Shown here piece by piece: positions 1 to 64,000 of a stretch of DNA of 64,000 bases. This DNA is from Elusimicrobiota bacterium. Lineage in GTDB: Bacteria; Elusimicrobiota; Elusimicrobia; UBA1565; UBA9628. The notes under the pieces were generated by a model. The model ran no database searches. It saw only the letters and a program-made list of their open reading frames with translations, and was not told the origin of the DNA. How positions within the stretch are numbered: position 1 is the stretch's first letter; each line of letters begins with the position of its first letter. The position numbers were made by a program, and so were the translations under genes. The stretch covers positions 1,486 to 65,485 of the forward strand of contig JACQPJ010000036.1 in the NCBI GenBank assembly GCA_016207605.1, written 5' to 3'.

Positions 1-485
1 TACCAGCGGCGCGCGTTGGCGGAGCCGATCTTGGGCAGGACCCAGCAGGAGATCACGGCGGGCATGATGCCGAGCTTCGTCTCGGAAAAGCAGAGCTTGG
101 CGTCGTCGGCAAGCAGGGCGACGTCGCAGGCCGCGAGCAGGCCCAACCCCCCGCCGAAGACGCTGCCCTGGGCCGCGACGATGACCGGGACCGGGCATTC
201 GTCCACGGCCTTGAGCATGTCGAAAAAGCGCCGCGCGTCCTTTTTGCCCTCCGCCGGCGTCATGCGCCCGCCGGCGCGCATCCACTCGATGTCGGCCCCG
301 GCGCAGAAGTCCTTGCCCTCGCCGGTCACCAGCACGGCGCGCAGGGCGGGGTCCTTGGCCAGGGCGGAAAACGCCGCGGCGAGCTCCTCCAGGGCGGGGG
401 CGCCCATCGCGTTGCGCGCCTGGGGGCGGTTCAAGATCACGCGCGACAGCGGCCCCGGCTCCACGCGCAGGAACGTGTCGGCCAC
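1..485 (-). CDS. enoyl-CoA hydratase/isomerase (crotonase) family protein, C-terminus cut by window edge; probably methylglutaconyl-CoA hydratase given its neighbour
   Basis: Not in the ORF track. My translation of the minus strand from GTG at 485 gives VADTFLRVEPGPLSRVILNRPQARNAMG..VLVTGEGKDFCAGADIEWM..VAAQGSVFGGGLGLLAACD..SETKLGIMPAV, with no stops down to position 1. This is the crotonase-fold pattern. It starts 1 nt after the stop of the upstream carboxylase gene. Confidence 0.8.
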   Translation of the reverse strand, partial: MADTFLRVEPGPLSRVILNRPQARNAMGAPALEELAAAFSALAKDPALRAVLVTGEGKDFCAGADIEWMRAGGRMTPAEGKKDARRFFDMLKAVDECPVPVIVAAQGSVFGGGLGLLAACDVALLADDAKLCFSETKLGIMPAVISCWVLPKIGSANARRW

Positions 486-486
486 G

Positions 487-2172
487 CTACATCCGGAAGA
501 CGGGGCGGTGGAGCGGCTCGAGCGGCGCGTGGGCGGCCGCGGCCAGCGCCAGGGCCACGACCTCGCGGGTGTCCTCCGGCGCGATGATGCCGTCGTCCCA
601 GAGACGCGCGGTGCCGAAATAGGGATGCCCCTCGGCCTCGTACTGGACGCGGATGGGCGCCGAGATCGCCGCGGCGTCCTCCTCGGAGAGCGACCGGCCC
701 TGGCGCTTGAGCTGCTCGCCCTTGATGAGTGTCATCACGGTGGCGGCCTGCTCGGCGCCCATCACGGAAACCCGCGCATTGGGCCAGGTGAAGAGGAAGC
801 GCGCGCCGTAGGCGCGGCCGCACATGGCGTAGTTGCCCGCGCCGTTGGAGGAGCCCACGATCACCGTCACCTTGGGCACGCGCGCCGTGGACACCGCCTG
901 GACCAGCTTGGCGCCGTGCTTGATGATGCCGGCCTGCTCGACCTCCCGGCCGACCATGAATCCGGTGATGTTCTGCAGAAAAAGGAGCGGGACGCGGCGC
1001 TGGTCGCAGAGCTCGATGAAGTGCGCCCCCTTGAGCGACGCCTCGGCCAGCAGGATGCCGCGGTTGGCGACAATGCCGACGGCGCGGCCGCGGATTTTGG
1101 CGAAGCCACAGACCAGCGTGGTCCCGTAGAGCGCCTTGAACTCATGGAAGCGGGAGCCGTCGACGAGGCGCGCGATCAGCTCGCGCGGGTCGCAGGGGCG
1201 GCGCAGGTCGCGGTGCACGACGCCGTAGAGTTCCTCGGCCGGATGGAGGGGCTCTTCTCCTTCTCCGAGCTCGAAGCGCGGAAGGTTGAGGCTGGCGGCG
1301 ATGGAGCGGGCGATGCGCAGGGCGTGCGCGTCGTCGTCGGCCAGGTGGTCGGTCACGCCCGAGACGCGCGAGTGCATGTCGCCCCCGCCCAGCTCCTCGG
1401 CGGAGGACTCCTCGCCGGTGGCGGCCTTGACCAGCGGCGGCCCCCCCAGGTAGATCGTGCCCTGGCCGCGCACGATCACGGACTCGTCGGACATGGCCGG
1501 GACGTAGGCCCCGCCCGCCGTGCACATGCCCATCACCACCGAGATCTGGGGGATGCCCTTGGCCGACATCACGGCCTGATTGAAGAAGATGCGCCCGAAG
1601 TGCTCCTTGTCCGGGAACACCTCCGCCTGGCGGGGCAGGAACACCCCGCCCGAGTCCACCAGATAGACGCAGGGCAGGCGGTTCTCGAGGGCGATCTCCT
1701 GGGCGCGCAGGTGCTTGCGGATCGTCTCGGCGTAGTAGGTGCCGCCCTTGACCGTGGCGTCGTTGGCGGCGATCACGCACAGCCGCCCCGAAACCACGCC
1801 CAGGGCCGTGATCAGTCCGGCCGCGGGGACCTCGTCGTCGTAGAGGCCCAAGGCGGCCAGGGGCGAAAGCTCCAAAAACGGAGCTCCCGGGTCCACCAGC
1901 CGCTCCACCCGCTCGCGCGCGGTGAGCTTGCCCCGCAAGCGGTGCAGGTCCGCCGCCTTCTTGCTCCCCCCCGCCCGCGCCTTCGCCAGCTTCTCTTTGA
2001 GATCGGCCAACAACTCGCGATGGTGCTCGACGTTGGCCGCGTACTCCGAAGATCCGCGGTCCGCGGCGGAGCTCAGCGGCGGCACGTCGTCGAACTCGAC
2101 CATGGCCGTCATGATACAAAATCGGCCCGGGACGAAAACCCGACCGCTGGCCGCCGTGTTGCCTGCGTTCAT
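487..2172 (-). CDS. mccB: methylcrotonyl-CoA carboxylase carboxyltransferase (beta) subunit; true start may be the internal Met at 2112
   Basis: 561-aa ORF. It is collinear with acyl-CoA carboxylase beta chains and closest in my memory to MCCC2/Mcc[80 protein letters not shown]. Confidence 0.85.
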
Positions 2173-2197
2173 ATAGGCCTTTCGACCCAGACGAGGC

Positions 2198-2241
2198 TAG
2201 GTCCAAAGACCATTATCAAAAGTTGATCTGGATCATATACT
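2198..2241 (+). promoter_or_regulatory. shared cis-module: TAGGTCCAAAGACC box (2198-2211), TTATCA -35-like (2213-2218), palindrome TTGATCTGGATCA (2223-2235), TATACT -10-like (2236-2241) 6 nt before the ATG
   Basis: Read directly. The same box-plus-palindrome arrangement recurs upstream of the genes starting at 9461, 13640 and about 25938. The spacer is AT-rich in a GC-rich genome. Confidence 0.5.
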
Positions 2242-2247
2242 ATCTTT

Positions 2248-3582
2248 ATGGCGCGCGAGCTGTTCGTCGACGTCGTCGTGGGAGCCTGGGCCGCGACGCT
2301 GCCCATGGCCGCGGCGGCCTCGATCGTGGGCGCTGCGGGCGTCTTCGGAAACGCGCCGATGAGGGCGCCGGTGATCGTGACCACCTTGGCCCTGGACATG
2401 ACCGGGGACGCGCTGGAGCTCAATGCCGTTGACGCTCTGAGAAACGCGCCCGACAACGCGCCCCTGCTCGTGGCCGCGGCGCTCCGAGAGCACGCGGCGG
2501 AACTTCCGGCCGGGCGGGCCGTCGTCGTTCACGACATGAGGGCCGTCGGCGTCTTTCCCAGCGGGCGCCGCGCCCTGTTCGTGCCGCTCGATCGCAACTC
2601 CGGCCCGGCCAATCTCAAAGCCGCGCGGATCGTCGAGAGCCTGCAGAGCGTCGCCGGCCACGCGGCAAGCTTGGTCGCCCGGCCCCATGCTGGCCCCGCG
2701 AACGCAGCCGCTCTGCACGCGCTCACGGACGCCTTCTACGACCTCCGCGCCAGCGCCGAGGCATCGGACGCCTCCGCCGAAGAACTCGTCCCGGACGATC
2801 TCGACGCGCAGATGCGGACCCGTTGGATCCGCGATCGGGAATACGACGCGCTTCTCCAGAACCACCGGCAGACGCGCGGCCCGCTTCTGGGCCGCCTTCC
2901 GGCGGAGCTGGCGGACGCTTTAGGCCCCTCCCGGCCGACCGACGCGGCCGTGCGCGCGATCGCCTCCGTCCTGCGCGCGGGAATTCGAACGAACTCGGAC
3001 GGGAACGTCCTGAGGGAGAGCGCCCAGACGGCCGCCGAAGCTGCGTCCCGCGTCGCGCCGGGCGTGCGCGTCTTCTACGCCGACAGCGGGAGCAAGGGAG
3101 ACGTCTACAGACTCGAGGCCGGCGGCCGCTCGTTCGCCCTCAAAATCTACCGCCAAGGCTCCGCCCAGGACGAATTCAGGGCGCTGACCTTCTTCGAGGC
3201 GATGGGCGCTCGCGACAGCATGCGCTCCCATGCCGCCGGAATCTTCGATCCGCAAGCCCCCCAAGCGGCGACCTGGCTGCTTTCCGAATGGATCGACCCG
3301 CGCCGTGCATTGACCCTGGAGGACTGGCTGGCGCGCGGGAGTCGTTGGATGCATGACATCGCCGAGGAGTACGGCGTCTACGTCAAGTTCTCGCATGACC
3401 GAATCCAAGGCATCCTGGTGGATCTCGGGGACGCCGTGCACAAAGACGACGCCTCCCTGGTTACGCCCTCTGAATTCAGGCTCAGCACGGCTTATCTGAA
3501 GGGCGGATTGGTTCGCTTTATCGCGCCGTGGAAGCACCTCCTCTTGCCGCCGTCCGGAGAGCAGCCGCGCCCGCCGCGATAG
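2248..3582 (+). CDS. hypothetical protein with hydrophobic N-terminus and a C-terminal region carrying protein-kinase-like motifs
   Basis: 444-aa ORF with a leaderless-type promoter. The C-terminal third shows a G-loop-like DSGSKGDVYRL, a FALKIY lysine, QDEFRALTFFE, and FSHDRIQGILVDLGD (HxD..DxG, atypically compressed). No family is confidently recognised. Confidence 0.55.
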   Translation: MARELFVDVVVGAWAATLPMAAAASIVGAAGVFGNAPMRAPVIVTTLALDMTGDALELNAVDALRNAPDNAPLLVAAALREHAAELPAGRAVVVHDMRAVGVFPSGRRALFVPLDRNSGPANLKAARIVESLQSVAGHAASLVARPHAGPANAAALHALTDAFYDLRASAEASDASAEELVPDDLDAQMRTRWIRDREYDALLQNHRQTRGPLLGRLPAELADALGPSRPTDAAVRAIASVLRAGIRTNSDGNVLRESAQTAAEAASRVAPGVRVFYADSGSKGDVYRLEAGGRSFALKIYRQGSAQDEFRALTFFEAMGARDSMRSHAAGIFDPQAPQAATWLLSEWIDPRRALTLEDWLARGSRWMHDIAEEYGVYVKFSHDRIQGILVDLGDAVHKDDASLVTPSEFRLSTAYLKGGLVRFIAPWKHLLLPPSGEQPRPPR

Positions 3583-3595
3583 GAAGCGGCGAGCC

Positions 3596-4861
3596 CTATT
3601 TGGCGGCGCCGGAGCGCTTGACGGAGGCGACGAGGCGCTCCAGGCGGTCGAGGCCGGCGTGCACGGACTTCTCCGAGGGGCCGAAGGAGAAGCGCACGTA
3701 GGAGCGGAAGCGCGAGCCGCGGCCCGAGCGCCTCTTGCCGGGGTTGACGTCGAAGAACTCCCCGGGGACGGTGATGACCTTGGCCTCCAGGCCCTTGCGA
3801 AAGAAGCCCATCCCGGTGTTGAGGGGCTTGGGCAGGCCCTCCACGTCGCCCCAGCAGTAGAAGGTGCCCTGCGGCGGGGCGTCGAGGCGCACGCCCATGG
3901 CCGTCAGGCGCTCCACCATCAAGTCGCGCTTGGGGCGGAAGGCGTCCGAGATGGCCTTGGCCTCGCCCTCGGCGCGCTTCAAGTCCACGAGCTCGACGGC
4001 CGCGCGCTGGAGCGGGCGCGAGCCGCCGCCGTCTAAAAAGGAGCCCGCCGAGGACACCGCCTGGATCACCGGCTTGGGCGCCAGGATCCAGCTCACGCGC
4101 AGGCCGGGATAGCGCCAGTTCTTGGTCAGTCCGTCCAGGATCACCACCGGATCGCGGTCCACGTCCTCGACGCAGGCGGCGGCGCTCAAGGGGCAGGCGC
4201 CGTCCCAGACGTAGTGGGAATAGAACTCGTCGAGGATCAGGGCGCAGTCGAGCTCGCGCGCCGCGGCCGTCCAGCCGGAGAGCTCCTCGCCGGAGACCAC
4301 CTGTCCGGTGGGGTTGCAGGGATTGGAAGCCAGCACCGCGCCCAGCCCCCGGCCCAGGACCTCGCGCCGGAACTCCGCGGCCGGGAAGGCGTAGCCGCGC
4401 TCCGGCTCGCGCAGGATGGGGATGGAGGCGAAGGAGCGGAAGACGTCGAGAAGCTCCTCGTAGGCCGTGTAGTCCGGCAGGAAATGGCCCAAGTTGACGT
4501 GGCCCAGCGCCGCGGCTACGCGCGTGAGCGCCGCGCGCCCCCCGCCCGCGATGGCCACGTTCTCGGCGCCGTAGCGGCTCCCCCGCCCGCGGCGGTAGCG
4601 CGCGTTGTAGAGGCCGGCCACGGCCTCGCGCAGCTCCCAGATGCCGGGGATGGGCGCGTACTCCAGGTCCCCGGGCAGCACCGGCACGGACTTCAGGCGC
4701 GGCGGGCCGCCCGGCAGAGGCCCCACCTCCGGCATGCCCTGGCCGAGGTTGGACCAGCCGGGGTCGTCCGGGGAGTAGCCGGCCGCGGCCGCCTCGGTCA
4801 TCACGTAGATGACCCCGGTCCGGGGCACGGCGCGAAACGACGGGATGAGGGGTTCGCTCAT
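3596..4861 (-). CDS. PLP-dependent aminotransferase, class I/II (aspartate/aromatic type)
   Basis: 421 aa. Motifs: SNPCNPTG, a LTKNWRYPGLRVSW lysine motif, and overall fold-type I layout. Confidence 0.85.
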   Translation of the reverse strand: MSEPLIPSFRAVPRTGVIYVMTEAAAAGYSPDDPGWSNLGQGMPEVGPLPGGPPRLKSVPVLPGDLEYAPIPGIWELREAVAGLYNARYRRGRGSRYGAENVAIAGGGRAALTRVAAALGHVNLGHFLPDYTAYEELLDVFRSFASIPILREPERGYAFPAAEFRREVLGRGLGAVLASNPCNPTGQVVSGEELSGWTAAARELDCALILDEFYSHYVWDGACPLSAAACVEDVDRDPVVILDGLTKNWRYPGLRVSWILAPKPVIQAVSSAGSFLDGGGSRPLQRAAVELVDLKRAEGEAKAISDAFRPKRDLMVERLTAMGVRLDAPPQGTFYCWGDVEGLPKPLNTGMGFFRKGLEAKVITVPGEFFDVNPGKRRSGRGSRFRSYVRFSFGPSEKSVHAGLDRLERLVASVKRSGAAK

Positions 4862-4870
4862 GGGATCCGC

Positions 4871-4899
4871 TTTACCCGGCTATCGCGGCGTGTTAGAAT
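4871..4899 (+). promoter_or_regulatory. sigma70-like promoter TTTACC-17 nt-TAGAAT, with the -10 ending 7 nt before the ATG at 4907 (leaderless-type)
   Basis: Hexamers and spacing read directly from the sequence. Confidence 0.45.
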
Positions 4900-4906
4900 A
4901 CAAATT

Positions 4907-5656
4907 ATGACGGACCGGACGAATTCCCCTGCAAAAAAGCGGCGCCGCCCCCTCATCGCGATCAATTGCGATTACGATCCCGGAAAACCGGGCGCCCGCA
5001 TACGTCGGCAAGCCACGCTCTACATGCCCTACATCGAGGCCGTCGTCGAGGCCGGAGGCCTTCCCCTGCTCGTGCCGCCCTCTCCGCCCGGGGTCCTGAA
5101 GGAATACCTGGCCCGAGCCGATGGAATCCTGTTCACGGGCGGCCTGGACTATCCGCCAAGCTTCTACAGCCAGACGGCCCGGCCCGAAGTCGTCGTCCAG
5201 CCCCTCCGGCGCGCCGAGAGCGACCGCAGCCTCATGCGCTTGGTTTTGGATTCCTCAAAGCCGGCCATGGGGATATGCGCCGGCCTCCAGCTCATGAACA
5301 TCACGAAAGGCGGGGCTCTCATCCAGCACCTGCCCAACGCGCCCGAGCACAAGGCGGTCCATGCGGAAAAGGACTCGGCCCACTCCGTATCCGTGCTCTC
5401 CGGCACCCGCCTGCGGCGCATCTTCGGCGCGGGCTCGATCACGGTCAACTCCTCGCACCACCAGGCCGCGGACCCGCGGCGCTTGGCGCCCGGGCTGAGG
5501 GTGGCCGCCAAGGCGCCGGACGGCACCATCGAGGCGCTCGAGCTTCAAGACGCCAAGGGCCGCTTCTTTTTGTTCGTCCAGTGGCACCCCGAGCGCATCC
5601 CCGACAGCGAGCACAGGCGCCGGCTCTTCAGGGCCTTCGTGGCGGCCTGCGGCTAG
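4907..5656 (+). CDS. gamma-glutamyl-gamma-aminobutyrate hydrolase family protein (peptidase C26, class I glutamine amidotransferase-like)
   Basis: The track ORF 4214..5656 is trimmed to the in-frame ATG at 4907, because its upstream part is antisense to the aminotransferase. Motifs: GICAGLQLMN nucleophile elbow, FVQWHPE His/Glu motif, PLIAINCDY N-terminus. Confidence 0.8.
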   Translation: MTDRTNSPAKKRRRPLIAINCDYDPGKPGARIRRQATLYMPYIEAVVEAGGLPLLVPPSPPGVLKEYLARADGILFTGGLDYPPSFYSQTARPEVVVQPLRRAESDRSLMRLVLDSSKPAMGICAGLQLMNITKGGALIQHLPNAPEHKAVHAEKDSAHSVSVLSGTRLRRIFGAGSITVNSSHHQAADPRRLAPGLRVAAKAPDGTIEALELQDAKGRFFLFVQWHPERIPDSEHRRRLFRAFVAACG

Positions 5657-7458
5657 GGCTTCCGATCCGTCCGGTAGATCGGATAGAGGTCCTTGCGCTC
5701 GTCCCAGGAAGAGTGGCGGCGATAGAAAAAGGCCAGCCGAGCCTTGGAATCCTTGGCAAAATCCGGGTCGCCGGCGAGCTTGGCTTCGAACGTCTCCTTC
5801 AGCTCGGGGTCCTTGGCCAGCATCTCGCGCGCCGCCGCCTCGACGACGTAGTCCTCCATGTATTCCTTCTGCTCGAAGGCCATGTTGAAAAACCCCCATG
5901 CCGCCAAGGAATCCGGGCCCCGGGGATCGAGAAGATGCGCCAGCAAACGCGCGCCCCTCTGCGCGGAGGGAACATATAAGGAACCGGCGGGCAACGAACG
6001 CGTCTCCGACGTCCAGGAGCCTTTCAAGTCGAGCCTCTGGCGGCCTTCCACGGATCCCGCAGCGAATTTTGTCTCGGTCGCGCGGAACACCTCGACCGGC
6101 AGGGAAACGGCCTCCGCGATCACGTCGCAAGAAAAGCCGTGCCGCTTGAGCTTTTCGGACACGAGCCCCGCCCAGGCGGCGGGCACCACGTAGCCCCCCT
6201 TGGGAAGCCGCGCGCGGACGGCCGGCCGCAACTCGTCGAACAAAGGGATATTCCAGATCCGCGGCGCGGAGTCGTCGTAGCGGATCCAGGGCTGGCCCGA
6301 AACCGTGGACGGCTCCCGGACGTAGGCATAGCCCCGAAAGCCGATCGGCCGGGATTTCCCGGTGCTCTCGAGCGCCAACGCCACCTCGGCGGGGCCCCCG
6401 CGGCGGTCCTCCGCATCCTGAGCCTCGGCGCCCCGGATCCATCCCGCGCCGTCTTGCGCCGCGAGCTCCAGGAAGTCCAGGACCACGTCCCGCGTCGCGC
6501 GCACCCGCGCGGCGTAGTCCTTCCAGGAATGGGTCTCCACCAGCACCGCCAGGCGGTTGCGCAGCGGCCAATACCCATCGCTGAACCGAGGCGGGGAGAC
6601 GTCCACGGAGAAGCCGGACGCGGGGTCGTCCTTCCTGTTGAGCGCGGGATAGAACTCGATGATGGGGAGATGTCCTTGAGCCTGGAGCTTCTTAAAAACG
6701 GCGTCGCGCGCGGCCGCCGCCGGGCCGCGCAGGCGCGCCGGCCCGTCCTGGGTCGGCGCGACCAGAACGGCCACGTCGTGCTCGAACTTCGATCCGTCCG
6801 TCGTGTGCAGGTCCATGTATAAGATGGGATCCCACGCCGCCAGCAAAGCGAGCATCGCGGCCATCTCCGGAGTGTCCGCCTTGGCGTAGTCGCGATTCAA
6901 GTTCAGGTTCTGAGCCGTCACGCGCCACCCCATCTCCTCGGGGCCGTTCTGGTTGGGGCGATTGTTGGGGCCGAAGCGCTCGTGGCCGTCCGGGTTGAAG
7001 ACCGGGACGAAGACGAGGGTCACGCGCTCCAGCACGCCCGGCAGGACCGTCCCGTCCAGGAGCTCGCGCAGGAGCCAGAACCCCGCGTCCTTGCCCTCGA
7101 TCTCTCCAGGGTGGATGCCGCCCTGGACCATGACGACGACGCGGCTGCCGGCGCGCGCCGACGCGGGATCGAGCGCGCCGTCGGCCGAAGCCGCCAAAAA
7201 GACCATCGGCCGGCCCTCCGCCGTCGTCCCGAACCGCCCGCAGCTCACCCGCCCCGGGTAGCGCGCCGCGAAGGCCCCGCAGAGGGCCTCTGCCTCCGCA
7301 TAGCGCCCCGTCCGCCTCCAGCCGCTCCTCTCGGCAACGGTGGTCAAGGACGCCTGCGCCGAGACAAGCGCGGGACAAAAAACCGCCAAAAACGCCCAAA
7401 GCGGCATGCCGCGCCGCGAGAGGGCCCGGAATAGCTTACGGAGAGGGGAATCGTTCAC
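5653..7458 (-). CDS. secreted M14-family zinc carboxypeptidase
   Basis: 601 aa. It has an N-terminal signal-like segment (PLWAFLAVFCPALVSAQA), GGIHPGEIEG (HxxE zinc motif) and YMDLHTTDG (second His). It starts 8 nt after the stop of the ATP-grasp gene at 7467, so it is probably co-transcribed. Confidence 0.75.
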   Translation of the reverse strand: MNDSPLRKLFRALSRRGMPLWAFLAVFCPALVSAQASLTTVAERSGWRRTGRYAEAEALCGAFAARYPGRVSCGRFGTTAEGRPMVFLAASADGALDPASARAGSRVVVMVQGGIHPGEIEGKDAGFWLLRELLDGTVLPGVLERVTLVFVPVFNPDGHERFGPNNRPNQNGPEEMGWRVTAQNLNLNRDYAKADTPEMAAMLALLAAWDPILYMDLHTTDGSKFEHDVAVLVAPTQDGPARLRGPAAAARDAVFKKLQAQGHLPIIEFYPALNRKDDPASGFSVDVSPPRFSDGYWPLRNRLAVLVETHSWKDYAARVRATRDVVLDFLELAAQDGAGWIRGAEAQDAEDRRGGPAEVALALESTGKSRPIGFRGYAYVREPSTVSGQPWIRYDDSAPRIWNIPLFDELRPAVRARLPKGGYVVPAAWAGLVSEKLKRHGFSCDVIAEAVSLPVEVFRATETKFAAGSVEGRQRLDLKGSWTSETRSLPAGSLYVPSAQRGARLLAHLLDPRGPDSLAAWGFFNMAFEQKEYMEDYVVEAAAREMLAKDPELKETFEAKLAGDPDFAKDSKARLAFFYRRHSSWDERKDLYPIYRTDRKP

Positions 7459-7466
7459 GGCAAACG

Positions 7467-9461
7467 CTAATGAGCCGCGCCCTTGCCGTTGGGTGAGGGG
7501 GCCGCCGGAGCCACCTCGACCCGGAGATCATGGCGCCGCCTCTGCTCGGCGTAGTTGCGGCGAGCCTCTCGCGGCGTGTTCCCCTCAACCGCATAGAGCG
7601 CAACAGGGGTCAATTTCAAGGGGTCCGCCTGCAGGGGCTCGCCCGGGGCCTTGGCGCCCACTCCGGACGCCCAAACGACATCGGCCTGCCGCGCGTCCTC
7701 CCAACCCCGGATGCCCAGCAAAGTTCCCGCCCGCGGCGGAAACAGGATGCGCCCGTAAATGTGCTTCATCGGCTTGGGGCTGGCCGCGGGTCGACCCCGA
7801 ATCCCGAGCGCGATCATGGCATGCTCCAGCACCAAGTTGACGCCGAAGACCTCCTGATGGAACGGAACAAACGGCCGCCCCGGCACGCGCGGGTTGGCGT
7901 CAACGACGTACATGTCCCCGTGCCCGTCAATGATTATCTCGAAATGAAAGATGCCGTCCTCAGCGCCGGCGGCCCGGGCCAGCGCGACGGCCTCCTTCAA
8001 GGCGCGCGCCTGGCGCTTGTTGCCCAGCGTGGACGGGAGGGTGAGCCCCGTCAGCGCCGCGGACCCCCTGCGGGGCCGATGATTGTCGGCGATGCGGCCG
8101 TACAAAAGCTCGCCGTCGCGCAGCGCGAAGTCAACGGAAATCTGGCGGCCCTCAAGCAGACGCGCAAACGTGATGCCGAGGTCCGGGTCAAAGGTCTCGT
8201 TATGGACCATGCCGTCGGAACGCGCGGCGGACTCCGCGTGGATCTTGCGCGCGAGCCTGCGGGCCTGCTCGCGGGCCTCGGCGACGGTGCGCACCTTGAC
8301 GACGCCGTCGGAAGAGCCCCCGGTCGCGGGCTTGAGGACGGCGGGCACGCCGACTTCCCGCAAAGCCCGCTCCAGATCGCCCTCGTCCACTTCCCCCTCC
8401 CGCAAACGGACCCTCAGGGACGCAAGCACGGGCAAGCCGGCCCTTGCGGCCAAGACCGGCAGGTTCGCCTTGTCGCGCAGGGCCTGGACCGCCTCGTAAG
8501 ACATATGACGCAAGCCCCAGCGCTGGGCCATCAGCGCCGAGACGTCCACGTCGTCTTCGACGAAGGAAAGGATGCCGTCGCCGCGGATGCCGGCGCGCTC
8601 GACCGCCTCCACGGACAAGCGCGCGAGCCGCCGGCGCCGTTCCTGGTGGGTTTCGCCGTCTTTCGCGGGAATGTCAACCCGCACGACTTTCTCCACGAAC
8701 GGTTCGGGAGGATATCTCGTGTAGATATCCTCAGCCTCGTCCGATTCACGGAGGTAAACCAGGATCACCTTGACTCCGGCGGACGTGAGCATCTCCAGGT
8801 TCTTCTGGTGCTGAGGACCGACGGCATAGCCCACGACGATGAGGACCTTGTCCTGCATGGCGGCCAGGCGCTCGCCTTGGGAAACGGGCTCGGTCTCGCG
8901 GCGCCGGTGCGCGCCGTCAAAGCCGTCGCCGATGAGGGCCGGCGGCTGTTCCGCGAAAGCTTCGAGCTGGACCTGCGCGCCCTGTTGTTCCTCGAGCGCG
9001 GGAGCGTCGGGAGCGGGAGCGGTCGCCCGAAGTGATTGGGAATCGGCGGACGCCGGACGCGCCGAACGCTGAGACCGAAGCCTCCGGCCGCTCCGCGCGA
9101 AGGCGCCGCGAGCCGTGCCCGAGGGCCGCGCCGCAACGCGGGATTCCTCCCGGCCGGTCGCCGTCAATGCCGGAGCCGGCGCGAGCTCCGCGATTTGACC
9201 CGCGGCGGCGGCCCCGGGCTGGGCGAGGACAAACGGCTCGGGCAACCCTTCGAATCCGGCGCCCAAGACAACCTCCAGCGGCGCCGCGTCCTCCAACGGC
9301 AGAGATTGAATCTCAATCGCCGGGCTTTCGGCGACGACGTTCAGCACTCGCGATTGCCCGAAAGACGCCGTCCGCGACCCCGCGAAGAGGACCGCGCCCG
9401 CGGCCCATCCCGCCGCCAGGAAACCGGAACCCCGCCGCCACGCGTTGTCTCGATGCATCAT
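7467..9461 (-). CDS. ATP-grasp domain protein with an N-terminal twin-Arg/hydrophobic export-like segment and a long Ala/Pro/Ser/Arg-rich linker
   Basis: 664 aa. Motifs: GVPAVLKPATGGSSDGVVKVRTVAEA (ATP-grasp Lys/Gly-rich loop), GIFHFEIIIDGHGDMYVVDANPRVPG (Mg/ATP-site E/D-x-N). The pre-domain is DKVLIVVGYAVG..GVKVILVY and the N-terminus is WRRGSGFLAAGWAAGAVLFAG. Confidence 0.75.
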   Translation of the reverse strand: MMHRDNAWRRGSGFLAAGWAAGAVLFAGSRTASFGQSRVLNVVAESPAIEIQSLPLEDAAPLEVVLGAGFEGLPEPFVLAQPGAAAAGQIAELAPAPALTATGREESRVAARPSGTARGAFARSGRRLRSQRSARPASADSQSLRATAPAPDAPALEEQQGAQVQLEAFAEQPPALIGDGFDGAHRRRETEPVSQGERLAAMQDKVLIVVGYAVGPQHQKNLEMLTSAGVKVILVYLRESDEAEDIYTRYPPEPFVEKVVRVDIPAKDGETHQERRRRLARLSVEAVERAGIRGDGILSFVEDDVDVSALMAQRWGLRHMSYEAVQALRDKANLPVLAARAGLPVLASLRVRLREGEVDEGDLERALREVGVPAVLKPATGGSSDGVVKVRTVAEAREQARRLARKIHAESAARSDGMVHNETFDPDLGITFARLLEGRQISVDFALRDGELLYGRIADNHRPRRGSAALTGLTLPSTLGNKRQARALKEAVALARAAGAEDGIFHFEIIIDGHGDMYVVDANPRVPGRPFVPFHQEVFGVNLVLEHAMIALGIRGRPAASPKPMKHIYGRILFPPRAGTLLGIRGWEDARQADVVWASGVGAKAPGEPLQADPLKLTPVALYAVEGNTPREARRNYAEQRRRHDLRVEVAPAAPSPNGKGAAH

Positions 9462-9468
9462 TCTTTTT

Positions 9469-9513
9469 ATTATAGCGAGAATTGACCTAGATCAACCAGG
9501 ACCTTTGGACCTA
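9469..9513 (-). promoter_or_regulatory. shared cis-module (gene orientation): TAGGTCCAAAGGTCC box (9499-9513), palindrome TTGATCTAGGTCAA (9482-9495), TATAAT (9469-9474) 7 nt before the ATG at 9461
   Basis: Read directly. The distance from box to -10 is 24 nt, identical to the module at 2198-2241. Confidence 0.5.
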
Positions 9514-9581
9514 CCTCCATCTAGGCCTAATGGCCCCGCGCTCAGCACGCGCCTGACGCGGCGCAACCGCCGCCGGCAAGC

Positions 9582-12500
9582 CTAAGGGCTCCGCGGCGCG
9601 GATTCCGCGTCGCCCAGCAGCCGCAAAAGTTGGCGCAGGGCTGCGGGCCTGTCCGTCTCCCCCACCCTCTCCACAAGCGTCTGCAGGCGCTGGCGCGATA
9701 TGCGGACCTGCCTACTGTCGCGCCCCATGGCGCGAGCCTCCATGCTCTTCGCGCGGGCCCGGAGCACCGGCGTCCCATCGCGCAGAAGCGCGCCGACCTC
9801 CCGCTCCCTCTGCGCCCTCAGATCGCCCTTCATCTCATCGATCTGGCGCGTTTCGCTGGGGTCCTCGGACCCTTGGACGCCCAGAAGAACGGGCCTGAGC
9901 CGAAGCGGCCGACTCTCTCCATCCTCCTCATCCGTGTACCCCGGCCAAAAGCCGATGCGCAAGACGAGATAATCCTGGCCCGGCATGGACCTAAAAACCG
10001 CGCTGATCAGGGCCTTGACATCCTCCTTCAAGCGCTCATAACGCGTCTTCTTTTCCTTTATGCCCGGCAGCTTATACAGCGTCGCGGCGTCATCCAAACC
10101 ATACAGCTTGAACCAGTAGTCCCAGTTCGAATCCTCCTCCGTCTGCTCTTTCATTTGGAGCGCATAGTCCTCATCGTCGCGATCGGACTTGTAGAGCCGT
10201 TTGTCGAAACCGAACTGCACGCCTTTCCCGGGAACGCGCACCGCCTCAAATTTCATGAACAACGGCTCCGCGCTGCTCTCCACGACGACTGCGCCCTTCT
10301 TTCCGAGCTTTCTTTGGAGCTCCAAGACATAATCGGCGATTTGCGCCCCCTGGTCGGGCGTGAAGATTCGCGGCTCGTCTTCTTCATTCTGGGGCTGGTC
10401 CTCGTCATCCCCTTCACGGCGTTGGTCCTCCGCTCCCGCCCGCGCTCCCTTAAATTGCTCGGCCACGAATTCCTGGGGCTTTTTGCCCAATGATGTGTGC
10501 ACCACGATGCGATTGCCGATATCCTCTCGATGATCCGTCAGCCACCGAGACAGCGTCCGCTGGACCTGGTCCCGGTTAAAGGGCGCGAGCCGGATTTTCC
10601 TTTGGACCCTCTTTTTGACCGCAGGAGCAAAGTTTTTTCTCAAGAGCGGATGTCGCTCGTTGAGGAAAGCCAGGGTGTCGGGCACCTTCACCTCATTCTC
10701 GTCCACGGCTCCGGCAAGCGCCAGCGTCCGCACCGTCAACTGGTCCACGGTCGGGCGGGTGACATCGAAGACATGGGCCACCGCCTGCGGCTTCCTCTTG
10801 TAAGTCGCCAAGACGTACTCCCCCGTCTTGGAGTTGTAGGACAGGCCTGCCGAAACGAATTGGTCCTTTTTCACGAAATCTCGCCTGTCAACCAGCAGGA
10901 AGTCGCCCGGGAAAAGCGTGCAGGCCTCGGCCAGGAGGGCCAAATTCCGCGGCGTCGGGGCGCCAAGGATGGCCACCTTCGGCTTGTCCGCGGCAGGCCG
11001 ATCGCGCAGTTTGAGGGGCGGATATCCCGATCGCCGCAGGGTCCGATCGAGCGCCCGGACCCAGGCCCTCTTGATCAAGCGACCCAAACCCTCCGTGGCC
11101 GCTTGGCGGGAGGCCACCGTGTGGGCCGTCGCGCCCATGTTCGCCTTCCATCCGAGGCCAAGGATGAGGTGCAGCTTCTGATACGGCCCCATGAACCGCA
11201 GGAATTCCTCCAATTCCTGCTCGTCGAGGCCGATCAGCCCCGCGATGATGGCATGATCCGTGGAGTGGGAGTAAACCGGCGTCCCATCCTCCAAGACGAG
11301 GCGTCCCTCGCCGTCGGGCCGCGCGCCCGTCATAACCATCACGGCGCGGGCGCTGTGGGTAAAACCGCCGGCGCGCGGATTCACCTCGACCTTGTACATA
11401 CGCCACCTATTCCCCGTTTTGCCGCGGCGCGCCGCGTTGTCCACGCCCATGAACCCGACGAGTCCATAATCCCGCCACAGCGTCTGGGCGATGACGCGAT
11501 CCCCCCTCATCATATCCGCCCGATAGGCGTCGTTGGCCGGCTGTCTCCCCCCTATGAAGACGCCGTGGTCCAAGTCCTGGTCATGGGTCGTGTGCACGAG
11601 GACCTTGCCGTTGACTTGGACCCGGAGTTGTGTGCTGGGGGCGGGGGAGACCGGGATCCAGTCCAAGAATTCCTCCACCACGGCTCCGAACTCCTTCATC
11701 TGCCGGAAATACGCTTTGCCCACCGGGCTCTTTTTCATGCGCTGCAGGGTCCGGAGGATCAATTCATAGCGCTCCTGTTCCGTGAGCGATTTGGACGCCT
11801 CCCCGCCCTGCAGGAACACGGCCACGTTGCCCAGCCCGGACACGCCGTTGTTGAGCTTCACCATCAGGCGCTTGAGTTTCGGATGCCGATGCCAGAGCGC
11901 GGCGCCCTTGCGCGCCAGGTCCGTGAGGTCGTAGATATGCTCGAACCCGTCGGCCATGTGCATGTTGAGCTCGGGATGCTGCGAGATGATCTCGCGGAAG
12001 ATCTCCCGCTGCACGCTCTTGTTGTCGAGGATGTCGACTTCCAGGGGGCCGTCCAGCGTGGTCCGCAGGCCGAAGCTGTCGCGCAGGTCGGCAATGAGCC
12101 CCCATTCGCTCTTTTGCGCTATGAAGGGAACGACCTTGACCGGATAGCCGCGGTCGGCGGCCCCGGGCTCGACCGCCGCCCGGGCTTGGGCCCGCACGGC
12201 CTGCGCCGCCTCCGCCGCTTTGGCGATCGCCTCCCGAACGGCTCGATTCTCAGGAAGCATCACCATATCGGCCAGGCTCAGATCCTTCTCGGGCAGACGG
12301 TCTCCCAACTCCTTGAACTTCGCATTGAGGCGGGCCGCCAGGGTCTCTTTCGTCGCGCGCCTCTCGCGTTGCGCGCTCTGCGCCGCCTTGGACTTCGCCT
12401 GGAGGCGGGCCTCCGGAGTCTCCGTTGCCCTGCGCTTCTCGTATTCCGCGCTCAGCGCCGCCTTGACCGGCTCCTCGAGACCGCCCGGCCACTCCGGCCG

Positions 12501-13640
12501 ATGCGCGGAGTCCTGCTCCCACAGCTCGAGCTGCTCGATCACGAGCTGGTTCCACCACTTGTAGTCGTTTCTGTTGTCGCTGAGCGCGGGCAGGCGGCCG
12601 GACTCCTCGACGCTGATGAACGTCACCTGGCTCAGGCACCTCTCGCGCTCGGCCGCGGACAGATGCCCGAACAGGTGATCCTTGACGGCCTGGCTCACCT
12701 TCATTTTCGTCACGTAGACGACATCCAAGCCGGGATCCCGCTCCACGGCATACATGAGCGCCCGGGCATCATAGGCCGGCTCGCCCTTGATGTTCTTGCG
12801 GGTCTGCTCGTCGAACGACAGGGACTGGAAATAGATGACCATCCGAGAGACCTTGTCCTTCGCCGCTTGGTCCCACGCCGAAAGGATCTCCCGCTGCTCC
12901 CAAAACTTCTCTATTTGGCTGCGAAGAATCTCCGGAAACTCCCGATATTTTCGCTGCATGTATTCAAGAAGCTTCCGCGGAAACGACCGCTCATCGGCCT
13001 TGGCCGCGCGGGCAAGCCGCGACGACTGGGCCGCGGGAGACGCGGAACGGGATGCTTCGTCTCCGAGAACCGGGTCTGCGGGAGCGCGGGTCTCGCCCTC
13101 GCCCCTTACCCCCTCCTCGCCAAACGGCCTTCTCGCGTCCTCAACGGCGTCGATCAGCGGCTGGGCATGGGCCTGCGGCTCATCCATCACCGGCTTCTCG
13201 TTGTCAACCGCACGACGCAGCTGTTCTGCCGCGCCCCGGACGAGGCGCCTCTCGCGACGTCCGCCATTGGGGGGCAATGGCTTGCCCGAACGTGCCGTGC
13301 GGGAAGCCTCATGGGCCGCAGGCCCGGCAGAGCCCGACGGCTGTGCGGCATGGAGGTAAGAATTCTGCATTTCTGCCGAGCGCGCAAAAAAATCCGTAAG
13401 CGTCCTCTCCATGGCTTCGAAATCCGTCCGAGATAGACTGTCGATGGGCACTGGAGCGGACACGGGAGGGCCGAACATGGTCCCTAAAAGCGGCATTTCA
13501 AGCCCGCCTCCCCCGAACCTGTAGACGCCGAGTTCCCCGCCCTCAACGGCAAAAGCGCGCGGACCCGCAAGCGTCAGGCCGAGGAGAACGAGCCAAGCCC
13601 AGACAGCGGGACTGCGCGTCAATGCCGCTCGACGTGCCAC
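9582..13640 (-). CDS. very large exported protein with a PGM1-like (pre-ATP-grasp plus ATP-grasp) peptide-ligase module and a second, weaker ATP-grasp-like C-terminal module
   Basis: 1352 aa with a GTG start. Signal-like N-terminus: RRAALTRSPAVWAWLVLLGLTLAGPRAFA. Module 1: VVYVTKMKVSQAVKDHLFGHL..TFISVEE, KLNNGVSGLGNVAVF, PSTQLRVQVNGKVLVHTTHDQ, GFMGVDNA..MYKVEVNPRAGGFTH. The C-terminal part (NRIVVHTSLGKKPQEF, AVVVESSAEP) parallels the C-terminus of the 13740..17081 protein. Confidence 0.7.
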   Translation of the reverse strand: MARRAALTRSPAVWAWLVLLGLTLAGPRAFAVEGGELGVYRFGGGGLEMPLLGTMFGPPVSAPVPIDSLSRTDFEAMERTLTDFFARSAEMQNSYLHAAQPSGSAGPAAHEASRTARSGKPLPPNGGRRERRLVRGAAEQLRRAVDNEKPVMDEPQAHAQPLIDAVEDARRPFGEEGVRGEGETRAPADPVLGDEASRSASPAAQSSRLARAAKADERSFPRKLLEYMQRKYREFPEILRSQIEKFWEQREILSAWDQAAKDKVSRMVIYFQSLSFDEQTRKNIKGEPAYDARALMYAVERDPGLDVVYVTKMKVSQAVKDHLFGHLSAAERERCLSQVTFISVEESGRLPALSDNRNDYKWWNQLVIEQLELWEQDSAHRPEWPGGLEEPVKAALSAEYEKRRATETPEARLQAKSKAAQSAQRERRATKETLAARLNAKFKELGDRLPEKDLSLADMVMLPENRAVREAIAKAAEAAQAVRAQARAAVEPGAADRGYPVKVVPFIAQKSEWGLIADLRDSFGLRTTLDGPLEVDILDNKSVQREIFREIISQHPELNMHMADGFEHIYDLTDLARKGAALWHRHPKLKRLMVKLNNGVSGLGNVAVFLQGGEASKSLTEQERYELILRTLQRMKKSPVGKAYFRQMKEFGAVVEEFLDWIPVSPAPSTQLRVQVNGKVLVHTTHDQDLDHGVFIGGRQPANDAYRADMMRGDRVIAQTLWRDYGLVGFMGVDNAARRGKTGNRWRMYKVEVNPRAGGFTHSARAVMVMTGARPDGEGRLVLEDGTPVYSHSTDHAIIAGLIGLDEQELEEFLRFMGPYQKLHLILGLGWKANMGATAHTVASRQAATEGLGRLIKRAWVRALDRTLRRSGYPPLKLRDRPAADKPKVAILGAPTPRNLALLAEACTLFPGDFLLVDRRDFVKKDQFVSAGLSYNSKTGEYVLATYKRKPQAVAHVFDVTRPTVDQLTVRTLALAGAVDENEVKVPDTLAFLNERHPLLRKNFAPAVKKRVQRKIRLAPFNRDQVQRTLSRWLTDHREDIGNRIVVHTSLGKKPQEFVAEQFKGARAGAEDQRREGDDEDQPQNEEDEPRIFTPDQGAQIADYVLELQRKLGKKGAVVVESSAEPLFMKFEAVRVPGKGVQFGFDKRLYKSDRDDEDYALQMKEQTEEDSNWDYWFKLYGLDDAATLYKLPGIKEKKTRYERLKEDVKALISAVFRSMPGQDYLVLRIGFWPGYTDEEDGESRPLRLRPVLLGVQGSEDPSETRQIDEMKGDLRAQREREVGALLRDGTPVLRARAKSMEARAMGRDSRQVRISRQRLQTLVERVGETDRPAALRQLLRLLGDAESAPRSP

Positions 13641-13650
13641 GCGTAAATCG

Positions 13651-13727
13651 TATCTAGATCCGCCCGCGGGCGACAGGGCCTTTGGTCCCAGGCCGGGCTG
13701 GAGAAAAGACCTAGATCCTCCTAGGTC
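13651..13727 (-). promoter_or_regulatory. degenerate copy of the shared cis-module: GATCTAGATA (13651-13660), GGGACCAAAGGCC (13677-13689), GACCTAGGAGGATCTAGGTC (13708-13727)
   Basis: Read directly in the 99-nt spacer between the genes at 13740..17081 and 9582..13640. It is less conserved than the other copies. Confidence 0.35.
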
Positions 13728-13739
13728 GAAAGTCCCATG

Positions 13740-16700
13740 TCACGGCCTCGTCCAGACCGCGCGCGAGCGCGCCGCCGGGCGGCCTCCGGCGTCGGCGCGG
13801 GCGGACATCGCGGCCACGCGCTGGACGGCCAGAGCCTCCGCCTCTTCGCGCTGCGGCGCCAGGTCCGCGCCCCAGCGCGCGCGCCGCACCTCCGGGCTAC
13901 GATCCCGATGGCCGAGAAGGTCCAGGAGCACCCAGCGCGGGGCTGCGCCATTGCGCATGAGGGCGACCCGGACGCGAAGGAAGTCCGTGCGCACGTTGGC
14001 CGGCAGGGTGCGCTCCTCGTAGGCGCGCACGGCCGCCGCGGCCTGCTCGATCGCGGATTGGAGCGCGGCCTCGGCCTTCCGCCAATAGGACTCGTTCTCA
14101 GGATGCCCGAACCCTCCGGGGTGGGGGTCAAAGCCGCGCAGGCCGCTCGCATCGGTCGGCTCGAGCAAGGGGCGACGCCGCCCCTCGCTGGAGCGCGCCC
14201 GGTAGAGCATCCGCACGGGACTTATGTCCACCCGTCCCGAAGGATGAATGGCCGCGGGAACGTCGAACACGTAGTCCCAGACCTTGCCGCTCTCCACCAT
14301 GACGGCGCCGGAACTGCCGAGTTCGTCGAGAAGGTCCAGGACGTACTCCACGATCTCCGCCAGGCGTCCGCGCGCGCCCTGGAAAACCCGTTCCTGGCCG
14401 CCCTGGGACGTGCGGATGACGATGGAATCCTCGACCCGCTCCCCGGAGCGCGCGATCCAATCCGCCAAAGCCCCGCGGATGCCGCGGCGGGAAGTCCGCG
14501 TCATGTCCGCGCCGATCCCGGCGGCTCCCGGGCGCAGGAGATCCTGGACGGCATGCCGGGAACCCGGGATGAACAGAGTCGTGGGAACGTCAACCCCCGC
14601 GGCGGCGGCCAGGCCTCGCGCCAGCAGGCGGTCCTCGACGGTTCTTCCCGCCACGGGGATGGCCAAGCCCGAGCCGAGCTCCGCGCCGGCCTGATCGGCT
14701 GCCACGTAATAGGAAGCGCGCAGCGGCCGCCGATAAGAGGCCAGCACGAAAGCATCCGCGGCGGGGTCATAGCGCAGGCTGCGGCGCACGCCCAGGCGCT
14801 CGCCGCCCTTCGACAGCCAGCCGTTCTCCAGGACCAGGTGAACGCGGCCTCCCGATGCCTTGGCGAGAGCCAGGTTCTGGAAGGTCAGGGCCCCTCGCAC
14901 GACCTCGACATCACCCTCGAAGGGGTCGGCGTCGCGCGGCTCCTCGAGGCGGTCGCCGGCCGCCCGGAGGACCAAGCCCAGCTCGTACTCCCTCAGCCAT
15001 TCCAGGAAGCGGCGTTTGAGATCGGCCACCCCTTGAGCGTCTCCAGCGATGGCTACGTAGCTGATCTTGCCGGCCGTCTGGGGAGAGAAAATGGCCCGGG
15101 GGTTGTCCATGACGACGCCCGCCTTGGGCCCGGGGTCGAAAGCCAGGCCGGAGCGATGGAATGCCGCGAGGAACTCCGAGCGGCTCGTCAAGGCCAGGCC
15201 GGGGAATCCATCCTCGCCCGTGTAGGCCTCATAAGCGACAAGTCCCCCCCCATCAAGACGCTCCAGAAGGCCCTCCTCGTTGACCCGGGCTCCGGTGAGG
15301 TGCATGGCGAGTCGGAACGGATAGGTGGTGCCCGTCTTGCGCAGGTTGGTCTCGACATAGACGAGCTTCCAACCGCTTTCCAGCTCCTCGGCGGAGACTT
15401 CCATCCCGTAGCGATCCCGAGCAATCTGGGCGGGTATGGCCATGAAATCAACCCCAAGGTTGCCCAAGACGCCCTGCTCAGCGAGAGCGCGCCCAACGCG
15501 CAGGCCGGCCTCGTGCAGGGCACGGCGGTAGCGGACATCGGCCGGGTAGCGCGCTCCCACCCAAGCGCCGTTCTTGAGGATCTGATCATGAGTGGATTCC
15601 ACAAAAACCTGCCGCCCCGGGCCGATGCGTAATTGGATGCTCGGAGAGGGGTAATGCGCGGCTCCCTCGATGAACTGCTCCAGGACGCCCCCCATGCCCT
15701 GGAACGTCTGGAAATAGGCCCTATGCCTATGGCTGGCCGCCTCTCGAGCCAGCTTTGTCGCGATCGTGCCGGGCTCATTGGGCCCGCGGAAAACGAGGAA
15801 ACGATTCCCCTCCCCGGAAGCGCCGTCCTCCGCCTTCAGCACGATCTTCTTATCTCCCGTCGCCCTCCGGAGACGAACAATGGCGTCAGTCAAGGCGTCG
15901 AACGTCCTGCCGCCGGGAATGCCGTTGATGCCCCTGACGACGGTCAAACCCACGCGCTCGGCCAGCGCCCGCCCGATGCTCTTGTGGCCCAAAACCCAAT
16001 GCTCCGCGAGCGCGCCGTAGACCGGAAGACCCAGAAATTCGGCGACGGCCTCCACTGCGGACGTGACGTTGTAGGGATCCACGAAAGCGCTGAAGCCGCG
16101 CTCCCGAAATTCCGCGACCGCGCGGGCAACCGCTCCTAGAACATCCGCGCGGCGGAGCAGTTTTTGCGTGAAGCTCTTCCGCGGATCGGCGTCGTCCCGC
16201 TCGCCGAAGCTGTAGAAGCGGATCCGGTCGCGAGTTCCCGAGGGATCCGGCAAGCCGTGGAGGAGATGCCCCTGGAGATCCTCCTCCATGGGCAGCGACG
16301 TCACCATGATCGCGGCTTCATCGGGATCGGCCGCCGCCAGAGCCAATGCCGCGGACCGCCCCTCGGAATGCCGGGAATAAGGAGTCTTGGTCATGACCGC
16401 GTTGAGCTCCTGGCCAGGGAGGATCACGCGCACCCTGCGGGGGCTGGATTGCACCTCCGCCAAGGCGGCTTCCCGTTCCAAGGCTTTGCGATGCAGCGCG
16501 AGCGCGGCGGCATCCGCCTCCACGACGGAAGCCTCCGACGGCCCCCTGGAATCGCCGCGCCCGTCAATGACCGCGTCCGCGACGGCCGCTCCTGCCTCCG
16601 AAGGCAAGCGCGCGGCGCCGCCGAGCGCCCCCAGGGCCTGGGCGGCCTCCTCGGGCGCCGCGCCTGCGGGAACACGCACAGCTTCGCCGCCCTGAGCGCC

Positions 16701-17081
16701 TTCGCGCCCGCCCCGCAGGACGCGCAGCCGCGGAGGGGCGGGGACGGGCTCCGCTACGTGGCGCGACGCCGCGCCGTGAAGATGCGGTCCCGCAAGGACC
16801 CCGGCCATGGCTGCGGCCGCGGGCAGGCCCGCCGCGCTGACGGACAGCGGCGGCACCGCCAGAAGCTGAAGAACCGTCGGCAAATAGGTGAAAGTCACCG
16901 GTTCTGAAAACGCGTCCGCGGACGCCGCAAGACCGACGGGCTGCTCCACGATCCCCTCGGGAACGGAACGGCCCTCCAGCGCCCCGGGGGCGGCGTCCGC
17001 CTGCGGCCGTCCCGTCAGCAGCAGCGCGCCGGCCAGCAGGACTCTCAACCCTCTGAAGGCTGATCTGGTTCGGCGGCCCAA
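13740..17081 (-). CDS. very large exported protein, paralogous in architecture to 9582..13640: a PGM1-like ATP-grasp module plus a second ATP-grasp-like module
   Basis: 1113 aa with a TTG start. N-terminus: GRRTRSAFRGLRVLLAGALLLTGRPQADA. Module 1: AIMVTSLPMEEDLQGHLLHGL..RIRFYSFGE, KIVLKAEDGASGEGNRFLVF, PSPSIQLRIGPGRQVFVESTHDQ, LGVDFMAI..KLVYVETNLRKTGTTYPF. Module 2: VPTTLFIP, DSIVIRTSQGGQERVF, GAVMVESGKV, DFLRVRVAL..RWVLLDL. Confidence 0.7.
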   Translation of the reverse strand: MGRRTRSAFRGLRVLLAGALLLTGRPQADAAPGALEGRSVPEGIVEQPVGLAASADAFSEPVTFTYLPTVLQLLAVPPLSVSAAGLPAAAAMAGVLAGPHLHGAASRHVAEPVPAPPRLRVLRGGREGAQGGEAVRVPAGAAPEEAAQALGALGGAARLPSEAGAAVADAVIDGRGDSRGPSEASVVEADAAALALHRKALEREAALAEVQSSPRRVRVILPGQELNAVMTKTPYSRHSEGRSAALALAAADPDEAAIMVTSLPMEEDLQGHLLHGLPDPSGTRDRIRFYSFGERDDADPRKSFTQKLLRRADVLGAVARAVAEFRERGFSAFVDPYNVTSAVEAVAEFLGLPVYGALAEHWVLGHKSIGRALAERVGLTVVRGINGIPGGRTFDALTDAIVRLRRATGDKKIVLKAEDGASGEGNRFLVFRGPNEPGTIATKLAREAASHRHRAYFQTFQGMGGVLEQFIEGAAHYPSPSIQLRIGPGRQVFVESTHDQILKNGAWVGARYPADVRYRRALHEAGLRVGRALAEQGVLGNLGVDFMAIPAQIARDRYGMEVSAEELESGWKLVYVETNLRKTGTTYPFRLAMHLTGARVNEEGLLERLDGGGLVAYEAYTGEDGFPGLALTSRSEFLAAFHRSGLAFDPGPKAGVVMDNPRAIFSPQTAGKISYVAIAGDAQGVADLKRRFLEWLREYELGLVLRAAGDRLEEPRDADPFEGDVEVVRGALTFQNLALAKASGGRVHLVLENGWLSKGGERLGVRRSLRYDPAADAFVLASYRRPLRASYYVAADQAGAELGSGLAIPVAGRTVEDRLLARGLAAAAGVDVPTTLFIPGSRHAVQDLLRPGAAGIGADMTRTSRRGIRGALADWIARSGERVEDSIVIRTSQGGQERVFQGARGRLAEIVEYVLDLLDELGSSGAVMVESGKVWDYVFDVPAAIHPSGRVDISPVRMLYRARSSEGRRRPLLEPTDASGLRGFDPHPGGFGHPENESYWRKAEAALQSAIEQAAAAVRAYEERTLPANVRTDFLRVRVALMRNGAAPRWVLLDLLGHRDRSPEVRRARWGADLAPQREEAEALAVQRVAAMSARADAGGRPAARSRAVWTRP

Positions 17082-17096
17082 GGTCTTGTCCCGCGC

Positions 17097-18629
17097 CTAC
17101 CTCGCCGCCATCCAGCCCAGAACGGCGTAGCCGGCGAGGGCAAATGCCGCCGCGGCCATGGCGTATGGAAGCTGGGTGCGGATGTGCTCCATGTGATCGG
17201 TATTGGCCGCCAGGGAGGAAAGCACGGAGGTGTCGGAAATGGGAGAGCAATGGTCGCCGAAGGCGCCACCGCTGAGCACCGCGCCGGCAGCCAGGAATGG
17301 ATTCATGCCCGCGCCCAGCGCCAGCGGGACGGCAATCGGCATCATGATGGCCCAGACGCCCCAAGACGTCCCCATGGCAAACGACAGAATCGCCGAAATA
17401 AGGAAAGTCAGAACCGGAATCCAGCCGGCGACGATGTAGGACCGGGTCGCCTCGACAATAAAGGCCGAAGCGCCCAAGCCCTCGGGGGCCGGCGCGCGCA
17501 TCAGGTCGCTGAGGGTCACCGCCAGGAGGATGATCACGGCGCCGATGATCGTGGACTTCCCCCCTTCGAAGGCAAAGTCCAGGAATTCCTTGGCCGTCAT
17601 CAAACCTTTGCGAACGTACAGGATCAACGCCGTCAAAAGCCCGAGCGCGAACGTCGTGGACATGCCGGTCAGGGAGTCCACGCCGGTCTTGGGCAAGCCG
17701 GGATGCCACCTCGTGATGAATCCATCCCAAACCCCCAAGGCCAGCAGGAAGAGGACGGAAACGGTCAACGGGATCATCATGTCGGAGACCCCGCCGCCTC
17801 GGACATGCGCGAGGGCCTTCTTTTCCGCCTCGGGGTCAAGCATGGGCGAGGACCCAGGCTTGTGCAGGAGCCCTTGGGTCTTGACCCGCCGCTCGGCCTC
17901 CTTCATCGGACCGAAGTCTGGAATCGCGCCGAGCGCAAGCAGGACGATGAACCCCAGGACGGCCCAGCAATAGAGATTGTAGGGCATGGTCCGCAGGAAG
18001 CCGACCAAGCCTTCGCCGGCGCGGATGGAAGGGATGTTTTCCTCCAGCAAGGTGATCATAAAGGCGATCCAGCCCGAGACCGGGATCAATGCCTTCGTCG
18101 GCGCCGCGGCCGAGTCGCAGCAGAAGGCAAGCTTTTCCCGAGAGATCCTCATGCGGTCGAAGACCGGCTTCATGGCCGTGCCGCTGACCAAGATGCCGAA
18201 ATAGGCGCTGGTGAAGATGGATATCCCGATCGCAAAACAAGTCAGCACGGCCTCCGCTTCGCTGCGGATGCGCCGAGCCGCGCGCTCGGCGAAGGCCCGG
18301 CTGCCCCCGGACTTCTCGATGACGGCGATGAACGCGCCCAACAGAACGACGCTAAGAAGGAGTTGGCCGCGGCTGGAGTCCTTGGCAAGACCCACTCCCT
18401 TGAGCGTCGCCGACGCCGCATGTCCCGCCAAAGTGGAAAGCGTCTGAGGCAGGAGATAGACCAAGGCATGAACGGCTCCATGGACGCGGTCGTCTATCAC
18501 GACGACGCTCAGCGCGACGCCGACCAGCAGGGACTCGATCACCCGCCGGGTTTTCACGGCCATGGCAACGGCCGCGGCCGCAGGCAGAAGCGAGAGCCAG
18601 CCATAATGCACGACGGCGGCGTCAGGCAT
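17097..18629 (-). CDS. NhaC-family Na+/H+ antiporter-type transporter (many members carry amino or organic acids)
   Basis: Polytopic membrane protein typical of the NhaC/C4 antiporter family. I prefer Met-8 (18629), which is preceded by GGAGG 6 nt upstream; the track start is 18650. Its stop lies only 15 nt before the start of gene 13740..17081. Confidence 0.75.
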   Translation of the reverse strand: MPDAAVVHYGWLSLLPAAAAVAMAVKTRRVIESLLVGVALSVVVIDDRVHGAVHALVYLLPQTLSTLAGHAASATLKGVGLAKDSSRGQLLLSVVLLGAFIAVIEKSGGSRAFAERAARRIRSEAEAVLTCFAIGISIFTSAYFGILVSGTAMKPVFDRMRISREKLAFCCDSAAAPTKALIPVSGWIAFMITLLEENIPSIRAGEGLVGFLRTMPYNLYCWAVLGFIVLLALGAIPDFGPMKEAERRVKTQGLLHKPGSSPMLDPEAEKKALAHVRGGGVSDMMIPLTVSVLFLLALGVWDGFITRWHPGLPKTGVDSLTGMSTTFALGLLTALILYVRKGLMTAKEFLDFAFEGGKSTIIGAVIILLAVTLSDLMRAPAPEGLGASAFIVEATRSYIVAGWIPVLTFLISAILSFAMGTSWGVWAIMMPIAVPLALGAGMNPFLAAGAVLSGGAFGDHCSPISDTSVLSSLAANTDHMEHIRTQLPYAMAAAAFALAGYAVLGWMAAR

Positions 18630-18709
18630 GAAGCCTCCTCGGAAATCCATTCACAAACAGCAGGTGCCGGATTTTATCAAGTTTCTGCGGTTGGCGACGC
18701 ATCGGCGTC

Positions 18710-21700
18710 TCATGAGCGCTGCCGGGAATCCAAAGGCACCCAAACGGGCGGCTCCGGCGGGCGTCCGTTGCCGGACGCTCGCGCTTGCCCGCGGCGAGCC
18801 TTCAATCCCATCCAGTAGGGCGCGACGTACCGCTCGAACGCGCCGATGATCAGCGCAACGGCGTAGACCCCGGCAAACCACGCCAGCACGGGCAGAAAAT
18901 TCTCCGGCGTAAGATGTCCCAGGAGCGTCTCCTGATCCTCCGGCGCCTGAAATGGCTTGCCGTAAAGAATCCCATAAAGGAGGAAGCTGACCAAGGGAAG
19001 CTGGAACATCAGCAGAGCGGAGTGAAAAATCGTGACGCTGGCGGAGGCGTCCCGGCCATTTTCGTCCGTGCTTTGCGTCCGCAGGGCCCGAAGCATGAGG
19101 TTGTTGAGGCCGAGGTCGGTGGCTGTGCCGTAGTAGAAGTACATGAAGCAGCCCGCGGCCGCGGCGAGCAGCCCCAGCACGGGATGGCCGAACGCGATGA
19201 GCCCGAGGGCGGCCGGCAGGAACCCCATCCAAGTCACGGCCTGAAATGCGAAGGAAAAGAACGGCTTATAGTAGTCGTCCCAGAGCCGTTCTTCAGGAAC
19301 GGCACCCGTGGGGCCCCGCCAGCCGACGATGGAGCTCGGCGCCAGCTTCTGACAGAATGCGCATAATTGATAAGCCCAAAATCGCCTGTCCCGCCAGCTC
19401 TGGCCGGGGGGCGGCAAAGGCTGAATCCCCAAACTCATGATCATGGCGCCAAGAAAACCGACGCCCCCAATGGCGCCCCCGAAGACGGAGCACCACAGCA
19501 TGGCGTGCCCGGGATGCAAGGAGGCCGCCGCCGCGTAGGCGATCGTCGGCACGAGCACGACGATGAGGGCGACCTGAACGTTTTTATAGGCAATGTTGGC
19601 AAAGACCCTGACTTTTAGAATCTTGCTTCTCCATGTGGCGACGGCGCCGTGCACCGCGGCGTTCAAGCGTCGTCCCAAAGGCTCCCGGTTGCCCATGTCG
19701 GGCTTGACGCGCAAATCCCGCGAGCGGACATACATCATCCACGTGGTGATGACGAACGCCGCGGCGATTCCCAGCGTGATCAGGGGCCCCAGAACGGCGT
19801 TCAGCTGAGGGTAGCCCTTCACGAGCAGGACGAGCGGAAGGCTGAGAAACCAGCGGCCAAAAACCTGCCCGATGGCCTGCGTGGCCTGGAGACGCACGTT
19901 GGGGGCGCTCTGGTCGGCCTCGTCCAGCGGCAGGTGGAACTGGATGGAGCTCTGCACCCAAAGCGCCTGGTTATAGGAAATCATGGCGCCCGGAGTGACG
20001 ATGAGCCCATCCAAAAAGGCCAAGACGAGGATCGGATTGTAGAGATATCCATACCAGGCGACGGGCGGCTCGATCAAGCCGGGCAGGCAGAAGGCCACGA
20101 CCGCCATCACGCTCCAGCAGGCGGCACGTCCCGCCGAACTCAGCCACAAAAGCGTCTGAATCCGCACCAGGGACAGAACAGGGCCGCTCAACAGCGCGCC
20201 GATGCTGCAGCCCAGAAAACTGTAGGCCCAATAGAAGTTCGTCTGCAGCGTCGGCCCGCCCAGAGCCAGCATGCCGTAAATCATCATCGCCTGAACGACG
20301 ACGAAGCCCAGGCTGCGCCACCACTCCATCTTTTCGAGGATCGGGTAGACCTCGCGGGCCAACTGCAGGCTCGCTTCATAGCGCAGCTTGAACGCGTCCA
20401 GATGGAAGATCGGAAGGAAGGGCCGCTCCTGCGTGACGACCGGCTCCTTGCCGCCCGGGGGTCTGATCGTCAAGGCAACGGGCCCCACCGCGTCCATCCG
20501 ACGCGACGCGGCCTCGACATCCGGGGCCTCCACGCGCAGGGTGGCGACGACGTCGGACGGCTGGACCGCGTCGCCGGCCCTCTTGAGCAGGCGCGCGGTC
20601 CCGTCTGCGACGAGACGCTCCAAGCCCGCGATGCTTTCCACGAACCCGGCGCTTGGGGCGACGAGGGACCATAGCCCGACCACGGAGTCCCGTTTGGACG
20701 CCTTGGCCGGGGCGACTCCGAAGAGAGAGAGTATCTCGTCGCTGACCGAAGGAACCTCGTCGCGCCGGCGGAAGCCGGGGTCCCGGCGGCCCTCGTCCAC
20801 GGCAAGACCGGACGGCTTGGGACCCAGGCCCGTGACCGAAATGTTCACCCGATACGTCCCGGACCAGATCCCGGCAGCCTCCAGCGCCGCCAGCCCGACG
20901 GCGACGAGCTTGTCAATGTGAGCTTTCTGCTCCAGGTTCTGCCGGGCGAACTCCTCCCGCTGCGCCTCGGTCTGTTCAGGAAAGGGCGGGAATTCCCTGG
21001 CCGCGGAGGACGGCATCTGCGACGGGGAAACCGCCGCGGAGCGGTCATCGCTCACGTCCCCGTGGGAGAGAGACGCCACCTGAAGCTTGCCCCCGATGGT
21101 CTGCACGCCGAGATAGAGATCCACCTGGGGCCCATCGTCGCGTCCCGACCTCACCAGATAGATTTCGCCCGCGGGCACCCCGCGGCCGCGAAGGGTCCGC
21201 CACGCCGCGACGGCCTCCAGGCCATCCCGCGCGTCTATGCCGGGCTCGGAGCCGCGGCGGGAATGCAGGGTGACCATCCCGTTGACCTCGTCATAGGCCC
21301 GCGCCACGTCCGCCTCACGAAGCAGGTGGTCGCGGAACGTCATGCTGAGTTCGCGCACCGGGGACAATGCCCTCAGCATCTGCAGCGGATCGGCGACGGC
21401 CTCAACGGCTCGGCTGGAGTTGCCGAGCACGCCGCGACCGCGGCTGAGTCCGCGAAGATGATCAACGACCGCTCCGCCAAGCTCCTGGAAGCCGGGCGCC
21501 GGCCACACCGCGACGGGGCCCGGCGCGCGCGCCGCGGCCCGGGAGACCGACTCAACGGCGTCGGCGACGCCCCGCGCTTCCCGCGCTTCGACCGGCGCCT
21601 CAATGAACTGTTCTGGGCCAAGCAAGTCCCGGTACCGCGCCCCTCGGACCGCGGTGTCCGCGAATTTGACCGTCAATCCGCGCTCGCGCGAAAGCGCCAA

Positions 21701-22408
21701 AATCTCCTGGACCTCATGCCGCCGCGCTCCCAGAACGATCAAAAGACTGCCCCGAAGAGGCTCCGACGTCCCCAGGGAATACGCCCCCGCCGGCATATCC
21801 CTGGGGAGGGACGCCTCCTGGACAGCCCCGGCGTCCGCGCCGACAAGGACGTCCCGCGATTCTAAAACCTGACCATCGAACGCGCCTCCCGTCCGACCCG
21901 GACTCGAACGAACTCCCGCATGGCCGCGGACGGCGCGAACGCCTTGCCGGACCGCGGCCGCCAACGCCGCGCCGGCCCGGCCGACGGCGCCGACCGCCAA
22001 CCCTGCCCAGGACGCTGAAGGTGCGGGCTTCGCGATCAGGCGGCGGGGAGGAGAAGAGTTTGACGCAGCAATCCGACTCCCCGCGTCCTGTCCCCACGCC
22101 GACGCGTGCGCCGCCAAGCCGGGCGCCGCCGGAGCGAGGGCGACCTCTTCGGGAGGGACGCTAGACGCGCCGGCCGACGCATCGCCTCCGCCGGGAAAGC
22201 CTGCCAGCCCGGACCACGGCTCCAACATTCCTCCCGCCGCCGCGAGCGGAGCAAGGGGCGGACGGACCTCGGTTGCCGCGATCGGCTGCATAGACGCCAT
22301 TGCGTGGTAGCAGGGCAGGCCCGGGGAAAATGCGACAAGGATGGCGGCCAGCATCGACGCGGTCAGACGCCTAAGGACCATCCAGGCCCGCCTCACGCAT
22401 TGTGTCAC
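18710..22408 (-). CDS. fusion protein: signal-like N-terminus, low-complexity linker, ATP-grasp-like (possibly degenerate) domain, and a C-terminal polytopic membrane domain of about 550 aa
   Basis: 1232 aa. The GTG start overlaps the upstream stop (GTGA). The N-terminus RRLTASMLAAILVAFSPGLPCYHAMA is paralogous to the 22405..25938 protein. The central layout (LLIVLGARRHE..GLTVKF.., ..NGMVTLHSRRGSEPG..) mirrors the pre-domain and central domain of the 664-aa ATP-grasp but lacks a clear KP..GGS..G motif. At least 10 hydrophobic helices follow from about aa 690 to the end. Confidence 0.6.
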   Translation of the reverse strand: MTQCVRRAWMVLRRLTASMLAAILVAFSPGLPCYHAMASMQPIAATEVRPPLAPLAAAGGMLEPWSGLAGFPGGGDASAGASSVPPEEVALAPAAPGLAAHASAWGQDAGSRIAASNSSPPRRLIAKPAPSASWAGLAVGAVGRAGAALAAAVRQGVRAVRGHAGVRSSPGRTGGAFDGQVLESRDVLVGADAGAVQEASLPRDMPAGAYSLGTSEPLRGSLLIVLGARRHEVQEILALSRERGLTVKFADTAVRGARYRDLLGPEQFIEAPVEAREARGVADAVESVSRAAARAPGPVAVWPAPGFQELGGAVVDHLRGLSRGRGVLGNSSRAVEAVADPLQMLRALSPVRELSMTFRDHLLREADVARAYDEVNGMVTLHSRRGSEPGIDARDGLEAVAAWRTLRGRGVPAGEIYLVRSGRDDGPQVDLYLGVQTIGGKLQVASLSHGDVSDDRSAAVSPSQMPSSAAREFPPFPEQTEAQREEFARQNLEQKAHIDKLVAVGLAALEAAGIWSGTYRVNISVTGLGPKPSGLAVDEGRRDPGFRRRDEVPSVSDEILSLFGVAPAKASKRDSVVGLWSLVAPSAGFVESIAGLERLVADGTARLLKRAGDAVQPSDVVATLRVEAPDVEAASRRMDAVGPVALTIRPPGGKEPVVTQERPFLPIFHLDAFKLRYEASLQLAREVYPILEKMEWWRSLGFVVVQAMMIYGMLALGGPTLQTNFYWAYSFLGCSIGALLSGPVLSLVRIQTLLWLSSAGRAACWSVMAVVAFCLPGLIEPPVAWYGYLYNPILVLAFLDGLIVTPGAMISYNQALWVQSSIQFHLPLDEADQSAPNVRLQATQAIGQVFGRWFLSLPLVLLVKGYPQLNAVLGPLITLGIAAAFVITTWMMYVRSRDLRVKPDMGNREPLGRRLNAAVHGAVATWRSKILKVRVFANIAYKNVQVALIVVLVPTIAYAAAASLHPGHAMLWCSVFGGAIGGVGFLGAMIMSLGIQPLPPPGQSWRDRRFWAYQLCAFCQKLAPSSIVGWRGPTGAVPEERLWDDYYKPFFSFAFQAVTWMGFLPAALGLIAFGHPVLGLLAAAAGCFMYFYYGTATDLGLNNLMLRALRTQSTDENGRDASASVTIFHSALLMFQLPLVSFLLYGILYGKPFQAPEDQETLLGHLTPENFLPVLAWFAGVYAVALIIGAFERYVAPYWMGLKARRGQARASGNGRPPEPPVWVPLDSRQRS

Positions 22409-25400
22409 GGGGCCTTAGGGGCCTTAAGGTCTTTTGCGGCCGCGAGCTCTTCGGGCGTGAAGAGCCAGCCCGGACCATAGATGACGACAACCGCCCCCAC
22501 GAGGACGCACCAGAGGGGAACCAAATTCATCGCGACCGGAACGGCCAGGGACAGGAAAACCGCCTGGGCCGCGCCCGTCACCAGCATCTCCACGGAACCC
22601 TGGATCGCGAACAGCCTTTCCCGGGCGTCCCTTCCCGCGGCGTCATATCCTTGCTGCTGAATCGTGGTCAGCGTCCAGGTGCTGAATCCCACCCGAGGTG
22701 CGATGAAATACATGTGGAACAGAAAGGACCCCAACGCGGCGAGAAGCACGCCGGGCCAAAAGGCATGGGAAACGACCGCCGCGCCAAGGGGAACCAGCAG
22801 CACGGGCAAGGTAGACCAGAACTGCACCTTAAAGAAAGGGCCATACTTGGCGTAACTTTCTTTTGCGTTTTTAGGCGGTTGCCAATCATGCAGGCTCGAG
22901 GGGGTCATGCGCCGCGCCCAGCCCAGCAGGACCGACAAAAAGCGCTCGATGGGGCGGCCGAGCCGCTTCGTGGCGGTCCAGCCGCGAAACGCGCTCAGCA
23001 TGGCTAAGGCGCCCAGCATGCCGACGCTCGTCAAAGCGACGGAGGAAAAGACGCCCCAGGCCTGGGATATCTTGTCGTCGCCGGACACGAGGTAGTGAAG
23101 GCCGAAATACAAAAGCACGACGCTGGGCACGCCCTCGTAGATGGTGCGGTCGCTGGAATTCATCCCGAAGCGCTTGTAAAAAAAAGCTTTTTCGAGCGCC
23201 AAGACGCCAGCCGCCCAGAATTCGGCAAGCACTGAGCCGATGCGGACCGGTTCCGGGTTGCCCATATCCTCGTTTTTAGGCATCGCACGAAGGTAGAAAG
23301 GTAGGCCGATCACGCCCAGCGCGAGACAGGCCGCGGCCATCGCCAAGGCTAAGGCGACGGCCGCCGACCCGGAAGCGCCCGTCGCCAGCAGAACGGCTCC
23401 AAAGGACAGGGCAAGAGGGCTGACGAGACGCAGTCCCGCGCTCCAAGTCTGACGGAACACGCCCCAATCCTTGAAATCGTCTTTATCCACGGGGAAATGG
23501 TGGCGCCGGGCAAGGGCGCCGATCCCGCCCTCGTCGCTGTCTAGGAGACACGCGAACGCGGTGACGACTCCCTGCAGGAACGTGAGGGCGAAATAGGCCG
23601 TGTCAAACGCCGGGCCGCCAAGCAGGAGAGCGGCGGCGGGAACGCCCAACGTCCAGATCAGCGTCGTCGCCGCCATCCCGCCGGGGATGACGGCCCTCAG
23701 GCGCAGGCGTGCGAGTATGGGCGCGGCGATCAGGACCACCAAGGCCACGGGCAGGATATAGCCCCACGTGGCGGTGGCCGCGGTCCAAGCGCCGCCCTTC
23801 ACCAAGCCGAGAGGAATCAAAAAAGAGGACCGGACGATCAACTGCGCGAGGCCGGCGATCTGGCCGCGCATGTAGCCTTGCAGGATATGTTTGCCCCGCA
23901 GAGCCGCCGTCTCGCGGACTTCCTGGTGCGCTTTTTCCACATCCACCCGCGCGCCCGCGCGGTCGTCGCCCGGCCGGCGGACCACCTCTCCCTGCGCGGT
24001 TCGAACGTCCACGAAGATACTCGACATAAACTCCCTGGCGCGCTGATCAACCTGCGCGGGACTGTCTCCGTCCCTGGCGCGGATGGCGATGCGGGCGATG
24101 ACGTCGGCGGGGCCGAGAGAATCCCCCGGTCGTTTGAGCGGCAGAAACCGGACGGTCGGATCAGCCGAAAACGGCGCCACAATGCCGACCAGCGTGCCGG
24201 CAACCTCCGCGACCAGCTCTCGGGATTGAGCCTCCTGCGGGCGGCCCAGCCCCGGCGCCACGGCCGCGCCCAAAAGGGAGAAAAGCTGCGCCTCGACCAG
24301 CGCGGCGCCTTCGGCGGCGTGCAGGACGGAACCCCAAACGCCGCGCGAGACGTCCTCGATCCGGGGGCCCTCCGAAGTCCATGCCAGAACCGCGCTCACC
24401 GCGCCGGATCGGACGCCGAGCTTTTTCGCCGCCCGAAGGAGCGCGCCAACGAACTCATCGTCGCCGGGCCGCGAGGCAAGGACCGCGCCGTTTCGCGTCA
24501 GGCGGTCTGAAACGGCCGCTCGAACCGCTCGCAATTCCAGTCCCTCTTCGCCAAGGACCTCCTCAACGATGAGGTCCACCTGGCGCCGGGGGCCTTCCCA
24601 CTCGCGGTCCATCATGACGCCCTCGGGGTCAACGCGGGCGACCTGCCGCCATGCCTCGGCCGCCTCCTGTTCGCTGGAGGCGCGACGCTCAATGCCCTTC
24701 ACGCGCCGCGACCAAACGCGCGCCGCGACCATGGGTCCGCCGCCCATGTCGCGGAACGCCTTGACGGCGGCCTCAGGACTCGGCAGGTCGCTGCGCACCG
24801 TCGTCGCCTGCTCCGGGTCGCGCTTGAGGCTCTCACGCATCCCCGCGCGCTGCAAGCGGCGCACAGTCTCCAGCGAGTCGCCGAGCACGCGGGGACCGCC
24901 GCCTTGGTTGAGACGGTCTACGATGCGCCCCGCAAGCTCCTCGAAACCCTCCGCCGGCTGTACGGCGGCGAAAGGACGGCGTGCATGGCGACGGGCGATC
25001 TCCTCAAGAACGGCATCCGCCTGTTCCGGGGTCAAGCTGTCCGCGGACGCCGGCATGGCAGGCAGGACGCGTACTTTCCCATCGAGATCGCCGAGTCGGG
25101 ACCATTCGCTCCCATCCTCCAGCACATGAACCTTAACGCCATGCGCTTGGGCGACCCTCGCCCAAGTCCTGGCATACTCAGACCCGTTGGACCCGACCAA
25201 GAGGACGGCCCTGCCGCGGAGGGACGCGGAATCGCGCTTCGCCGGCCGCGCGGCGGCAGGAACGGCCGCGTCCTGCGCGGCCGGCGCGAGCCCCAAGCTG
25301 ACGCGCCCATCGTTGGCGCGCCCGGGCTCGCGCTCCTCCTCCTCCCCGAGGACGTCAGGGCTGTCGGCGCCTGAACGTTTCGCATCTCCCGGCGCCGCCG

Positions 25401-25938
25401 CCTGTCCGTCAAAACGAAGTCTGCCGGGATCGCGGAACCGGGCGCCGCGTTTGTCCTGGGCGTTAGAGACCCCGGAGAGCTCCTGGACTTGGGCCAGCCC
25501 GCCCGTGATGGATGGCTGCTCGGCCCGAGATCGAGGAGACGCGGTCCAATGCGCCGCTTGCGGCGCGCGGGCATGAGCGAGAAAGGCCGGGCGCGCAACG
25601 GTATGAACGGCAGCGCGCCGCAGCAAGCCGGCCGCATCCGCCGTGCCGTTGGCGGACAACTCGAAGACGCCGAAGGAATAGGCGCCGAAAAGCCCCGAAA
25701 AGCCGGCTTCCCCGGCGAAGGCGTCCGCCGCTGCCGGCGGAGTCAAGGCGACGTCGAGCCGGGGAAGAGATAAAACGACCGGGGCGGACGCCTCCCCCTG
25801 GGCCATGGCCTGGTAGCAGGGCAGGCCCGGGGACAGGACGACCAGGGACGCGGCGACAAGCGCGGCCGTCAACCGCTTAAAAACGCCCCGCTGGAAATTG
25901 ACCTGGATCATTTGATTGTAGTCAATTTTATTCAGCAA
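22405..25938 (-). CDS. paralog of 18710..22408: signal-like N-terminus, linker, ATP-grasp-like domain and C-terminal polytopic membrane domain
   Basis: 1177 aa. N-terminus: FKRLTAALVAASLVVLSPGLPCYQAMA. Central region: AVLLVGSNGSEY..GVKVHVLED, GGGPMVAARVWSRRVKGIERRASSEQEA. Multiple TM helices follow from about aa 700. The start is uncertain: TTG at 25938 or ATG at about 25911, and the palindromic motif overlaps the latter. Confidence 0.6.
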   Translation of the reverse strand: MLNKIDYNQMIQVNFQRGVFKRLTAALVAASLVVLSPGLPCYQAMAQGEASAPVVLSLPRLDVALTPPAAADAFAGEAGFSGLFGAYSFGVFELSANGTADAAGLLRRAAVHTVARPAFLAHARAPQAAHWTASPRSRAEQPSITGGLAQVQELSGVSNAQDKRGARFRDPGRLRFDGQAAAPGDAKRSGADSPDVLGEEEEREPGRANDGRVSLGLAPAAQDAAVPAAARPAKRDSASLRGRAVLLVGSNGSEYARTWARVAQAHGVKVHVLEDGSEWSRLGDLDGKVRVLPAMPASADSLTPEQADAVLEEIARRHARRPFAAVQPAEGFEELAGRIVDRLNQGGGPRVLGDSLETVRRLQRAGMRESLKRDPEQATTVRSDLPSPEAAVKAFRDMGGGPMVAARVWSRRVKGIERRASSEQEAAEAWRQVARVDPEGVMMDREWEGPRRQVDLIVEEVLGEEGLELRAVRAAVSDRLTRNGAVLASRPGDDEFVGALLRAAKKLGVRSGAVSAVLAWTSEGPRIEDVSRGVWGSVLHAAEGAALVEAQLFSLLGAAVAPGLGRPQEAQSRELVAEVAGTLVGIVAPFSADPTVRFLPLKRPGDSLGPADVIARIAIRARDGDSPAQVDQRAREFMSSIFVDVRTAQGEVVRRPGDDRAGARVDVEKAHQEVRETAALRGKHILQGYMRGQIAGLAQLIVRSSFLIPLGLVKGGAWTAATATWGYILPVALVVLIAAPILARLRLRAVIPGGMAATTLIWTLGVPAAALLLGGPAFDTAYFALTFLQGVVTAFACLLDSDEGGIGALARRHHFPVDKDDFKDWGVFRQTWSAGLRLVSPLALSFGAVLLATGASGSAAVALALAMAAACLALGVIGLPFYLRAMPKNEDMGNPEPVRIGSVLAEFWAAGVLALEKAFFYKRFGMNSSDRTIYEGVPSVVLLYFGLHYLVSGDDKISQAWGVFSSVALTSVGMLGALAMLSAFRGWTATKRLGRPIERFLSVLLGWARRMTPSSLHDWQPPKNAKESYAKYGPFFKVQFWSTLPVLLVPLGAAVVSHAFWPGVLLAALGSFLFHMYFIAPRVGFSTWTLTTIQQQGYDAAGRDARERLFAIQGSVEMLVTGAAQAVFLSLAVPVAMNLVPLWCVLVGAVVVIYGPGWLFTPEELAAAKDLKAPKAP

Positions 25939-25993
25939 ACACGGAAAATCACAGGGTCTTAAGACCTATTCCTTACGGACCAATGGACCTAGG
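25898..25993 (-). promoter_or_regulatory. shared cis-module upstream of and overlapping the start of gene 22405..25938
   Basis: In gene orientation it holds CTAGGTCCATTGGTCC (about 25977-25993), the perfect palindrome GGTCTTAAGACC (about 25955-25966), TTGACTACAATCAA (25912-25925) and TGATCCAGGTCAA (25898-25910). All were read directly; coordinates are +/-1 nt. Confidence 0.45.
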
Positions 25994-26027
25994 TTTTTCT
26001 GGGCCCTGGGGACCTGCCGCTGTTGCC

Positions 26028-27482
26028 TCAGGCCTGGAGGTTTTCTTTACGGCAGAAGTCCAGGACTTCTTCGTTGGAACGGACTGGAAGCTCGCGATAG
26101 GCTCGGTAGAGTTTCTCCATCGTCGAAATCCAAAGAGTTCGCCGATCGCCTCGTGAGGAGTCGCGGCGGGAGACGGCGCGCAAGGCCTTGATATAGAGAT
26201 CCCGGGAGCGCGTCGTCACGATGATCCCCGAGAATCCCGCCGCCAGCAGATGGGCGTCGGTCATGAGCCGGGCGGCCCGGCCGTTGCCGTCCGTGAAGGG
26301 ATGGACCTCTGAGACCACGAGCCCCAGAAAGACGGCACGGTGAAAAGGTGAGGCGATCTTCCCGCTCAGCTCCCAGCCAGCGAGCAGCGTCGGGCCGACT
26401 TTCGCGGGATCGACGAAACGCGTGCCGCCGGCATGATTGGGCCGCGTCTTGAACTCCCCAGGGCGCAACGCCGGATTGCCGCCCGCCAGGGAAAGATGCA
26501 GGCGCTTCAAGTAGCTCTCGAACGCCGGATGAGAGGCGTTGACGGCCGGAGGAGTCATTGTCGTCAGCAGGGAGAGGTACGTCTGATGCGTCGCCGCGAG
26601 GGTGCGCTGATCCGGCGCGGGACCGTGATCTTCCCCGCGGTACACGATTCCGACGGCGTCCTCCGGCAAGAACTCGGTTCCCTCGATGTAGTTGGAAAAA
26701 TACGCCGCGATGAAGCAGAAGCGGTCGAATTGAACGGCGTCGTTGGACGACCACGCCCTTCCCTCGATCCTTTCGGAGGTGAGTTCGGACATGAACCCCG
26801 CGAGGTCGGCGAAAAGCTCCACCCGGCTCGGGTCGCCATCATTCTTGTTGAAGAGGGCGCGCAGCCTCGGAGAGCGCACCTTGGCGGGATCGCGTGAGCC
26901 GATCGCAGCGATGACCTCGAGGAGCCCCTCGACGTCGCGTTGATTGCGCTTCGCGACGGCCCGCAGAGCCTTCAAGTCGACTCGCGGGCCCGCCGCAAGG
27001 AGAAATTCTTCAAGTTCTTCGGGCGTAAGCGCGGCGCTCGCGTACTCACCGCGGCGTTTCTCCGTGACTTCTAAGAGAGCGTTCTCGAGCGTTGAGATTT
27101 GGCCGGGACTTCCCAGCATGGAAATCTGGCTCGTCTCGGGCTTCGGCATGCCGGCAAGGAGGCGTATCCGCTTGGGGCCTAAAGTGATGGTCCGGTAGCG
27201 CTTCATCGGCCAGGAGACGAACCACTCCGGAGAGTAGGGGTTGAAATGCAGCGCGGTGCGGTGCGAAACATGGCCCTTTGAGTCCGTCAAGCGCCGGACG
27301 ACGTTGGGCCAGTGATCGGCGAGCGCGGCAGCGGGGTCCTCGCCGCCGCGCACGTATATTCCGTGCCCGAGGGCAACCAGTTCGCCGCACGCCGCGGCGC
27401 GCTCAATGCGCTTGCGCTGTGCGGCGTCGGCGGACGTGGTGACGACTTTTGCCCAGAGAATAGGGCCTGGAATGCGGGGCAC
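26028..27482 (-). CDS. Fic/DOC family protein (AMPylase-type)
   Basis: 484 aa with a GTG start. It has the canonical Fic motif HPFTDGNGRAARL. The gene and its flanks are visibly lower in GC than their neighbours. Confidence 0.85.
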   Translation of the reverse strand: MPRIPGPILWAKVVTTSADAAQRKRIERAAACGELVALGHGIYVRGGEDPAAALADHWPNVVRRLTDSKGHVSHRTALHFNPYSPEWFVSWPMKRYRTITLGPKRIRLLAGMPKPETSQISMLGSPGQISTLENALLEVTEKRRGEYASAALTPEELEEFLLAAGPRVDLKALRAVAKRNQRDVEGLLEVIAAIGSRDPAKVRSPRLRALFNKNDGDPSRVELFADLAGFMSELTSERIEGRAWSSNDAVQFDRFCFIAAYFSNYIEGTEFLPEDAVGIVYRGEDHGPAPDQRTLAATHQTYLSLLTTMTPPAVNASHPAFESYLKRLHLSLAGGNPALRPGEFKTRPNHAGGTRFVDPAKVGPTLLAGWELSGKIASPFHRAVFLGLVVSEVHPFTDGNGRAARLMTDAHLLAAGFSGIIVTTRSRDLYIKALRAVSRRDSSRGDRRTLWISTMEKLYRAYRELPVRSNEEVLDFCRKENLQA

Positions 27483-27723
27483 GGTTACAGTGTGTCACAA
27501 TAATAGAAATAAGTCAATGTCTTTCCATTTATTGAGATATTAAATTATAAATTGTGACATTACGCCCGGAGCATTGACACCCCATCGAGGAGTCGCCCTT
27601 CGCAAGACAAATCTGCAACTTGCGACGACAAGTCGAAACTGCCACAATGTGTCTGCGCTGACGTTGCGGCCTCTAACAAGGCAGCTGTCAGTGGTTAATC
27701 AATCGGAACTTTCGGAAGAATTC

Positions 27724-27809
27724 GGTAGGGTGGCTGAGCGGTCAAAAGCACCGGTCTGTAAAACCGGCGGCAAACGCCTACGCAGGTTCGAATCCTGCCC
27801 CTACCACCA
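27724..27809 (+). tRNA. tRNA-Tyr (anticodon GTA) with long variable arm and encoded CCA
   Basis: 86 nt. Hand-folded cloverleaf: acceptor GGTAGGG/CCCTACC, anticodon stem CCGGT/ACCGG with loop CTGTAAA, variable arm GGC-AAAC-GCC, T-arm GCAGG-TTCGAAT-CCTGC, discriminator A plus CCA. Confidence 0.9.
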
Positions 27810-27815
27810 GCTCTT

Positions 27816-28616
27816 ATGCCCATTCATATCGTCGTCTGCGTCAAAAGCGTTCCCTCCAGCGCCGCCATCCCGGTGGACCCGGGCACCGGCCTGCCCAAGA
27901 CCGCCGGCGTCCCGGCGATCCTCAACCCGTTCGACGAGTACGCCGTGGAGGAGGCGGCGCGGCTTAAAGAACGCCTCCCCGGCTCGACGGCGACCGCGCT
28001 GACCGTCGGCGCCGACGTCGAGGTCCTGCGCGAGGCCGCGGCCCGCGGCTGCGACGCGGGCGTGCAGGTCGCCGGGCCGGAGTTCGAGGGCGGCGACTCG
28101 CTGTCTTCGAGCGCGGCCCTCGCGGCCGCGATCAAGAAGCTGCATGCCGACAAGCCCGTGCACCTGGTCCTTTTTGGCAAGAACGCCAGCGACGAGGCCT
28201 CCGGGACGGTGGGCTCCCAGACCGCGGCCTGGCTGGACTGGCCGGGCGCGGCAGGCGTCAAGAAGATCGAGGCGGCCGACGGCGCGTCCGTCACCGTGCA
28301 CCGCATGATGGAGGACGGGATCGACGCGCTGTCCCTGTCGTTGCCCGCCTGCCTGGCCACGGTCAAGGAGATCAACGAGCCGCGCCTGCCCTCGCTCAAG
28401 GGCAAGATGGCGGCCAAAAAGGCCGTCTTCCCCAAGTGGGGCGCGGCCGAGCTGGGCCTCGACCCCGCTCAAGTCGGCGCCGCCGGGGCCGGAACCCGGC
28501 TCGCCAAGGCCTCCCCTCCGCCGCCGCGCCCCGCGGGCGTCAAGGTCGAGGGCGCCACCGCCGCCGAGAAGGCGGCCAAGCTGGTGGACCTCCTTCTAGA
28601 AAGGAAGCTGATCTGA
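27816..28616 (+). CDS. etfB: electron transfer flavoprotein beta subunit
   Basis: 266 aa. The N-terminus MPIHIVVCVKSVPSS..NPFDEYAVEEAARLKE is typical of EtfB. It has an ATGA overlap with etfA. Confidence 0.9.
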   Translation: MPIHIVVCVKSVPSSAAIPVDPGTGLPKTAGVPAILNPFDEYAVEEAARLKERLPGSTATALTVGADVEVLREAAARGCDAGVQVAGPEFEGGDSLSSSAALAAAIKKLHADKPVHLVLFGKNASDEASGTVGSQTAAWLDWPGAAGVKKIEAADGASVTVHRMMEDGIDALSLSLPACLATVKEINEPRLPSLKGKMAAKKAVFPKWGAAELGLDPAQVGAAGAGTRLAKASPPPPRPAGVKVEGATAAEKAAKLVDLLLERKLI

Positions 28617-29584
28617 TGGCCAACCCCGGGATACTGATCGTCGTCGCTCCCCAACGCGGCGTCCTCCCCCCCGCGGCCTTCGAGCTGGTCACCGCGGGCC
28701 GCCGGCTGGCGGACGCCTTGAAGGAGCCGCTGTCGGCCGTCGTGCTGTCGGATAAAGCCCAAGGTCCGGCCGCGGAGCTGGCCGCCCGCGGCGTGGACAA
28801 GGTCTACGCCGTCGAGCACCCCCTCCTCGCCGACTTCGTCGAGGAGCTCCACGCCAAGGCCGCCGCCGAGGCGGCGCGCAAGTCCGGCACGGGCAAGATC
28901 CTGGTCTCCTCCAGCGTCGCCGGACGCGCGCTCGCCGCGCGCCTGGCCGTCCTGCTCAAGGCGGGGCTGGCCGCCGACGTCTTCGAGATCCGCCCGGACG
29001 GCCGCGTCCTGCGCCCCCTCTTCTCCGGCAACCTGATCGCCGAGGTCGAGTTCAAGACGCCGGTCGCCGTGATCAGCGTGGCGCCCATGACCTTCCCCCG
29101 CGCCGAGAAGGCCGCCAAGACGGGAGCCGTCGAGCCCCTGGCCTTCGACCCCGGCGCCCCCCGCTCGCGCTTCGTGTCCTTTAAGGCCGAGGAGTCCAAC
29201 GAAGTGGACCTGGGCGCGGCCGAGCGCGTGGTCTCCGGCGGGCGCGGCCTGGGCGGGCCCGAGGGCTTCAAGCTGGTCTTCGACCTGGCCCACGCCCTGG
29301 GCGCGGCCGTGGGCGCCAGCCGCGCGGCCGTGGACTCCGGCTGGATTCCCTACCGCCACCAGGTGGGCCTGACCGGGCGCAGCGTGCGCCCCAAGCTCTA
29401 CGTCGCGGTGGGAATCTCCGGCCAGATTCAGCACCTGGCCGGCATGTCCTCGTCCGGGACCGTCGTGGCGATCAATCCCGACAAGGACTGCCCGATGATG
29501 CAGACGGCCAACGTCGCCGTCCAGGGCGACTACAAGGAACTCATCCCGCTGATCATCGCCGACATTAAGAAACGCCGGGGCTAG
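28616..29584 (+). CDS. etfA: electron transfer flavoprotein alpha subunit
   Basis: The track ORF is trimmed to the ATG at 28616 (aa 61). Motifs: VVSGGRGLG, the FAD-binding GASRAAVDSGW..QVGLTGRSVRPKLYVAVGISGQIQH, and AINPDKDCPMMQTANV. Confidence 0.9.
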   Translation: MANPGILIVVAPQRGVLPPAAFELVTAGRRLADALKEPLSAVVLSDKAQGPAAELAARGVDKVYAVEHPLLADFVEELHAKAAAEAARKSGTGKILVSSSVAGRALAARLAVLLKAGLAADVFEIRPDGRVLRPLFSGNLIAEVEFKTPVAVISVAPMTFPRAEKAAKTGAVEPLAFDPGAPRSRFVSFKAEESNEVDLGAAERVVSGGRGLGGPEGFKLVFDLAHALGAAVGASRAAVDSGWIPYRHQVGLTGRSVRPKLYVAVGISGQIQHLAGMSSSGTVVAINPDKDCPMMQTANVAVQGDYKELIPLIIADIKKRRG

Positions 29585-29647
29585 ACGCTACAAGGCCTTC
29601 CTCAGCCGCGTCTGTGCCGCGTCCGAAGGATCGCGGCCTAGACGCTC
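29585..29647 (+). repeat. 56-bp structured repeat family, copy A (single unit plus partial), filling the spacer between convergent etfA and the DHH gene
   Basis: Sequence: GACGCTACAAGGCCTTCCTCAGCCGCGTC TGTGCC GCGTCCGAAGGATCGCGGC CTAG. Stem 1 is GACGC/GCGTC and hairpin 2 is GCCGCG-TCC-GAA-GGA-T-CGCGGC. Confidence 0.7.
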
Positions 29648-30688
29648 CTAGACGCCGTCCCGGAAGGCCCAGCGGCGCTGGGCCGGGTCCAGTCCCTGTC
29701 CGGCCAGAAAGCCGGAGGCCGTCTTGTCCTCGGCCTCGCGCCAGGCAGCCTCCGGGGCGCCCTCGCCGACCTCAACCGAGCCCCCCGCGATCATGGCGTG
29801 CCCCCCGCCGCGGTTGCCGCCGCCGAGCAGGCGCTTGAGCAGGCGCCCGGCCCCGGCGCCGGGGTCGCTGGAGCGCAGGGAAACGTGGAGGCGGCCGGCG
29901 TAGCGGGCGGTGACCAGGGACCAACGCAGGCCGTTGAGCGTCAGCAGGAAGTCCGCCATCTGGGCCGCGCGGTCCGGCGTGTCCACCTCGCCCAGGTGCG
30001 CGCCGAGCGCGCGCCCGACGACGAACGCCTCCTGGATGCCGCGGGCCAGCGTCGTGAAGAAGCGTTCCGAGCGACGCGGGTAGGAGATGCGCCAGAGGGT
30101 CTTCATGTGCGCCTTGGGCCAGAGGGCCTGGTAGGCCTCCATGTCGCGGGGCGCGGCCTCGCGGCCGAGGTTCTGGGTCTCGGAGCCGATGCCGTAGATG
30201 ACGGCGGTGGCCAGGCGCCGGGGAACGCGCACGCCGGACAGGCGCAGAGCCTCGACGAGAATGGTGGTGGTGGCGCCGACGCCCTCGTCGACGAGGGCGA
30301 GGTCGGCCGGGGTGTCGGGGTGGCGCGGGTGGTGGTCGATGATCAAGTCGGGGATGCGGCGCGGCGGGCAGCGGTTGTTCTTGAAGGGCGGCTGGGTGTC
30401 CACCAGCGCGAGATGGGGCACTCCCGCCAGTTCGCCCTTGCGCAGGGGGCGCGCCGGCATCAGGAGCCGCTCGGCCATCATGCGGTTCTCGGCGCGGCCG
30501 ATGGCGCCGCCGTAGACGATGCGGGAGCGGATGCGCCCCAGGGCTTGGGCCAAATGGGCCAGCGCCCAGGCGCTGGCCAGGGCGTCGGGATCGGGATGGT
30601 CGTGGGTGAGGATGGTCAGAGGAGAGAGGGACCGGCCTTTCTCCGTGAACAGCTTGATGAGGCGGCCCGCGTGAAAGCCCGGCCTCAC
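29648..30688 (-). CDS. DHH/DHHA1-family phosphoesterase (NrnA/DhhP-like; candidate c-di-AMP or pApA phosphodiesterase)
   Basis: 346 aa. Motifs: THDHPDPDALAS (DHH motif I/II region), IIDHHP (DHH), and GGGHAMIAGG (DHHA1 GGGH motif). It overlaps cdaA by 4 nt. Confidence 0.8.
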   Translation of the reverse strand: MRPGFHAGRLIKLFTEKGRSLSPLTILTHDHPDPDALASAWALAHLAQALGRIRSRIVYGGAIGRAENRMMAERLLMPARPLRKGELAGVPHLALVDTQPPFKNNRCPPRRIPDLIIDHHPRHPDTPADLALVDEGVGATTTILVEALRLSGVRVPRRLATAVIYGIGSETQNLGREAAPRDMEAYQALWPKAHMKTLWRISYPRRSERFFTTLARGIQEAFVVGRALGAHLGEVDTPDRAAQMADFLLTLNGLRWSLVTARYAGRLHVSLRSSDPGAGAGRLLKRLLGGGNRGGGHAMIAGGSVEVGEGAPEAAWREAEDKTASGFLAGQGLDPAQRRWAFRDGV

Positions 30689-31566
30689 CTCCCCCTCCCG
30701 ATCCCCACGAAGAAGATCCAGAGCAGGACCGCGGCCGCCGCCGCGATCAGCTTCTCGCGCCAGTTCTGCGAGAGAAAGCGCAGCAGCACGTTCTCGGACT
30801 GAAGCGGCAGGCGCTCGCGGAAGAAAAGCTCGATCTCGTCCTGCAGGTCCTCCAGGCCGTCCACGGCCTTGAGCCCCCCGCGACGCGCCGTCGAGATGGT
30901 GCCGTGCTCCTCGCTGACGGCCAGGCAGAGCGCGTCGGCGCGCTCCGAGAGTCCCAGCGCCGCGGAGTGCCGCGTGCCCAGGTGCGTGACCTTGGCGAAG
31001 TCCTTGGAGAGCGGGAGCTGGACGCCGAAGCGGGAGACGCGCCCTTCCTCAATAAGCAGGGCCCCGTCGTGGCCCAGCGAGTGCGAGTCGAAGATGCTCT
31101 TGATCAGGGCCTCGGAGAGGTCGCCGTTCAAGTCCCAGCCGCCCGAGAGATGCCGGTCGAGGGGATCGAGGCCGCGCAGGACCACCAGCGCGCCGATGCG
31201 GTCGCGCGCCAGGTCGCCGAGCGAGCGCACCAGGATCTCGACTTGGCGGTGCGTGGGCGCGGACTTGAGCACGCCGCCCGTCAGGCTCCATACCGCCAGG
31301 CGCTCGAAGGCGGAGCGGATTTCCTCCTGGAAGATGACGATCACCGCGACGATGAAGACCGCGAAAAACCCCTGGAACAGCCCCACCGTCATGTGCATCC
31401 CGGAGAGGTAGGCGAGCGCGTACACCAACGCGAGCAAAAACAGGCCTATCGCCACGAACGCCGCGCGCGTGCGCTTGAACCAAAGCAGGAGCGCGTAGAT
31501 CAGCGCCCCGACCAGCGCCATATCCAGCACGTCGGCAGCCACGGCGTGCCTGAGGTTGGAGAGCAT
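30685..31566 (-). CDS. cdaA: diadenylate cyclase (c-di-AMP synthase), membrane-anchored CdaA type
   Basis: The track ORF 30685..32106 is trimmed to Met-181 (31566). It has three N-terminal TM helices followed by DisA_N motifs: HDGALLIEEGRV, LGTRHSAALGLSE, LAVSEEHGTIS. Confidence 0.85.
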   Translation of the reverse strand: MLSNLRHAVAADVLDMALVGALIYALLLWFKRTRAAFVAIGLFLLALVYALAYLSGMHMTVGLFQGFFAVFIVAVIVIFQEEIRSAFERLAVWSLTGGVLKSAPTHRQVEILVRSLGDLARDRIGALVVLRGLDPLDRHLSGGWDLNGDLSEALIKSIFDSHSLGHDGALLIEEGRVSRFGVQLPLSKDFAKVTHLGTRHSAALGLSERADALCLAVSEEHGTISTARRGGLKAVDGLEDLQDEIELFFRERLPLQSENVLLRFLSQNWREKLIAAAAAVLLWIFFVGIGRGR

Positions 31567-31666
31567 CGCGCCTTTAGTATAGCGCAAGAAGCGCGAGCCC
31601 GCCAGGAAGCCGCGGCGCGCGATCTCCCGTGTAATCGGAGCCGCGGTATGGCTATAATCCTCAGAT

Positions 31667-33817
31667 ATGACCATGAACTTAGGGCTGGAAGAAGAAGCGG
31701 GCCGTTTGGCTTCGGCCGTGCGCGAGGACGGCCTGGATGGAGCGGCCAACAGGCCCTTGAGCCCCGCGGCGAACGAGAAACTGCAGGCCAGCCTGCGAAC
31801 GATGCGCGCGGCCGCTCTTGACGGACGCCCCGCCAACGCCCGCATGAACGCCGCCGAGGCGCTGGAGGTCCTGCGCGCGGACACCGAGGAGGCCGGCTGG
31901 GATTTCAATCGGCTGGACGCCGTCGTGACGCGGACCCTCGACGAAACCGCCGCGCGCCGGGTCCGCCAGGGCGAGGAGCCCGCTCGGTTCGCGCGGACTC
32001 TGCTCGAAAGCCCCTCCACGCAGAATGCGGCTCTGCAAGGCGCTTCCTCCACGTGGGCCGCCCGCCGGCTCGCGGACTTGTCGATGCCGCGGACGTTCAC
32101 GTCCAAGACCCTGGTCCTGATGCTCCTCGGAGCCTCGATCCAAGTCCTGACCTACCCCTACCTGGTCCTCAAGGCCGGCATCGCCTCCGGCATCAGCATC
32201 TCGTCGGCGTTTCTGGCTTTTGCGCTGCAGAAGCTGACGTCCCGCTCGGGGCGCGTGGACGTGCGGGAGACCAACCAAATCCAGACCTTCATCGCCGCCT
32301 CGGGCTACGTCAGCTTCATGGTGGTGGTCCTGGCCGCCATGGACATGCTGGGCATTCTTCCCCCCAATCCCTGGCTCGTAGGCCTGTGGCTGGCGACCCT
32401 CGCCGTCCTGGGAACCTGGATGGTCGTTCCTTTCCGGCATCAAATGCTGGAAGTGGAGAAGCTGCCGTTCCCGGACGGCGCCGCCGTCGGCGAGCTGCTG
32501 CTGACGCTGGAGGATCCCACGGGCGCGAGCGCGGCGCAGACCAAATCGCTGGGTCTGGCCGCGGGGATCGCCGTCTTTTTCGTCGTGATCAAGGACTGGC
32601 TGCGCTGGATTCCCGCGCTTTTCGCCAACGAATTCCGCGTCGGCTTCGAGCCGTCCACGCTGCTGATGGGCGCCGGCGCGATCATCGGGCAGGAATCCTC
32701 CGGCAGAAAGACGCTGTTCTGGGCCTGCGCGACCGCCCTGGTCACCTGGGTCCTCGCGGCCCCGTGGATGGTAAGCTCGGGCTTGGCGCAGGAAGTCGCT
32801 GGGATCTTCGGGACGACCAAGGCGCTGGCCAACCGCAACTATTACCCCGTCCTCATGAGCTGGACGATGTGGCCGGCGACGATGCTGATGGTCGCCCACG
32901 GCCTGACGGCCCTGGCGCTGAATTGGAGACAGTTCAGGGACTCGTTCATGTCCCTGCAGGCGGCGGCGAAGGGCTTCCAGGCCCCGCAGAAGGACGTGCC
33001 CTTGAAGCCGCTGCTCGCGGGCATTCTGGCGCTCACGGCGCTGCTGGGCTGGCTGCAGCACGTTCTGTTCGGCATCAGCCCCCTGATCTCGGCCCTGGGC
33101 GTCCTGGTCTCCATTCCGCTGATGATGATGGGCATGCGCGTCAAAGGGCTCTCGGGCATCGGCCCCGTCTCCATCATCGGGTCCGTGGTGCAGCTGGTCT
33201 TCGGCTTCATCGCGCCGGGCAACCTGCCCGTGAACATGGCCACCTCCGCCAGCGGAGCCACGATCGCCGGGACGTCGGAAGCCGAGGGCGACGAGTTCCG
33301 AGCGGGCGCCATCGTCGGCAACCATCCCCGGACCTTGGTGATCATCCAATCCTGGGCCATGCCGTTTGCGACCATGCTCCTGGGGGTGGTCAGCTATCCC
33401 GTCGTCAAGACAATCTGGGGGTTCGGAGAAAACGGCCTGCCGGCCCCCACCGCCCACAAATGGCAGGGGCTCGCCCAGATCCTGAACAAGGGCGCAGCCG
33501 CGCTGCCCCACAGCAGCATCCCGGCGATGGAGATCGCCATCGCCGCGGGGATTCTCCTGGCCCTCTTGGAGACCCGGACGCAAAAGACGCGCTGGGCGTT
33601 CTGGACGCCCTCCTGCACGGGAATCGGCCTGGCCATGCTTCTGCCGGCGTCCATCATGTTCTCGATGGCGGCGGGCGCCTTGATCGCGTGGCTGCTGGGC
33701 CGCTCCTGGAGCCGGAGCAGGTCCTTCGTGGTCCCTACGGCCGCCGGCCTCATCGTCGGCGACGCGATGACGAGCCTGGCCGGCGGCGTGCTCCGGGTCG
33801 CCGGCCTGCTGCGCTGA
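31667..33817 (+). CDS. OPT-superfamily oligopeptide transporter with an N-terminal soluble extension of about 130 aa
   Basis: 716 aa. Polytopic and OPT-like from about aa 140 (KTLVLMLLGASIQVLTYPYLVLKAGIASGISISSAF ...). TATAAT at 31653-31658 lies 8 nt before the ATG, supporting this start. Confidence 0.75.
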   Translation: MTMNLGLEEEAGRLASAVREDGLDGAANRPLSPAANEKLQASLRTMRAAALDGRPANARMNAAEALEVLRADTEEAGWDFNRLDAVVTRTLDETAARRVRQGEEPARFARTLLESPSTQNAALQGASSTWAARRLADLSMPRTFTSKTLVLMLLGASIQVLTYPYLVLKAGIASGISISSAFLAFALQKLTSRSGRVDVRETNQIQTFIAASGYVSFMVVVLAAMDMLGILPPNPWLVGLWLATLAVLGTWMVVPFRHQMLEVEKLPFPDGAAVGELLLTLEDPTGASAAQTKSLGLAAGIAVFFVVIKDWLRWIPALFANEFRVGFEPSTLLMGAGAIIGQESSGRKTLFWACATALVTWVLAAPWMVSSGLAQEVAGIFGTTKALANRNYYPVLMSWTMWPATMLMVAHGLTALALNWRQFRDSFMSLQAAAKGFQAPQKDVPLKPLLAGILALTALLGWLQHVLFGISPLISALGVLVSIPLMMMGMRVKGLSGIGPVSIIGSVVQLVFGFIAPGNLPVNMATSASGATIAGTSEAEGDEFRAGAIVGNHPRTLVIIQSWAMPFATMLLGVVSYPVVKTIWGFGENGLPAPTAHKWQGLAQILNKGAAALPHSSIPAMEIAIAAGILLALLETRTQKTRWAFWTPSCTGIGLAMLLPASIMFSMAAGALIAWLLGRSWSRSRSFVVPTAAGLIVGDAMTSLAGGVLRVAGLLR

Positions 33818-33827
33818 GCGCCGCCGG

Positions 33828-33890
33828 GGCCGCGACCCTTCGGGCTCGGCACAGACGCGTCTGAGGAAAGCCTCTTAGCGTCTAGCGTCC
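33828..33890 (-). repeat. 56-bp structured repeat family, copy B (inverted orientation), between convergent OPT and M28 genes; overlaps the last ~5 codons and stop of the M28 gene
   Basis: The reverse complement reads GACGCTAAGAGGCTTTCCTCAGACGCGTC TGTGCC GAGCCCGAAGGGTCGCGGC. Confidence 0.7.
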
Positions 33891-35452
33891 TTGAACTCGG
33901 CCCCGGGCTTCCAGCGCGGCCAGCGGTCGCTGTCGGCCAGCCGCCGGCCCGTCTCATAAAAGAAGCGCAGGTCCTCGACCATGCCGGAGAGGTCCCAGTC
34001 GGGTTTGATCGTGTCGCTGGTCCGGTGGTAGTGGTTGGCGGAGTACTCCTCCCGCTTGCGTCGGACGTGGTCCGGGTCGGGGCCCAGGCCCTCCACCCCG
34101 GCGCCGTAGTCCACCGCGGGCACGCCGTGCTTGGCGAACTCGAAATGGTCGGCGCGGAAGAAGTTGCCTTTCTCGGGCGTGGCGGTGTCCCGGACCACGC
34201 GGCCGCGCTCGCGGGCGAGGGCCTCCAGCTCCTCGCCGAGCGTGGAGAGGCCGTGCCCGATCGCGACGAAATCGCGCGTGCGGCCCCAAGCGTTGAGGAT
34301 GTCCATGTTGAAGTCGGCCACGGTCTTGGACAGGGGGTAGAAGGGGTTCTCGGCGTAGTACTTGGCGCCCAACAAGCCCTTCTCCTCGGCCGTCGTGGCC
34401 AGGAACAGGATCGAGCGCTTGGTCCGCGGCGTGAGGGAGGCGAAGGCCCGCGCCAGGTTGAAGAGGGCGGAGACGCCGGACGCGTCGTCGAGCGCGCCGC
34501 TGTAGATCCCGCCGTCGGCGTCGCGCCCCAGGTGATCCCAGTGCGCGCTGTAGATCACGTGCTCATCCTTGAGCTTGGGATCGGAGCCCTCCAGCCGGGC
34601 GACCACGTTGGCCGAGCGCACCGAGCGCAACTCGCTGCGCAGGGAGAAGTCCGCCTTCACCGGCAGCTCCACGGGCCTGAAGTCGGGGCGCAGCGCCGCC
34701 GTCTTGAGCGCGTCGAAGTCCTGGCCTCCCAGCGCCAGGAGCCGGCGCGCCGTCTCGGCGTCGATCCAGGCCCGAGCCGCCACGCTGGAGGCGTTGCCGT
34801 CCGGGCGCTGAAGGTCGCAGGTCTCGATCCCCGCCATCGAGTTCTGGACCACGCTCCACGGGTAGCCCGCCGGCCCGGTCTCGTGCACGATGATGCAGGC
34901 CGCGGCCTTCTTCTCGGCGGCGATCTCGTACTTGTAGGTCCAGCGCCCATAGTACGTCATCGCCTTGCCCTTGAAGCCTGGGTCGTTGACGAGCACCAGC
35001 AGCGTCTTGCCCGTCATGTCCATGCCCTTGAAGTCGTCCCAGCCGTACTCCGGCGCGACGACGCCGTAGCCCGCGAAGACGACCGGAGACCCGGCGACCT
35101 CGACGGAGGGTCTGGCGCGAAGGGTGGCCGCGACCAACTCCTCGGGAATCCGCGGAGCGAAAGCTCCCCTCGCGCCGCGGAAGGCCGCCGTCGCGGCGGT
35201 CTTGAGCCCCAGCAGCGGGACCATCTGCGTGAAGGAGCCGTCCGGATTGCCCGGCGCCAGCCCCAGCGCCTGGAACTGCTCGGTCAGGTACCTGACCGTG
35301 AGATCCTCGCCCCGCGAGGCCGGCGCCCGCCCCTCGAACTCGTCGGCGCTCAGGACCCGGATGTGCCTCATCAACTCGTCGGCCGTGATGAGGTCCTCTC
35401 CCGCGGGCATCATGACGGCGTCATTATATCCCATCTCGTCGCCTCCAGGCAT
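33875..35452 (-). CDS. M28-family aminopeptidase with PA domain
   Basis: 525 aa. Motifs: VIYSAHWDHLG, GALDDASGVSALFNLARAF, FLATTAEEKGLLGAKYY, FFRADHFEFAKHGVP. These are the M28 zinc-ligand motifs. Confidence 0.8.
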   Translation of the reverse strand: MPGGDEMGYNDAVMMPAGEDLITADELMRHIRVLSADEFEGRAPASRGEDLTVRYLTEQFQALGLAPGNPDGSFTQMVPLLGLKTAATAAFRGARGAFAPRIPEELVAATLRARPSVEVAGSPVVFAGYGVVAPEYGWDDFKGMDMTGKTLLVLVNDPGFKGKAMTYYGRWTYKYEIAAEKKAAACIIVHETGPAGYPWSVVQNSMAGIETCDLQRPDGNASSVAARAWIDAETARRLLALGGQDFDALKTAALRPDFRPVELPVKADFSLRSELRSVRSANVVARLEGSDPKLKDEHVIYSAHWDHLGRDADGGIYSGALDDASGVSALFNLARAFASLTPRTKRSILFLATTAEEKGLLGAKYYAENPFYPLSKTVADFNMDILNAWGRTRDFVAIGHGLSTLGEELEALARERGRVVRDTATPEKGNFFRADHFEFAKHGVPAVDYGAGVEGLGPDPDHVRRKREEYSANHYHRTSDTIKPDWDLSGMVEDLRFFYETGRRLADSDRWPRWKPGAEFKDARR

Positions 35453-35480
35453 TGACAGACAGGCTCGCTGCCTATATAAT
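35452..35480 (+). promoter_or_regulatory. perfect sigma70 consensus promoter TTGACA-17 nt-TATAAT upstream of the AAA ATPase gene
   Basis: TTGACA at 35452-35457 and TATAAT at 35475-35480, counted directly. A perfect consensus is unusual in a GC-rich genome. Confidence 0.55.
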
Positions 35481-35510
35481 GGAGATGCTAACTCCTAAAA
35501 AGAAGAGTTT

Positions 35511-36680
35511 ATGGAAACTATAGGGAGATTTTTCAAACCGCCCAAGGACAGCTTTTTTCTCTTTGGCCCGCGCGGAACGGGAAAATCCACGTGGCTTAAG
35601 ACGAACGCTCCCGATGCGCTGTGGGCGGATCTCCTGGATCCGGACTCCTACCGCGCCTACGTGAGCCGTCCGGAACAATTGCGCGCGCTGGTGGACGGGC
35701 GTCCGGGGGTCTCCCAGGTCGTCATCGATGAAATCCAGAAGGTCCCGGCTCTCCTGGACGTGGTGCACCAACTGATCGAGGAGAAATCCCGCCGCCCCCT
35801 GCAGTTCATCCTCACGGGCTCCAGCAGCCGCAAGCTGCGGCGCGCCGGCGTGGACTTGCTTGCGGGCCGCGTGCTGCTCAAGACTCTGCACCCGTTTCTA
35901 GCCGCCGAACTCGGGAGCCGCTTCAACCTCGATCAAAGCCTGCGCTTGGGAACTTTGCCCCTCGTGCTGGCGGCCGCGGGACCGGAGGAAACGCTCAAGT
36001 CCTACATCGCCCTGTATCTCCGCGAGGAAGTTCAGGCGGAAGGCTTGGTTCGCAACGTCGGGAGCTTCTCCCGGTTTCTGGAAGCCATGAGCTTCTCGCA
36101 CGCCTCGCTCCTGAACACGGCGGAAGTCGCGCGCGAATGCCAAGTGGGGCGAAAAACCGTGGAAGGATTCGTGGAAGTCCTTGAAGACCTGCTCTTGGGA
36201 TTCCGGCTCCAAGTCTTCACTCGGAAAGCAAAAAGACACCTGGTTCAGCATCCGAAGTTCTACTACATGGACGCCGGCATCTTCCAAACGCTGCGGCCCA
36301 AGGGCCCGCTGGACGCTTCCGCCGAAACCGCGGGCGCAGCCCTGGAAGGCCTGGTCGCCCAGCAACTTCGCGCCTGGATCGCCTACGGCCAAAAAGACCG
36401 CCGGCTCAATTTCTGGCGCACGAAATCCGGCGTCGAGGTGGATTTTGTCGTCTATGGACAGGACACATTCCTGGCGGTGGAAGTGAAATCCTCCCGCCGC
36501 GTCTCCTCCAAGGACGTGCGCCCCTTGAAGGCGTTCCTGGAAGACTATCCCCAAGCTCGCGCCTGCCTTCTCTACGGCGGCCGCGAGCGCCTGCGCCTGG
36601 ACGGCATCCCCTGCCTGCCCTGCGGCGAATTCCTCGCGCGCCTCATCCCCGACGCCCCCGTCTCAGACCTCCTGAAGTAG
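35511..36680 (+). CDS. AAA-family ATPase (AAA_14 plus DUF4143 type, frequently island-borne)
   Basis: 389 aa. Motifs: Walker A FGPRGTGKST and Walker B VVIDEIQ. The C-terminal restriction-endonuclease-like region (EVDFVV..AVEVKSS) is typical of DUF4143 ATPases. Confidence 0.8.
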   Translation: METIGRFFKPPKDSFFLFGPRGTGKSTWLKTNAPDALWADLLDPDSYRAYVSRPEQLRALVDGRPGVSQVVIDEIQKVPALLDVVHQLIEEKSRRPLQFILTGSSSRKLRRAGVDLLAGRVLLKTLHPFLAAELGSRFNLDQSLRLGTLPLVLAAAGPEETLKSYIALYLREEVQAEGLVRNVGSFSRFLEAMSFSHASLLNTAEVARECQVGRKTVEGFVEVLEDLLLGFRLQVFTRKAKRHLVQHPKFYYMDAGIFQTLRPKGPLDASAETAGAALEGLVAQQLRAWIAYGQKDRRLNFWRTKSGVEVDFVVYGQDTFLAVEVKSSRRVSSKDVRPLKAFLEDYPQARACLLYGGRERLRLDGIPCLPCGEFLARLIPDAPVSDLLK

Positions 36681-36951
36681 AGAACTGCTCTTCCGCGGCC
36701 TCATCGCGGGAGCGATCTTTCGACGCCTGCCTTTCTGGACGGCCAACCTGCTTCAGGCCGCCGCGTTCCTGCTCCCCCATCTTCTGATTCTGCTCATCGC
36801 CCCCCGCCTATGGCCGCTCATGTTCCTTCCGCTGGCGCATGGGCTGGCCGCGGGCTGGCTGCGCCAAACCTCCGGAAGCATCGGGCCGGCAATCCTCCTG
36901 CACGCGATCCCCAACGTCGTCGGCGCGCTTTGGGTCATCCGCTGGCATTGA
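36676..36951 (+). pseudogene. 5'-truncated CPBP-family (CAAX/Abi) intramembrane protease remnant
   Basis: Not in the track. My translation of this frame gives (S)RELLFRGLIAGAIFRRLPFWTANLLQAAAFLLPHLL...GPAILLHAIPNVVGALWVIRWH*. It contains CPBP motifs 1-3 (E-LLFRG, F..PH, HxxxN). However, the frame opens right after a stop at 36673-36675, with no start codon and no N-terminal helices. Confidence 0.5.
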
Positions 36952-36967
36952 CGTCGCCATGGAGCAC

Positions 36968-36996
36968 TTATAAGTAGCACTTTTTAGGCTTATACT
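36968..36996 (+). promoter_or_regulatory. promoter-like TTATAA-17 nt-TATACT ending 5 nt before the GTG start of the Fic gene (leaderless-type)
   Basis: Hexamers and spacing read directly. The same -10 (TATACT) and geometry occur at 2213-2241. Confidence 0.4.
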
Positions 36997-37001
36997 GAGC
37001 C

Positions 37002-38159
37002 GTGCTCTCGGCCCTGCCGTCAAGAACGACGCCCGAACTGGACGAGCTCGCCGCCCGGGTTCTCGCGTCCTCGGCCGCGCTCGGCCGAGGCCTCCATCCC
37101 CTGATCTTGGAAGAGATCGCCCGCCTCATGGTCAAGGTCAACAGCTACTACACCAATGCCATGGAGGGCAATCCCTCCAAGCTCAAGGACATCGAGGCGG
37201 CCCTGAACAAGAAGTTCGCGAAGGACGAGACGAAACGGAATTTCCAGCGGGAGCACGTCGCTCATATCCAGGTCGAGGAGGCGATGCTCCAACGTCTAAA
37301 AGAGAACCCCTCCCCGCGCGTCTGCTCCGCGGATTTTCTTTGCTGGCTGCATAAAGAATTCTTTTTGAAACTTCCGCCGGAGCCGCGGCACGCCAAGACC
37401 GAAAGCGGCAAGCTGGTCGCCGTGGAGCCGGGCCGCCTGCGCGATCGCGGCATCACGGTCGGCCGGCATCACGGCCCGGAAACGAAAGCGGAAATCGAAG
37501 GCCACATGACCCGGTTCGAGGAGCTGCTGAGCCCCGAACGGCTGACGGGATCGCAAAAACTCCTCGGCATGGCGGCCTCCCATCACCGCTTTCTTTGGAT
37601 ACATCCCTTCCCCGAAGGCAACGGTCGCGTCGCGCGCCTGTTGACCACCGCCTACGGAATCCGGATCGGAGTCGGCGAAAACGGGCTTTGGACCGTCGCC
37701 CGCGCCTTCGCGCGCGAACGCGCGGAATACGATGGGCATCTGGCCCAAGCGGACCTGCCCCGGCGCAACGACCTCGACGGCCGAGGCCCTCTCTCCGAGG
37801 AAGGACTGATCGCGTTCTGCGCCTTCTTCCTGCGCGGATGCGCCGATCAAATCCAGTTCATGGACCGGATGCTCCGGCTTCAGGAACTCGATCGCCGCTA
37901 CAAGCGCTTTGTCGCCGGACTCGCCGCCGAAAAGCAGGTCTCAAAAGCCGGCGCGAAGGTCATGGACCGCCTTCTGCTCCAAGGCGAAGTCCCCCGCGCG
38001 CAGATTCAGGAAATCTGCGGCGTCAAGAAGCGCCGCATGACCCAGATCGCCCAGGAGCTTCTCGCCGCGCGCCTGACGCGCAGCGAATCGGCCTACGGCC
38101 CGCTGCGCCTCAATGTCTCGGCCGACATGGCCGCCGTGCTCTTCCCGGAACTGGCCTAA
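37002..38159 (+). CDS. Fic family protein (second Fic protein in the window)
   Basis: 385 aa with a GTG start. It has the Fic motif HPFPEGNGRVARLL. Confidence 0.8.
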   Translation: MLSALPSRTTPELDELAARVLASSAALGRGLHPLILEEIARLMVKVNSYYTNAMEGNPSKLKDIEAALNKKFAKDETKRNFQREHVAHIQVEEAMLQRLKENPSPRVCSADFLCWLHKEFFLKLPPEPRHAKTESGKLVAVEPGRLRDRGITVGRHHGPETKAEIEGHMTRFEELLSPERLTGSQKLLGMAASHHRFLWIHPFPEGNGRVARLLTTAYGIRIGVGENGLWTVARAFARERAEYDGHLAQADLPRRNDLDGRGPLSEEGLIAFCAFFLRGCADQIQFMDRMLRLQELDRRYKRFVAGLAAEKQVSKAGAKVMDRLLLQGEVPRAQIQEICGVKKRRMTQIAQELLAARLTRSESAYGPLRLNVSADMAAVLFPELA

Positions 38160-38692
38160 ACGCGCGGCAGCTTGGGGACGTCGCCGAGGAGCTCGGGCAT
38201 GTTCCAGATCATGTCCCGGCGGGTGTAGGCGCTCAACTCGACGTCCTGGGCGTCCATGCGGATGGCGTCGACGGGGCAGGCCTCGACGCAGTAGCCGCAG
38301 AAGACGCACAGGCCCAGGTCGATGTCGAAGGTCTTGGCGCGCTTCTCGATGCGCGGGTCGGGGGCGTCCTCGGCGGTGATGCGGATGCATTTGGCGGGGC
38401 AGATGGTCTCGCAGAGGAGGCAGGCGGTGCAGCGCGGCGCGCCGTCGCCGCGCTTGAGCAGGCGGTGGCGCGTGCGCGCGCGGCGGCCGAGGACGGCGGG
38501 GTCCTCGGGGTACTGGATGGTGACGGCCCCGGGCGCGGCGGTCTTGACGCCCAGGGCGCGCAGGGCGTGGCGGCCGAGGTTGACGAAGAGGTGGCGGAAG
38601 GTGATCGCTAAGCCGCGCCAGACCTCGAGAAGATAGATTTGGGTGCCGAACGTGCGCCGAGGACGCTCCACCGGCCGGACGGTCATCGCCAC
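38156..38692 (-). CDS. nuoI: NADH-quinone oxidoreductase subunit I
   Basis: 178 aa with two 4Fe-4S ferredoxin motifs: CTACLLCETICP and CVFCGYCVEACP. Confidence 0.9.
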   Translation of the reverse strand: MAMTVRPVERPRRTFGTQIYLLEVWRGLAITFRHLFVNLGRHALRALGVKTAAPGAVTIQYPEDPAVLGRRARTRHRLLKRGDGAPRCTACLLCETICPAKCIRITAEDAPDPRIEKRAKTFDIDLGLCVFCGYCVEACPVDAIRMDAQDVELSAYTRRDMIWNMPELLGDVPKLPRV

Positions 38693-39729
38693 AAGTAAAT
38701 CCCCCAGATGGTCGCCAGGAAGTTGAGCAAAGACAGCGGCAGAAGATTTTTCCAGCCCAAATCGAGGAGCTGATCAAAACGAAAACGCGGCAAGGTCCAA
38801 CGAATCTGCATTAAAAGAAACAACAGCAATAGGACCTTGACCGAGAATGATGCTGCCATCAGCAGGCCGCCCAGAGCGCCCATGCCCGGCAAGTTGAGAC
38901 CGGGGACGGACCAGCCGCCCAAAAATAACGCCGTGACGAGGCCGCAGATCACGATGGACTCGACGAAGTCGGTCATCAGGAACATGCCGAACTTCATGCC
39001 GGAGTATTCGACGTGGTAGCCGACGATCTCGGACTCGCCCTCGGGCAGGTCGAAGGGCGCGCGTTTGGTGGCCGCGGCGCCGGCGGTCAAAAAGAGCAGA
39101 AAAGCCAAGGGCTGGACGAAAATTCCCCACAAACCATGACGGACCTGCCAGAGAACCGCCTCTTGCAGGTCCAAGGTGCCGTACAAAAAGAGCACGCCGG
39201 CCAAGGAAGCGGCCAGGCACACCTCGTAGGCGACCATCTGCGCCGCGCCGCGCAGGGCCCCGAGCAGGCCGTAGCCGGAGCCCGAGGCGTAGCCCGCCAT
39301 CACGATTCCATGCGCGCCCAAGGCCAGGACGGCCAGGACCAGCGGCACGCCGACCGGGGAAGCGATGGGCTGGAGGTCCCACGCGCGGCCGAGCGCCGTC
39401 ACCGTCCCGCCGAAAGGCAGGGCCGCCAGGCAGAAGAGGCCTGCGCCCAGCGAGATCATGGGAGCCAGGGCGTGGAGGGTCTTGTCCGCGCCGCGGGGGA
39501 CGAAGTCCTCCTTGGTCAGCATCTTGATCGCGTCGGCGATCGGGTGGAAAAGCCCCAGGGCTCGGAAGCCGAAAATGGAGGCCCGGTTGGCGCCGATGCG
39601 GTCCTGCATCACCGCGCTCTGCTTGCGTTCCACCCAGCCGAGAAAGCCGGCGATGCCGAGGCCGAAGCCGAAGATCGCGAAGACGACCTTGGCGGCGGTC
39701 CAGGCGGCCTGGTCGAGGGCGAGGCTCAT
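38683..39729 (-). CDS. nuoH: NADH-quinone oxidoreductase subunit H
   Basis: 348 aa, polytopic. Its position and sequence pattern (..VMQDRIGANR.., EGESEIVGYHVEYSGMKF) match NuoH/ND1. Confidence 0.9.
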   Translation of the reverse strand: MSLALDQAAWTAAKVVFAIFGFGLGIAGFLGWVERKQSAVMQDRIGANRASIFGFRALGLFHPIADAIKMLTKEDFVPRGADKTLHALAPMISLGAGLFCLAALPFGGTVTALGRAWDLQPIASPVGVPLVLAVLALGAHGIVMAGYASGSGYGLLGALRGAAQMVAYEVCLAASLAGVLFLYGTLDLQEAVLWQVRHGLWGIFVQPLAFLLFLTAGAAATKRAPFDLPEGESEIVGYHVEYSGMKFGMFLMTDFVESIVICGLVTALFLGGWSVPGLNLPGMGALGGLLMAASFSVKVLLLLFLLMQIRWTLPRFRFDQLLDLGWKNLLPLSLLNFLATIWGIYLWR

Positions 39730-41246
39730 GCCGCGGCCCCTTCCCGCGAGCGAATCCCCTCCAGGGCCGCGGCCACCAAGCCGAAGATGGCCGCGTCCGG
39801 CCGCGCCGCGCCGATGGGGTCAAGGGCCCGGCGGTAGGCCTGGACCCGGCCCTCGAAGTTCGTGAAGTGACCCTCCTCCTCGACGTAGGCGGTGGCGGGC
39901 AGGCGGTAGGCATACGCATCTCCCAAAGCGCCCTTGAAGGGGCTCTGATAGACGGTCAATTCGGGCTTGGCCAAAAGCTCGGCCGCCCTGCGGCCCCAGA
40001 CGCGGTCGAGATCCCGCTCGATCACCCACAGGCCCCAGATTTTGCCGGCGGCCAGGTCCGCGGCCAGAGCGTCGAAGGAGCCGCCGCGCAGGCCCAGGGC
40101 CTCGGCGGCCTTGAGGTTGGGGACCTTCTCGCGCCGGCGCAGGAGTTCGTCCTGCTCGCCGACCTGGTCCGGGTCCGCCGCAAAGTAGAGGCGCGGGAGC
40201 TTGAGCGCGTCGACGAACAGCGCCTTGAACGCGGCCCAGTCCTCGTTGGAAAGGGCGCCGGAGGCGGCCACGGCCAGGCCCTCGGGGCCCCCGGCCGCCA
40301 GGCCCCCGCGCAGGCGGCCGGCGAGCTCCGCGGCCAGCACCTCCCAGGACAGCTCCTCGCGCGACGGCCGCAGGCGCAGGACCTTGCCCAGCCGGTTCTC
40401 ATCAAGAGACTTGTAGGAATAGCGCCCCTCGTCGCAGATCCAGTGGCCGTTGACCGCGGCGTTGTAGCGCGGCTTGAGCCGCGCCACGCGCCGCCCGCCG
40501 TTGTGCCAGGGGCGCTTGGTGCTGGTGTGCACGGAGATGCTGCAGCCGCGCGCGCAGCCGGGGCAGATCGAGTCGGTCTTGTCCAGGTACCAGACGCGGA
40601 CTTTGTAGCGGAAGTCGCGGTCGGTGAGGGCCCCGACCGGGCAGAGATCCACCACGTTGCCGGAGTAGGCGTTGTCGAGGACCTTGTCGGGCGCCAGGTC
40701 GAGGCGCTCCTCGTGCCCCCGCCCGAAGATGCCCAGCTCGTGGGTCTTGGTCACGTCATCGACGAAGCGCGTGCAGCGGGTGCAGAGGATGCAGCGCTCC
40801 TGGTCGAGCATCACGTGGGGGCCGGCCTCGACGCGCTTGCTCTTGTGCTCCTTGTCTTCGCGCGCCTGGCTCTGGTAGCGGCCGACCGTCATGTAGTAGT
40901 CCTGGAGCCCGCACTCGCCGGACTGGTCGCAGACCGGACAGTCGAGCGGGTGGTTGACCAGGTGCAGCTCCAGGGCGGAGGCCTGCGCGCGCTTGGCCGC
41001 GGGCGAGTCGGAGCGGACGTCGAGCCCCTCGCGCACGGCCAGGCGGCAGGAGACCTGGGGCTTGGGCGCGCCCGCGACCTCGACGACGCACATGCGGCAG
41101 TTGCCGGGGTTGCCCAGGGCCGGGTGGTAGCAGTAGTGCGGGATCTCGACGCCGGCGTCCTTGGCCGCGTCGATGACGAGCCGGCCCTCCTCGGCCTCGA
41201 CCGTGCGCCCGTTGAGCTGGAAGGTGACGTGCCTAGGAGTTGCCAC
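39726..41246 (-). CDS. nuoG: NADH-quinone oxidoreductase subunit G (short form, 506 aa)
   Basis: The N-terminus has the 2Fe-2S and 4Fe-4S cluster motifs: CYHPALGNPGNCRMCVVEV, HPLDCPVCDQSGECGLQD, CILCTRCTRF. The C-terminal molybdopterin-like region is much shorter than in E. coli NuoG. Confidence 0.85.
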   Translation of the reverse strand: MATPRHVTFQLNGRTVEAEEGRLVIDAAKDAGVEIPHYCYHPALGNPGNCRMCVVEVAGAPKPQVSCRLAVREGLDVRSDSPAAKRAQASALELHLVNHPLDCPVCDQSGECGLQDYYMTVGRYQSQAREDKEHKSKRVEAGPHVMLDQERCILCTRCTRFVDDVTKTHELGIFGRGHEERLDLAPDKVLDNAYSGNVVDLCPVGALTDRDFRYKVRVWYLDKTDSICPGCARGCSISVHTSTKRPWHNGGRRVARLKPRYNAAVNGHWICDEGRYSYKSLDENRLGKVLRLRPSREELSWEVLAAELAGRLRGGLAAGGPEGLAVAASGALSNEDWAAFKALFVDALKLPRLYFAADPDQVGEQDELLRRREKVPNLKAAEALGLRGGSFDALAADLAAGKIWGLWVIERDLDRVWGRRAAELLAKPELTVYQSPFKGALGDAYAYRLPATAYVEEEGHFTNFEGRVQAYRRALDPIGAARPDAAIFGLVAAALEGIRSREGAAA

Positions 41247-42462
41247 GAGGGATTTTCGCCTTGAAGTCGTCGGGGAACTTGCCCAGCCAGGCGCGCGCGA
41301 CCACGCCCACGGTGTCGCCCAGCGCGCAGATGACCTTGCCCGTGATGTTCTCGCCCACGCGCTTGAGGTTGTCCAGGTCCTCCGGGACGCCCCCGCCGCG
41401 GAGCAGGCGCTCCAGAATGCGCTCCAGCCAGGCCGCGCCCTCGCGGCAGGGCGTGCACTGGCCGCAGGACTCGTGGGAGAGGAAGCGCTCGATGTTGTGG
41501 GCGACCGCGACCGCGTCGGCGCTCTCGTCGAGCACGATCATGCCGCCCGCCCCCAGGAAAGTGCCGGCCGCGCGCACCGCGTCGAAATCAAGCGCGACGT
41601 CGAGGTCCTTCTCCACCAGCGGCGGCATCGAGGTGCCCCCCGGGATCACGGCCTTGAGCCGCCTGCCCCCGCGCACGCCGCCCGCCAGGGCGAGCACGTC
41701 GCGCAGCTTGGAGCCCATCGGCACTTCATACACGCCCGGCTTCTCGACGTGCCCCGAAACGGAGAAGAGGACCGTGCCGCCGTTGCGGGCCGAACCGATC
41801 TTGGCGAAAACCTCGCCGCCCTCGCGCAGGATGAACGGAAGCATGGATAATGTCTCGACGTTGTTGACCACCGTGGGTTTGCCCATGAGGCCGGCGACCG
41901 TGGGAAAGGGCGGCGGCTGACGGGGCCAGGCCTTCTTGCCTTCCATCGTCTCCAGCAGGGCGGTGTCGAGCCCGGAGATGTAGGCCCCCGCGCCGCGCAT
42001 CAGCGAGATCGAGGCGGCCTTCGTCCAGCCGGCGGCGTCGGCCTCTTGGACGGCCTTTTCCAGAATGTCGTATTGGTTCTGATACTCGCCGCGCAGGAAA
42101 ATGAAGGTCTCCTTGGCGCCGACGGCGTGCGCCGCGATCAGCAGGCCCTCGAGGAGCTGGTGCGGCGCGCGCGTCAGCAGGACGCGGTCCTTGAAGCACC
42201 CGGGCTCCGACTCGTCGGCGTTGACGACCACGTAGCGCGGCCCGGGGACCTTGTCCTCCGGCGGCACCGTCTCCCACTTCATGCCCACGGGGAATCCCGC
42301 GCCGCCCAGGCCCCGCAGGTTGGACTTCTTGACCTCGGCCGTGACCGCGGCGGGCGCCATGGCGCGCGCCTTCTGAAGAGCCTCGTAGCCGCCCAGCCGG
42401 CGGTAGGTCTCCAGCTCGTGGAGGCGAGGCTCGTCGAAGTGTTTGGTGAGAATTTTAGTCAT
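41233..42462 (-). CDS. nuoF: NADH-quinone oxidoreductase subunit F
   Basis: 409 aa. Motifs: GLGGAGFPVGMKW, the NADH/FMN site motifs, and ESCGQCTPCREG for the 4Fe-4S cluster. Confidence 0.9.
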   Translation of the reverse strand: MTKILTKHFDEPRLHELETYRRLGGYEALQKARAMAPAAVTAEVKKSNLRGLGGAGFPVGMKWETVPPEDKVPGPRYVVVNADESEPGCFKDRVLLTRAPHQLLEGLLIAAHAVGAKETFIFLRGEYQNQYDILEKAVQEADAAGWTKAASISLMRGAGAYISGLDTALLETMEGKKAWPRQPPPFPTVAGLMGKPTVVNNVETLSMLPFILREGGEVFAKIGSARNGGTVLFSVSGHVEKPGVYEVPMGSKLRDVLALAGGVRGGRRLKAVIPGGTSMPPLVEKDLDVALDFDAVRAAGTFLGAGGMIVLDESADAVAVAHNIERFLSHESCGQCTPCREGAAWLERILERLLRGGGVPEDLDNLKRVGENITGKVICALGDTVGVVARAWLGKFPDDFKAKIPRGNS

Positions 42463-42949
42463 GCCGCTCCTCCGCCAGCGTGGCGATCATTTTTTCCGTC
42501 GCCGCGCCTTTCAAGCGGTCATTGACCTGGAGGGCGGGGGCCTGCTCGCAGGCGCCCAGGCATTCCATCGGCTCCCAAGAGAACTTTCCGTCGGGGGTGA
42601 CCGCGCGGGCCTTGACCCCGAGCGTCTTCTCCAGGCAAGCCTCCATCGCGTCGGAGCCGGCCAGCCAGCAGGACAGGCCGCGGCACGAACCAATGCGATA
42701 TTTTCCGACCGGCTTCATCGTAAATGCCGGGAAAAACGTCGCCACGCCCCAGACATGGCTGAAGGGCATGTGAAATATTTCGGCGACGCGGGATGCCGTC
42801 TCGGGAGAGATCATGCGGTGCCAGTCCTGAACCGAGCGCAGCGCCTCGACCAGGCCCATGTTCGGGTAGGGATAGCGCGTCGTCCACTCCGTCAAGATTT
42901 TCTCCTGCTCGGGCGAAAACGGCGATTTCACGGGAGCCTGGGCGCTCAT
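42455..42949 (-). CDS. nuoE: NADH-quinone oxidoreductase subunit E
   Basis: The track ORF 42455..44083 is trimmed to Met-379. The product is 164 aa with thioredoxin-like 2Fe-2S motifs CRGLSC and CLGACEQAP. Confidence 0.9.
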   Translation of the reverse strand: MSAQAPVKSPFSPEQEKILTEWTTRYPYPNMGLVEALRSVQDWHRMISPETASRVAEIFHMPFSHVWGVATFFPAFTMKPVGKYRIGSCRGLSCWLAGSDAMEACLEKTLGVKARAVTPDGKFSWEPMECLGACEQAPALQVNDRLKGAATEKMIATLAEERHD

Positions 42950-44289
42950 CGGTCCAGCTCCCCCGCGATCATGTTGACCGAGCCGAAGGTCGGAACGATG
43001 TCGGCGATCAGGGCGCCCCGAAGCAGCTCGGGCAGGGCGGCCATGATGAAGAGGCAGGGCGGACGGCAGCGCAGGCGGTAGGGACCGTCGCCGCCGGCGC
43101 TGACGGCGTGGAAGCCGAGCTCTCCGTTGCCTCCCTCCACGGCGGAGTAGGTCTCGCCCGCCGGGATCTTGATGCCCCAGGACCACATCACCAGCTCGAA
43201 ATGGTTCATCAAGCCTTCGATGTTGGTATAGGTTTGTTCCTTGGTCGGCAAAGTGACCGCGCGATCGCCGGCGCGCGTGGCGGCGGCCGCGGCCGGACCC
43301 ATGCCCTCCAAGGTCTGGTCCACCCTGGCCGCGTACTTGCGCAGCAGCGCGGTGTCGCCGAACTTGCCCAGGTCCTGAATCTCGTAGGCGTCCTTCATCT
43401 CCTTGGGATCGAGGGAGTGCGGGCCCGCGGGGATCTTCTCCAGGCACTGCTCGACCAGGCGCAAGGACTGCTCGATCTCGGCCATGCGGCAGAGGTAGCG
43501 GTCGTAGTTGTCGCCGGCCCTGCCCACGGGAATGTCGAAGTCGAGCCGGTCGTAGACCAGGTGGGGATGGGCGCGGCGCACGTCGTAGGGAACGCCGCTG
43601 GCGCGCAGGAAGGGGCCGGTGATCCCGTAGGCCAGCGCCCGCTCCTTGGAACAGACGCCCGTGCCCTCCATCCGATCCATGAAGATGCGGTTCTTGGTCA
43701 GGAGTTGGTCGCTCTCGGAGACGGCCTCCCGCACTTTGGCGGCTGCGCCGCGAAATCCCGCCGCGAAGTCGGCCGGCAGGTCGGCCTTGACCCCCCCCAC
43801 GCGCGTGAAGGCGGTGGTGATGCGCGCGCCCGTGAGCTGGTCGATGAGCTGGTAGAGGTATTCGCGCGCCTTGATCATGTAGAGGAAGACGGTGAAGGCG
43901 CCCAGCTCCATCGCGGAAGCGCCCACGCAGGTGAGATGGTCGGTCACGCGCGAGATCTCGCAGGCGATGGTCCGGATGTGCTGGCCGCGCTCGGGGACAA
44001 CGATGCCGCCGAGCTTCTCGACCGCCAGCGCGTAGCCGACGTTGTTGATCAGCGGCGAAACGTAATTGAGCCGGTCCGTCCAAGGCACGACGTTGTTCCA
44101 GGTCTCCGCCTCGGCGTGCTTCTCGAAGGCGCGGTGCAGGTAGCCGATCTCGCAGTCGGCCGAGGCGACGCGCTCCCCCTCCAGCTCCAGGATCAGGCGC
44201 ACGACCCCGTGCATGGCCGGGTGGGCCGGGCCCATGTTGAGCATGTACGTCTTTTGGCTGCGTTCAGTCGCGTGAGTGCCGTTTTCCAT
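42946..44289 (-). CDS. nuoD: NADH-quinone oxidoreductase subunit D
   Basis: 447 aa. Motifs: MLNMGPAHPAMHGVVRL, LGYLHRAFEK-like, and a C-terminus IADIVPTFGSVNMIAGELDR typical of NuoD. Confidence 0.9.
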   Translation of the reverse strand: MENGTHATERSQKTYMLNMGPAHPAMHGVVRLILELEGERVASADCEIGYLHRAFEKHAEAETWNNVVPWTDRLNYVSPLINNVGYALAVEKLGGIVVPERGQHIRTIACEISRVTDHLTCVGASAMELGAFTVFLYMIKAREYLYQLIDQLTGARITTAFTRVGGVKADLPADFAAGFRGAAAKVREAVSESDQLLTKNRIFMDRMEGTGVCSKERALAYGITGPFLRASGVPYDVRRAHPHLVYDRLDFDIPVGRAGDNYDRYLCRMAEIEQSLRLVEQCLEKIPAGPHSLDPKEMKDAYEIQDLGKFGDTALLRKYAARVDQTLEGMGPAAAAATRAGDRAVTLPTKEQTYTNIEGLMNHFELVMWSWGIKIPAGETYSAVEGGNGELGFHAVSAGGDGPYRLRCRPPCLFIMAALPELLRGALIADIVPTFGSVNMIAGELDR

Positions 44290-44430
44290 GAATGGCTTAC
44301 ATCAAAAATGAACCACAAAGACACGAAGACGCGAAGCGCGTTGGATCGAGAAAAAACTCGAATCTGTTTTTGTGAACTTTGTGTCTTTGTGGTTTTATTT
44401 TCATGCTTACTCTGGAGCAAGCCGCTGTTT
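44290..44430. other. AT-rich 141-nt structured spacer between nuoC and nuoD containing a perfect 14-bp inverted repeat
   Basis: AACCACAAAGACAC (44311-44324) pairs with GTGTCTTTGTGGTT (44381-44394). Inner mini-hairpins are CGCG-AAG-CGCG and CGAG-AAAAAA-CTCG. All other nuo junctions overlap or are at most 23 nt. Confidence 0.6.
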
Positions 44431-44919
44431 TCACTCGCCTACAATGGTCGGCTTGAGGATGTTGAACGACGGGCTGCCCGGCAAATCGCCGTCCTGAGGC
44501 CCGATCAGGGGCTGGCGCTTGGCGATGGGATAGTCCTTGCGCAGGGGGTGGCCGACGAACTCCTCGTACATCAGCAGGCGCTTGATGTCCGGGCGGTCGG
44601 CGAACCTCACGCCGAACATGTCCCAGACCTCGCGCTCGAGCCAGTCGGCGACGGGCCACAGGGACCGGACCGAGCGCAGGATCGGCGCGTCATCCACGGC
44701 GCAGTGAATTTCGACGCGGCCCAGGTCGCGGCCGTCAACCGGGTCGAGCTTCATCAGGCGGTAGATCACGTCAAAACGAGGCGACTTCTTCTGCGCCGAA
44801 TAGTCCACGCACGTCAGATCAACCAACACATTGAAGCCCTCGTCCTTGAGCCTGGACAGCGACTCCAAGTGATCCGATGGAGAGATGTCGCGGCGCTCGC
44901 CGCGCGGGAGATCGCTCAC
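44431..44919 (-). CDS. nuoC: NADH-quinone oxidoreductase subunit C
   Basis: The track ORF is trimmed to the GTG at 44919, which overlaps the nuoB stop (GTGA). The product is 162 aa with WPVADWLEREVWDMFGVRFADRPDIKRLL, typical of NuoC. Confidence 0.85.
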   Translation of the reverse strand: MSDLPRGERRDISPSDHLESLSRLKDEGFNVLVDLTCVDYSAQKKSPRFDVIYRLMKLDPVDGRDLGRVEIHCAVDDAPILRSVRSLWPVADWLEREVWDMFGVRFADRPDIKRLLMYEEFVGHPLRKDYPIAKRQPLIGPQDGDLPGSPSFNILKPTIVGE

Positions 44920-45359
44920 GCGCCGCCCCTCCCCTGAGCCTCGATCTTCTTCTGGAGCAGCGTCAGGCCCTGAATCACGGTCTCCGGGCGCGGCGGGCAG
45001 CCCGGGATGTAGAGGTCCACCGGCAGGATGGTGTCGATGCCCTGCACCACGGCGTAGTCGTTGTAGAAGCCGCCCGTGCAGGTGCACACGCCGAAGGCCA
45101 CGACCCACTTGGGCCGCGGCATCTGGTCGTAGATGCGGCGCAGGACCGGGGCGATCTTGTGGTTGATCGTGCCCACGACCATGAGCACGTCGGCCTGACG
45201 CGGCGAGAACCGCGGGAAGCCCGCCCCGAAGCGGTCCATGTCGTAGTGGCTGGCCGCGGTGGACATGAACTCCATGCCGCAACAGGCGGTCACGAACGGA
45301 TACTGGAAGATGGAGTACTCGCGCGCCCAGCCCAGCGCCGCGTCGAGCTTGGTCGTCAT
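44916..45359 (-). CDS. nuoB: NADH-quinone oxidoreductase subunit B
   Basis: The track ORF is trimmed to Met-49. The product is 147 aa with CCGMEFM, GVCTCTGG and GCPPRPE, the N2 cluster cysteines. Confidence 0.9.
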   Translation of the reverse strand: MTTKLDAALGWAREYSIFQYPFVTACCGMEFMSTAASHYDMDRFGAGFPRFSPRQADVLMVVGTINHKIAPVLRRIYDQMPRPKWVVAFGVCTCTGGFYNDYAVVQGIDTILPVDLYIPGCPPRPETVIQGLTLLQKKIEAQGRGGA

Positions 45360-45382
45360 CGTGCCGGCCGGCGCGGCGTCCT

Positions 45383-45751
45383 CTAGCTGCACTCGAGAAC
45401 TCCCTTGCGCCAGAAGTAGGCGAGCATGAACAGGACCAAGACGGTGAAGACCGTCGCCGCGGCCAGGCCGGCGGCGTCGAAGGCCGGACGGTTGAGCGCC
45501 CAAGGCAGCAGGAAGGCCAGGTCCACGTCGAAGACCACGAAGAGCACGGCGAAGCGGTGATACAGGGCCGTCATCGGCTCGTGCGCGGGCGCCAGCGGCG
45601 GCAGGCCCGTCTCGTAGGGCATGTCCGCGTCGCCCTCGCGGCGGCCGGCCGGCCCGAAGAGGCGGCCGGCCGCCGCGAAGAAGCCGGTGAGCGCCAGCAC
45701 CGCCAGCAGGTTGACGCCTAAGCCCAGCAGGGCGAGCGCGCTCACGGCCAA
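45383..45751 (-). CDS. nuoA: NADH-quinone oxidoreductase subunit A
   Basis: 122 aa with three TM helices and YETGLPP..FDVDLAFLLPWA, typical of NuoA/ND3. Its start overlaps the 3' end of nuoN by 10 nt. Confidence 0.85.
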   Translation of the reverse strand: MAVSALALLGLGVNLLAVLALTGFFAAAGRLFGPAGRREGDADMPYETGLPPLAPAHEPMTALYHRFAVLFVVFDVDLAFLLPWALNRPAFDAAGLAAATVFTVLVLFMLAYFWRKGVLECS

Positions 45752-47139
45752 AGCCCCCCGATGAAGAGCGGCGCCGCGCCCAGCAGAACCGCGCCCAGCG
45801 CGCCCACCGCGAGCACGGCCGCCGCCTGGACGCTGTCAGGATTTCCGTCGCCGCGTCCGTGCCGCGTCCGCAGGATCGCGGCCTCGGGCGAGGCGGCGCG
45901 GCCCGCCGGCTCCGGGACGGGCTCCTCGAAATACAGGTCGCGCATGAGGCCCAGGTAGTAGCCCAGCGAGATCAGGGCCGCCAGCGCGCCGAAGAGGACG
46001 GGCGCGGCCAGCTCCGCGCGCACGGCCTGCCAAAAGACCAGGAGCTTGGCCAGGAAGCCGCCCGTGGGCGGCACGCCCGCCAAGGCGAAGAGGAGCACGG
46101 TCATGGCCAGGGCCTCCCGCGGCCGCCGCGCCGCCAGGCCGCGCAGGTCCGCGCGCGAGCGCGCGCCGGTCGCGCCCAGGAAGGCGAAGGCGCCGTTGCT
46201 CATGAAAACGTAGGCGACGAGGTAGAAGAGCAGCGCGGCCGCGGCCCCGGGGTCGCGGCCCAGGCGCTCCCAGGCGCCCACGCCCAGCACCAGGAAGCCC
46301 GCGTGCGCCAAGGACGAGCAGGCGAGCAGGCGCTGGAGCTTCTCCTGGCGCAGGGCCAGGACCGCGCCGACCAGGGCGGTGAGCGCGCCCGCAGCCGGCA
46401 GCCAGGCCGCGAAGGCGGGGGCGGGAGAAAGCTCGACGACGCGCATCAAAAAGAGGACGGCCGCGGCCTTGACGGCGGTGGACAGGAAACCCGCCACCTC
46501 CGGGGCGCAGGCCTCGTAGACGTCGGGCAGCCACCAGTGCAGGGGCACGGCGCCGATCTTGAACAGGGCGGCCGCGGCCATGAGCGCCAAGCCCCCCTGG
46601 CCCAGCGCTCCCGGCGCGGACGCCGCGGGGCCCAGCGTCCCCGCGTCGGCGTAATAGAGCGCCAGGCCGAACAGGAACAGCGCCCCGGCGAGGGCTCCCG
46701 AAAAGAAGTACTTGACCGCGGCCTCCAGCCGCCGCCCGGCCGCGCCCGGCTCGCCCACGCGCGCCACGAGCAGGTAGGCGGGGAGGGACATGAACTCCAG
46801 GCCCAGAAAGAGCATGGGCAGGTTCGCCGCGGCGCAGAGCAGGCCGATGCCCAGCGTCGTCCCGAGGAACAGCGCCGTCTCCACGTCGTCGCCCGAGGAG
46901 CGCAGGGCCAGGGGCAGGGCGGCGAGGTAGGCCGCGAACTGCCAGCCCAGGCCCTTGAGGTCCGCGGCGAAGAGCGGCGGCCGCGCGGCCGGAGACGCCA
47001 GGGTCAGCAAGAGGAGGGCGGCCAGCGGCGCGGCCAGGGCGAGGGCGCGCGCGAGCGCGGGGGACGGGCGGCGCAGGAGGCCCAAGCCCAGGGCGCCCAA
47101 GGTCCCCGCCGCCAGCGCGGCCTGCGGCAGGAGGCTCAT
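45742..47139 (-). CDS. nuoN: NADH-quinone oxidoreductase subunit N
   Basis: The track ORF 45742..48573 is trimmed to MSLLPQAALAAG. The product is 465 aa and antiporter-like (LEFMSLPAYLLV, KYFFSGALAGALFLFG, LFKIGAVPLHWWLPDVYE). Confidence 0.85.
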   Translation of the reverse strand: MSLLPQAALAAGTLGALGLGLLRRPSPALARALALAAPLAALLLLTLASPAARPPLFAADLKGLGWQFAAYLAALPLALRSSGDDVETALFLGTTLGIGLLCAAANLPMLFLGLEFMSLPAYLLVARVGEPGAAGRRLEAAVKYFFSGALAGALFLFGLALYYADAGTLGPAASAPGALGQGGLALMAAAALFKIGAVPLHWWLPDVYEACAPEVAGFLSTAVKAAAVLFLMRVVELSPAPAFAAWLPAAGALTALVGAVLALRQEKLQRLLACSSLAHAGFLVLGVGAWERLGRDPGAAAALLFYLVAYVFMSNGAFAFLGATGARSRADLRGLAARRPREALAMTVLLFALAGVPPTGGFLAKLLVFWQAVRAELAAPVLFGALAALISLGYYLGLMRDLYFEEPVPEPAGRAASPEAAILRTRHGRGDGNPDSVQAAAVLAVGALGAVLLGAAPLFIGGLWP

Positions 47140-48593
47140 CGCACCAGCCCCCGGAGCGACGGCTCCAGAAACGCGACCCAGCCCGCCGGGGCCAGGCCGA
47201 TCCAGAGCATCAGGCCGCAGAGCAGCCAGAGAATCGCCTTTTCGCGGGCGTCGAGATCGGCCACGAACGCGCTGGCCGAGCCCGGCCCCGCCGGAGCCCA
47301 GAACACGGCCTGGTAGGCGGGCAGGGCGTAGGCCGCGGACAGCGTCACGCCCAGCACGCCGGCCGCCGCGAAGACGGGCGGGGCGGAGCGCGCGATGCCG
47401 GCCAGGCACAAGAACTCGCCGACGAAGCCGTTCAAGCCCGGCAGGCCGATCGAGGCCAGCGTCGCGAAGCCGAAGAAGAAGGACAGCCAGGGCGCGCGAA
47501 CGGCCAACTCGCCGAAATCGGAGAGCCCGCGCCGGTGCGCGCGCTGGTAGAGGAAGCCGACGAGCAGGAACAGCGCGCCGGTGGTCAGGCCGTGGTTGAT
47601 CATCTGCAGGGCGCTTCCAGCCAGGCCCTGGCTCGTGCCGGAGGCCGCGCCGAAAAGGCAGAAGCCCATATGCGCGATCGAGGAATAGGCGATGAGGCGC
47701 TTGAGGTCGGCCTGGGCCATCGCGCAGAGCGCCCCGTAGATCGCGTTGACCGCGGCCAGGGCCGCCAGGGTGGGCGCCCACGCCGCCGTCAGGCCCGGCA
47801 TCAGCGGGAAAGAGACGCGCAGGAGCCCGTAGAGGCCCATTTTGAGCATCACGCCGGCCAGCATCACCGAGCCCGCGGCCGGGGCCTCGGTGTGCGCGTC
47901 CGCAAGCCATGAGTGCAGGGGCACGATGGGAATCTTGACGCCAAAGCCAAGCAGAAGCCCCAGAAAGACCCAGGGCGCGGCCGGGCCCAGCGGCGTCCCC
48001 TTCAAGGACTCCAGGTCCCAGGTCCACTCCCCCGAGGCCGCGTGGCGCGCCGTGACCAGGGCGAGCAGGGCCAGCAGCATGAGCAGCGAGCCCGCGAACG
48101 TGAACAGGAAGAACTTCACGGCCGCGCGGCGGCGGTTCTCCGAACCCCAGAGGCCGATGAGGAAGAACATCGGGACCAACGTCGCTTCCCAGAAGACGTA
48201 GAAAAGGAACAAGTCGCGGGCCAGGAAGACGCCCGTCGCCGCCGAGGCCAGCGCCAGGAAGCAGGCCCAATAGCCGGCCGAGACGTCGAGCGTCCAGGAC
48301 GCGGCGACGCAGACCAGCGTCAGGAAGGCGGTCAGCGCGATCAGGGACAGCGAGAGGCCGTCGGCCGCCAGCCGATAGGAGATTCCGAACGCCCAGGTCC
48401 GCCCTCCCTCGGCGAAGACGGCCGCTCCCCCCGCCGCCAGGCAGGGCAGAAGGGCGAGCAGGGCGGCGGCCAGGAAGCTCGCCGCGGCCGCGAGCGCGCA
48501 GAGGCGGGCGGCCCCGCGGCCCAGGCGGCCCGCCAGCAGGCAGGCCCCGGCGCCGGCCAGCGGCAGGACCCACAAGGTCGTCAAGGGGCTCAT
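47136..48593 (-). CDS. nuoM: NADH-quinone oxidoreductase subunit M
   Basis: The track ORF is trimmed to MSPLTTLWVLPL. The product is 485 aa with FYVFWEATLVPMFFLIGLWG, KIPIVPLHSWLADAHTEAPAAGSVMLAG and SIAHMGF. Confidence 0.85.
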   Translation of the reverse strand: MSPLTTLWVLPLAGAGACLLAGRLGRGAARLCALAAAASFLAAALLALLPCLAAGGAAVFAEGGRTWAFGISYRLAADGLSLSLIALTAFLTLVCVAASWTLDVSAGYWACFLALASAATGVFLARDLFLFYVFWEATLVPMFFLIGLWGSENRRRAAVKFFLFTFAGSLLMLLALLALVTARHAASGEWTWDLESLKGTPLGPAAPWVFLGLLLGFGVKIPIVPLHSWLADAHTEAPAAGSVMLAGVMLKMGLYGLLRVSFPLMPGLTAAWAPTLAALAAVNAIYGALCAMAQADLKRLIAYSSIAHMGFCLFGAASGTSQGLAGSALQMINHGLTTGALFLLVGFLYQRAHRRGLSDFGELAVRAPWLSFFFGFATLASIGLPGLNGFVGEFLCLAGIARSAPPVFAAAGVLGVTLSAAYALPAYQAVFWAPAGPGSASAFVADLDAREKAILWLLCGLMLWIGLAPAGWVAFLEPSLRGLVR

Positions 48594-50491
48594 CGCAGGG
48601 CCCCCGCCAAGAGAACCGCCGCGCCCGCGGTCATCCACCAGAGGTAGTCGTTGAGGCGCCCGTCGGCGGCGCGGGCGGCCAGGCCGCCGGCGCCGCGCGC
48701 GGCCGCGGCGCCGGACTCGAGCAGGCCGTCCCACCAGGCCCGGTCCAGGACGCGTCCGACGAAGCCCGCCAACGCGGCGACGGCGGCGGCCAGCCGGGCC
48801 ATCAGCGTCGTCCAGCCGAAGTCGGACGCCAGGACGGCCTCGGCGCGTCCGCCGCGCCAGCGCCAGTCCCAGCCCGGGTCGGCCATGGTCAGACGGTAGG
48901 CCGCGGCGGCGCCCGCCGCCGCGAAGGCCGCGCTGAGCAGGGCGGTCGTCCACGAGAAGGCGGGCAGGGCGGGGTCTCCGGGAAGGTTGAGGACCAAGTC
49001 GCCGCCGAGGCGGCCCACGGGGAGGCCGCGCAGGCCGGAGAACACGAGACGGGAACCGGTCGGGCCCAAGGCGCCCGCCGCCGCCGCGCCCAGCGCCAGG
49101 AACAGCGGCGGCGCCGCCAGGCCGGGCCCGGCCTCGTGGGGATGGGCGGCCAGGCCCTTCTGCTCCGGGCGCGCCCCATGGAAGGTGAGCAGGAGCATGC
49201 GAAAGATGTAGAAGGCCGAGCCGGCGCAAACGAGCAGGGCCGCCGCCGCCAGGAGGCCGCCGCGCTCCCAGGCCGCGTCCACGATCGCGTCCTTGCTGAA
49301 GAACCCGGCCAGAGGCCAAACGCCGGCCAGGGACAGCGCCGCGACGACGAAGGACGCGTAGGTCAGAGGCATCGCGCGGCCCCAGCCGCCGACCTCGTCC
49401 ACGCTCGCGGTGGGCTGGCGGAGCGCGTGGGCCACGTTGCCCGCGCACAGGAACAGCGCCGCCTTGAAGAAGCCGTGCACGACCAGGTGGAAGATCGCCG
49501 CGCCCACGCGGCCCAGGCCCAGGGCCAGCATCATCAAGCCGAGGTGGCTGACCGTGGAGTAGGCGAGGATGCGCTTCAGATCCTTCCTCGTCCCCGCGAT
49601 CAGCGCCGCAGCCAGCGCGGTGAAGGCGCCGATCCAGGCGACGACGACGGGCAGGCCCGGCACCGCCGCGATCAGGGGCCAGGAGCGCACGAGGAGGAAC
49701 ACGCCCGCCGTGACCATCGTGGCGGCGTGCATGAGGGCCGAGGTCGGCGTGGGGCCCTCCATGGCGTCGGGAAGCCAAAAGTAGAGCGGCCACTGCGCGG
49801 ACTTGGCGCAGGCGGCCCAAATCAGCAGGCCCGCGATCACGGGCAGCATCTCGTGCCGGCCGGCGGCGACGAGCAGGTAGAGCAAGTGGAAGCGCGCGAC
49901 CTTGTAGCGCGCCAGCAGCAGCAGCAGGGCGAGCAGGAAGCCGAAGTCGCCGACGCGGTTGACCAGGAAGGCCTGCAGGGCGGCCCGGCGCGCCGACGCC
50001 TTGTGGAACCAGTGGCCCACCAGCAGGTAGGAGGCCAGGCCCACGAGCTCCCAGAACAAGTAGAGCTGGACGTAGTTGTTGGCCGTAAGCAGGCCGATCA
50101 TCGCGAGGAAAAAGAGATGGAAGACGAGAAAAAAGCGCGAGAAACCCGGATCGCCCTTCATGTAGCCGGCCGCGTAGAGATGGATGAGCGAGCCCACCAC
50201 CGCCACCATCGCGAGCACGGCCGCGCCCGGGCCGTCCACGCGCAGGCCGAAGTCCACGCCCCAGCCCTCGACCGCCGCCCAGCGCCAAACGTTGACGTCG
50301 AAGCTGCGGCCCGCCAGGACCTGGCCGGCCAGGGACAGGCTGGCCGCGGTCACGACCGCGCACGAGAGCAGGATGGGCCAATGCGTCTTCTCGGGCGCCA
50401 GGGGACGCATGAGGAAGAAGCCGATCAGCAGCGCGGCGACGGGGGCGGCGAAGAGGAGCCAGGCCTCGAGCGGGACGGCGACATGGCTCAT
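48590..50491 (-). CDS. nuoL: NADH-quinone oxidoreductase subunit L
   Basis: The track ORF is trimmed to MSHVAVPLEAW. The product is 633 aa with IHLYAAGYMKGDPGFSRFF, FWELVGLASYLLVGHW, KSAQWPLYFWLPDAMEGPTPTSALMHAATMVTAGV. Confidence 0.85.
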   Translation of the reverse strand: MSHVAVPLEAWLLFAAPVAALLIGFFLMRPLAPEKTHWPILLSCAVVTAASLSLAGQVLAGRSFDVNVWRWAAVEGWGVDFGLRVDGPGAAVLAMVAVVGSLIHLYAAGYMKGDPGFSRFFLVFHLFFLAMIGLLTANNYVQLYLFWELVGLASYLLVGHWFHKASARRAALQAFLVNRVGDFGFLLALLLLLARYKVARFHLLYLLVAAGRHEMLPVIAGLLIWAACAKSAQWPLYFWLPDAMEGPTPTSALMHAATMVTAGVFLLVRSWPLIAAVPGLPVVVAWIGAFTALAAALIAGTRKDLKRILAYSTVSHLGLMMLALGLGRVGAAIFHLVVHGFFKAALFLCAGNVAHALRQPTASVDEVGGWGRAMPLTYASFVVAALSLAGVWPLAGFFSKDAIVDAAWERGGLLAAAALLVCAGSAFYIFRMLLLTFHGARPEQKGLAAHPHEAGPGLAAPPLFLALGAAAAGALGPTGSRLVFSGLRGLPVGRLGGDLVLNLPGDPALPAFSWTTALLSAAFAAAGAAAAYRLTMADPGWDWRWRGGRAEAVLASDFGWTTLMARLAAAVAALAGFVGRVLDRAWWDGLLESGAAAARGAGGLAARAADGRLNDYLWWMTAGAAVLLAGALR

Positions 50492-50790
50492 CCGCGCAGC
50501 TCCGACATGGCCCCGGCGTCCAAGCCGCGGCCGGCGCGAAAAGCCCTGAGGATCAGCGAGAGGCCCACGACCGCCTCGGCCGCCGCGACCGCCAGGATCA
50601 GCGCGACCGCGGCCTGGGCCTGCGCGTCGGCGCGCAGTCCCGCCTGCCGCACGACGGCGAGGTTGGCCGCGGCCAGCATGAGCTCGACGCCGAGGAACAT
50701 CGCCAGCAGGCCGCGGCGCAGAACGAGCATGGCCAGGCCCAGGGCAAAGAGCGTCCCCGCGATCGTCCACACCGCCGAACTGATGGTCAA
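50488..50790 (-). CDS. nuoK: NADH-quinone oxidoreductase subunit K
   Basis: Tail of the track ORF 50488..52467. A TTG start overlaps the nuoJ stop (TTGA). The product is 100 aa with RRGLLAMFLGVELMLAAANL, typical of NuoK. Confidence 0.8.
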   Translation of the reverse strand: MTISSAVWTIAGTLFALGLAMLVLRRGLLAMFLGVELMLAAANLAVVRQAGLRADAQAQAAVALILAVAAAEAVVGLSLILRAFRAGRGLDAGAMSELRG

Positions 50791-51269
50791 GTCCCCTCCC
50801 GATCGGGAAGGACCGCCAGCGCGGCCAGGAACATGAGCAGGGCGGCCGCCTCGACGGCCGGCGCGTAGGAGCCGAAGAGGACCGAGGCGAAGGCGGCCGG
50901 AGCGGCGGCCGCGAGGGCGGGCTCGGGGCGCGCCGGCGCCGCGCGCAGGATCAGGGCGGCCTCCGCCGCGGCCCCGGCCAGGCCCAGGAAGGCCACCCAG
51001 CGCGGAAACCCGAAGCGGGCGAAGCGCTCCTCCGGAGCGCCGCCCGCGGCCATGATCGTCACCACGGCCAGGACCATGACCGCCCCGGCGCAGATCATGA
51101 CCTGCAGGAGTCCCAGCAGGGGCGCGCCGCAAAGAAGGAAGAGGACGCCCGTCTGCAGGAGCGCGCCCAGCAGGCACACGGCGCTGACGTAGAGGGAGCG
51201 GTGCAGGAGCATCACGGCGGCGCAGAGCACGGCGGCGGCGCCGGCCAGAAGAACGGCCCAAAGCGTCAT
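50787..51269 (-). CDS. nuoJ: NADH-quinone oxidoreductase subunit J
   Basis: 160 aa and hydrophobic. Position and pattern (SLYVSAVCLLGALLQTGVLFLLCGAPLLGLLQVMICAGAVMVL) match NuoJ/ND6. Confidence 0.8.
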   Translation of the reverse strand: MTLWAVLLAGAAAVLCAAVMLLHRSLYVSAVCLLGALLQTGVLFLLCGAPLLGLLQVMICAGAVMVLAVVTIMAAGGAPEERFARFGFPRWVAFLGLAGAAAEAALILRAAPARPEPALAAAAPAAFASVLFGSYAPAVEAAALLMFLAALAVLPDREGT

Positions 51270-51278
51270 TTGGGGATT

Positions 51279-52343
51279 TTACTTTTTTAGCGCGGCGTCG
51301 ACAAAATCCGCGGCCTCCTGCAGAACCGCGGGCTCCGACACCTTGAGCCCCCAAAGCACGAGCACGCTCAACAAGGAGGGAGCCACGTAATAACAGAGCC
51401 GGAACAGCATCGCCGCCACCAGCGCCGCGCCGGGCTCCACGCCCAGGCCGCTCATCAAGGCCGTGATCGAGCCCTCGGCCGCGCCCAGCCCGCCGGGAAG
51501 CAGGGGGATCAAAGTCGCCGCCTGGCCGGTCGTGAAGGCGGCGCTCAAATGGCCGACCGGGAGCAGGACCCCGGCGGCGCGGAAGCAGAGCCACAGGGAG
51601 GTCATGGCCAGCCCCCAGTCCAGGCAGGTGTAGAGCACCGTCGCCGTCACTCGGCCCCGGCCAGCCCGGATGCGGGCCAGACCCTGCGTGAGTTGGACCT
51701 CGAAAGCGGCGAAGTCCTCGGGCGGGATCTCGCGCTGGGACAGGGAATAGGCGGCGAGGTTGGTCAGGCGGAAAAGCCGGTGCGCGAGGCGGCCGCGCAC
51801 GCGGCGGCTGAAAAAGGCCGCCAGGAGCACGCCGGAGGCGGCCAGCAGAAAGAGCAGGCCCAAGCCGCTCTCCAGGACGGCCCAATGCGCCCCGTTGCGG
51901 AACAGAAGCAGCGTCACGAAGCCCTGGGCCAGGATCATGGCCAGGACGGCGTAGAGGATCGCGGAGGTCACGGCCGAGGCCGTGACGGTCGTGGCGATGG
52001 GCACGCGCCTTTTGTGCAGAAGATGCGCCTTGAGCGCGAAGCCGGTCACGCCGCCCGCGGAAACGAGATAGTTGGCCGTGTTGGAGACGAGCGCGATGCC
52101 CAGCACCGCGGGCCCCTCCACCGAATGGCCGAGCAGGGCCAGCGTCTCGGAGAGAGCCAGGCCCGCCATGGCGTGGCTGGCCAGAGCGCAGGCCAGCGAG
52201 ACCAAAACCCAGGACCAGGTCACGGCCTCGCCCGCGCGGCGCACCTCGTCGAGCCGCGCGCCGACCAGGACGGCGAGGAGGGCCAGCGCCCCCAAGGCGC
52301 CCAGGCTCAAGAACGCGCCGCGCCGCCCCTTGAACCGTCCCAT
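51279..52343 (-). CDS. flippase-like / lysylphosphatidylglycerol-synthase TM-domain family (UPF0104) membrane protein, first gene of the nuo transcription unit
   Basis: 354 aa with about 8 TM helices and the motif LLPGGLGAAEGS, typical of this family. It ends 9 nt before nuoJ. Confidence 0.65.
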   Translation of the reverse strand: MGRFKGRRGAFLSLGALGALALLAVLVGARLDEVRRAGEAVTWSWVLVSLACALASHAMAGLALSETLALLGHSVEGPAVLGIALVSNTANYLVSAGGVTGFALKAHLLHKRRVPIATTVTASAVTSAILYAVLAMILAQGFVTLLLFRNGAHWAVLESGLGLLFLLAASGVLLAAFFSRRVRGRLAHRLFRLTNLAAYSLSQREIPPEDFAAFEVQLTQGLARIRAGRGRVTATVLYTCLDWGLAMTSLWLCFRAAGVLLPVGHLSAAFTTGQAATLIPLLPGGLGAAEGSITALMSGLGVEPGAALVAAMLFRLCYYVAPSLLSVLVLWGLKVSEPAVLQEAADFVDAALKK

Positions 52344-52361
52344 GGCTAGGGCCTGTCAAAC

Positions 52362-52604
52362 AATAATATGACCATTTTGGACGGACGATTTTGGAGCGAG
52401 CCAAGGAGCGAGGAGCGAGCATACCCTCTGCGGTATGTGAGCGACGAGCGACGCGGGCGCAGCCCAAAATCGTCCGTCCCCTTCGGGGCGACCCGATTCC
52501 GGCCGCTTTCTTCGTTGCTCCTCGGTCACATAGCCTTCGGCTATGCTCCCTCGTCGCGCCTCGAAATCGCCACAGACTCGGGTCGCCAAAACGGTCATAT
52601 TATT
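52362..52604. repeat. 243-bp nested-palindrome element (MITE-like or structured RNA)
   Basis: The outer inverted repeat is AATAATATGACCATTTTGG (52362-52380) with CCAAAACGGTCATATTATT (52586-52604), matching 18 of 19. The left inner stem is GGACGGACGATTTTGG (52379-52394) with CCAAAATCGTCCGTCC (52464-52479). The right inner stem is GGCGACCCGA (52487-52496) with TCGGGTCGCC (52577-52586). Apical hairpins are CATACC..GGTATG and CATAGCC-TTC-GGCTATG, and the centre is CCCC-TTCG-GGGG. Confidence 0.65.
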
Positions 52605-52617
52605 TGATTGCAACCCC

Positions 52618-54855
52618 TTACTTATCGTCGGCGACGTGGATGCCGTCCCAGTCCGCCGGGGGCGGCGAGGCGCGAAAGCCCGCGACGCGGGCGGCATAAA
52701 GATCGTAAAGCCGCTCCAGACGGAACGGTCCACCGAGGGCGCGAGCTTCTTTCATAAAGCGTTCGGCCGCGTCCCAATCGCGGACGCGGTAGGCGGCCAG
52801 CATCGCGCCGTGCGCCGTCGCCAGCCGGCGGAAGGGCTCCGAGGCGGCCGTCTCCGCGCCGCCCAGCAGGGTGAAGATGCGCGCGGGGCGCGTCTTGCCC
52901 TTGACTTTGAGGAGGTCCAGCTCCAAGGTCGCAAAGCGCGGGGCCTCCGCGCGCGTGACCGGGCCGATGACGATGCCCGCGCCGTAGGTCTTGGACTGGC
53001 TCTCCAGGCGCGAGGCGAGGTTGACGTCGTCGCCCAGCACCGTGTACTCGAGGCGCAGCGCCGAGCCCATGTTTCCCACCACGCCCGTCCCCGTGTTGAG
53101 CCCCGTGCCCATCTCGATGCGGGGCAGGGAGCGGCCGGCGGCCGCGGCCTCGGCCTGCCACTGTACGTTGAGCTCGGCCAGCCGCGCGTGCATGGCCAGG
53201 GCCGCGGCGCAGGCCTTGGCGGCGTGGTCGGGCACGTCGTGGGGCGCGTTCCAGAAGGCCATGAGGCTGTCGCCCATGTACTTGTCCACGGTGCCGTCGT
53301 GGTCCAGCACGATCTGCGTCATCGGGGTCAGGAAGCGGTTGATCAATTCAGTCAGTCTGTGGGGGTCTAAGCCCTCCGAGATGGCCGTGAATCCCCGGAT
53401 GTCGCAGAAGTGGAAGGTCATCTCGCGGGTCTCGCCCCCCAGCTCGACGTCCTTGTCGTCCTCGGCCAGGCGCGCCACGACCTTCGGGGAGAGATACCGG
53501 CCGAACTGGCCGGTCAGCCGGCGGCGGTCCCGTTCGCTGCGCACGAAGCCGGTCGCGGCGAAGGCCAGATAGACCGCGGCGGGGGCGAACGCGGGAAAGA
53601 CCGGGTCGAGCAGGAGGTGCCAGGCCGTGAAGGCGCGCCAGGACAGCCACAGGGCGCCGGCCGCGGCCCCCAGGCCCAGCGGAGCCGACCAGGCCGGGCC
53701 CAGCCGGGTCAGGGCGGCGAGCAGGAGCAGGCCGAGGAGGGCGGTCAGGAGCATCTCGGCGCCGTCGGCCCAGTCCGGCCGCTCGAGGTAATCGCCGGTC
53801 AGAATCTGCTCGACGATGCCGGCGTGCACCGCGACGCCGGAGGCCGCGGGGTCGAGCGGCGTGGCGCGCAGGTCGCGCAGGCCCGCCGCGCTGGTCCCGA
53901 TGAAGCAGATCGCGCCCTGGAGCTCCTCCAGCCGCTCCGTGGGGTCGAGGACCTTCCAGGCTGGGATCGAGCGTCCCGGCGCGTCCTTGGCGTAGTGAAC
54001 CCACAGGCGGCCGTGGGCGTCGGTCGGGACGCGCCAGCGCCCGACCTTGATCGCCACGAGGCCGGTGCGCTGGCCGAAGCCGGACTCTCCGCTGGCGCCG
54101 GAGGCCTTGACCTGGATCGCGCCGGCGCCTTGGGCGACGCGCAGGGCCTCGACGGCGAGCGCGGGATACGGCGCGTCGCCTATGCGGACCACCAGCGGCG
54201 CGCGGCGCAGGATCCCGTCGTGCTCGGGAGTGAAGCCGATGCTGCCGACCCCGGCCGCCTGCGCGTCCAGCAGAGGCAGGTTGGCGATGGCTCCGGGAAA
54301 GGCGTCCATCCAGCGCAGCGGCTCGTCTCCGCTGAAGGCGAAGCCGGCCTTGCGCGGCGGCCGCCCTGCGCTCGCTTCGGCGACGGGCGCGAAGCCCGCG
54401 ACGACGCGCGAACGCTGGAACTCCCGGGCCAGGAGGTCGTCGTGATCGGGCAGGCGCCGGACCCGCGCCTTCAGGGCCTCCAGGGAGGGGTCGTCGGGCC
54501 AGAGTTCGACGGCGCGCGACGGCGCGGTCCGGTCCGGCTCCGGGAAGATCGCGTCGAAGGCGATCGCCGCGGCGCCGCGCTCGCGCAGCCGCCGCGTCAG
54601 TTTCGCGACGAGCGTGCGCGGCCAAGGCCACTGCCCGAGGCGGGCCAAGGACGCGTCGTCGATGTCCACGATGCGCACGCCCGCGTCCGCGTAGGGGCGC
54701 GGGGCCAGGTTCTGCAGGGCGTCGAAAGCCCGGTGCTGGAGGCCCTCCACCCAGGGCCAGCCCGAGGCGCGCAGGGCCATCAGGCCCGCCAGCACGCCAA
54801 GCGGGACGAGACGGTCGGCGCCCCAGCGCCGTAGGTGCCGCATCGCGGGGAGCAT
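52618..54855 (-). CDS. CHASE2 sensor domain-containing class III adenylate/guanylate cyclase
   Basis: 745 aa. It has an N-terminal periplasmic CHASE2-type region with flanking TM helices, then a cyclase catalytic core: MTFHFCDIRGFTAISE, KYMGDSLMAFWNAP, IGLNTGTGVVGNMGS..EYTVLGDDVNLASRLE. Confidence 0.85.
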   Translation of the reverse strand: MLPAMRHLRRWGADRLVPLGVLAGLMALRASGWPWVEGLQHRAFDALQNLAPRPYADAGVRIVDIDDASLARLGQWPWPRTLVAKLTRRLRERGAAAIAFDAIFPEPDRTAPSRAVELWPDDPSLEALKARVRRLPDHDDLLAREFQRSRVVAGFAPVAEASAGRPPRKAGFAFSGDEPLRWMDAFPGAIANLPLLDAQAAGVGSIGFTPEHDGILRRAPLVVRIGDAPYPALAVEALRVAQGAGAIQVKASGASGESGFGQRTGLVAIKVGRWRVPTDAHGRLWVHYAKDAPGRSIPAWKVLDPTERLEELQGAICFIGTSAAGLRDLRATPLDPAASGVAVHAGIVEQILTGDYLERPDWADGAEMLLTALLGLLLLAALTRLGPAWSAPLGLGAAAGALWLSWRAFTAWHLLLDPVFPAFAPAAVYLAFAATGFVRSERDRRRLTGQFGRYLSPKVVARLAEDDKDVELGGETREMTFHFCDIRGFTAISEGLDPHRLTELINRFLTPMTQIVLDHDGTVDKYMGDSLMAFWNAPHDVPDHAAKACAAALAMHARLAELNVQWQAEAAAAGRSLPRIEMGTGLNTGTGVVGNMGSALRLEYTVLGDDVNLASRLESQSKTYGAGIVIGPVTRAEAPRFATLELDLLKVKGKTRPARIFTLLGGAETAASEPFRRLATAHGAMLAAYRVRDWDAAERFMKEARALGGPFRLERLYDLYAARVAGFRASPPPADWDGIHVADDK

Positions 54856-54998
54856 CCCATTTCCGGAGCGCGGCTTTCAACTCAAAGGGCGCGGCGCAAC
54901 ATTTTTGTTATCACGTCCGCCCCGCTTTCATTTATAATGCGCCCCATGACCGAGCATAGGCGAGGAAATGGTTGCATCCATCGCCGTAGGAGGCAACC

Positions 54999-56402
54999 AT
55001 GAACATGAACCAGATTGGCCGCGCCGCCGCGATTGCCGTCCTGCTCGCCGCCGCGCGGGCTTGGGCCCAGCAGCCGCCTCCCAATATCGACCAGGAGAGC
55101 CAGGACCAGAGGCGGCGCGGCGGCCTGGAGCAGAAAGCCGCCGCCGCCGCCCAGGAAGCGGAGGCCGGATCCTTGGCGGGCGAGCCCACCTTCGAGGACA
55201 TCCTGCGCTCCCCCGATGACGTGAATCTCAACATGCGCTTCGCGCGGGCCCAAATCCGCAAGGGCGACCTGCGCGGTGCCGCGACCACGCTCGAGCGTCT
55301 GGTCATGCTGCGGCCCGAGGACGCGCGCGTTCGGCTGCTTTACGCGGTCGTGCTTTACCGTCTCGACGATGCGGTGGAGGCCCAGCGCGAGATCGAGACC
55401 GTCCTCCGGGCACCCGGCCTTCCCCCGGACGTCCGCGGCGAGGCGTCCCGCTATCTGGCCTTGGCCCGCGCGCGCCAGCGCGACACGCACTACGACGCGC
55501 GCCTTTCCTTCGGCTTTGGCTGGGACGACAACCGCAACGCCGCTCCCGGCGGGGGAGGCGCGCTCTTCCAGGGCGTCGTGGTGCCTCTCGACGCCGGCTC
55601 CCAGCGCAAGAAGGACACCAACCTCCAGTTCGTGGGCTCCTTGGGCGCCAGCCACGACTTCGGAGGCCCGCGAGGCCACTCCATGTTCGGCCGCCTCACC
55701 TACTACCGCGGGGAGCAGACGGTCTACCGCATCCTCAACCTGCAGGCCTACTCGGCGAAGCTGGGCAGCGTCCTGCGCACCCGCTGGGCGGAACTGACGC
55801 CGTCCGTCTCCTACGACCACGTTCTCCTGCACCAAAGCATTTATCTGCGCAGCCGCAATGCGGGCCTGCGCGTCGAGCGGCGCCTGTCGCGCGCCATGAC
55901 GGGCTGGTTGGAATTCGGCCACTCCTACCAGGACTTCGCCAACACCCCCCAGCTCGCCACCGCCGAGGATCGCACGGGCGAGCAGCTCGACTCCACGCTC
56001 GGGGCGGCCTGGACGCCCGCGCCGGCGGACCGCCTCTCCCTGAGCGTCCTGCACCGCCGCAAGTTCGCCCGGCAGGCTTTCGACGCCTACCGCCGGGAGT
56101 CCGGCACCCTCGAATGGCTGCATCTCCTCGGGCGCGGGGCCTTCTTTCAAGGGGCCTTCACCGGCCAGCTCGACCGCTACGAGATCCCGGATGCCACGGT
56201 CGTCTCCGGCGTGGTGCGCCACGACGACGGCTGGCGCGCCCAGGCCCTTCTCGGCGCGCCGTTGAGCCTGTTCTGGTCCCCTCTGCGCGACTTCACGGGC
56301 ACGATCGGCTACGAGTACTTCCGGCAGACCTCGAACGTGGTCAACTACGACTATTTCAACCACAACGCCACCGTGCTCCTCACGTACAAGTGGGGGATGT
56401 AG
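54999..56402 (+). CDS. outer-membrane protein: signal peptide, TPR region and C-terminal beta-barrel (DUF560/Slam-like architecture)
   Basis: 467 aa with signal AVLLAAARAWAQQ. TPR-like helices are RFARAQIRKGDLRGAATTLERLV..LLYAVVLYRLDD. The rest, from YDARLSFGFGWDDNRNAAP to the C-terminus, has alternating beta-strand patterns. Family assignment is from memory of the architecture only. Confidence 0.5.
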   Translation: MNMNQIGRAAAIAVLLAAARAWAQQPPPNIDQESQDQRRRGGLEQKAAAAAQEAEAGSLAGEPTFEDILRSPDDVNLNMRFARAQIRKGDLRGAATTLERLVMLRPEDARVRLLYAVVLYRLDDAVEAQREIETVLRAPGLPPDVRGEASRYLALARARQRDTHYDARLSFGFGWDDNRNAAPGGGGALFQGVVVPLDAGSQRKKDTNLQFVGSLGASHDFGGPRGHSMFGRLTYYRGEQTVYRILNLQAYSAKLGSVLRTRWAELTPSVSYDHVLLHQSIYLRSRNAGLRVERRLSRAMTGWLEFGHSYQDFANTPQLATAEDRTGEQLDSTLGAAWTPAPADRLSLSVLHRRKFARQAFDAYRRESGTLEWLHLLGRGAFFQGAFTGQLDRYEIPDATVVSGVVRHDDGWRAQALLGAPLSLFWSPLRDFTGTIGYEYFRQTSNVVNYDYFNHNATVLLTYKWGM

Positions 56403-56490
56403 CCCCCCTTGACAGGTCAATGGGATCCCCTTATACTCCCGTCATGCGTCGGTTGACGCGCCGAGCGTCCGCCTTGGAGGAAGTCCGCCC

Positions 56491-58110
56491 ATGAAAAGGA
56501 TGCTCGCCGCGAGCCTTGCCGCGTTCCTGGCCGTTACTCCCTCCGCCGCCCAGCCCGCGCTCGTCCCCGCCGCCGGCCTGGCGCGCATCGGCGTGGCCGC
56601 GGCCGTGCGCGGGCCCGTGAAGGCCCTCGCCCCGGGCCAGGCCGTCGGCCGCGTCATCGAGAGCGGACGCGCGCTCTACGTCAACGACCACGTTGTCACC
56701 GGCCCCGACAGCCGCCTCCAGATCCTCCTTCTCGACCAGACCACCTTCACGATCGGCCCGAACAGCGACCTGGTCCTCGACGAGTTCGTCTACGATCCCA
56801 AGACGAACGCGGGCAAGCTGTCGGCCCGCATGGTCAAGGGCGTCTTTCGCTTCGTCACGGGCAAGATCGCCAAGAAGCACCCCGACGACGTGCGCGTGAA
56901 GGTGCCGACCGGGACCATCGGCATCCGCGGCACCATGGTCGCCGGGATGATCGAGGGCGGGAGGGCCGACGTCGCTCTTCTCGGCCCCGGCCCCGCCAAC
57001 GACGCCCGCGAGCCCGTGGGCGGCATCACCATCTCCAACGACCACGGCCAAGTGGACATCGACCGGGGCGGCTTCTACACCTCCATGCGCGCCGACGCCC
57101 CGCCGACTCCTCCAGCGCCGGTCTCGGCGCAGGAGATGCAGGGCTGGATGGCCCGGATTGATTCCCACGAGCCCGGACGTCCCGGCGGGCCCGAGAACGA
57201 GCGGGGTGAGCGCGGCGCCGGGGACCGCCAAGGTCCCAGGGACGGCGAACGCATGAACGGCGAGCAGGGCCGCCGGGACGGCCAGGGCCGCGATGAGCGC
57301 GGTCCACGGGAGGGAGACCGCCGAGGCGGCGAGCAGGGCCAGTGGGACGGCGAGCATCAGGACGGCGAACAAGGGCGCTGGAGCGGAGACCGCCGCGACG
57401 GCGACCAGCACGAGGGCGATCGTCCCCGCGACGGCCATCGCCAGCCCGAGGGCGACCGTCCGGGCGGCGAGAGGGGCGGCCAGTATCGGAATGGTCATGA
57501 CGGGCGGGGTCCGGGTTCCGGCCCCGCGTTTTCGGCGGGCGACTTCTCCGGGGAGAACATGGCATCGGGAGACGCCCGTTCCGCGCTGATTTCAAGCCAG
57601 ATCGAGTACGCCCAGCACCAGGCCGCGGCCTTCGCGGCCCAGGATCAAGTCAGCGCGACCGCCGGGCTCCCCGACAGCCTCTCCTCATGGGATCAGGTCC
57701 GCGCCATCACGGCCGGTACGGGCAAGTACGTGGGGGCCGGAAGCTACGTCTGTTCGGGCGGGCCGTGCGGTTCTTCCGGGACGGGAGGATTCCAGACCGA
57801 GATCGCCATTGATTTCGGTCAAAGGACCATCGGGGGCGGCAGCTCCAACATCTCCCTGACGGCCGGCTCCCTCGGCACCTCCATCACCACCGGCATCAAC
57901 GCCGTCAGCTACGCGGGGCTGCCCGACTTGGCGGCCCTCGACTTGAGCCATAAGGTGACGAACGCGAAGTTCGTCTTCGCCGGCATCGCGCTCAGCAACA
58001 GCGACGACGGGATCGCGAGCGACGGGCTCGTGGGCTTCTCCTACAGTGACACGAGCGCGAGCGTCATCGCGGAGGGCCGGGCCGCGACCGACCTGGTGGT
58101 CGGCCACTAG
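56491..58110 (+). CDS. secreted FecR-domain protein with a ~110-aa Asp/Glu/Arg/Gly-rich low-complexity region and a Gly/Ser-rich beta C-terminal domain
   Basis: 539 aa with signal LAAFLAVTPSAAQP. The FecR-type region is GRALYVNDHVVTGPDSRLQILLLDQTTFTIGPNSDLVLDEF..GTIGIRGT. The repeat-like tract is GERGAGDRQGPRDGERMNGEQGRRDGQGRDERGPREGDRRGGEQGQWDGEHQDGEQGRW... Confidence 0.7.
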   Translation: MKRMLAASLAAFLAVTPSAAQPALVPAAGLARIGVAAAVRGPVKALAPGQAVGRVIESGRALYVNDHVVTGPDSRLQILLLDQTTFTIGPNSDLVLDEFVYDPKTNAGKLSARMVKGVFRFVTGKIAKKHPDDVRVKVPTGTIGIRGTMVAGMIEGGRADVALLGPGPANDAREPVGGITISNDHGQVDIDRGGFYTSMRADAPPTPPAPVSAQEMQGWMARIDSHEPGRPGGPENERGERGAGDRQGPRDGERMNGEQGRRDGQGRDERGPREGDRRGGEQGQWDGEHQDGEQGRWSGDRRDGDQHEGDRPRDGHRQPEGDRPGGERGGQYRNGHDGRGPGSGPAFSAGDFSGENMASGDARSALISSQIEYAQHQAAAFAAQDQVSATAGLPDSLSSWDQVRAITAGTGKYVGAGSYVCSGGPCGSSGTGGFQTEIAIDFGQRTIGGGSSNISLTAGSLGTSITTGINAVSYAGLPDLAALDLSHKVTNAKFVFAGIALSNSDDGIASDGLVGFSYSDTSASVIAEGRAATDLVVGH

Positions 58111-58778
58111 AACAGCGCCAGGAAGCGGTCCTCGTACTCCTCGAAGAGGCCGTACTCCCGCAGGCGGGCGCCCAGGTGCGCGCGCTTTTCGGGATTCCGC
58201 GCGGCGTCGGCGAAGAGCGCTTCCACCTGCCGACGCCGACGGTCACCCTCCCCGCGGTCGGGCGCGAACATCCCGCGCCGCTCCAGGTCGCGCACGTGCC
58301 CGGGGAAGGAGCGCGCGGCCTCGTCCAGCGTCAGCTTCATGAGAGCCAGCGCCCAGCCGGCGTCGGGGCAGCGCACGACGGCTCGGTCCGAGGCGCCGCG
58401 AGCGTCCAGGTCGGCGAGCAGGCGGTCGGAGACCTGGCGGGCGTCCTCGGCGAGCACGCGCGCGGACAGGTCTTGGTTGCGAAAGCCGTATTCGAGCGCG
58501 CGCAGCAGGTCGGCGTAGGACGCCGAGAGCCAGCGGCCGAACTCGGCGGGGCCCTCCCCGAAGCCTTGGAAACGCTCGCGCAGGGCGTCGGGCGTCAGAA
58601 TCCGCGGGCGCGCGGAGACCACCGCGCCCTCGCGCAGGCGCGTGCGGCGAGCCGCCGCCCCGAGGGGGGAGATCAGGTGGTAGCTGATGCGCGTCGCCCC
58701 GAACGTCGCCAGGGGCCGCCGCGGCACGCGCAGGACCTCAGTGTCCGCCAGAAGGCGCCGGATCGAGGCGTTCTCCAT
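58107..58778 (-). CDS. hypothetical protein (no family recognised)
   Basis: 223-aa ORF filling the gap between convergent and divergent neighbours. Its codon usage is GC3-rich like the real genes, and no alternative real gene covers this region. Confidence 0.45.
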   Translation of the reverse strand: MENASIRRLLADTEVLRVPRRPLATFGATRISYHLISPLGAAARRTRLREGAVVSARPRILTPDALRERFQGFGEGPAEFGRWLSASYADLLRALEYGFRNQDLSARVLAEDARQVSDRLLADLDARGASDRAVVRCPDAGWALALMKLTLDEAARSFPGHVRDLERRGMFAPDRGEGDRRRRQVEALFADAARNPEKRAHLGARLREYGLFEEYEDRFLALF

Positions 58779-58836
58779 GCGGTCTTTGTACCAAAAACCG
58801 GGACGGACCGGGGAGCCGTGCTAGAATAGACGCCCA

Positions 58837-61500
58837 GTGAAGCCGCTCCCGACCCGCGCCTTCCGCCTGCCCAACGGCCTGCGCGTCGTGGTGCAGACCG
58901 ACCGTTCCGTTCCTCTGGTCGCGCTCTCCATCACCTACCGCGTGGGCTCTCTGGACGAGGAGCCCGGCCGGGCCGGCTTCGCCCATCTCTTTGAGCACCT
59001 GATGTTCCAAGGCACGGAGCTTCTGCCTCCCAACGGACTCTCCAAGCTGGTCGAAAGCCACGGCGGCTCCGACAATGCCTACACCATGAAGACCAACACG
59101 ACCTACCACGAGGTGGTTCCCTCCTGGGCCCTGGAGGCGGCGCTGTGGGGGGAGGCCGACCGCATGCGCGGCCTGCGTCTGTCGCCGCGCGAGCTGGAGA
59201 TCGAGAAGCGCGTCGTCCTTGAGGAGATGAGCCAGAGCTACTTCAACCAGCCCTACCGCCGCGCCGCCGACGCGGAGATGGGAACCCTCGCCTTCGCGCG
59301 CTGGGAGTCCGCGCACCCCACCATCGGCGAGGAGGCCGACCTGCGCGCGGCTTCGCTCGAGGACGTCCGCCGCTTCTACGACCTCCACTACGCCCCCGAC
59401 AACGCGGCGCTGGCGCTCGTGGGCGACGTGTCCCCGGCTCAGGCGCGGCGCCTGGCCCTGCGCTACTTTGGGGCCGTGCCGCGCCGTCCGCGCCGGCGGC
59501 GTCCCGCGCCGGCCGAGCGCCGTCCCGCCGCGCCGCGCCGCCGCCGGGTGGAGGATCCGCTGGCGTCCGCCCCGCTTCTCGTGCGGGGCTGGCACGCGCC
59601 GCCGCGCGGGAGCGCCGACTACTGGGCGCTGACCGCGCTGGCCGCCGTCCTGGCCGGCGGCGAGGACGGTCCTCTGCATCAGGAGCTGGTCAAGTCGCGC
59701 CGCCTGGCGCTCTCGGTCTCGGCCCACATGCCCTACTGGTCGAGCCATCACAACGCCCGCGGCGCCGACCTTTTCGGCTTGTTCGCCACCCTGCGGGCCG
59801 AGGCCGACCCCGAGGAGGCGCTGGCGGCCGTCGAGGGAGTGCTCGCCCGCCTGCGCCGCGAGGGGCCCAGCGTTGAAGAGCTCGCCCGGGCCCGCGTCCA
59901 GCTCGAGCGGGCCTGGTTCGAGAGCCAGCAGTCCCTGGTCGAGCGCGCCCAGACGCTGAGCTCCTATGCCGCCCTGGTCGGCGATCCGGCCGGCCTGCGT
60001 CGGGACCTGCGCCGCCTGTTGGCCGCGTCCCCGCGCGGCATCGCCGCCGCCGCGCGCCGCTGGCTGCCCGCCCGTCGGAGCCTGACCTTGGAGATCGTTC
60101 CCGGCCCGCCGCGGCCGGCGATCCCGCCCTCGCTGCCGTCCGCGCCGCCGCCCGAGGAGTCCCGCGGCCCCGCCGCGCCGCCCCCGCCGCCTGGTCCGCC
60201 GCGCGCGCCGTCCCTGCCGGTCCTCGCGCGCGGCGCGCTGGCCTGCGGCCTGGATGTCCTGGTCCTGCGCGACCCGCGGCTGCCCCTGGTCGAGGCGCGG
60301 CTCGGCCTGCGCGCGGGCCGCGTCCACGAGGAGCCGGGGGAGGACGCGCTCTCGCCCGCCTGCGAGGAGATGCTCTTCAAGGGCTGCGAGGGGCAGGACG
60401 CGGCGTCCGTGGCCCGGGCCTTCGCCGGGCTCGGCTGGGCCGCCTCCGCCGCCAGCGAGCCCGAGTGGCTCAAGATCGCGGCCTCGGGGCTGTCCAGGCG
60501 CTTCGCGGAGTTCTGCGCCCAGCTTGGCCGCGTCCTGGCCTCGGCGGCCTACCCGGACGACGAGACGGCGCTCTGGCGCGAGAACGCCGTCCAGGAGCTC
60601 GCGGTGCGCCGCTCCCAGCCGTCCTTCCTCGCCGACGAGCGCCTGCGCGCCGAGCTCTTCGGCGCCCATCCCTACGGCCGCGGAGCGCCCGACGAGGCGG
60701 CGATCGAGGCCGTTAACTCCGCGCGCCTGCGCGCCTTCCACGCGGCCCGCCTGCGCCCCGCCGGCGGCTACCTGGTCCTGGCCGGAGACGTCGACCCGGA
60801 CGCCGCCGTTCGAATCTTGGAGGACGTCTTCGCTTTCTGGCCGTCGGGTCCCGTCCCGGCGGCGGCGGCTCCCCTGCCCGAGCGGGGGCCGGGGCGCGCG
60901 GCCGTCGTCGCGCGTCCGGGGTCGTCGCAGGCCAGCCTGCTGGCCGCGCAGACTCTCGCGCTGGCGCCGAAGGACCCCGACTACGCCGATTTCGCCGCGG
61001 CCAACCACGTGCTGGGCGGGACGGCGAACTCGCGCCTGTTCGAGAACCTGCGCACGCGGCGCGGCTACACCTACGGGGCCTATTCGTCCTTCGACCTCTA
61101 CGCCCGCGGCGCGGTTTGGTCGGCTGCGGCGGACGTGCGCCCGGACGCGGCCAAGGCCGCGCTGGCCGAGATCCGCGTCGAGCTCGGGCGCCTGATCGCG
61201 GAGCCGATCCCGGAGGAGGCGCTGTCCGCAGCCAAGCGCCACATGGCCGGGCTTTTCCTCATGCGCCTGTCGTCCTTGGACCGCGCCGCGAGCTACCTGT
61301 CGGCGGTCGTGGAGGGCGGGCGCGACCCGGCCGCGGCGATGGCTTCCTATCAATCCCGGCTCGACGCGGTCACCCCGGAGTCCGCGCGCCGGGCCGCGGC
61401 CGCGCGCCTGGACCCGGAGCGTTTGATTGCGGTCGCCGTCGGCGACCCCGCCGTCCTCGACTTCGGCCTCGACCCTTCGGGCTCGGCACAGGTGTGCTGA
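58837..61500 (+). CDS. M16-family (pitrilysin/insulinase) zinc peptidase, fused double-unit form
   Basis: 887 aa with a GTG start. It has the inverted zinc motif HLFEHLMFQGT (HxxEH) near the N-terminus and a second, inactive M16-like half. A TAGAAT -10 lies 9 nt upstream. The last ~11 codons are encoded by repeat copy C. Confidence 0.85.
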   Translation: MKPLPTRAFRLPNGLRVVVQTDRSVPLVALSITYRVGSLDEEPGRAGFAHLFEHLMFQGTELLPPNGLSKLVESHGGSDNAYTMKTNTTYHEVVPSWALEAALWGEADRMRGLRLSPRELEIEKRVVLEEMSQSYFNQPYRRAADAEMGTLAFARWESAHPTIGEEADLRAASLEDVRRFYDLHYAPDNAALALVGDVSPAQARRLALRYFGAVPRRPRRRRPAPAERRPAAPRRRRVEDPLASAPLLVRGWHAPPRGSADYWALTALAAVLAGGEDGPLHQELVKSRRLALSVSAHMPYWSSHHNARGADLFGLFATLRAEADPEEALAAVEGVLARLRREGPSVEELARARVQLERAWFESQQSLVERAQTLSSYAALVGDPAGLRRDLRRLLAASPRGIAAAARRWLPARRSLTLEIVPGPPRPAIPPSLPSAPPPEESRGPAAPPPPPGPPRAPSLPVLARGALACGLDVLVLRDPRLPLVEARLGLRAGRVHEEPGEDALSPACEEMLFKGCEGQDAASVARAFAGLGWAASAASEPEWLKIAASGLSRRFAEFCAQLGRVLASAAYPDDETALWRENAVQELAVRRSQPSFLADERLRAELFGAHPYGRGAPDEAAIEAVNSARLRAFHAARLRPAGGYLVLAGDVDPDAAVRILEDVFAFWPSGPVPAAAAPLPERGPGRAAVVARPGSSQASLLAAQTLALAPKDPDYADFAAANHVLGGTANSRLFENLRTRRGYTYGAYSSFDLYARGAVWSAAADVRPDAAKAALAEIRVELGRLIAEPIPEEALSAAKRHMAGLFLMRLSSLDRAASYLSAVVEGGRDPAAAMASYQSRLDAVTPESARRAAAARLDPERLIAVAVGDPAVLDFGLDPSGSAQVC

Positions 61501-61522
61501 GGAATGGTTCATAACACCTAGC
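61465..61522 (-). repeat. 56-bp structured repeat family, copy C (inverted orientation), overlapping the 3' end of the M16 peptidase gene
   Basis: The reverse complement reads CTAGGTGTTATGAACCATTCCTCAGCACACC TGTGCC GAGCCCGAAGGGTCGAGGCC. Its first half is identical to unit 3 of the array at 62484-62660. Confidence 0.7.
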
Positions 61523-61548
61523 GCCCGGAATTAACTAGGATTGCCGGC

Positions 61549-62487
61549 ATGAACCCACGACCCCGTCCGTTCGCCGCCCTTGCTTTCGCCGTCCTCGCCG
61601 CGCCCGCCGCCGCTCTCGTCAGCGGGGGCGTCGACCAGACGTTCGGCTCCCATGGCTACCGGGGGACGAGCGCCCACGCCTCCCTGGACCTGGGCGACGC
61701 GTGGTACGCGGTTCCTTCCTACTCGAACGCGCAGTCGGACGCGGTCGCGGGCGTCTACCACCGCTACGGTCTCCGGGTCGGCTACGAGAGGGGCCCCCTC
61801 AGCCTGGGCGTGCAAGGGGATGTCCTGCCCAAGGTTGACGGCTACCAGCGGGCCTCCGCCGGCGCCGACCTTACGGTCTCGCTGCTCTCCGGCGGCTCGG
61901 CGCACCAGCACAAGATGGCCGGCCCCGGCGCGGCGGGGGGCAACCGCTCCATGGGCTCGGGTTTGACCGGGGTCGACGCCGGCGTCTCCGGCGTCTACGT
62001 CCGCCACCAGGACGACGCGCTCGGCGTCGCGGGAGCCTCCGGCTCCGGCTTGAACCGGACGGGCGCCCGCCGCGCGGCGCCGTTCAAGGCGGACGAGGGG
62101 GACTTTTCGGTCTTCGCGGGCGCGCGCCTGCTGCTGGCTGAGGTCAGCGCCCAGGCGACCAAGAGCGTCTACTCCAAGACCCTCGACGGCAACCAGCTCC
62201 GCCAGGCGCCCTATCTGGCCCTCGCCGGCTTCGGCCCGGCCGCGCAGGGCTACCCGGACGCCGCCTTCAGCGCGCGGGTCAAATGGACGCTGCTCCCGCT
62301 CATCCATCCGTACGCGTCCTACGCGCACACGACGTTCAAGCTCGGCCAGCGTCCCTCCGACGGCTACGAGGCCGGCGTTGCCGTGGGCCTTCGCTTGGCG
62401 GACGTCAAGGCCGGCTGGCAGCGCTACGTCCAGAGCGGATTTCCGACCCGCGACACCGCGTCCGTGGGCGCGAGCTTGAACTTCTAG
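61549..62487 (+). CDS. hypothetical outer-membrane beta-barrel-like protein
   Basis: 312 aa with signal FAALAFAVLAAPAAALVSG. It shows alternating hydrophobic patterns and a C-terminal ..VGASLNF (terminal Phe), typical of OMPs. The gene is bracketed by inverted copies of the 56-bp repeat. Confidence 0.5.
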   Translation: MNPRPRPFAALAFAVLAAPAAALVSGGVDQTFGSHGYRGTSAHASLDLGDAWYAVPSYSNAQSDAVAGVYHRYGLRVGYERGPLSLGVQGDVLPKVDGYQRASAGADLTVSLLSGGSAHQHKMAGPGAAGGNRSMGSGLTGVDAGVSGVYVRHQDDALGVAGASGSGLNRTGARRAAPFKADEGDFSVFAGARLLLAEVSAQATKSVYSKTLDGNQLRQAPYLALAGFGPAAQGYPDAAFSARVKWTLLPLIHPYASYAHTTFKLGQRPSDGYEAGVAVGLRLADVKAGWQRYVQSGFPTRDTASVGASLNF

Positions 62488-62660
62488 ATGCTATGAGCCT
62501 TTCCTCGCCGCATCTGTGCCGAGCCCGAAGGGTCGAGGCCTGGATGCTATGAGCCTTTCCTCGCCGCATCTGTGCCGAGCCCGAAGGGTCGAGGCCTAGG
62601 TGTTATGAACCATTCCTCAGCACACCTGTGCCGCGTCCGAAGGATCGCGGCCTGGATGCT
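62484..62660 (+). repeat. tandem array of the 56-bp structured repeat: 3 full units plus a 6-nt start of a fourth
   Basis: Units start at 62487, 62543 and 62599, giving an exact period of 56 nt. Units 1 and 2 are identical (GATGCTATGAGCCTTTCCTCGCCGCATCTGTGCCGAGCCCGAAGGGTCGAGGCCT). Unit 3 is a variant (GGTGTTATGAACCATTCCTCAGCACACCTGTGCCGCGTCCGAAGGATCGCGGCCT). Confidence 0.85.
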
Positions 62661-62666
62661 GCCAGG

Positions 62667-63122
62667 CTAGCGCAGCTTCTCCCAGGCCGTGATGTACCAG
62701 CGCCCGCCGCGCTGGATCAGTTTGTCGCGCTCGGTCCCGCCGAAGGAGACCGCTCCGTCCCGCGTCGTGACCGAGTAGGTCAGCGTCACGACCGCCGATG
62801 CGGGACCCACGCGCTCGAATTCCATCGCGTGAATCCGGAAGGACGCCGCGCCGTGCTTGCCGAACAGCTCCCGCCCCTTGGCCCGGATTTCCTCCTTGGT
62901 CATGGGCTTGGCGATGGCGGAGTCGAAGAGTTCCGCGATCGCGTCGGCGTTGCCCGCCGCGAAGCCCGCGGCAATCTGGTCGTAATACGAGCCGATCTCG
63001 GCGCGCAGGTGGAGCTCCTCGCCGCTCACCTTGCGGCCGAACCCGACCTCCAGGCAGCCCGCCGCCAAAAGGGCCAGGCCCGCCAGCGACGCCGCGACGA
63101 CGCGCCGGCCGTCGGATTTCAA
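62667..63122 (-). CDS. lipoprotein with NTF2-like/SnoaL-like (DUF4440-type) fold
   Basis: 151 aa. It has a lipobox LLAAGC and a C-terminal pattern (..FERVGPASAVVTLTYSVTT..RGGRWYITAWE) typical of NTF2-like small proteins. Confidence 0.55.
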   Translation of the reverse strand: MKSDGRRVVAASLAGLALLAAGCLEVGFGRKVSGEELHLRAEIGSYYDQIAAGFAAGNADAIAELFDSAIAKPMTKEEIRAKGRELFGKHGAASFRIHAMEFERVGPASAVVTLTYSVTTRDGAVSFGGTERDKLIQRGGRWYITAWEKLR

Positions 63123-63126
63123 TCTT

Positions 63127-63534
63127 TCAGGCCCGCGGCGTCTCGATGCGCGTCAGACGCTGGTCGTGGCTGTCGAGCAGGTTGTGGTGGCGCAGGAGGA
63201 CATCGCTCTGGACGGCCCAGCGCGTGCGCGAGTCCTCGAGCAGCGCGGTGAAGCCATCCATCCGCTTGAGGATTTCATCCTTGAACGCGACCAGTTCTTT
63301 TCTCGTGGCTAGGCCAGCCTGCTTTTCCTGAAGATCGAGGATAGCTCCTGCCATCCCTCTATTGACTGAACGGACGTCTTTTAGATCCGCCTTTAAGTTG
63401 GAGACGTCGCTCTTCAGGATGGATACGTCGGTCTTGAGGACAGACACATCCGTCTTTATGGACGAGACATCGGTCTTAAGGACGGACACGTCGTTTTTCA
63501 GGCGCTTCACGTCGCCGCGCAATTCATTGGTCAT
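63127..63534 (-). CDS. coiled-coil protein with seven tandem 7-residue repeats (xDVSxLK)
   Basis: The track ORF is trimmed to Met-25 (63534), preceded by GGGGAGGG 7 nt upstream. Repeats: GDVKRLK NDVSVLK TDVSSIK TDVSVLK TDVSILK SDVSNLK ADLKDVR. A helical C-terminal half follows. Confidence 0.6.
   Translation of the reverse strand: MTNELRGDVKRLKNDVSVLKTDVSSIKTDVSVLKTDVSILKSDVSNLKADLKDVRSVNRGMAGAILDLQEKQAGLATRKELVAFKDEILKRMDGFTALLEDSRTRWAVQSDVLLRHHNLLDSHDQRLTRIETPRA
63373..63512. repeat. 21-bp tandem DNA repeats (about 6-7 units) encoding the heptad repeats of the 63127..63534 protein
   Basis: Plus-strand units: GACGTCGCTCTTCAGGATGGA / TACGTCGGTCTTGAGGACAGA / CACATCCGTCTTTATGGACGA / GACATCGGTCTTAAGGACGGA / CACGTCGTTTTTCAGGCGCTT. 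The tract is locally AT-richer. Confidence 0.7.
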
Positions 63535-63612
63535 GTTCGTTCCCTCCCCGGCGGCCTCATGGGCCTCCAGGTATACGCATGAGGGGCCGAAAAAGTTCCA
63601 TGACAACGACGG

Positions 63613-64000
<388 letters not shown>

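What the first reader, a model, noticed from the sequence alone, without database searches (positions are those of the whole stretch)
2198..25993. Shared bipartite cis-element (GGTCC-N3-GGTCC box plus TTGAYCTRGRTCAA palindrome) links the ATP-grasp cluster to a distant kinase-like gene
Four AT-rich upstream regions carry the same pair of motifs:
- 2198-2235: TAGGTCCAAAGACC ... TTGATCTGGATCA.
- 9482-9513 in gene orientation: TAGGTCCAAAGGTCC .. TTGATCTAGGTCAA.
- 25898-25993: CTAGGTCCATTGGTCC ... TTGACTACAATCAA, TGATCCAGGTCAA, plus the perfect palindrome GGTCTTAAGACC.
- 13651-13727: a degenerate version, GGGACCAAAGGCC ... GATCTAGATA.

Other observations:
- In the first two copies the box sits exactly 24 nt upstream of a -10 hexamer (TATACT or TATAAT) that lies 6-7 nt from the start codon.
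- I did not notice the motifs elsewhere in the window by eye.
- They contain CTAG, a tetranucleotide usually avoided in bacteria.

Inference: this is a dedicated regulon with an activator-type direct repeat plus a repressor-type palindrome, or a specialised promoter class. It would co-control the gene at 2248 and the cluster.
Basis: seen in the sequence. Interest (0 to 1): 0.7.

Follow-up and report, generated by a model that had tools for sequence, protein, structure and literature searches.

The report
Shared operator boxes on cluster promoters
Four promoters of one gene cluster in an uncultivated Elusimicrobia bacterium carry the same short palindromic DNA boxes at fixed distances from the predicted transcription start, and similar boxes sit upstream of related genes in other Elusimicrobia, so this is most likely the landing site of a still-unknown regulator: a real predicted regulon, but a familiar kind of thing.

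Summary
The reported motifs are real, non-random and confined to four upstream regions of one cluster in a 70% GC Elusimicrobia MAG contig. The description needs correcting.

- **The box.** The "GGTCC-N3-GGTCC direct repeat" is a dyad, T(A/G)GGNCC-W2-4-GGNCC. It occurs in arrays about 24 bp apart.
- **Position.** In all four promoters the proximal box is centred 30-31 bp upstream of a -10-like hexamer. That hexamer lies 6-7 nt before the start codon in three promoters and 13 nt before it in the fourth. This puts the boxes near -42, -66 and -90.
- **Leaderless transcripts.** Across 167 Elusimicrobia gene starts, TANNNT begins exactly at -12 in 33.
- **Conservation.** The same box at the same phased positions lies upstream of homologous giant ATP-grasp genes, M28 peptidases and a big1177 homolog in other Elusimicrobia loci. 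It is nearly absent from high-GC loci of other phyla.
- **The palindrome.** (TT)GAYCTRGRTC(AA) fits the FNR/FixK consensus TTGA-N6-TCAA, overlaps the core promoter at variable register (-27 to +15), and is not conserved in relatives.

Best reading: activator-type operator arrays plus a genome-specific repressor-type operator. No regulator gene was found. "Kinase-like" is unverified, and that gene is adjacent to the cluster, not distant.

The parts
2174..2187 (+). Site 1 distal box, TAGGCCTTTCGACC, centred about -66.5 from ATG 2248
   Evidence: Sequence read. It forms a 36-bp inverted repeat with the proximal box (-22 kcal/mol, z -4.8 on the - strand).
2198..2211 (+). Site 1 proximal box, TAGGTCCAAAGACC, centred -42.5 and 30.5 nt before the -10
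2223..2236 (+). Site 1 palindrome, TTGATCTGGATCAT, centred about -18.5, in the spacer and abutting the -10
2236..2250 (+). -10-like TATACT (2236-2241), 6 nt, then ATG 2248 of g444: predicted leaderless start
   Evidence: TTATCA-17-TATACT; TANNNT peak at -12.
9524..9536 (-). Site 2 distal box, GGGCCATTAGGCC, centred about -67.5
   Evidence: hairpin-capable with the proximal box (z -2.8).
9499..9513 (-). Site 2 proximal box, TAGGTCCAAAGGTCC, centred about -43 and 31 nt before the -10
9482..9495 (-). Site 2 palindrome, TTGATCTAGGTCAA (exact TTGA-N6-TCAA), centred about -27, over the -35 region
9459..9474 (-). -10 TATAAT (9474-9469), 7 nt, then ATG 9461 of the 664-aa ATP-grasp protein, followed by the M14 gene
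13724..13735 (-). Site 4 box a, GGACTTTCGACC, centred about -89.5
13700..13727 (-). Site 4 perfect inverted repeat GACCTAG-N6-CTAGGTC (13708-13727), running into degenerate box b GGTCTTTTCTCC (13711-13700, about -65.5). It also scores as terminator-like just after the grasp1113 stop.
13676..13688 (-). Site 4 proximal box c, GGACCAAAGGCCC, centred -42 from GTG 13640
13638..13661 (-). Site 4 core promoter: GATCTAGATA palindrome remnant (13660-13651), -10-like TACGAT (13652-13647), 6 nt, GTG 13640 of big1352. This start gives the signal peptide MARRAALTRSPAVWAWLVLLGLTLAGPRAFA.
26001..26014 (-). Site 3 possible third box, GGTCCCCAGGGCCC, with a G+C spacer, centred about -89.5
   Evidence: weak.
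25977..25991 (-). Site 3 box a, TAGGTCCATTGGTCC, centred about -65 from the predicted TSS at 25918
25955..25968 (-). Site 3 box b, TAGGTCTTAAGACC (perfect palindrome GGTCTTAAGACC), centred 30.5 nt before TAAAAT, about -42.5
25898..25930 (-). Site 3 core: -10-like TAAAAT (25930-25925), palindrome TTGACTACAATCAA (25925-12, about +1), ATG 25911 of big1177, palindrome ATGATCCAGGTCAA (25911-25898, about +14.5)

Best explanation
These are transcription-factor operator arrays on four sigma-70-type, mostly leaderless promoters of one gene cluster. The cluster encodes giant secreted ATP-grasp ligases, their paralogs, an M14 peptidase, an NhaC-type transporter and the orphan gene g444.

Proposed mechanism:
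- Each promoter has a -10 hexamer 6-7 nt before the start codon (13 nt in site 3). The scan called only a partial -35 at site 1 (TTATCA) and none at the other three.
- In place of a good -35 there is a dyad box, T(A/G)GGNCC-W2-4-GGNCC, centred 30-31 bp upstream of the -10 (about -42).
- One or two further boxes lie about 24 bp apart, at about -66 and -90.
- A dimeric or tetrameric regulator bound to these boxes would recruit RNA polymerase from the -42 site (class-II-type activation). The upstream boxes would give cooperativity.
- A second element, the palindrome (TT)GAYCTRGRTC(AA), lies inside the core promoter at variable register (-27 to +15). It would block polymerase when occupied, so it is a repressor-type operator. 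It may serve a second regulator or be a low-affinity site of the same one.

Shown here: the sequences, their positions, their enrichment, and the conservation of the box and its phasing across Elusimicrobia.

Inferred: the transcription start sites, the existence and identity of the protein(s), and the direction of regulation.
For: Enrichment in the window:
- Searches give 3-5 hits against 0.2-1.5 expected.
- Hits lie in the four regions, apart from a few near-matches inside coding sequence.

Identical geometry in all four promoters (own reading):
- The box centre is 30-31 nt before the -10.
- The boxes are 22.5-25 bp apart.

Leaderless inference:
- TANNNT starts at -12 in 33 of 167 Elusimicrobia gene starts, against about 2 per other position.

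Conservation:
- The strict box occurs 30 times in 296 kb of Elusimicrobia loci.
- 14 of these lie within 120 nt upstream of a gene start, against about 1.6 expected.
- High-GC loci of other phyla have 1 hit in 111 kb, none near a start.

Phasing:
- Box positions over 23 promoters peak at -44..-41 (9), -68..-64 (8) and -92..-88 (4).

Box-bearing genes in relatives belong to the same neighbourhood:
- ATP-grasp homologs.
- M28 peptidases. Two loci carry the strict box; three more show a GGCCC-TTC-GGRCC variant by eye.
- An unknown family of about 830 aa.
- A big1177 homolog with TAGGTCTTTTGGCCTA (36% identity over 540 aa).

Controls:
- Other leaderless-type promoters in the window and loci lack the box (C26, Fic385, orf312 and others).
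Against: - No regulator gene was found in the window or in any related neighbourhood.
- There are no experimental TSS data.
- The related loci were all fetched around ATP-grasp genes, so specificity outside this neighbourhood rests mainly on about 40 kb of the window and on L006.
- Start codons in the relatives were assigned by a simple rule.
- GGNCC is common in high-GC DNA, and the relaxed box definition has background (0.77 per kb).
- A spacing of about 24 bp is not an integral number of helical turns.
- The -10 for site 3 was chosen among two candidates.
- The palindrome is not conserved in relatives, and no close relative of this genome was available.
Confidence: 0.62

Rival explanations
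1. One regulator recognises both motif types. All elements are built from one half-site family, GAYCYAG/CTRGRTC. It is arranged as overlapping palindromes (TTGACC-TA-GGTCAA), as spaced inverted repeats (GACCTAG-N6-CTAGGTC) and as GGNCC-W3-GGNCC boxes. The locus would then be controlled by a single protein with several binding modes, not by an activator plus a repressor.
For: GATCTAGGTC occurs both in the site 2 palindrome and in the site 4 inverted repeat. CTAGGTC and TAGGTC recur in both element types. 7 of the 16 TAGGTC hexamers in the window lie in the four regions.
Against: The box is conserved across Elusimicrobia but the palindrome is not. The outer TTGA/TCAA of the palindrome has no counterpart in the boxes. 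The two elements occupy functionally opposite promoter positions.
Confidence: 0.15
2. This is a specialised promoter class. The box would be the upstream recognition element of an alternative (ECF-type) sigma factor rather than a transcription-factor site.
For: There is a fixed 30-31 nt distance from box centre to the -10 in four promoters, and 3 of the 4 lack a scan-called -35.
Against: The -10 elements are sigma-70-like (TATAAT, TATACT, TAAAAT, TACGAT) and match the general TANNNT peak. The box is a dyad. It recurs at -66 and -90, and in some relatives only there. Its centre at -42 lies upstream of a normal -35.
Confidence: 0.08
3. These are RNA-level elements. The inverted repeats formed by adjacent boxes would act as intercistronic hairpins (terminators, processing or stabiliser structures) in long cluster transcripts. 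At site 1 the hairpin would lie in the 5' leader of the divergent carboxyltransferase mRNA.
For: The site 4 repeat is terminator-like directly after the grasp1113 stop. Sites 1 and 2 fold better than shuffles (z -4.8 and -2.8). Sites 2 and 4 lie between co-directional genes.
Against: Sites 3 and 4 have z about 0. Only site 4 has a T-run. The phasing is relative to the downstream start codon and -10, not to upstream stops. Boxes in relatives are often single dyads of 12-13 nt that cannot form stable hairpins. There are no Rfam hits.
Confidence: 0.08
4. These are dispersed intergenic repeats (REP/MITE-like, or ends of a mobile island next to the tRNA at 27724) unrelated to regulation, or a chance or compositional effect of AT-rich spacers.
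For: Sites 1 and 3 face inward at the two ends of a roughly 24-kb block whose genes have lower GC3 (about 0.80, against about 0.90 for housekeeping genes) next to a tRNA and a Fic gene.
Against: No copies occur in the other roughly 20 intergenic regions of the window. Internal copies sit at operon starts. The aminotransferase inside the block has GC3 0.95. The box is conserved at phased positions upstream of homologous genes in distant genomes. Shuffles exclude chance.
Confidence: 0.04

Closest known systems
LysR-type regulator (LTTR) promoters, with a recognition site near -65 and an activation site near -35/-45
   Same: There are two dyad sites about two helical turns apart, at about -66 and -42, on a promoter with a poor -35. 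The proximal site overlaps the position of RNA polymerase contact. The logic is cooperative and multi-dimer.
   Different: No LTTR gene is adjacent, whereas LTTR genes are usually divergent from their target. The box (TAGG-N8-CCTA / GGNCC-W3-GGNCC) does not fit the canonical T-N11-A. A third site at -90 is common. The promoters are leaderless. The comparison rests on my own knowledge of LTTRs, not on a test.
CRP/FNR/FixK boxes and class II activation (site centred at -41.5)
   Same: The palindrome matches TTGA-N6-TCAA exactly at 9482 and 25912 and with one mismatch at 2223 and 25898. The other element, the GGNCC box, occupies the class II position near -42.
   Different: The FNR-like palindrome sits at -27 to +15, not at -41.5. 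Its central CTRG is conserved, unlike the free N4-N6 of FNR sites. No CRP/FNR-family gene is in the window. The -42 box has no sequence similarity to CRP/FNR sites.
CtsR operator (tandem heptads A/GGTCAAA-NAN-A/GGTCAAA) and SARP heptad repeats overlapping the -35
   Same: The short GGTC-containing repeat upstream of or overlapping the -35 region gives a superficial resemblance of TAGGTCCAAAGGTCC to GGTCAAA repeats.
   Different: The period is 8 bp here, against 10-11 bp. The element here is symmetric at the GGNCC level. The target genes are unrelated (clp/heat-shock for CtsR; antibiotic clusters for SARPs).
GntR/HutC-type operators such as the DasR dre (GGTCTAGACC core)
   Same: They share 12-16 bp palindromes built from GGTC/GACC with an A/T centre. 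GGTCTTAAGACC at 25955 resembles this type.
   Different: The centre is 3-4 nt rather than 2. Most boxes are GGNCC-W3-GGNCC. There is an array architecture. No GntR gene is nearby.

Membership tests
CRP/FNR/FixK binding site (anaerobox) | Palindrome TTGA(T)-N4-6-(A)TCAA | tested here: met
   9482 TTGACCTAGATCAA and 25912 TTGATTGTAGTCAA match exactly. 2223 and 25898 have one mismatch at the outer base. Site 4 keeps only the core GATCTAGAT.
CRP/FNR/FixK binding site (anaerobox) | Position centred at -41.5 (class II) or -61.5 and further (class I) on activated promoters | tested here: not met
   The centres are about -18.5, -27, -15.5, +1 and +14.5 relative to the predicted TSS (reading). This is compatible only with a repressing role.
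CRP/FNR/FixK binding site (anaerobox) | A CRP/FNR-family regulator encoded by the genome | not testable with these tools
   None is in the 64-kb window. The rest of the MAG could not be retrieved.
CRP/FNR/FixK binding site (anaerobox) | Conservation of the site upstream of orthologs | tested here: not met
   No such palindrome was found near gene starts in 30 related loci.
LysR-type (LTTR) regulated promoter | Two sites near -65 and -35/-45 | tested here: met
   Boxes lie at about -66 and -42 in all four promoters. The positional peaks in relatives agree.
LysR-type (LTTR) regulated promoter | T-N11-A dyad motif | tested here: inconclusive
   The boxes read TAGG-N8-CCTA or GGNCC-W2-4-GGNCC. This is not the canonical 13-bp T-N11-A, but LTTR boxes vary.
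LysR-type (LTTR) regulated promoter | LTTR gene adjacent, usually divergent | tested here: not met
   No HTH_1/LysR_substrate protein is in the window or in the conserved neighbours.
Leaderless sigma-70-type promoter | -10 hexamer TANNNT ending 6-7 nt before the start codon, with no Shine-Dalgarno sequence | tested here: met
   Site 1 TATACT-6-ATG, site 2 TATAAT-7-ATG, site 4 TACGAT-6-GTG. The lineage-wide peak is 33 of 167 at -12. Site 3 is near-leaderless (about 7 nt) if TAAAAT is the -10.
Leaderless sigma-70-type promoter | Experimentally mapped TSS at the start codon | not testable with these tools
   No transcriptome data are available.
CtsR operator | Two GGTCAAA heptads with 3-nt spacing (10-bp period), upstream of clp or chaperone genes | tested here: not met
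   The repeat here is GGTCC-AAA-GGTCC with an 8-bp period. The downstream genes are ATP-grasp ligases and peptidases.
Intrinsic terminator | G+C-rich hairpin followed by a T-run | tested here: inconclusive
   Only the site 4 repeat qualifies. Its folding energy is no better than shuffles. Sites 1-3 lack the T-run.

The most novel reading that the evidence does not exclude
The box arrays may be the operator of an undescribed, phylum-specific regulator. This regulator would control, across Elusimicrobia, a so far uncharacterised extracellular system of giant signal-peptide-bearing ATP-grasp ligases, their paralogs and dedicated peptidases (M14, M28, C26). Binding would use dyads phased at about 24 bp and anchored at -42 of leaderless promoters. 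That would give a first handle, in the form of target genes and an operator, on transcriptional control in a phylum with almost no genetics.
Probability: 0.35. Interest if true: 0.55.

Novelty: new member of a known kind. Interest (0 to 1): 0.4.

Why it matters
Regulation in Elusimicrobia is essentially unstudied, because most lineages are known only from metagenomes. This finding offers three things:
- A conserved operator with strict phasing, which defines a testable regulon.
- Support for leaderless transcription being common in this lineage.
- A functional grouping of poorly annotated genes: giant secreted ATP-grasp proteins, M14/M28/C26 peptidases and the orphan g444.

It also corrects gene starts. 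For example, big1352 starts at GTG 13640 and has a signal peptide. The principle, a transcription-factor site array on a promoter, is textbook. The value is therefore local to this phylum and gene system.

Tried and rejected
Searches that found nothing usable:
- A single-protein scan of genome contigs with the 664-aa ATP-grasp protein found nothing.
- Word-index homolog searches for the ATP-grasp protein and for g444 returned only the proteins themselves.
- The NCBI contig of the MAG (87.8 kb) could not be fetched. Only short Logan contigs of the same organism were returned, so no genome-wide scan of this MAG was possible.
- A strict bipartite pattern scan of metagenome contigs gave 3 stretches (2 distinct sequences). 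They come from unrelated organisms of 61% and 45% GC and lie in apparently coding DNA, so I judged them chance.
- The Rfam gathering scan found only a tRNA.

The g444 gene:
- It has no Pfam, NCBIfam or PDB sequence match. Single-sequence AlphaFold gave pLDDT 38.9, so no fold search was run.
- A literature lead says SidJ-type kinase-fold glutamylases have Elusimicrobia homologs (PMC6858067). It found no support, because g444 does not hit SidJ chains in the PDB search.

The regulator:
- I looked for a regulator gene in the window and among conserved neighbours of 30 related loci. None was found.

Reinterpreted or rejected:
- My first reading was a 20-bp inverted repeat GRCCYAG-N7-TAGGTC as the core. 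I later reinterpreted it as the junction of two adjacent boxes.
- I rejected a mobile-island-ends reading and an alternative-sigma reading. See the rival explanations.
Full report
**Source and gene map**

The window is about 70% G+C. The protein encoded at 2248-3582 is identical to NCBI 'MAG: hypothetical protein HY552_04185 [Elusimicrobia bacterium]'. The same DNA occurs in Logan assemblies of SRR12113385.

ORF, GC3 and Pfam analysis gives a cluster that lies mostly on the - strand:
- big1177 (22405-25911) and its paralog big1232 (18710-22408). Both have signal peptides and are translationally coupled.
- An NhaC-type transporter (17097-18650).
- A 1113-aa ATP-grasp protein (13740-17081) and its paralog big1352 (9582-13640).
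- A 664-aa ATP-grasp protein (7467-9461), followed after 8 nt by an M14 peptidase gene (5653-7458).

Next to these lie a C26 gamma-glutamyl-hydrolase-like gene (4907-5656, +), an aminotransferase (3596-4861, -) and g444 (2248-3582, +). g444 therefore abuts the cluster and is not distant from it. No transcription-factor domain was found anywhere in the window.

**The observation**

Every quoted string is present. Against dinucleotide-preserving shuffles:
- The palindrome has 4 against 0.33 expected, 3 of them in the regions.
- GGNCCWWWGGNCC has 3 against 0.17 expected.
- GAYCYRGRTC has 6 against 1.48 expected, 4 of them in the regions.

CTAG is depleted (28 observed, about 68 expected), and a quarter of all copies lie in these roughly 400 nt.

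**What the elements are**

I first described this as a 20-bp inverted repeat, GRCCYAG-N7-TAGGTC. It is exact in all four regions, and with one mismatch allowed there are 8 matches on both strands against 0.18 expected.

Folding and a relaxed box scan then showed that this repeat is the junction of two neighbouring dyad boxes. The unit is T(A/G)GGNCC-W2-4-GGNCC.

Boxes come in arrays 22.5-25 bp apart:

| Site | Box centres relative to predicted TSS |
|---|---|
| 1 | -66.5, -42.5 |
| 2 | -67.5, -43 |
| 3 | (-89.5), -65, -42.5 |
| 4 | -89.5, -65.5, -42 |

In all four promoters the proximal box centre lies 30-31 nt before the first base of a -10-like hexamer:
- TATACT 2236-2241
- TATAAT 9474-9469
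- TAAAAT 25930-25925
- TACGAT 13652-13647

In sites 1, 2 and 4 the hexamer lies 6-7 nt before the start codon, with no Shine-Dalgarno sequence. For site 4 this selects GTG 13640 as the start. That start gives a textbook signal peptide, which the automatic call (48 codons shorter) lacks.

**Leaderless promoters**

Across 167 gene starts in the window and related Elusimicrobia loci, TANNNT begins exactly at -12 from the start codon in 33 cases. Every other position has about 2. A separate set of genes has Shine-Dalgarno-like words at -9/-10. This supports equating the start codon with the TSS for these promoters, and hence the -42/-66/-90 coordinates. No TSS has been measured.

**Comparative evidence**

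- The 664-aa ATP-grasp protein has no close relatives.
- An exhaustive HMMER search found distant relatives: 42-30% identity over the ligase domain, in much larger proteins.
- These come from Elusimicrobiota MAGs and Logan contigs. Their contigs were fetched.
- An alignment of the domain then retrieved 80 loci, about 28 of them from Elusimicrobia MAGs.

The strict box occurs 30 times in 296 kb of Elusimicrobia loci. Fourteen of these lie within 120 nt upstream of a called gene start, against about 1.6 expected. High-GC loci from other phyla have 1 hit in 111 kb, none near a start.

Measured from the start codon, box centres over 23 promoters peak at -44..-41 (9 promoters), -68..-64 (8) and -92..-88 (4). 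The promoters were selected for having a box but not for its position, so the phasing is an independent signal.

Box-bearing genes in relatives are:
- The ATP-grasp giants.
- M28 peptidases: the strict box near -42 in L025 and L067, and GGCCC-TTC-GGRCC variants by eye in L018, L019 and L028.
- A family of about 830 aa of unknown function.
- A big1177 homolog in L004 (36% identity over 540 aa) preceded by TAGGTCTTTTGGCCTA at about -65.5.
- A divergent pair of PrcB_C-like and ceramidase-like genes.

Leaderless-type promoters of unrelated genes in the same loci and in the window lack the box (C26, Fic385, orf312 and others). In the window's other 40 kb only one relaxed match lies near a gene start, and it is inside nuoG coding sequence.

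**The palindrome**

(TT)GAYCTRGRTC(AA) matches the FNR/FixK consensus TTGA-N6-TCAA (my own knowledge) exactly at 9482 and 25912. It lies at about -18.5, -27, -15.5, +1 and +14.5, so it is within the core promoter but not in register with it. It is not found near gene starts in any related locus.

A strict scan for box-plus-palindrome in metagenome contigs returned only unrelated coding DNA. The palindrome is therefore a feature of this genome. Its position fits a repressor-type operator, and it fails the positional test for a classical FNR activating site.

**Mechanism and rivals**

The best-supported model is a dimeric or tetrameric activator bound to phased dyad boxes. The proximal box at -42 would take the place of the weak or missing -35 element, as in class-II or LysR-like promoters. 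A second, genome-specific operator would occlude the core promoter.

Rivals are given separately with estimated weights:
- One protein recognising a common GAYCYAG half-site in both elements.
- An alternative-sigma promoter class.
- RNA hairpins. The site 4 repeat is terminator-like, sites 1 and 2 fold better than shuffles, and sites 3 and 4 do not.
- Mobile-element or REP-like repeats.

The main gaps are that no regulator gene was found and that neither the TSSs nor the rest of the MAG could be examined.

**Verdict**

The box is a phased dyad array rather than a direct repeat, the bipartite unit is not conserved, and 'kinase-like' and 'distant' are unsupported. This is a new motif and regulon of a familiar kind, of moderate interest mainly to people working on Elusimicrobia or on these ATP-grasp systems.

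Noticed in passing
window and loci L004-L070 (gene starts): Leaderless-type promoters appear common in this Elusimicrobia lineage. TANNNT begins exactly at -12 from the start codon in 33 of 167 gene starts. A second class of genes has Shine-Dalgarno-like words at -9/-10.
   Followed up: partly
window 5653-25911 (plus L004, L005): The cluster encodes paralogous giant proteins with signal peptides and ATP-grasp ligase domains, together with M14 and C26 peptidases and an NhaC-type transporter. Related loci add M28/M20 peptidases and MFS/PTR2 transporters. This suggests an extracellular peptide or poly-amino-acid ligation and trimming system of unknown product. The nearest named relatives are 'carnosine synthase' and L-amino-acid ligases.
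   Followed up: partly
window 22409-22431: The tandem box-like repeat GGGGCCTTAGGGGCCTTAAGGTC lies inside the 3' end of big1177, immediately upstream of the GTG of big1232. That GTG overlaps the big1177 stop as GTGA. No -10-like hexamer follows. It could be an internal operator or chance.
   Followed up: partly
window 2172-2248: The site 1 element fills the whole 75-bp spacer shared with the divergent carboxyltransferase gene (ATG 2172). A GATAAT on the - strand (2217-2212) would put the 36-bp inverted repeat (-22 kcal/mol, z -4.8) into that gene's 5' leader, right up to its start codon. The same regulator may therefore also affect the carboxyltransferase.
   Followed up: no
window 57809-57828 and 54107-54118: There are motif-like strings inside coding sequence. 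TTGATTTCGGTCAAAGGACC (an FNR-like palindrome fused to a box-like GGTC-AAAG-GACC) lies in the FecR-domain gene. An exact 12-mer copy of the site 3 TTGACCTGGATC lies in the CHASE2 cyclase gene. No promoter features follow either, so both are probably chance.
   Followed up: partly
window 27483-27575 and 27724-27806: The AT-rich promoter region of the Fic-domain gene (26028-27482) has an inverted repeat GTCACAAT (27494) ... ATTGTGAC (27551). A tRNA gene follows at 27724-27806. A second Fic gene (37002-38159) and an AAA_14/DUF4143 ATPase gene (35511-36680) lie nearby. DUF4143 ATPase genes also flank the related clusters in L004 and L006.
   Followed up: no
window about 46000-52000: AT skew is very high (0.37-0.44) across the distal nuo region, against less than 0.25 elsewhere. 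Long overlapping ORFs on the - strand (45742-48573, 47136-50381) were not resolved.
   Followed up: no
window 13496-13640: The automatic gene call in the Logan assembly starts big1352 48 codons too late (1304 aa). GTG 13640 gives a canonical signal peptide and fits the leaderless promoter geometry.
   Followed up: yes

What the first reader, a model, noticed from the sequence alone, without database searches (positions are those of the whole stretch)
5653..25993. Seven-gene co-directional cluster built around five giant, export-signal-bearing ATP-grasp-family proteins: a candidate undescribed peptide or polyamino-acid ligation and export system
What the sequence shows:
- All genes lie on the minus strand with tight junctions. 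Going down the strand these are a GTGA overlap at 22405-22408, about 80 nt, 15 nt, 99 nt, 120 nt and 8 nt.
- The order is: membrane-fused ATP-grasp-like protein (1177 aa), its paralog (1232 aa), an NhaC-type transporter, a double-module PGM1-like ligase (1113 aa), a second one (1352 aa), a canonical ATP-grasp (664 aa) and a secreted M14 carboxypeptidase.
- That gives up to 7 ATP-grasp-type modules in 18 kb.
- Every large protein starts with a basic plus hydrophobic signal-like segment followed by 100-250 aa of Ala/Pro/Gly/Ser/Arg-rich linker.

What established knowledge adds:
- ATP-grasp and PGM1-type enzymes ligate carboxylates to amines, as in peptide bonds, poly-Glu tails and cyanophycin.
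- I know of no characterised system combining these architectures.

Inference:
- The cluster may make or remodel a peptide-like polymer or cell-envelope modification.
- The membrane fusions would act in export or anchoring.
- The NhaC protein would supply substrate or ions.
- The M14 enzyme would trim C-termini.
Basis: partly seen in the sequence, partly recalled or inferred. Interest (0 to 1): 0.88.

Follow-up and report, generated by a model that had tools for sequence, protein, structure and literature searches.

The report
Membrane-linked amino-acid ligase and exporter gene cluster
An uncultured Elusimicrobia bacterium carries a rare gene cluster with three apparently working ATP-driven amino-acid ligases, two transporters fused to "dead" copies of such a ligase, an ion/solute carrier and a secreted trimming peptidase; it most likely makes and exports an unknown small peptide-like compound.

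Summary
**Layout.** The seven-gene minus-strand block is real. The window comes from an Elusimicrobia MAG.

**What was confirmed**
- P6 is an L-amino-acid-ligase (LAL) type ATP-grasp enzyme.
- The N-terminal modules of P4 and P5 are PGM1/BesA-type ATP-grasp ligases. All three keep their catalytic motifs.
- P3 is an NhaC-family carrier.
- P7 is an M14 carboxypeptidase with a signal peptide.

**What changed**
- P1 and P2 are a well-folded but catalytically degenerate LAL domain fused to a divergent 12-helix MFS transporter. Pfam has no model for this transporter.
- The claimed second modules of P4 and P5 match nothing. That gives 5 ATP-grasp modules, 3 of them probably active, not "up to 7".
- The MFS topology puts the P1/P2 ligase-like domain in the cytoplasm. 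This conflicts with reading the conserved N-terminal signal-like segments as export signals, and the conflict is unresolved.

**How common it is**
- Only one related, rearranged cluster was found (L002). There a PGM1-like module and a P6-like module are fused in one protein.
- In Pseudomonas tructae, an active LAL and the same MFS family are adjacent genes.

**Best reading:** an orphan cluster for ribosome-independent peptide assembly and export, in the manner of bacilysin, pheganomycin or β-ethynylserine. It is a new variant of a known kind, and the product is unknown.

The parts
22405..25938 (-). P1 (1177 aa). It has a signal-like N-terminus with an SPGLPCYQAMA motif, a low-complexity linker of about 200 aa, a degenerate L-amino-acid-ligase-fold domain (residues about 239-665, nt 23944-25224) and a 12-helix MFS domain (residues 683-1177, nt 22408-23892).
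   Evidence: The AF2 model has pLDDT 89.4. Foldseek matches the soluble domain to RizA/BL00235 at E 1e-11 and the membrane domain to MdfA and other MFS at E 6e-6. The catalytic motifs are lost.
18710..22408 (-). P2 (1232 aa), a full-length paralog of P1 with the same N-terminal motif, a degenerate ligase-like domain and an MFS domain (nt 18713-20344).
   Evidence: BLASTP against P1 gives 25% identity at E 3e-31. The motifs are lost. Lys/Arg counts are 30 inside and 0 outside.
17097..18650 (-). P3 (517 aa), an NhaC-family ion/solute carrier.
   Evidence: Pfam Na_H_antiporter scores 4e-40. NCBIfam NhaC, ArcD and Tet(35) models hit far below their cut-offs.
13740..17081 (-). P4 (1113 aa). It has a signal-like N-terminus and linker, a PGM1/BesA-type ATP-grasp ligase module (residues about 215-700, nt 14985-16439) and an unassigned C-terminal region (residues 700-1113, nt 13743-14984).
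   Evidence: NCBIfam BesA scores 3.7e-21 and PDB 8yi6 scores 4e-14. Residues invariant with P5 and the L002 homolog include K.(N/E)DG.SG.GN and E.N.R. The C-terminal region matches nothing.
9582..13640 (-). P5 (1352 aa), a paralog of P4. Its PGM1/BesA-type module (nt 11064-12959) carries a charged insertion of about 100 aa (alignment columns about 167-274). Its C-terminal region (nt 9585-11063) is unassigned.
   Evidence: NCBIfam BesA scores 3.1e-14. BLASTP against P4 gives E 6e-31.
7467..9461 (-). P6 (664 aa). It has a signal-like N-terminus and linker, then an L-amino-acid-ligase-type ATP-grasp domain (residues 196-664, nt 7470-8876) with intact motifs.
   Evidence: Pfam hits ATP-grasp_4 at 3e-9 and LAL_C2. 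The best PDB sequence hit is BacD at 1.6e-8. It is 40% identical to the C-terminal half of the L002 fusion protein.
5653..7458 (-). P7 (601 aa), an M14 zinc carboxypeptidase with a signal peptide and an unassigned C-terminal region of about 270 aa.
   Evidence: Pfam Peptidase_M14 scores 3e-20. The sequence shows IHPGE (HxxE) and NLNRDY. The C-terminal part has no Pfam hit.
4925..5656 (+). A Peptidase_C26 (gamma-glutamyl-hydrolase type) gene, convergent with P7. It may belong to the system or may be a housekeeping neighbour.
   Evidence: Pfam scores 1.6e-51. It is 74% identical to the C26 gene inside the related L002 cluster.
25963..25991 (-). A shared cis-element upstream of P1: TAGGTCCATTGGTCC plus a second TAGGTC.
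13674..13736 (-). Copies of the same element upstream of P5. They include the palindrome GACCTAGGAGGATCTAGGTC followed by a T-run.
9484..9536 (-). Copies of the same element upstream of P6: TAGGTCCAAAGGTCC and GATCTAGGTC.

Best explanation
The cluster is an orphan gene cluster for ribosome-independent assembly and export of a small peptide-like metabolite.

**Proposed mechanism**
- Three ATP-grasp amide ligases act in the cytoplasm at the inner face of the membrane: the LAL-type P6 and the PGM1/BesA-type modules of P4 and P5. Each activates a carboxylate as an acyl-phosphate and joins it to an amine. Together they build a short chain, possibly with gamma-glutamyl or non-proteinogenic units.
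- P1 and P2 are MFS secondary transporters. Their N-terminal cytoplasmic domain is a catalytically dead copy of an LAL. It most likely serves as a substrate-recognition or docking domain that hands the product, or a toxic intermediate, to the pore.
- P3 moves an ion or an amino-acid-type substrate.
- The secreted M14 carboxypeptidase P7 trims or activates the exported compound outside the cytoplasm.
- The signal-like N-termini plus long disordered linkers would tether the ligases to the membrane next to the exporters.

**Shown**
- The folds and families.
- Which catalytic motifs are intact and which are lost.
- The MFS topology.
- The fusion and adjacency links.
- The shared upstream DNA motif.

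**Inferred**
- The direction of transport.
- The small size of the product.
- The docking role of the dead ligase domain.
- The tethering role of the N-termini.
For: **Ligases**
- P4, P5 and P6 keep the ATP-grasp Lys/Gly-rich loop and the E/D-x-N-x-R motif.

**P1 and P2 as pseudo-ligase plus transporter**
- P1's soluble domain has an LAL fold: Foldseek matches RizA 4wd3 and 3vot at E 1e-11 with target TM-scores of 0.73-0.76, on a model with pLDDT 89.
- P1, P2 and the ortholog P0004 have replaced the Lys, the HxE and the ExNxR residues that P0005, P0008, P0010 and P6 keep.
- All top-50 Foldseek hits of the membrane domain are MFS transporters, led by the drug/H+ antiporter MdfA.
- Lys/Arg counts of 30-34 inside against 0-2 outside place the ligase-like domain in the cytoplasm.

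**Functional links**
- In L002, a PGM1-like module and a P6-like module (40% identical to P6) are one 1231-aa protein. It lies on the same contig as a P1 ortholog and a C26 peptidase.
- In Pseudomonas tructae, an active LAL without any signal and the same MFS family are overlapping genes. They sit in a cluster with radical-SAM, 2OG-oxygenase, PLP and further ATP-grasp genes.
- P0005 is the same pair fused, with intact motifs.
- P0008 (signal, linker, LAL) sits next to an ABC exporter.

**Co-regulation**
- The 15-mer TAGGTCCAWWGGTCC and GATCTAGGTC recur upstream of P1, P5 and P6. Six of 7 near-matches in 64 kb lie there.
Against: - No product, precursor-supplying enzymes or resistance gene can be named.
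- The seven-gene block was not found elsewhere. Both genome-collection scans were empty. 27 metagenomic PGM1-like relatives carry none of the partners.
- The N-termini look like ordinary cleavable Sec/Tat signal peptides: a positive n-region, a 13-15-residue h-region that is less hydrophobic than real TM helices, and AxA sites. A plausible second hydrophobic segment that would return the chain to the cytoplasm exists in only some proteins. The membrane-tether idea is therefore weak for P5 and P6.
- The C26 gene is far more conserved (74%) than the ligases (about 30-40%). It may be a housekeeping neighbour.
- About 700 aa of P4 and P5 remain unexplained.
Confidence: 0.45

Rival explanations
1. 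Extracytoplasmic system. P4, P5, P6 and P7 are exported by their Sec/Tat-like signals. They ligate or remodel amino acids on a periplasmic or cell-surface target such as peptidoglycan stem peptides or an envelope protein. P1, P2 and P3 deliver substrates across the membrane.
For: - All four proteins have n-h-c signal-like N-termini with AxA sites. P4, P5, P6 and P7 have Arg-Arg in the n-region, and P4-P6 have a basic residue in the c-region (sequence).
- Their h-regions are less hydrophobic than true TM helices.
- Relatives from other organisms (P0008, P0010, P0024, P0025) keep the signal plus an Ala/Pro-rich linker.
- P7 is a plausible periplasmic peptidase.
- Housekeeping proteins in the window lack such N-termini.
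Against: - ATP-grasp enzymes need ATP, and the periplasm is not known to supply it (established knowledge).
- The same type of N-terminus sits on P1, P2, P0004, P0005, P0007 and P0019. In P1, P2, P0004 and P0005, which were counted, the MFS topology forces the following domain to be cytoplasmic.
- The Pseudomonas tructae homolog of the LAL has no signal.
- Arg-Arg is common in the n-regions of this 68% GC genome.
- The linkers of P1 and P6 are Arg-rich.
Confidence: 0.15
2. Poly-amino-acid system. The ligases polymerise one or two amino acids (poly-Glu, poly-Asp or cyanophycin-like, or a tail on a protein C-terminus as RimK does). P1 and P2 export the polymer. The M14 and C26 peptidases shorten it.
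For: - An ATP-grasp ligase is paired with an M14 carboxypeptidase and a gamma-glutamyl-hydrolase-type C26 peptidase.
- BesA-type enzymes form gamma-glutamyl bonds (NCBIfam name).
- Some LALs oligomerise amino acids (established knowledge; RizB was not tested here).
Against: - There is no Mur-ligase-type, PgsB/C/A-like or cyanophycin-synthetase-like domain.
- The RimK model hits only P6, at E 0.005 and far below its cut-off.
- MFS carriers move small solutes, not polymers (established knowledge).
- The closest structural and sequence relatives are dipeptide-forming enzymes: BacD, RizA and BL00235.
Confidence: 0.12
3. The block is not one functional unit. It is a chance juxtaposition, on a possible genomic island, of separately acting paralogous ligase genes, transporters and peptide-catabolic genes.
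For: - The full block was not seen elsewhere.
- Relatives of P1 and P2 stand alone.
- The cluster's GC3 (0.78-0.86) is lower than that of the flanks (0.89-0.96), and a tRNA-Tyr and a Fic gene adjoin it.
- There is a terminator-like hairpin between P4 and P5.
Against: - The junctions are tight, including a 4-nt overlap.
- A shared upstream DNA motif is restricted to the three larger intergenic regions.
- The P4/5-type and P6-type modules are fused in L002, next to a P1 ortholog.
- LAL and this MFS family are adjacent or fused in other phyla.
- All ligases share the peculiar N-terminal architecture.
Confidence: 0.13

Closest known systems
Bacilysin-type dipeptide systems: L-amino-acid ligase BacD (YwfE) with the MFS exporter BacE; also the LALs RizA and BL00235
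   Same: - P6 is an LAL-type ATP-grasp. Its best PDB sequence hits are BacD at 1.6e-8 and BL00235 at 6.6e-8.
- The ligase-like domain of P1 has the RizA/BL00235 fold.
- Dedicated MFS carriers are encoded in the same gene string.
   Different: - Here the MFS carriers are fused to a catalytically dead LAL domain.
- Two PGM1/BesA-type ligases are added.
- No anticapsin-type precursor genes are present.
- All ligases carry a signal-like N-terminus and a disordered linker of 160-200 aa.
- That BacE is the bacilysin exporter is recalled knowledge, not tested here.
PGM1 (pheganomycin peptide ligase) and BesA (L-propargylglycine--L-glutamate ligase): the PGM1-type ATP-grasp clade
   Same: - The N-modules of P4 and P5 match the BesA model (4e-21 and 3e-14) and the BesA structure 8yi6 (4e-14) over about 380 residues.
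- PGM1 links a non-proteinogenic amino acid to a peptide (PMC8939145).
   Different: - Scores of 75 and 53 bits are far below the equivalog cut-off of 750.
- Pfam PGM1_C is not hit in P4 or P5.
- P4 and P5 have extra N-terminal regions of about 215-230 aa and unassigned C-terminal regions of 300-490 aa.
- No Bes or pheganomycin partner genes are present.
The LAL plus MFS-like gene pair of Pseudomonas tructae (CP035952.1; P0009 is WP_130263572.1) and the fused metagenomic protein P0005
   Same: - They have the same LAL subfamily and the same Pfam-less MFS family as P1 and P2, either adjacent with overlapping genes or fused.
   Different: - In those proteins the ligase keeps all catalytic motifs. 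In P1, P2 and P0004 the motifs are lost.
- The Pseudomonas LAL has no signal-like N-terminus.
- None of these proteins is characterised.
Ligase/carboxypeptidase cycles: RimK or TTLL glutamylases with M14 (CCP) deglutamylases
   Same: - An ATP-grasp ligase is paired with an M14 carboxypeptidase.
- P4 has a weak IQCH-like ATP-grasp hit at 7e-6, below the cut-off.
   Different: - P7 carries a signal peptide. Its only structural sequence hits are weak ones to pancreatic-type (A/B) carboxypeptidases.
- The RimK model is at noise level.
- No protein substrate is evident.

Membership tests
ATP-grasp superfamily, L-amino-acid ligase (LAL) type: P6 | ATP-grasp domain plus LAL C-terminal domain detectable by profile | tested here: met
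   Pfam ATP-grasp_4 scores 3.4e-9, above its cut-off. LAL_C2 scores 1.8e-4, below its cut-off. PDB BacD scores 1.6e-8.
ATP-grasp superfamily, L-amino-acid ligase (LAL) type: P6 | ATP/Mg-binding residues: Lys before a Gly-rich loop, HxE, and E/D-x-N-x-R | tested here: met
   VLKPATGGSSDGV, FHFE and DANPR align with the motifs of P0005, P0008 and P0010.
ATP-grasp superfamily, L-amino-acid ligase (LAL) type: P6 | ATP-dependent ligation of two amino acids | not testable with these tools
   This needs an enzyme assay.
LAL-type ATP-grasp: soluble domains of P1 and P2 | Three-lobed ATP-grasp/LAL fold | tested here: met
   The AF2 model has pLDDT 89.4 and pTM 0.85. Foldseek matches RizA and BL00235 at E 1e-11 with target TM-scores of 0.73-0.76. 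P2 is assigned by homology to P1.
LAL-type ATP-grasp: soluble domains of P1 and P2 | ATP/Mg-binding residues conserved | tested here: not met
   The Lys is replaced by Ala (P1) or Leu (P2). HxE becomes SxV (P1) or RxN (P2). ExNxR becomes DVS.. (P1) or DEG.. (P2). The ortholog P0004 shows the same pattern of losses. There is no Pfam hit.
PGM1/BesA-type ATP-grasp ligases: N-modules of P4 and P5 | Profile and structure-sequence similarity across the ligase core | tested here: met
   NCBIfam NF042917 scores 3.7e-21 over P4 229-614 and 3.1e-14 for P5. PDB 8yi6 scores 4e-14.
PGM1/BesA-type ATP-grasp ligases: N-modules of P4 and P5 | Equivalog-level score, that is, the same function as BesA | tested here: not met
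   Scores are 75 and 53 bits against a cut-off of 750.
PGM1/BesA-type ATP-grasp ligases: N-modules of P4 and P5 | Catalytic Lys, Gly-rich loop and E-x-N-x-R retained | tested here: met
   VLKAEDGASGEGN and VETNLR in P4, and VKLNNGVSGLGN and VEVNPR in P5, are invariant with the L002 homolog.
ATP-grasp: C-terminal regions of P4 (700-1113) and P5 (860-1352), the claimed "second module" | Any detectable ATP-grasp similarity | tested here: not met
   There is no Pfam hit at E<=1. hhalign against LAL profiles gives probability below 1%. The PDB profile search is empty. No homologs were found.
Major facilitator superfamily: C-terminal domains of P1 and P2 | 12 TM helices in 6+6 arrangement with an MFS fold | tested here: met
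   The AF2 model has pLDDT 85.7. All top-50 Foldseek hits are MFS. MdfA 4zp0 scores E 6e-6, with target TM-scores of 0.64-0.68 among the best hits.
Major facilitator superfamily: C-terminal domains of P1 and P2 | N-in/C-in topology with a long cytoplasmic central loop | tested here: met
   Lys/Arg counts are 30-34 inside against 0-2 outside in P1, P2, P0004 and P0005. All long loops lie on the side of the termini.
Major facilitator superfamily: C-terminal domains of P1 and P2 | Match to a curated MFS sequence model | tested here: not met
   There is no Pfam family for P1 or P2. MFS_1 appears only at E 0.71 in 2 of 13 relatives and at 7e-4 in P0019. The PDB profile search is empty.
Cleavable Sec/Tat signal peptide: N-termini of P1, P2, P4, P5, P6 and P7 | Positive n-region, short h-region, and a c-region with small residues at -3 and -1 | tested here: met
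   This was judged by inspection of the sequences and hydrophobicity windows. No dedicated predictor was available.
Cleavable Sec/Tat signal peptide: N-termini of P1, P2, P4, P5, P6 and P7 | The downstream domain lies outside the cytoplasm | tested here: not met
   For P1 and P2 the MFS topology puts the preceding domain in the cytoplasm. For P4-P6 the test is inconclusive. For P7 an outside location is plausible.
Peptidase M14: P7 | M14 profile match and zinc/substrate motifs | tested here: met
   Pfam scores 3e-20, covering only profile positions 3-163 of 286. HPGE (HxxE) and NLNRD are visible in the sequence. The later His and Glu were not verified by alignment.
Poly-gamma-glutamate synthase or cyanophycin synthetase type polymer systems | Mur-ligase-type or PgsB/C/A or CphA domains | tested here: not met
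   None appear among the Pfam and NCBIfam hits of the seven proteins.
Anti-phage defence systems (PADLOC) | Match of any cluster protein to a defence model | tested here: not met
   The seven proteins and C26 have no hits. Only the neighbouring Fic protein hits SoFic/PDC-S04.

The most novel reading that the evidence does not exclude
The soluble ATP-grasp ligases P4-P6, and relatives such as P0008 and P0010, really are exported by their N-terminal signal peptides. They would then form amide bonds outside the cytoplasm, giving a periplasmic or cell-surface ATP-dependent peptide-ligation system. The fused MFS and NhaC carriers would supply substrates across the membrane. The evidence here excludes this for P1 and P2 but not for the unfused ligases.
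Probability: 0.12. Interest if true: 0.9.

Novelty: new variant of a known kind. Interest (0 to 1): 0.55.

Why it matters
**A possible new source of small peptide natural products**
- If the reading is right, this is an NRPS-independent route to a small peptide natural product in an uncultured phylum (Elusimicrobia) with almost no known secondary metabolism.

**Two reusable observations**
1. A Pfam-less MFS family is repeatedly coupled to L-amino-acid ligases. The pair is split in Pseudomonas, fused elsewhere, and fused to a dead ligase here. This suggests ligase-docked exporters and a pseudoenzyme acting as a transporter accessory domain.
2. A conserved signal-like N-terminus plus disordered linker sits on ATP-dependent enzymes, and its topology cannot be reconciled with simple export.

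Either observation could guide genome mining and transporter-enzyme coupling studies. Neither addresses a long-standing open question.

Tried and rejected
**Searches that led nowhere**
- The word-indexed homolog searches with full-length P1 and P4 returned only the query proteins themselves, and the search with the P4/P5 C-terminal alignment returned nothing. The 8000-candidate list was probably saturated by low-complexity words.
- The exact look-up of P6 was not on record.
- Two genome-collection scans, using patterns from the P1/P0004/P0005 and the P6/L002 alignments, found no relatives. A four-sequence alignment was too divergent to make patterns.
- The metagenome scan with the P4/P5 C-terminal alignment found nothing.
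- The metagenome scan with the PGM1-like cores found 27 stand-alone relatives and no cluster partners.
- Six of the look-ups of relatives' contigs showed no similar cluster: P0005, P0010, P0007, P0018, P0014 and P0019.
- Literature searches for ATP-grasp/MFS fusions returned nothing relevant.

**Hypotheses tested and rejected**
- P4/P5 C-terminal regions as a second ATP-grasp. The Pfam, hhalign and PDB profile tests were all negative. Only a short stretch of about 50 aa aligns with the inter-module segment of the L002 fusion protein.
- A sequence-level MFS assignment for the membrane domain. It failed. Only the fold search worked.
- A helical-hairpin model, in which a second hydrophobic segment returns the chain to the cytoplasm. 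It fits P1, P2, P4, P0004 and P0007. It does not fit P5, P6, P0005, P0008, P0010 or the L002 fusion, so it is not adopted as general.
- A defence-system reading. PADLOC was negative.
- A polymer-synthase reading. No Mur-ligase, Pgs or CphA domains are present.

Full report
**Origin and layout**

The window comes from an Elusimicrobia MAG. P1 and P4 are identical to NCBI proteins HY552_04230 and HY552_04215 on an 87.8-kb contig. The window is about 68% GC.

- P1 22405-25938
- P2 18710-22408
- P3 17097-18650
- P4 13740-17081
- P5 9582-13640
- P6 7467-9461
- P7 5653-7458

P1 and P2 overlap by GTGA. The other gaps are 59, 15, 99, 120 and 8 nt. Third-position GC marks all seven as coding. Their GC3 (0.78-0.86) is lower than that of the flanking housekeeping genes (0.89-0.96).

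Upstream of P1 lie a Fic-domain gene and a tRNA-Tyr.

**What each protein is**

- **P3** is an NhaC-family carrier (Pfam 4e-40).
- **P7** is an M14 carboxypeptidase (3e-20) with a classical signal peptide and an unassigned C-terminal region of about 270 aa.
- **P6** hits ATP-grasp_4 and LAL_C2. Its best solved relatives are the L-amino-acid ligases BacD and BL00235.
- **P4 and P5** are paralogs. Their N-terminal modules match the BesA (PGM1-type) model at 4e-21 and 3e-14, and the BesA structure 8yi6 at 4e-14. These scores are far below the equivalog cut-off, so they indicate the clade, not the function.
- **P4, P5 and P6** all keep the ATP-grasp Lys, the Gly-rich loop and the E/D-x-N-x-R residues.
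- **The C-terminal 300-490 aa of P4 and P5** are homologous to each other (30% identity) but match nothing else:
  - No Pfam hit.
  - No PDB-sequence hit.
  - No profile-profile similarity to LAL or PGM1-type alignments, except a stretch of about 50 aa that also occurs between the two modules of the L002 fusion protein.
  - No homologs in two large searches.
  - The \"double-module\" description is therefore unproven.

**P1 and P2**

Neither protein hits any Pfam or NCBIfam model. A profile of the two, without the N-terminal 220-240 aa, was searched against 1.8 billion representatives. It found 39 proteins.

- The hits to the soluble half are ATP-grasp_4 plus LAL_C2 proteins.
- One hit, P0005 (1082 aa), has the same fusion to the same membrane domain.
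- With this alignment AlphaFold gave a confident model of P1 residues 239-1177 (pLDDT 89.4, pTM 0.85).
- The soluble part of that model matches the L-amino-acid ligases RizA and BL00235 (Foldseek E 1e-11, target TM-scores 0.73-0.76).
- A separate model of residues 683-1177 (pLDDT 85.7) matches only MFS transporters in the top 50. The drug/H+ antiporter MdfA is best at E 6e-6.
- Sequence models do not see this MFS family. UniRef calls the Pseudomonas tructae member an \"MFS transporter\".

In the alignment of the ligase domains, P1, P2 and the ortholog P0004 have replaced three motifs: the ATP-binding Lys with its Gly-rich loop, the HxE, and the ExNxR. P0005, P0008, P0010, P6 and the L002 protein keep all of them.

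P1 and P2 are therefore pseudo-ligase/MFS fusions. The cluster has five ATP-grasp folds, and three of them are probably catalytic.

**The topology problem**

All six non-carrier proteins start with a signal-like segment. It has a positive n-region, a 13-15-residue h-region that is less hydrophobic than the real TM helices of P1, and AxA-type sites. The five large proteins follow it with about 160-200 aa of linker that is 41-58% Ala/Pro/Gly/Ser. Housekeeping proteins in the window lack this feature.

The N-terminal segment is the best-conserved part of P1, P2 and P0004 (…SPGLPCY(Q/H)A(M/L)A). A related motif sits on P0007 and P0019. Those two share only the MFS domain with P1. The motif also occurs on some unfused LAL relatives.

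The MFS domains nevertheless have the canonical orientation. All long loops, the C-tail and the segment before TM1 carry 30-34 Lys/Arg. The six short opposite loops carry 0-2. This holds in P1, P2, P0004 and P0005. The ligase-like domain before TM1 must therefore be cytoplasmic, which an N-terminal cleavable export signal would not allow.

A hairpin would solve this: a second weakly hydrophobic stretch followed by an Arg-rich flank. One is plausible in P1, P2, P4, P0004 and P0007, but not in P5, P6, P0005, P0008, P0010 or the L002 fusion.

The Pseudomonas tructae LAL partner has no such N-terminus at all. My preferred reading is that the N-termini tether cytoplasmic enzymes to the membrane. 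This is an inference, and true export of P4-P6 is not excluded.

**Is it one system?**

Evidence for a single system:
- The junctions are tight.
- A shared DNA element lies upstream of P1, P5 and P6. TAGGTCCAWWGGTCC occurs exactly twice, and 6 of 7 matches with up to 3 mismatches in 64 kb lie in these three intergenic regions. GATCTAGGTC occurs exactly twice.
- All ligases share the same N-terminal architecture.
- On contig L002, a 1231-aa protein fuses a P4/P5-type module (28-30% identity) to a P6-type module (40% identity). It lies a few genes from a P1 ortholog (P0004, 36% identity in the MFS part) and from a C26 peptidase that is 74% identical to the window's.
- In Pseudomonas tructae, an active LAL and the same MFS family are overlapping genes. 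They sit in a cluster that also encodes radical-SAM, 2OG-oxygenase, PLP, glutamine-synthetase-like and further ATP-grasp proteins.
- P0008 lies next to an ABC exporter.

Evidence against a widely conserved block:
- Both scans of species-representative genomes were empty.
- 27 metagenomic PGM1-like relatives carry none of the partners.
- Other relatives of the fusion proteins stand alone.
- A terminator-like hairpin separates P4 and P5.

**Most likely mechanism**

The closest analogies are the NRPS-independent peptide pathways built from stand-alone ATP-grasp ligases with a dedicated exporter. These include the LALs of bacilysin and rhizocticin, and the PGM1-type ligases of pheganomycin and β-ethynylserine. 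PGM1's role is cited from PMC8939145.

I propose the following, at 0.45 confidence:
- P4, P5 and P6 assemble a short peptide-like compound at the inner face of the membrane.
- The dead ligase domains of P1 and P2 bind the product or an intermediate and feed it to their MFS pores.
- P3 moves an ion or amino-acid-type substrate.
- P7 processes the compound outside the cytoplasm.
- C26 may remove a gamma-glutamyl group inside the cell.

The rivals are:
- Extracytoplasmic ligation (0.15).
- A poly-amino-acid or tailing system (0.12).
- No functional unit (0.13).

No match to anti-phage defence models was found for the cluster.

**Verdict**

The module count and the \"export signal\" reading are not supported. 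The cluster is an orphan and apparently lineage-restricted. It is a new variant of a known kind, with two unusual features:
- Pseudo-ligase/MFS fusions of a transporter family that Pfam does not model.
- Signal-like N-termini on ATP-dependent enzymes.

The product, about 700 aa of P4 and P5, and the role of the N-termini remain unknown. Interest is moderate at 0.55.

Noticed in passing
window 9484-9536, 13674-13736, 25963-25991; one more copy at 2198-2212: A repeated DNA element (TAGGTCCAWWGGTCC, GATCTAGGTC, paired TAGGTC) is confined almost entirely to the three larger intergenic regions of the cluster. Six of the 16 TAGGTC matches in 64 kb fall in 308 nt. It looks like a shared operator or promoter element. 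The copy at 13708-13727 forms a hairpin followed by a T-run.
   Followed up: partly
window 26028-27482 (-) and 27724-27809 (+): A Fic-domain gene that hits the PADLOC SoFic/PDC-S04 models and a tRNA-Tyr lie directly upstream of the cluster. The Fic gene and the cluster have lower GC3 (0.77-0.86) than the flanking genes (0.89-0.96). This may be a tRNA-associated genomic island.
   Followed up: partly
window 4925-5656 (+): A Peptidase_C26 (gamma-glutamyl-hydrolase type) gene is convergent with P7, and their ends overlap by 4 nt. It is 74% identical to the C26 gene inside the related L002 cluster. That is much more conserved than the ligases.
   Followed up: partly
N-termini of P1 (window 25798-25938) and P2 (22270-22408); also P0004, P0007, P0019, P0024: A conserved N-terminal motif, h-region-(S/A)PG(L/A/P)x(C/P/A)(Y/F)(Q/E/H/A)A(M/L/G)(A/G), is shared by proteins whose only other common part is the C-terminal MFS-like domain, and by some unfused LAL relatives. 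It is the best-conserved segment between the 25%-identical paralogs P1 and P2. It may be a specific sorting or assembly signal of unknown kind.
   Followed up: partly
P0015 and other hits (P0016, P0022, P0026, P0030, P0031): The Pfam-less MFS family (motif D-x-D-E/C-G-G...Q-H/Y-x-F/L-P-V/I-D/N-D) also occurs in a eukaryotic transcriptome, the gregarine Lankesteria (EukProt, P0015). The other listed hits have eukaryote-like low-complexity tails, but their source was not checked.
   Followed up: no
L009 (Pseudomonas tructae CP035952.1, 1755310-1772791): This appears to be an uncharacterised biosynthetic cluster. It encodes a glutamine-synthetase-like protein, a PS-decarboxylase-like protein, HalD, an LAL, the MFS-like protein, a PLP enzyme, a radical-SAM enzyme, a second ATP-grasp, a 2OG-oxygenase and an MFS_1 transporter.
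   Followed up: no
window 2248-3582 (+): A 444-aa ORF with good coding signal (GC3 0.84) has no Pfam or PADLOC hit. A copy of the cluster's DNA element lies just upstream at 2198-2212.
   Followed up: no
window 31667-33817 (+) and 33875-35452 (-): An OPT oligopeptide transporter and an M28 peptidase lie about 6-10 kb from the cluster. In L002, an M28/M20 peptidase and a PTR2-type peptide transporter sit between the ligase genes. Peptide-handling genes thus recur near both clusters.
   Followed up: no
window about 12150-12450 (P5 residues about 395-495): P5 carries a highly charged, probably helical insertion of about 100 aa inside the N-terminal part of its PGM1-type module. P4 and the L002 homolog lack it (alignment columns about 167-274).
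   Followed up: no
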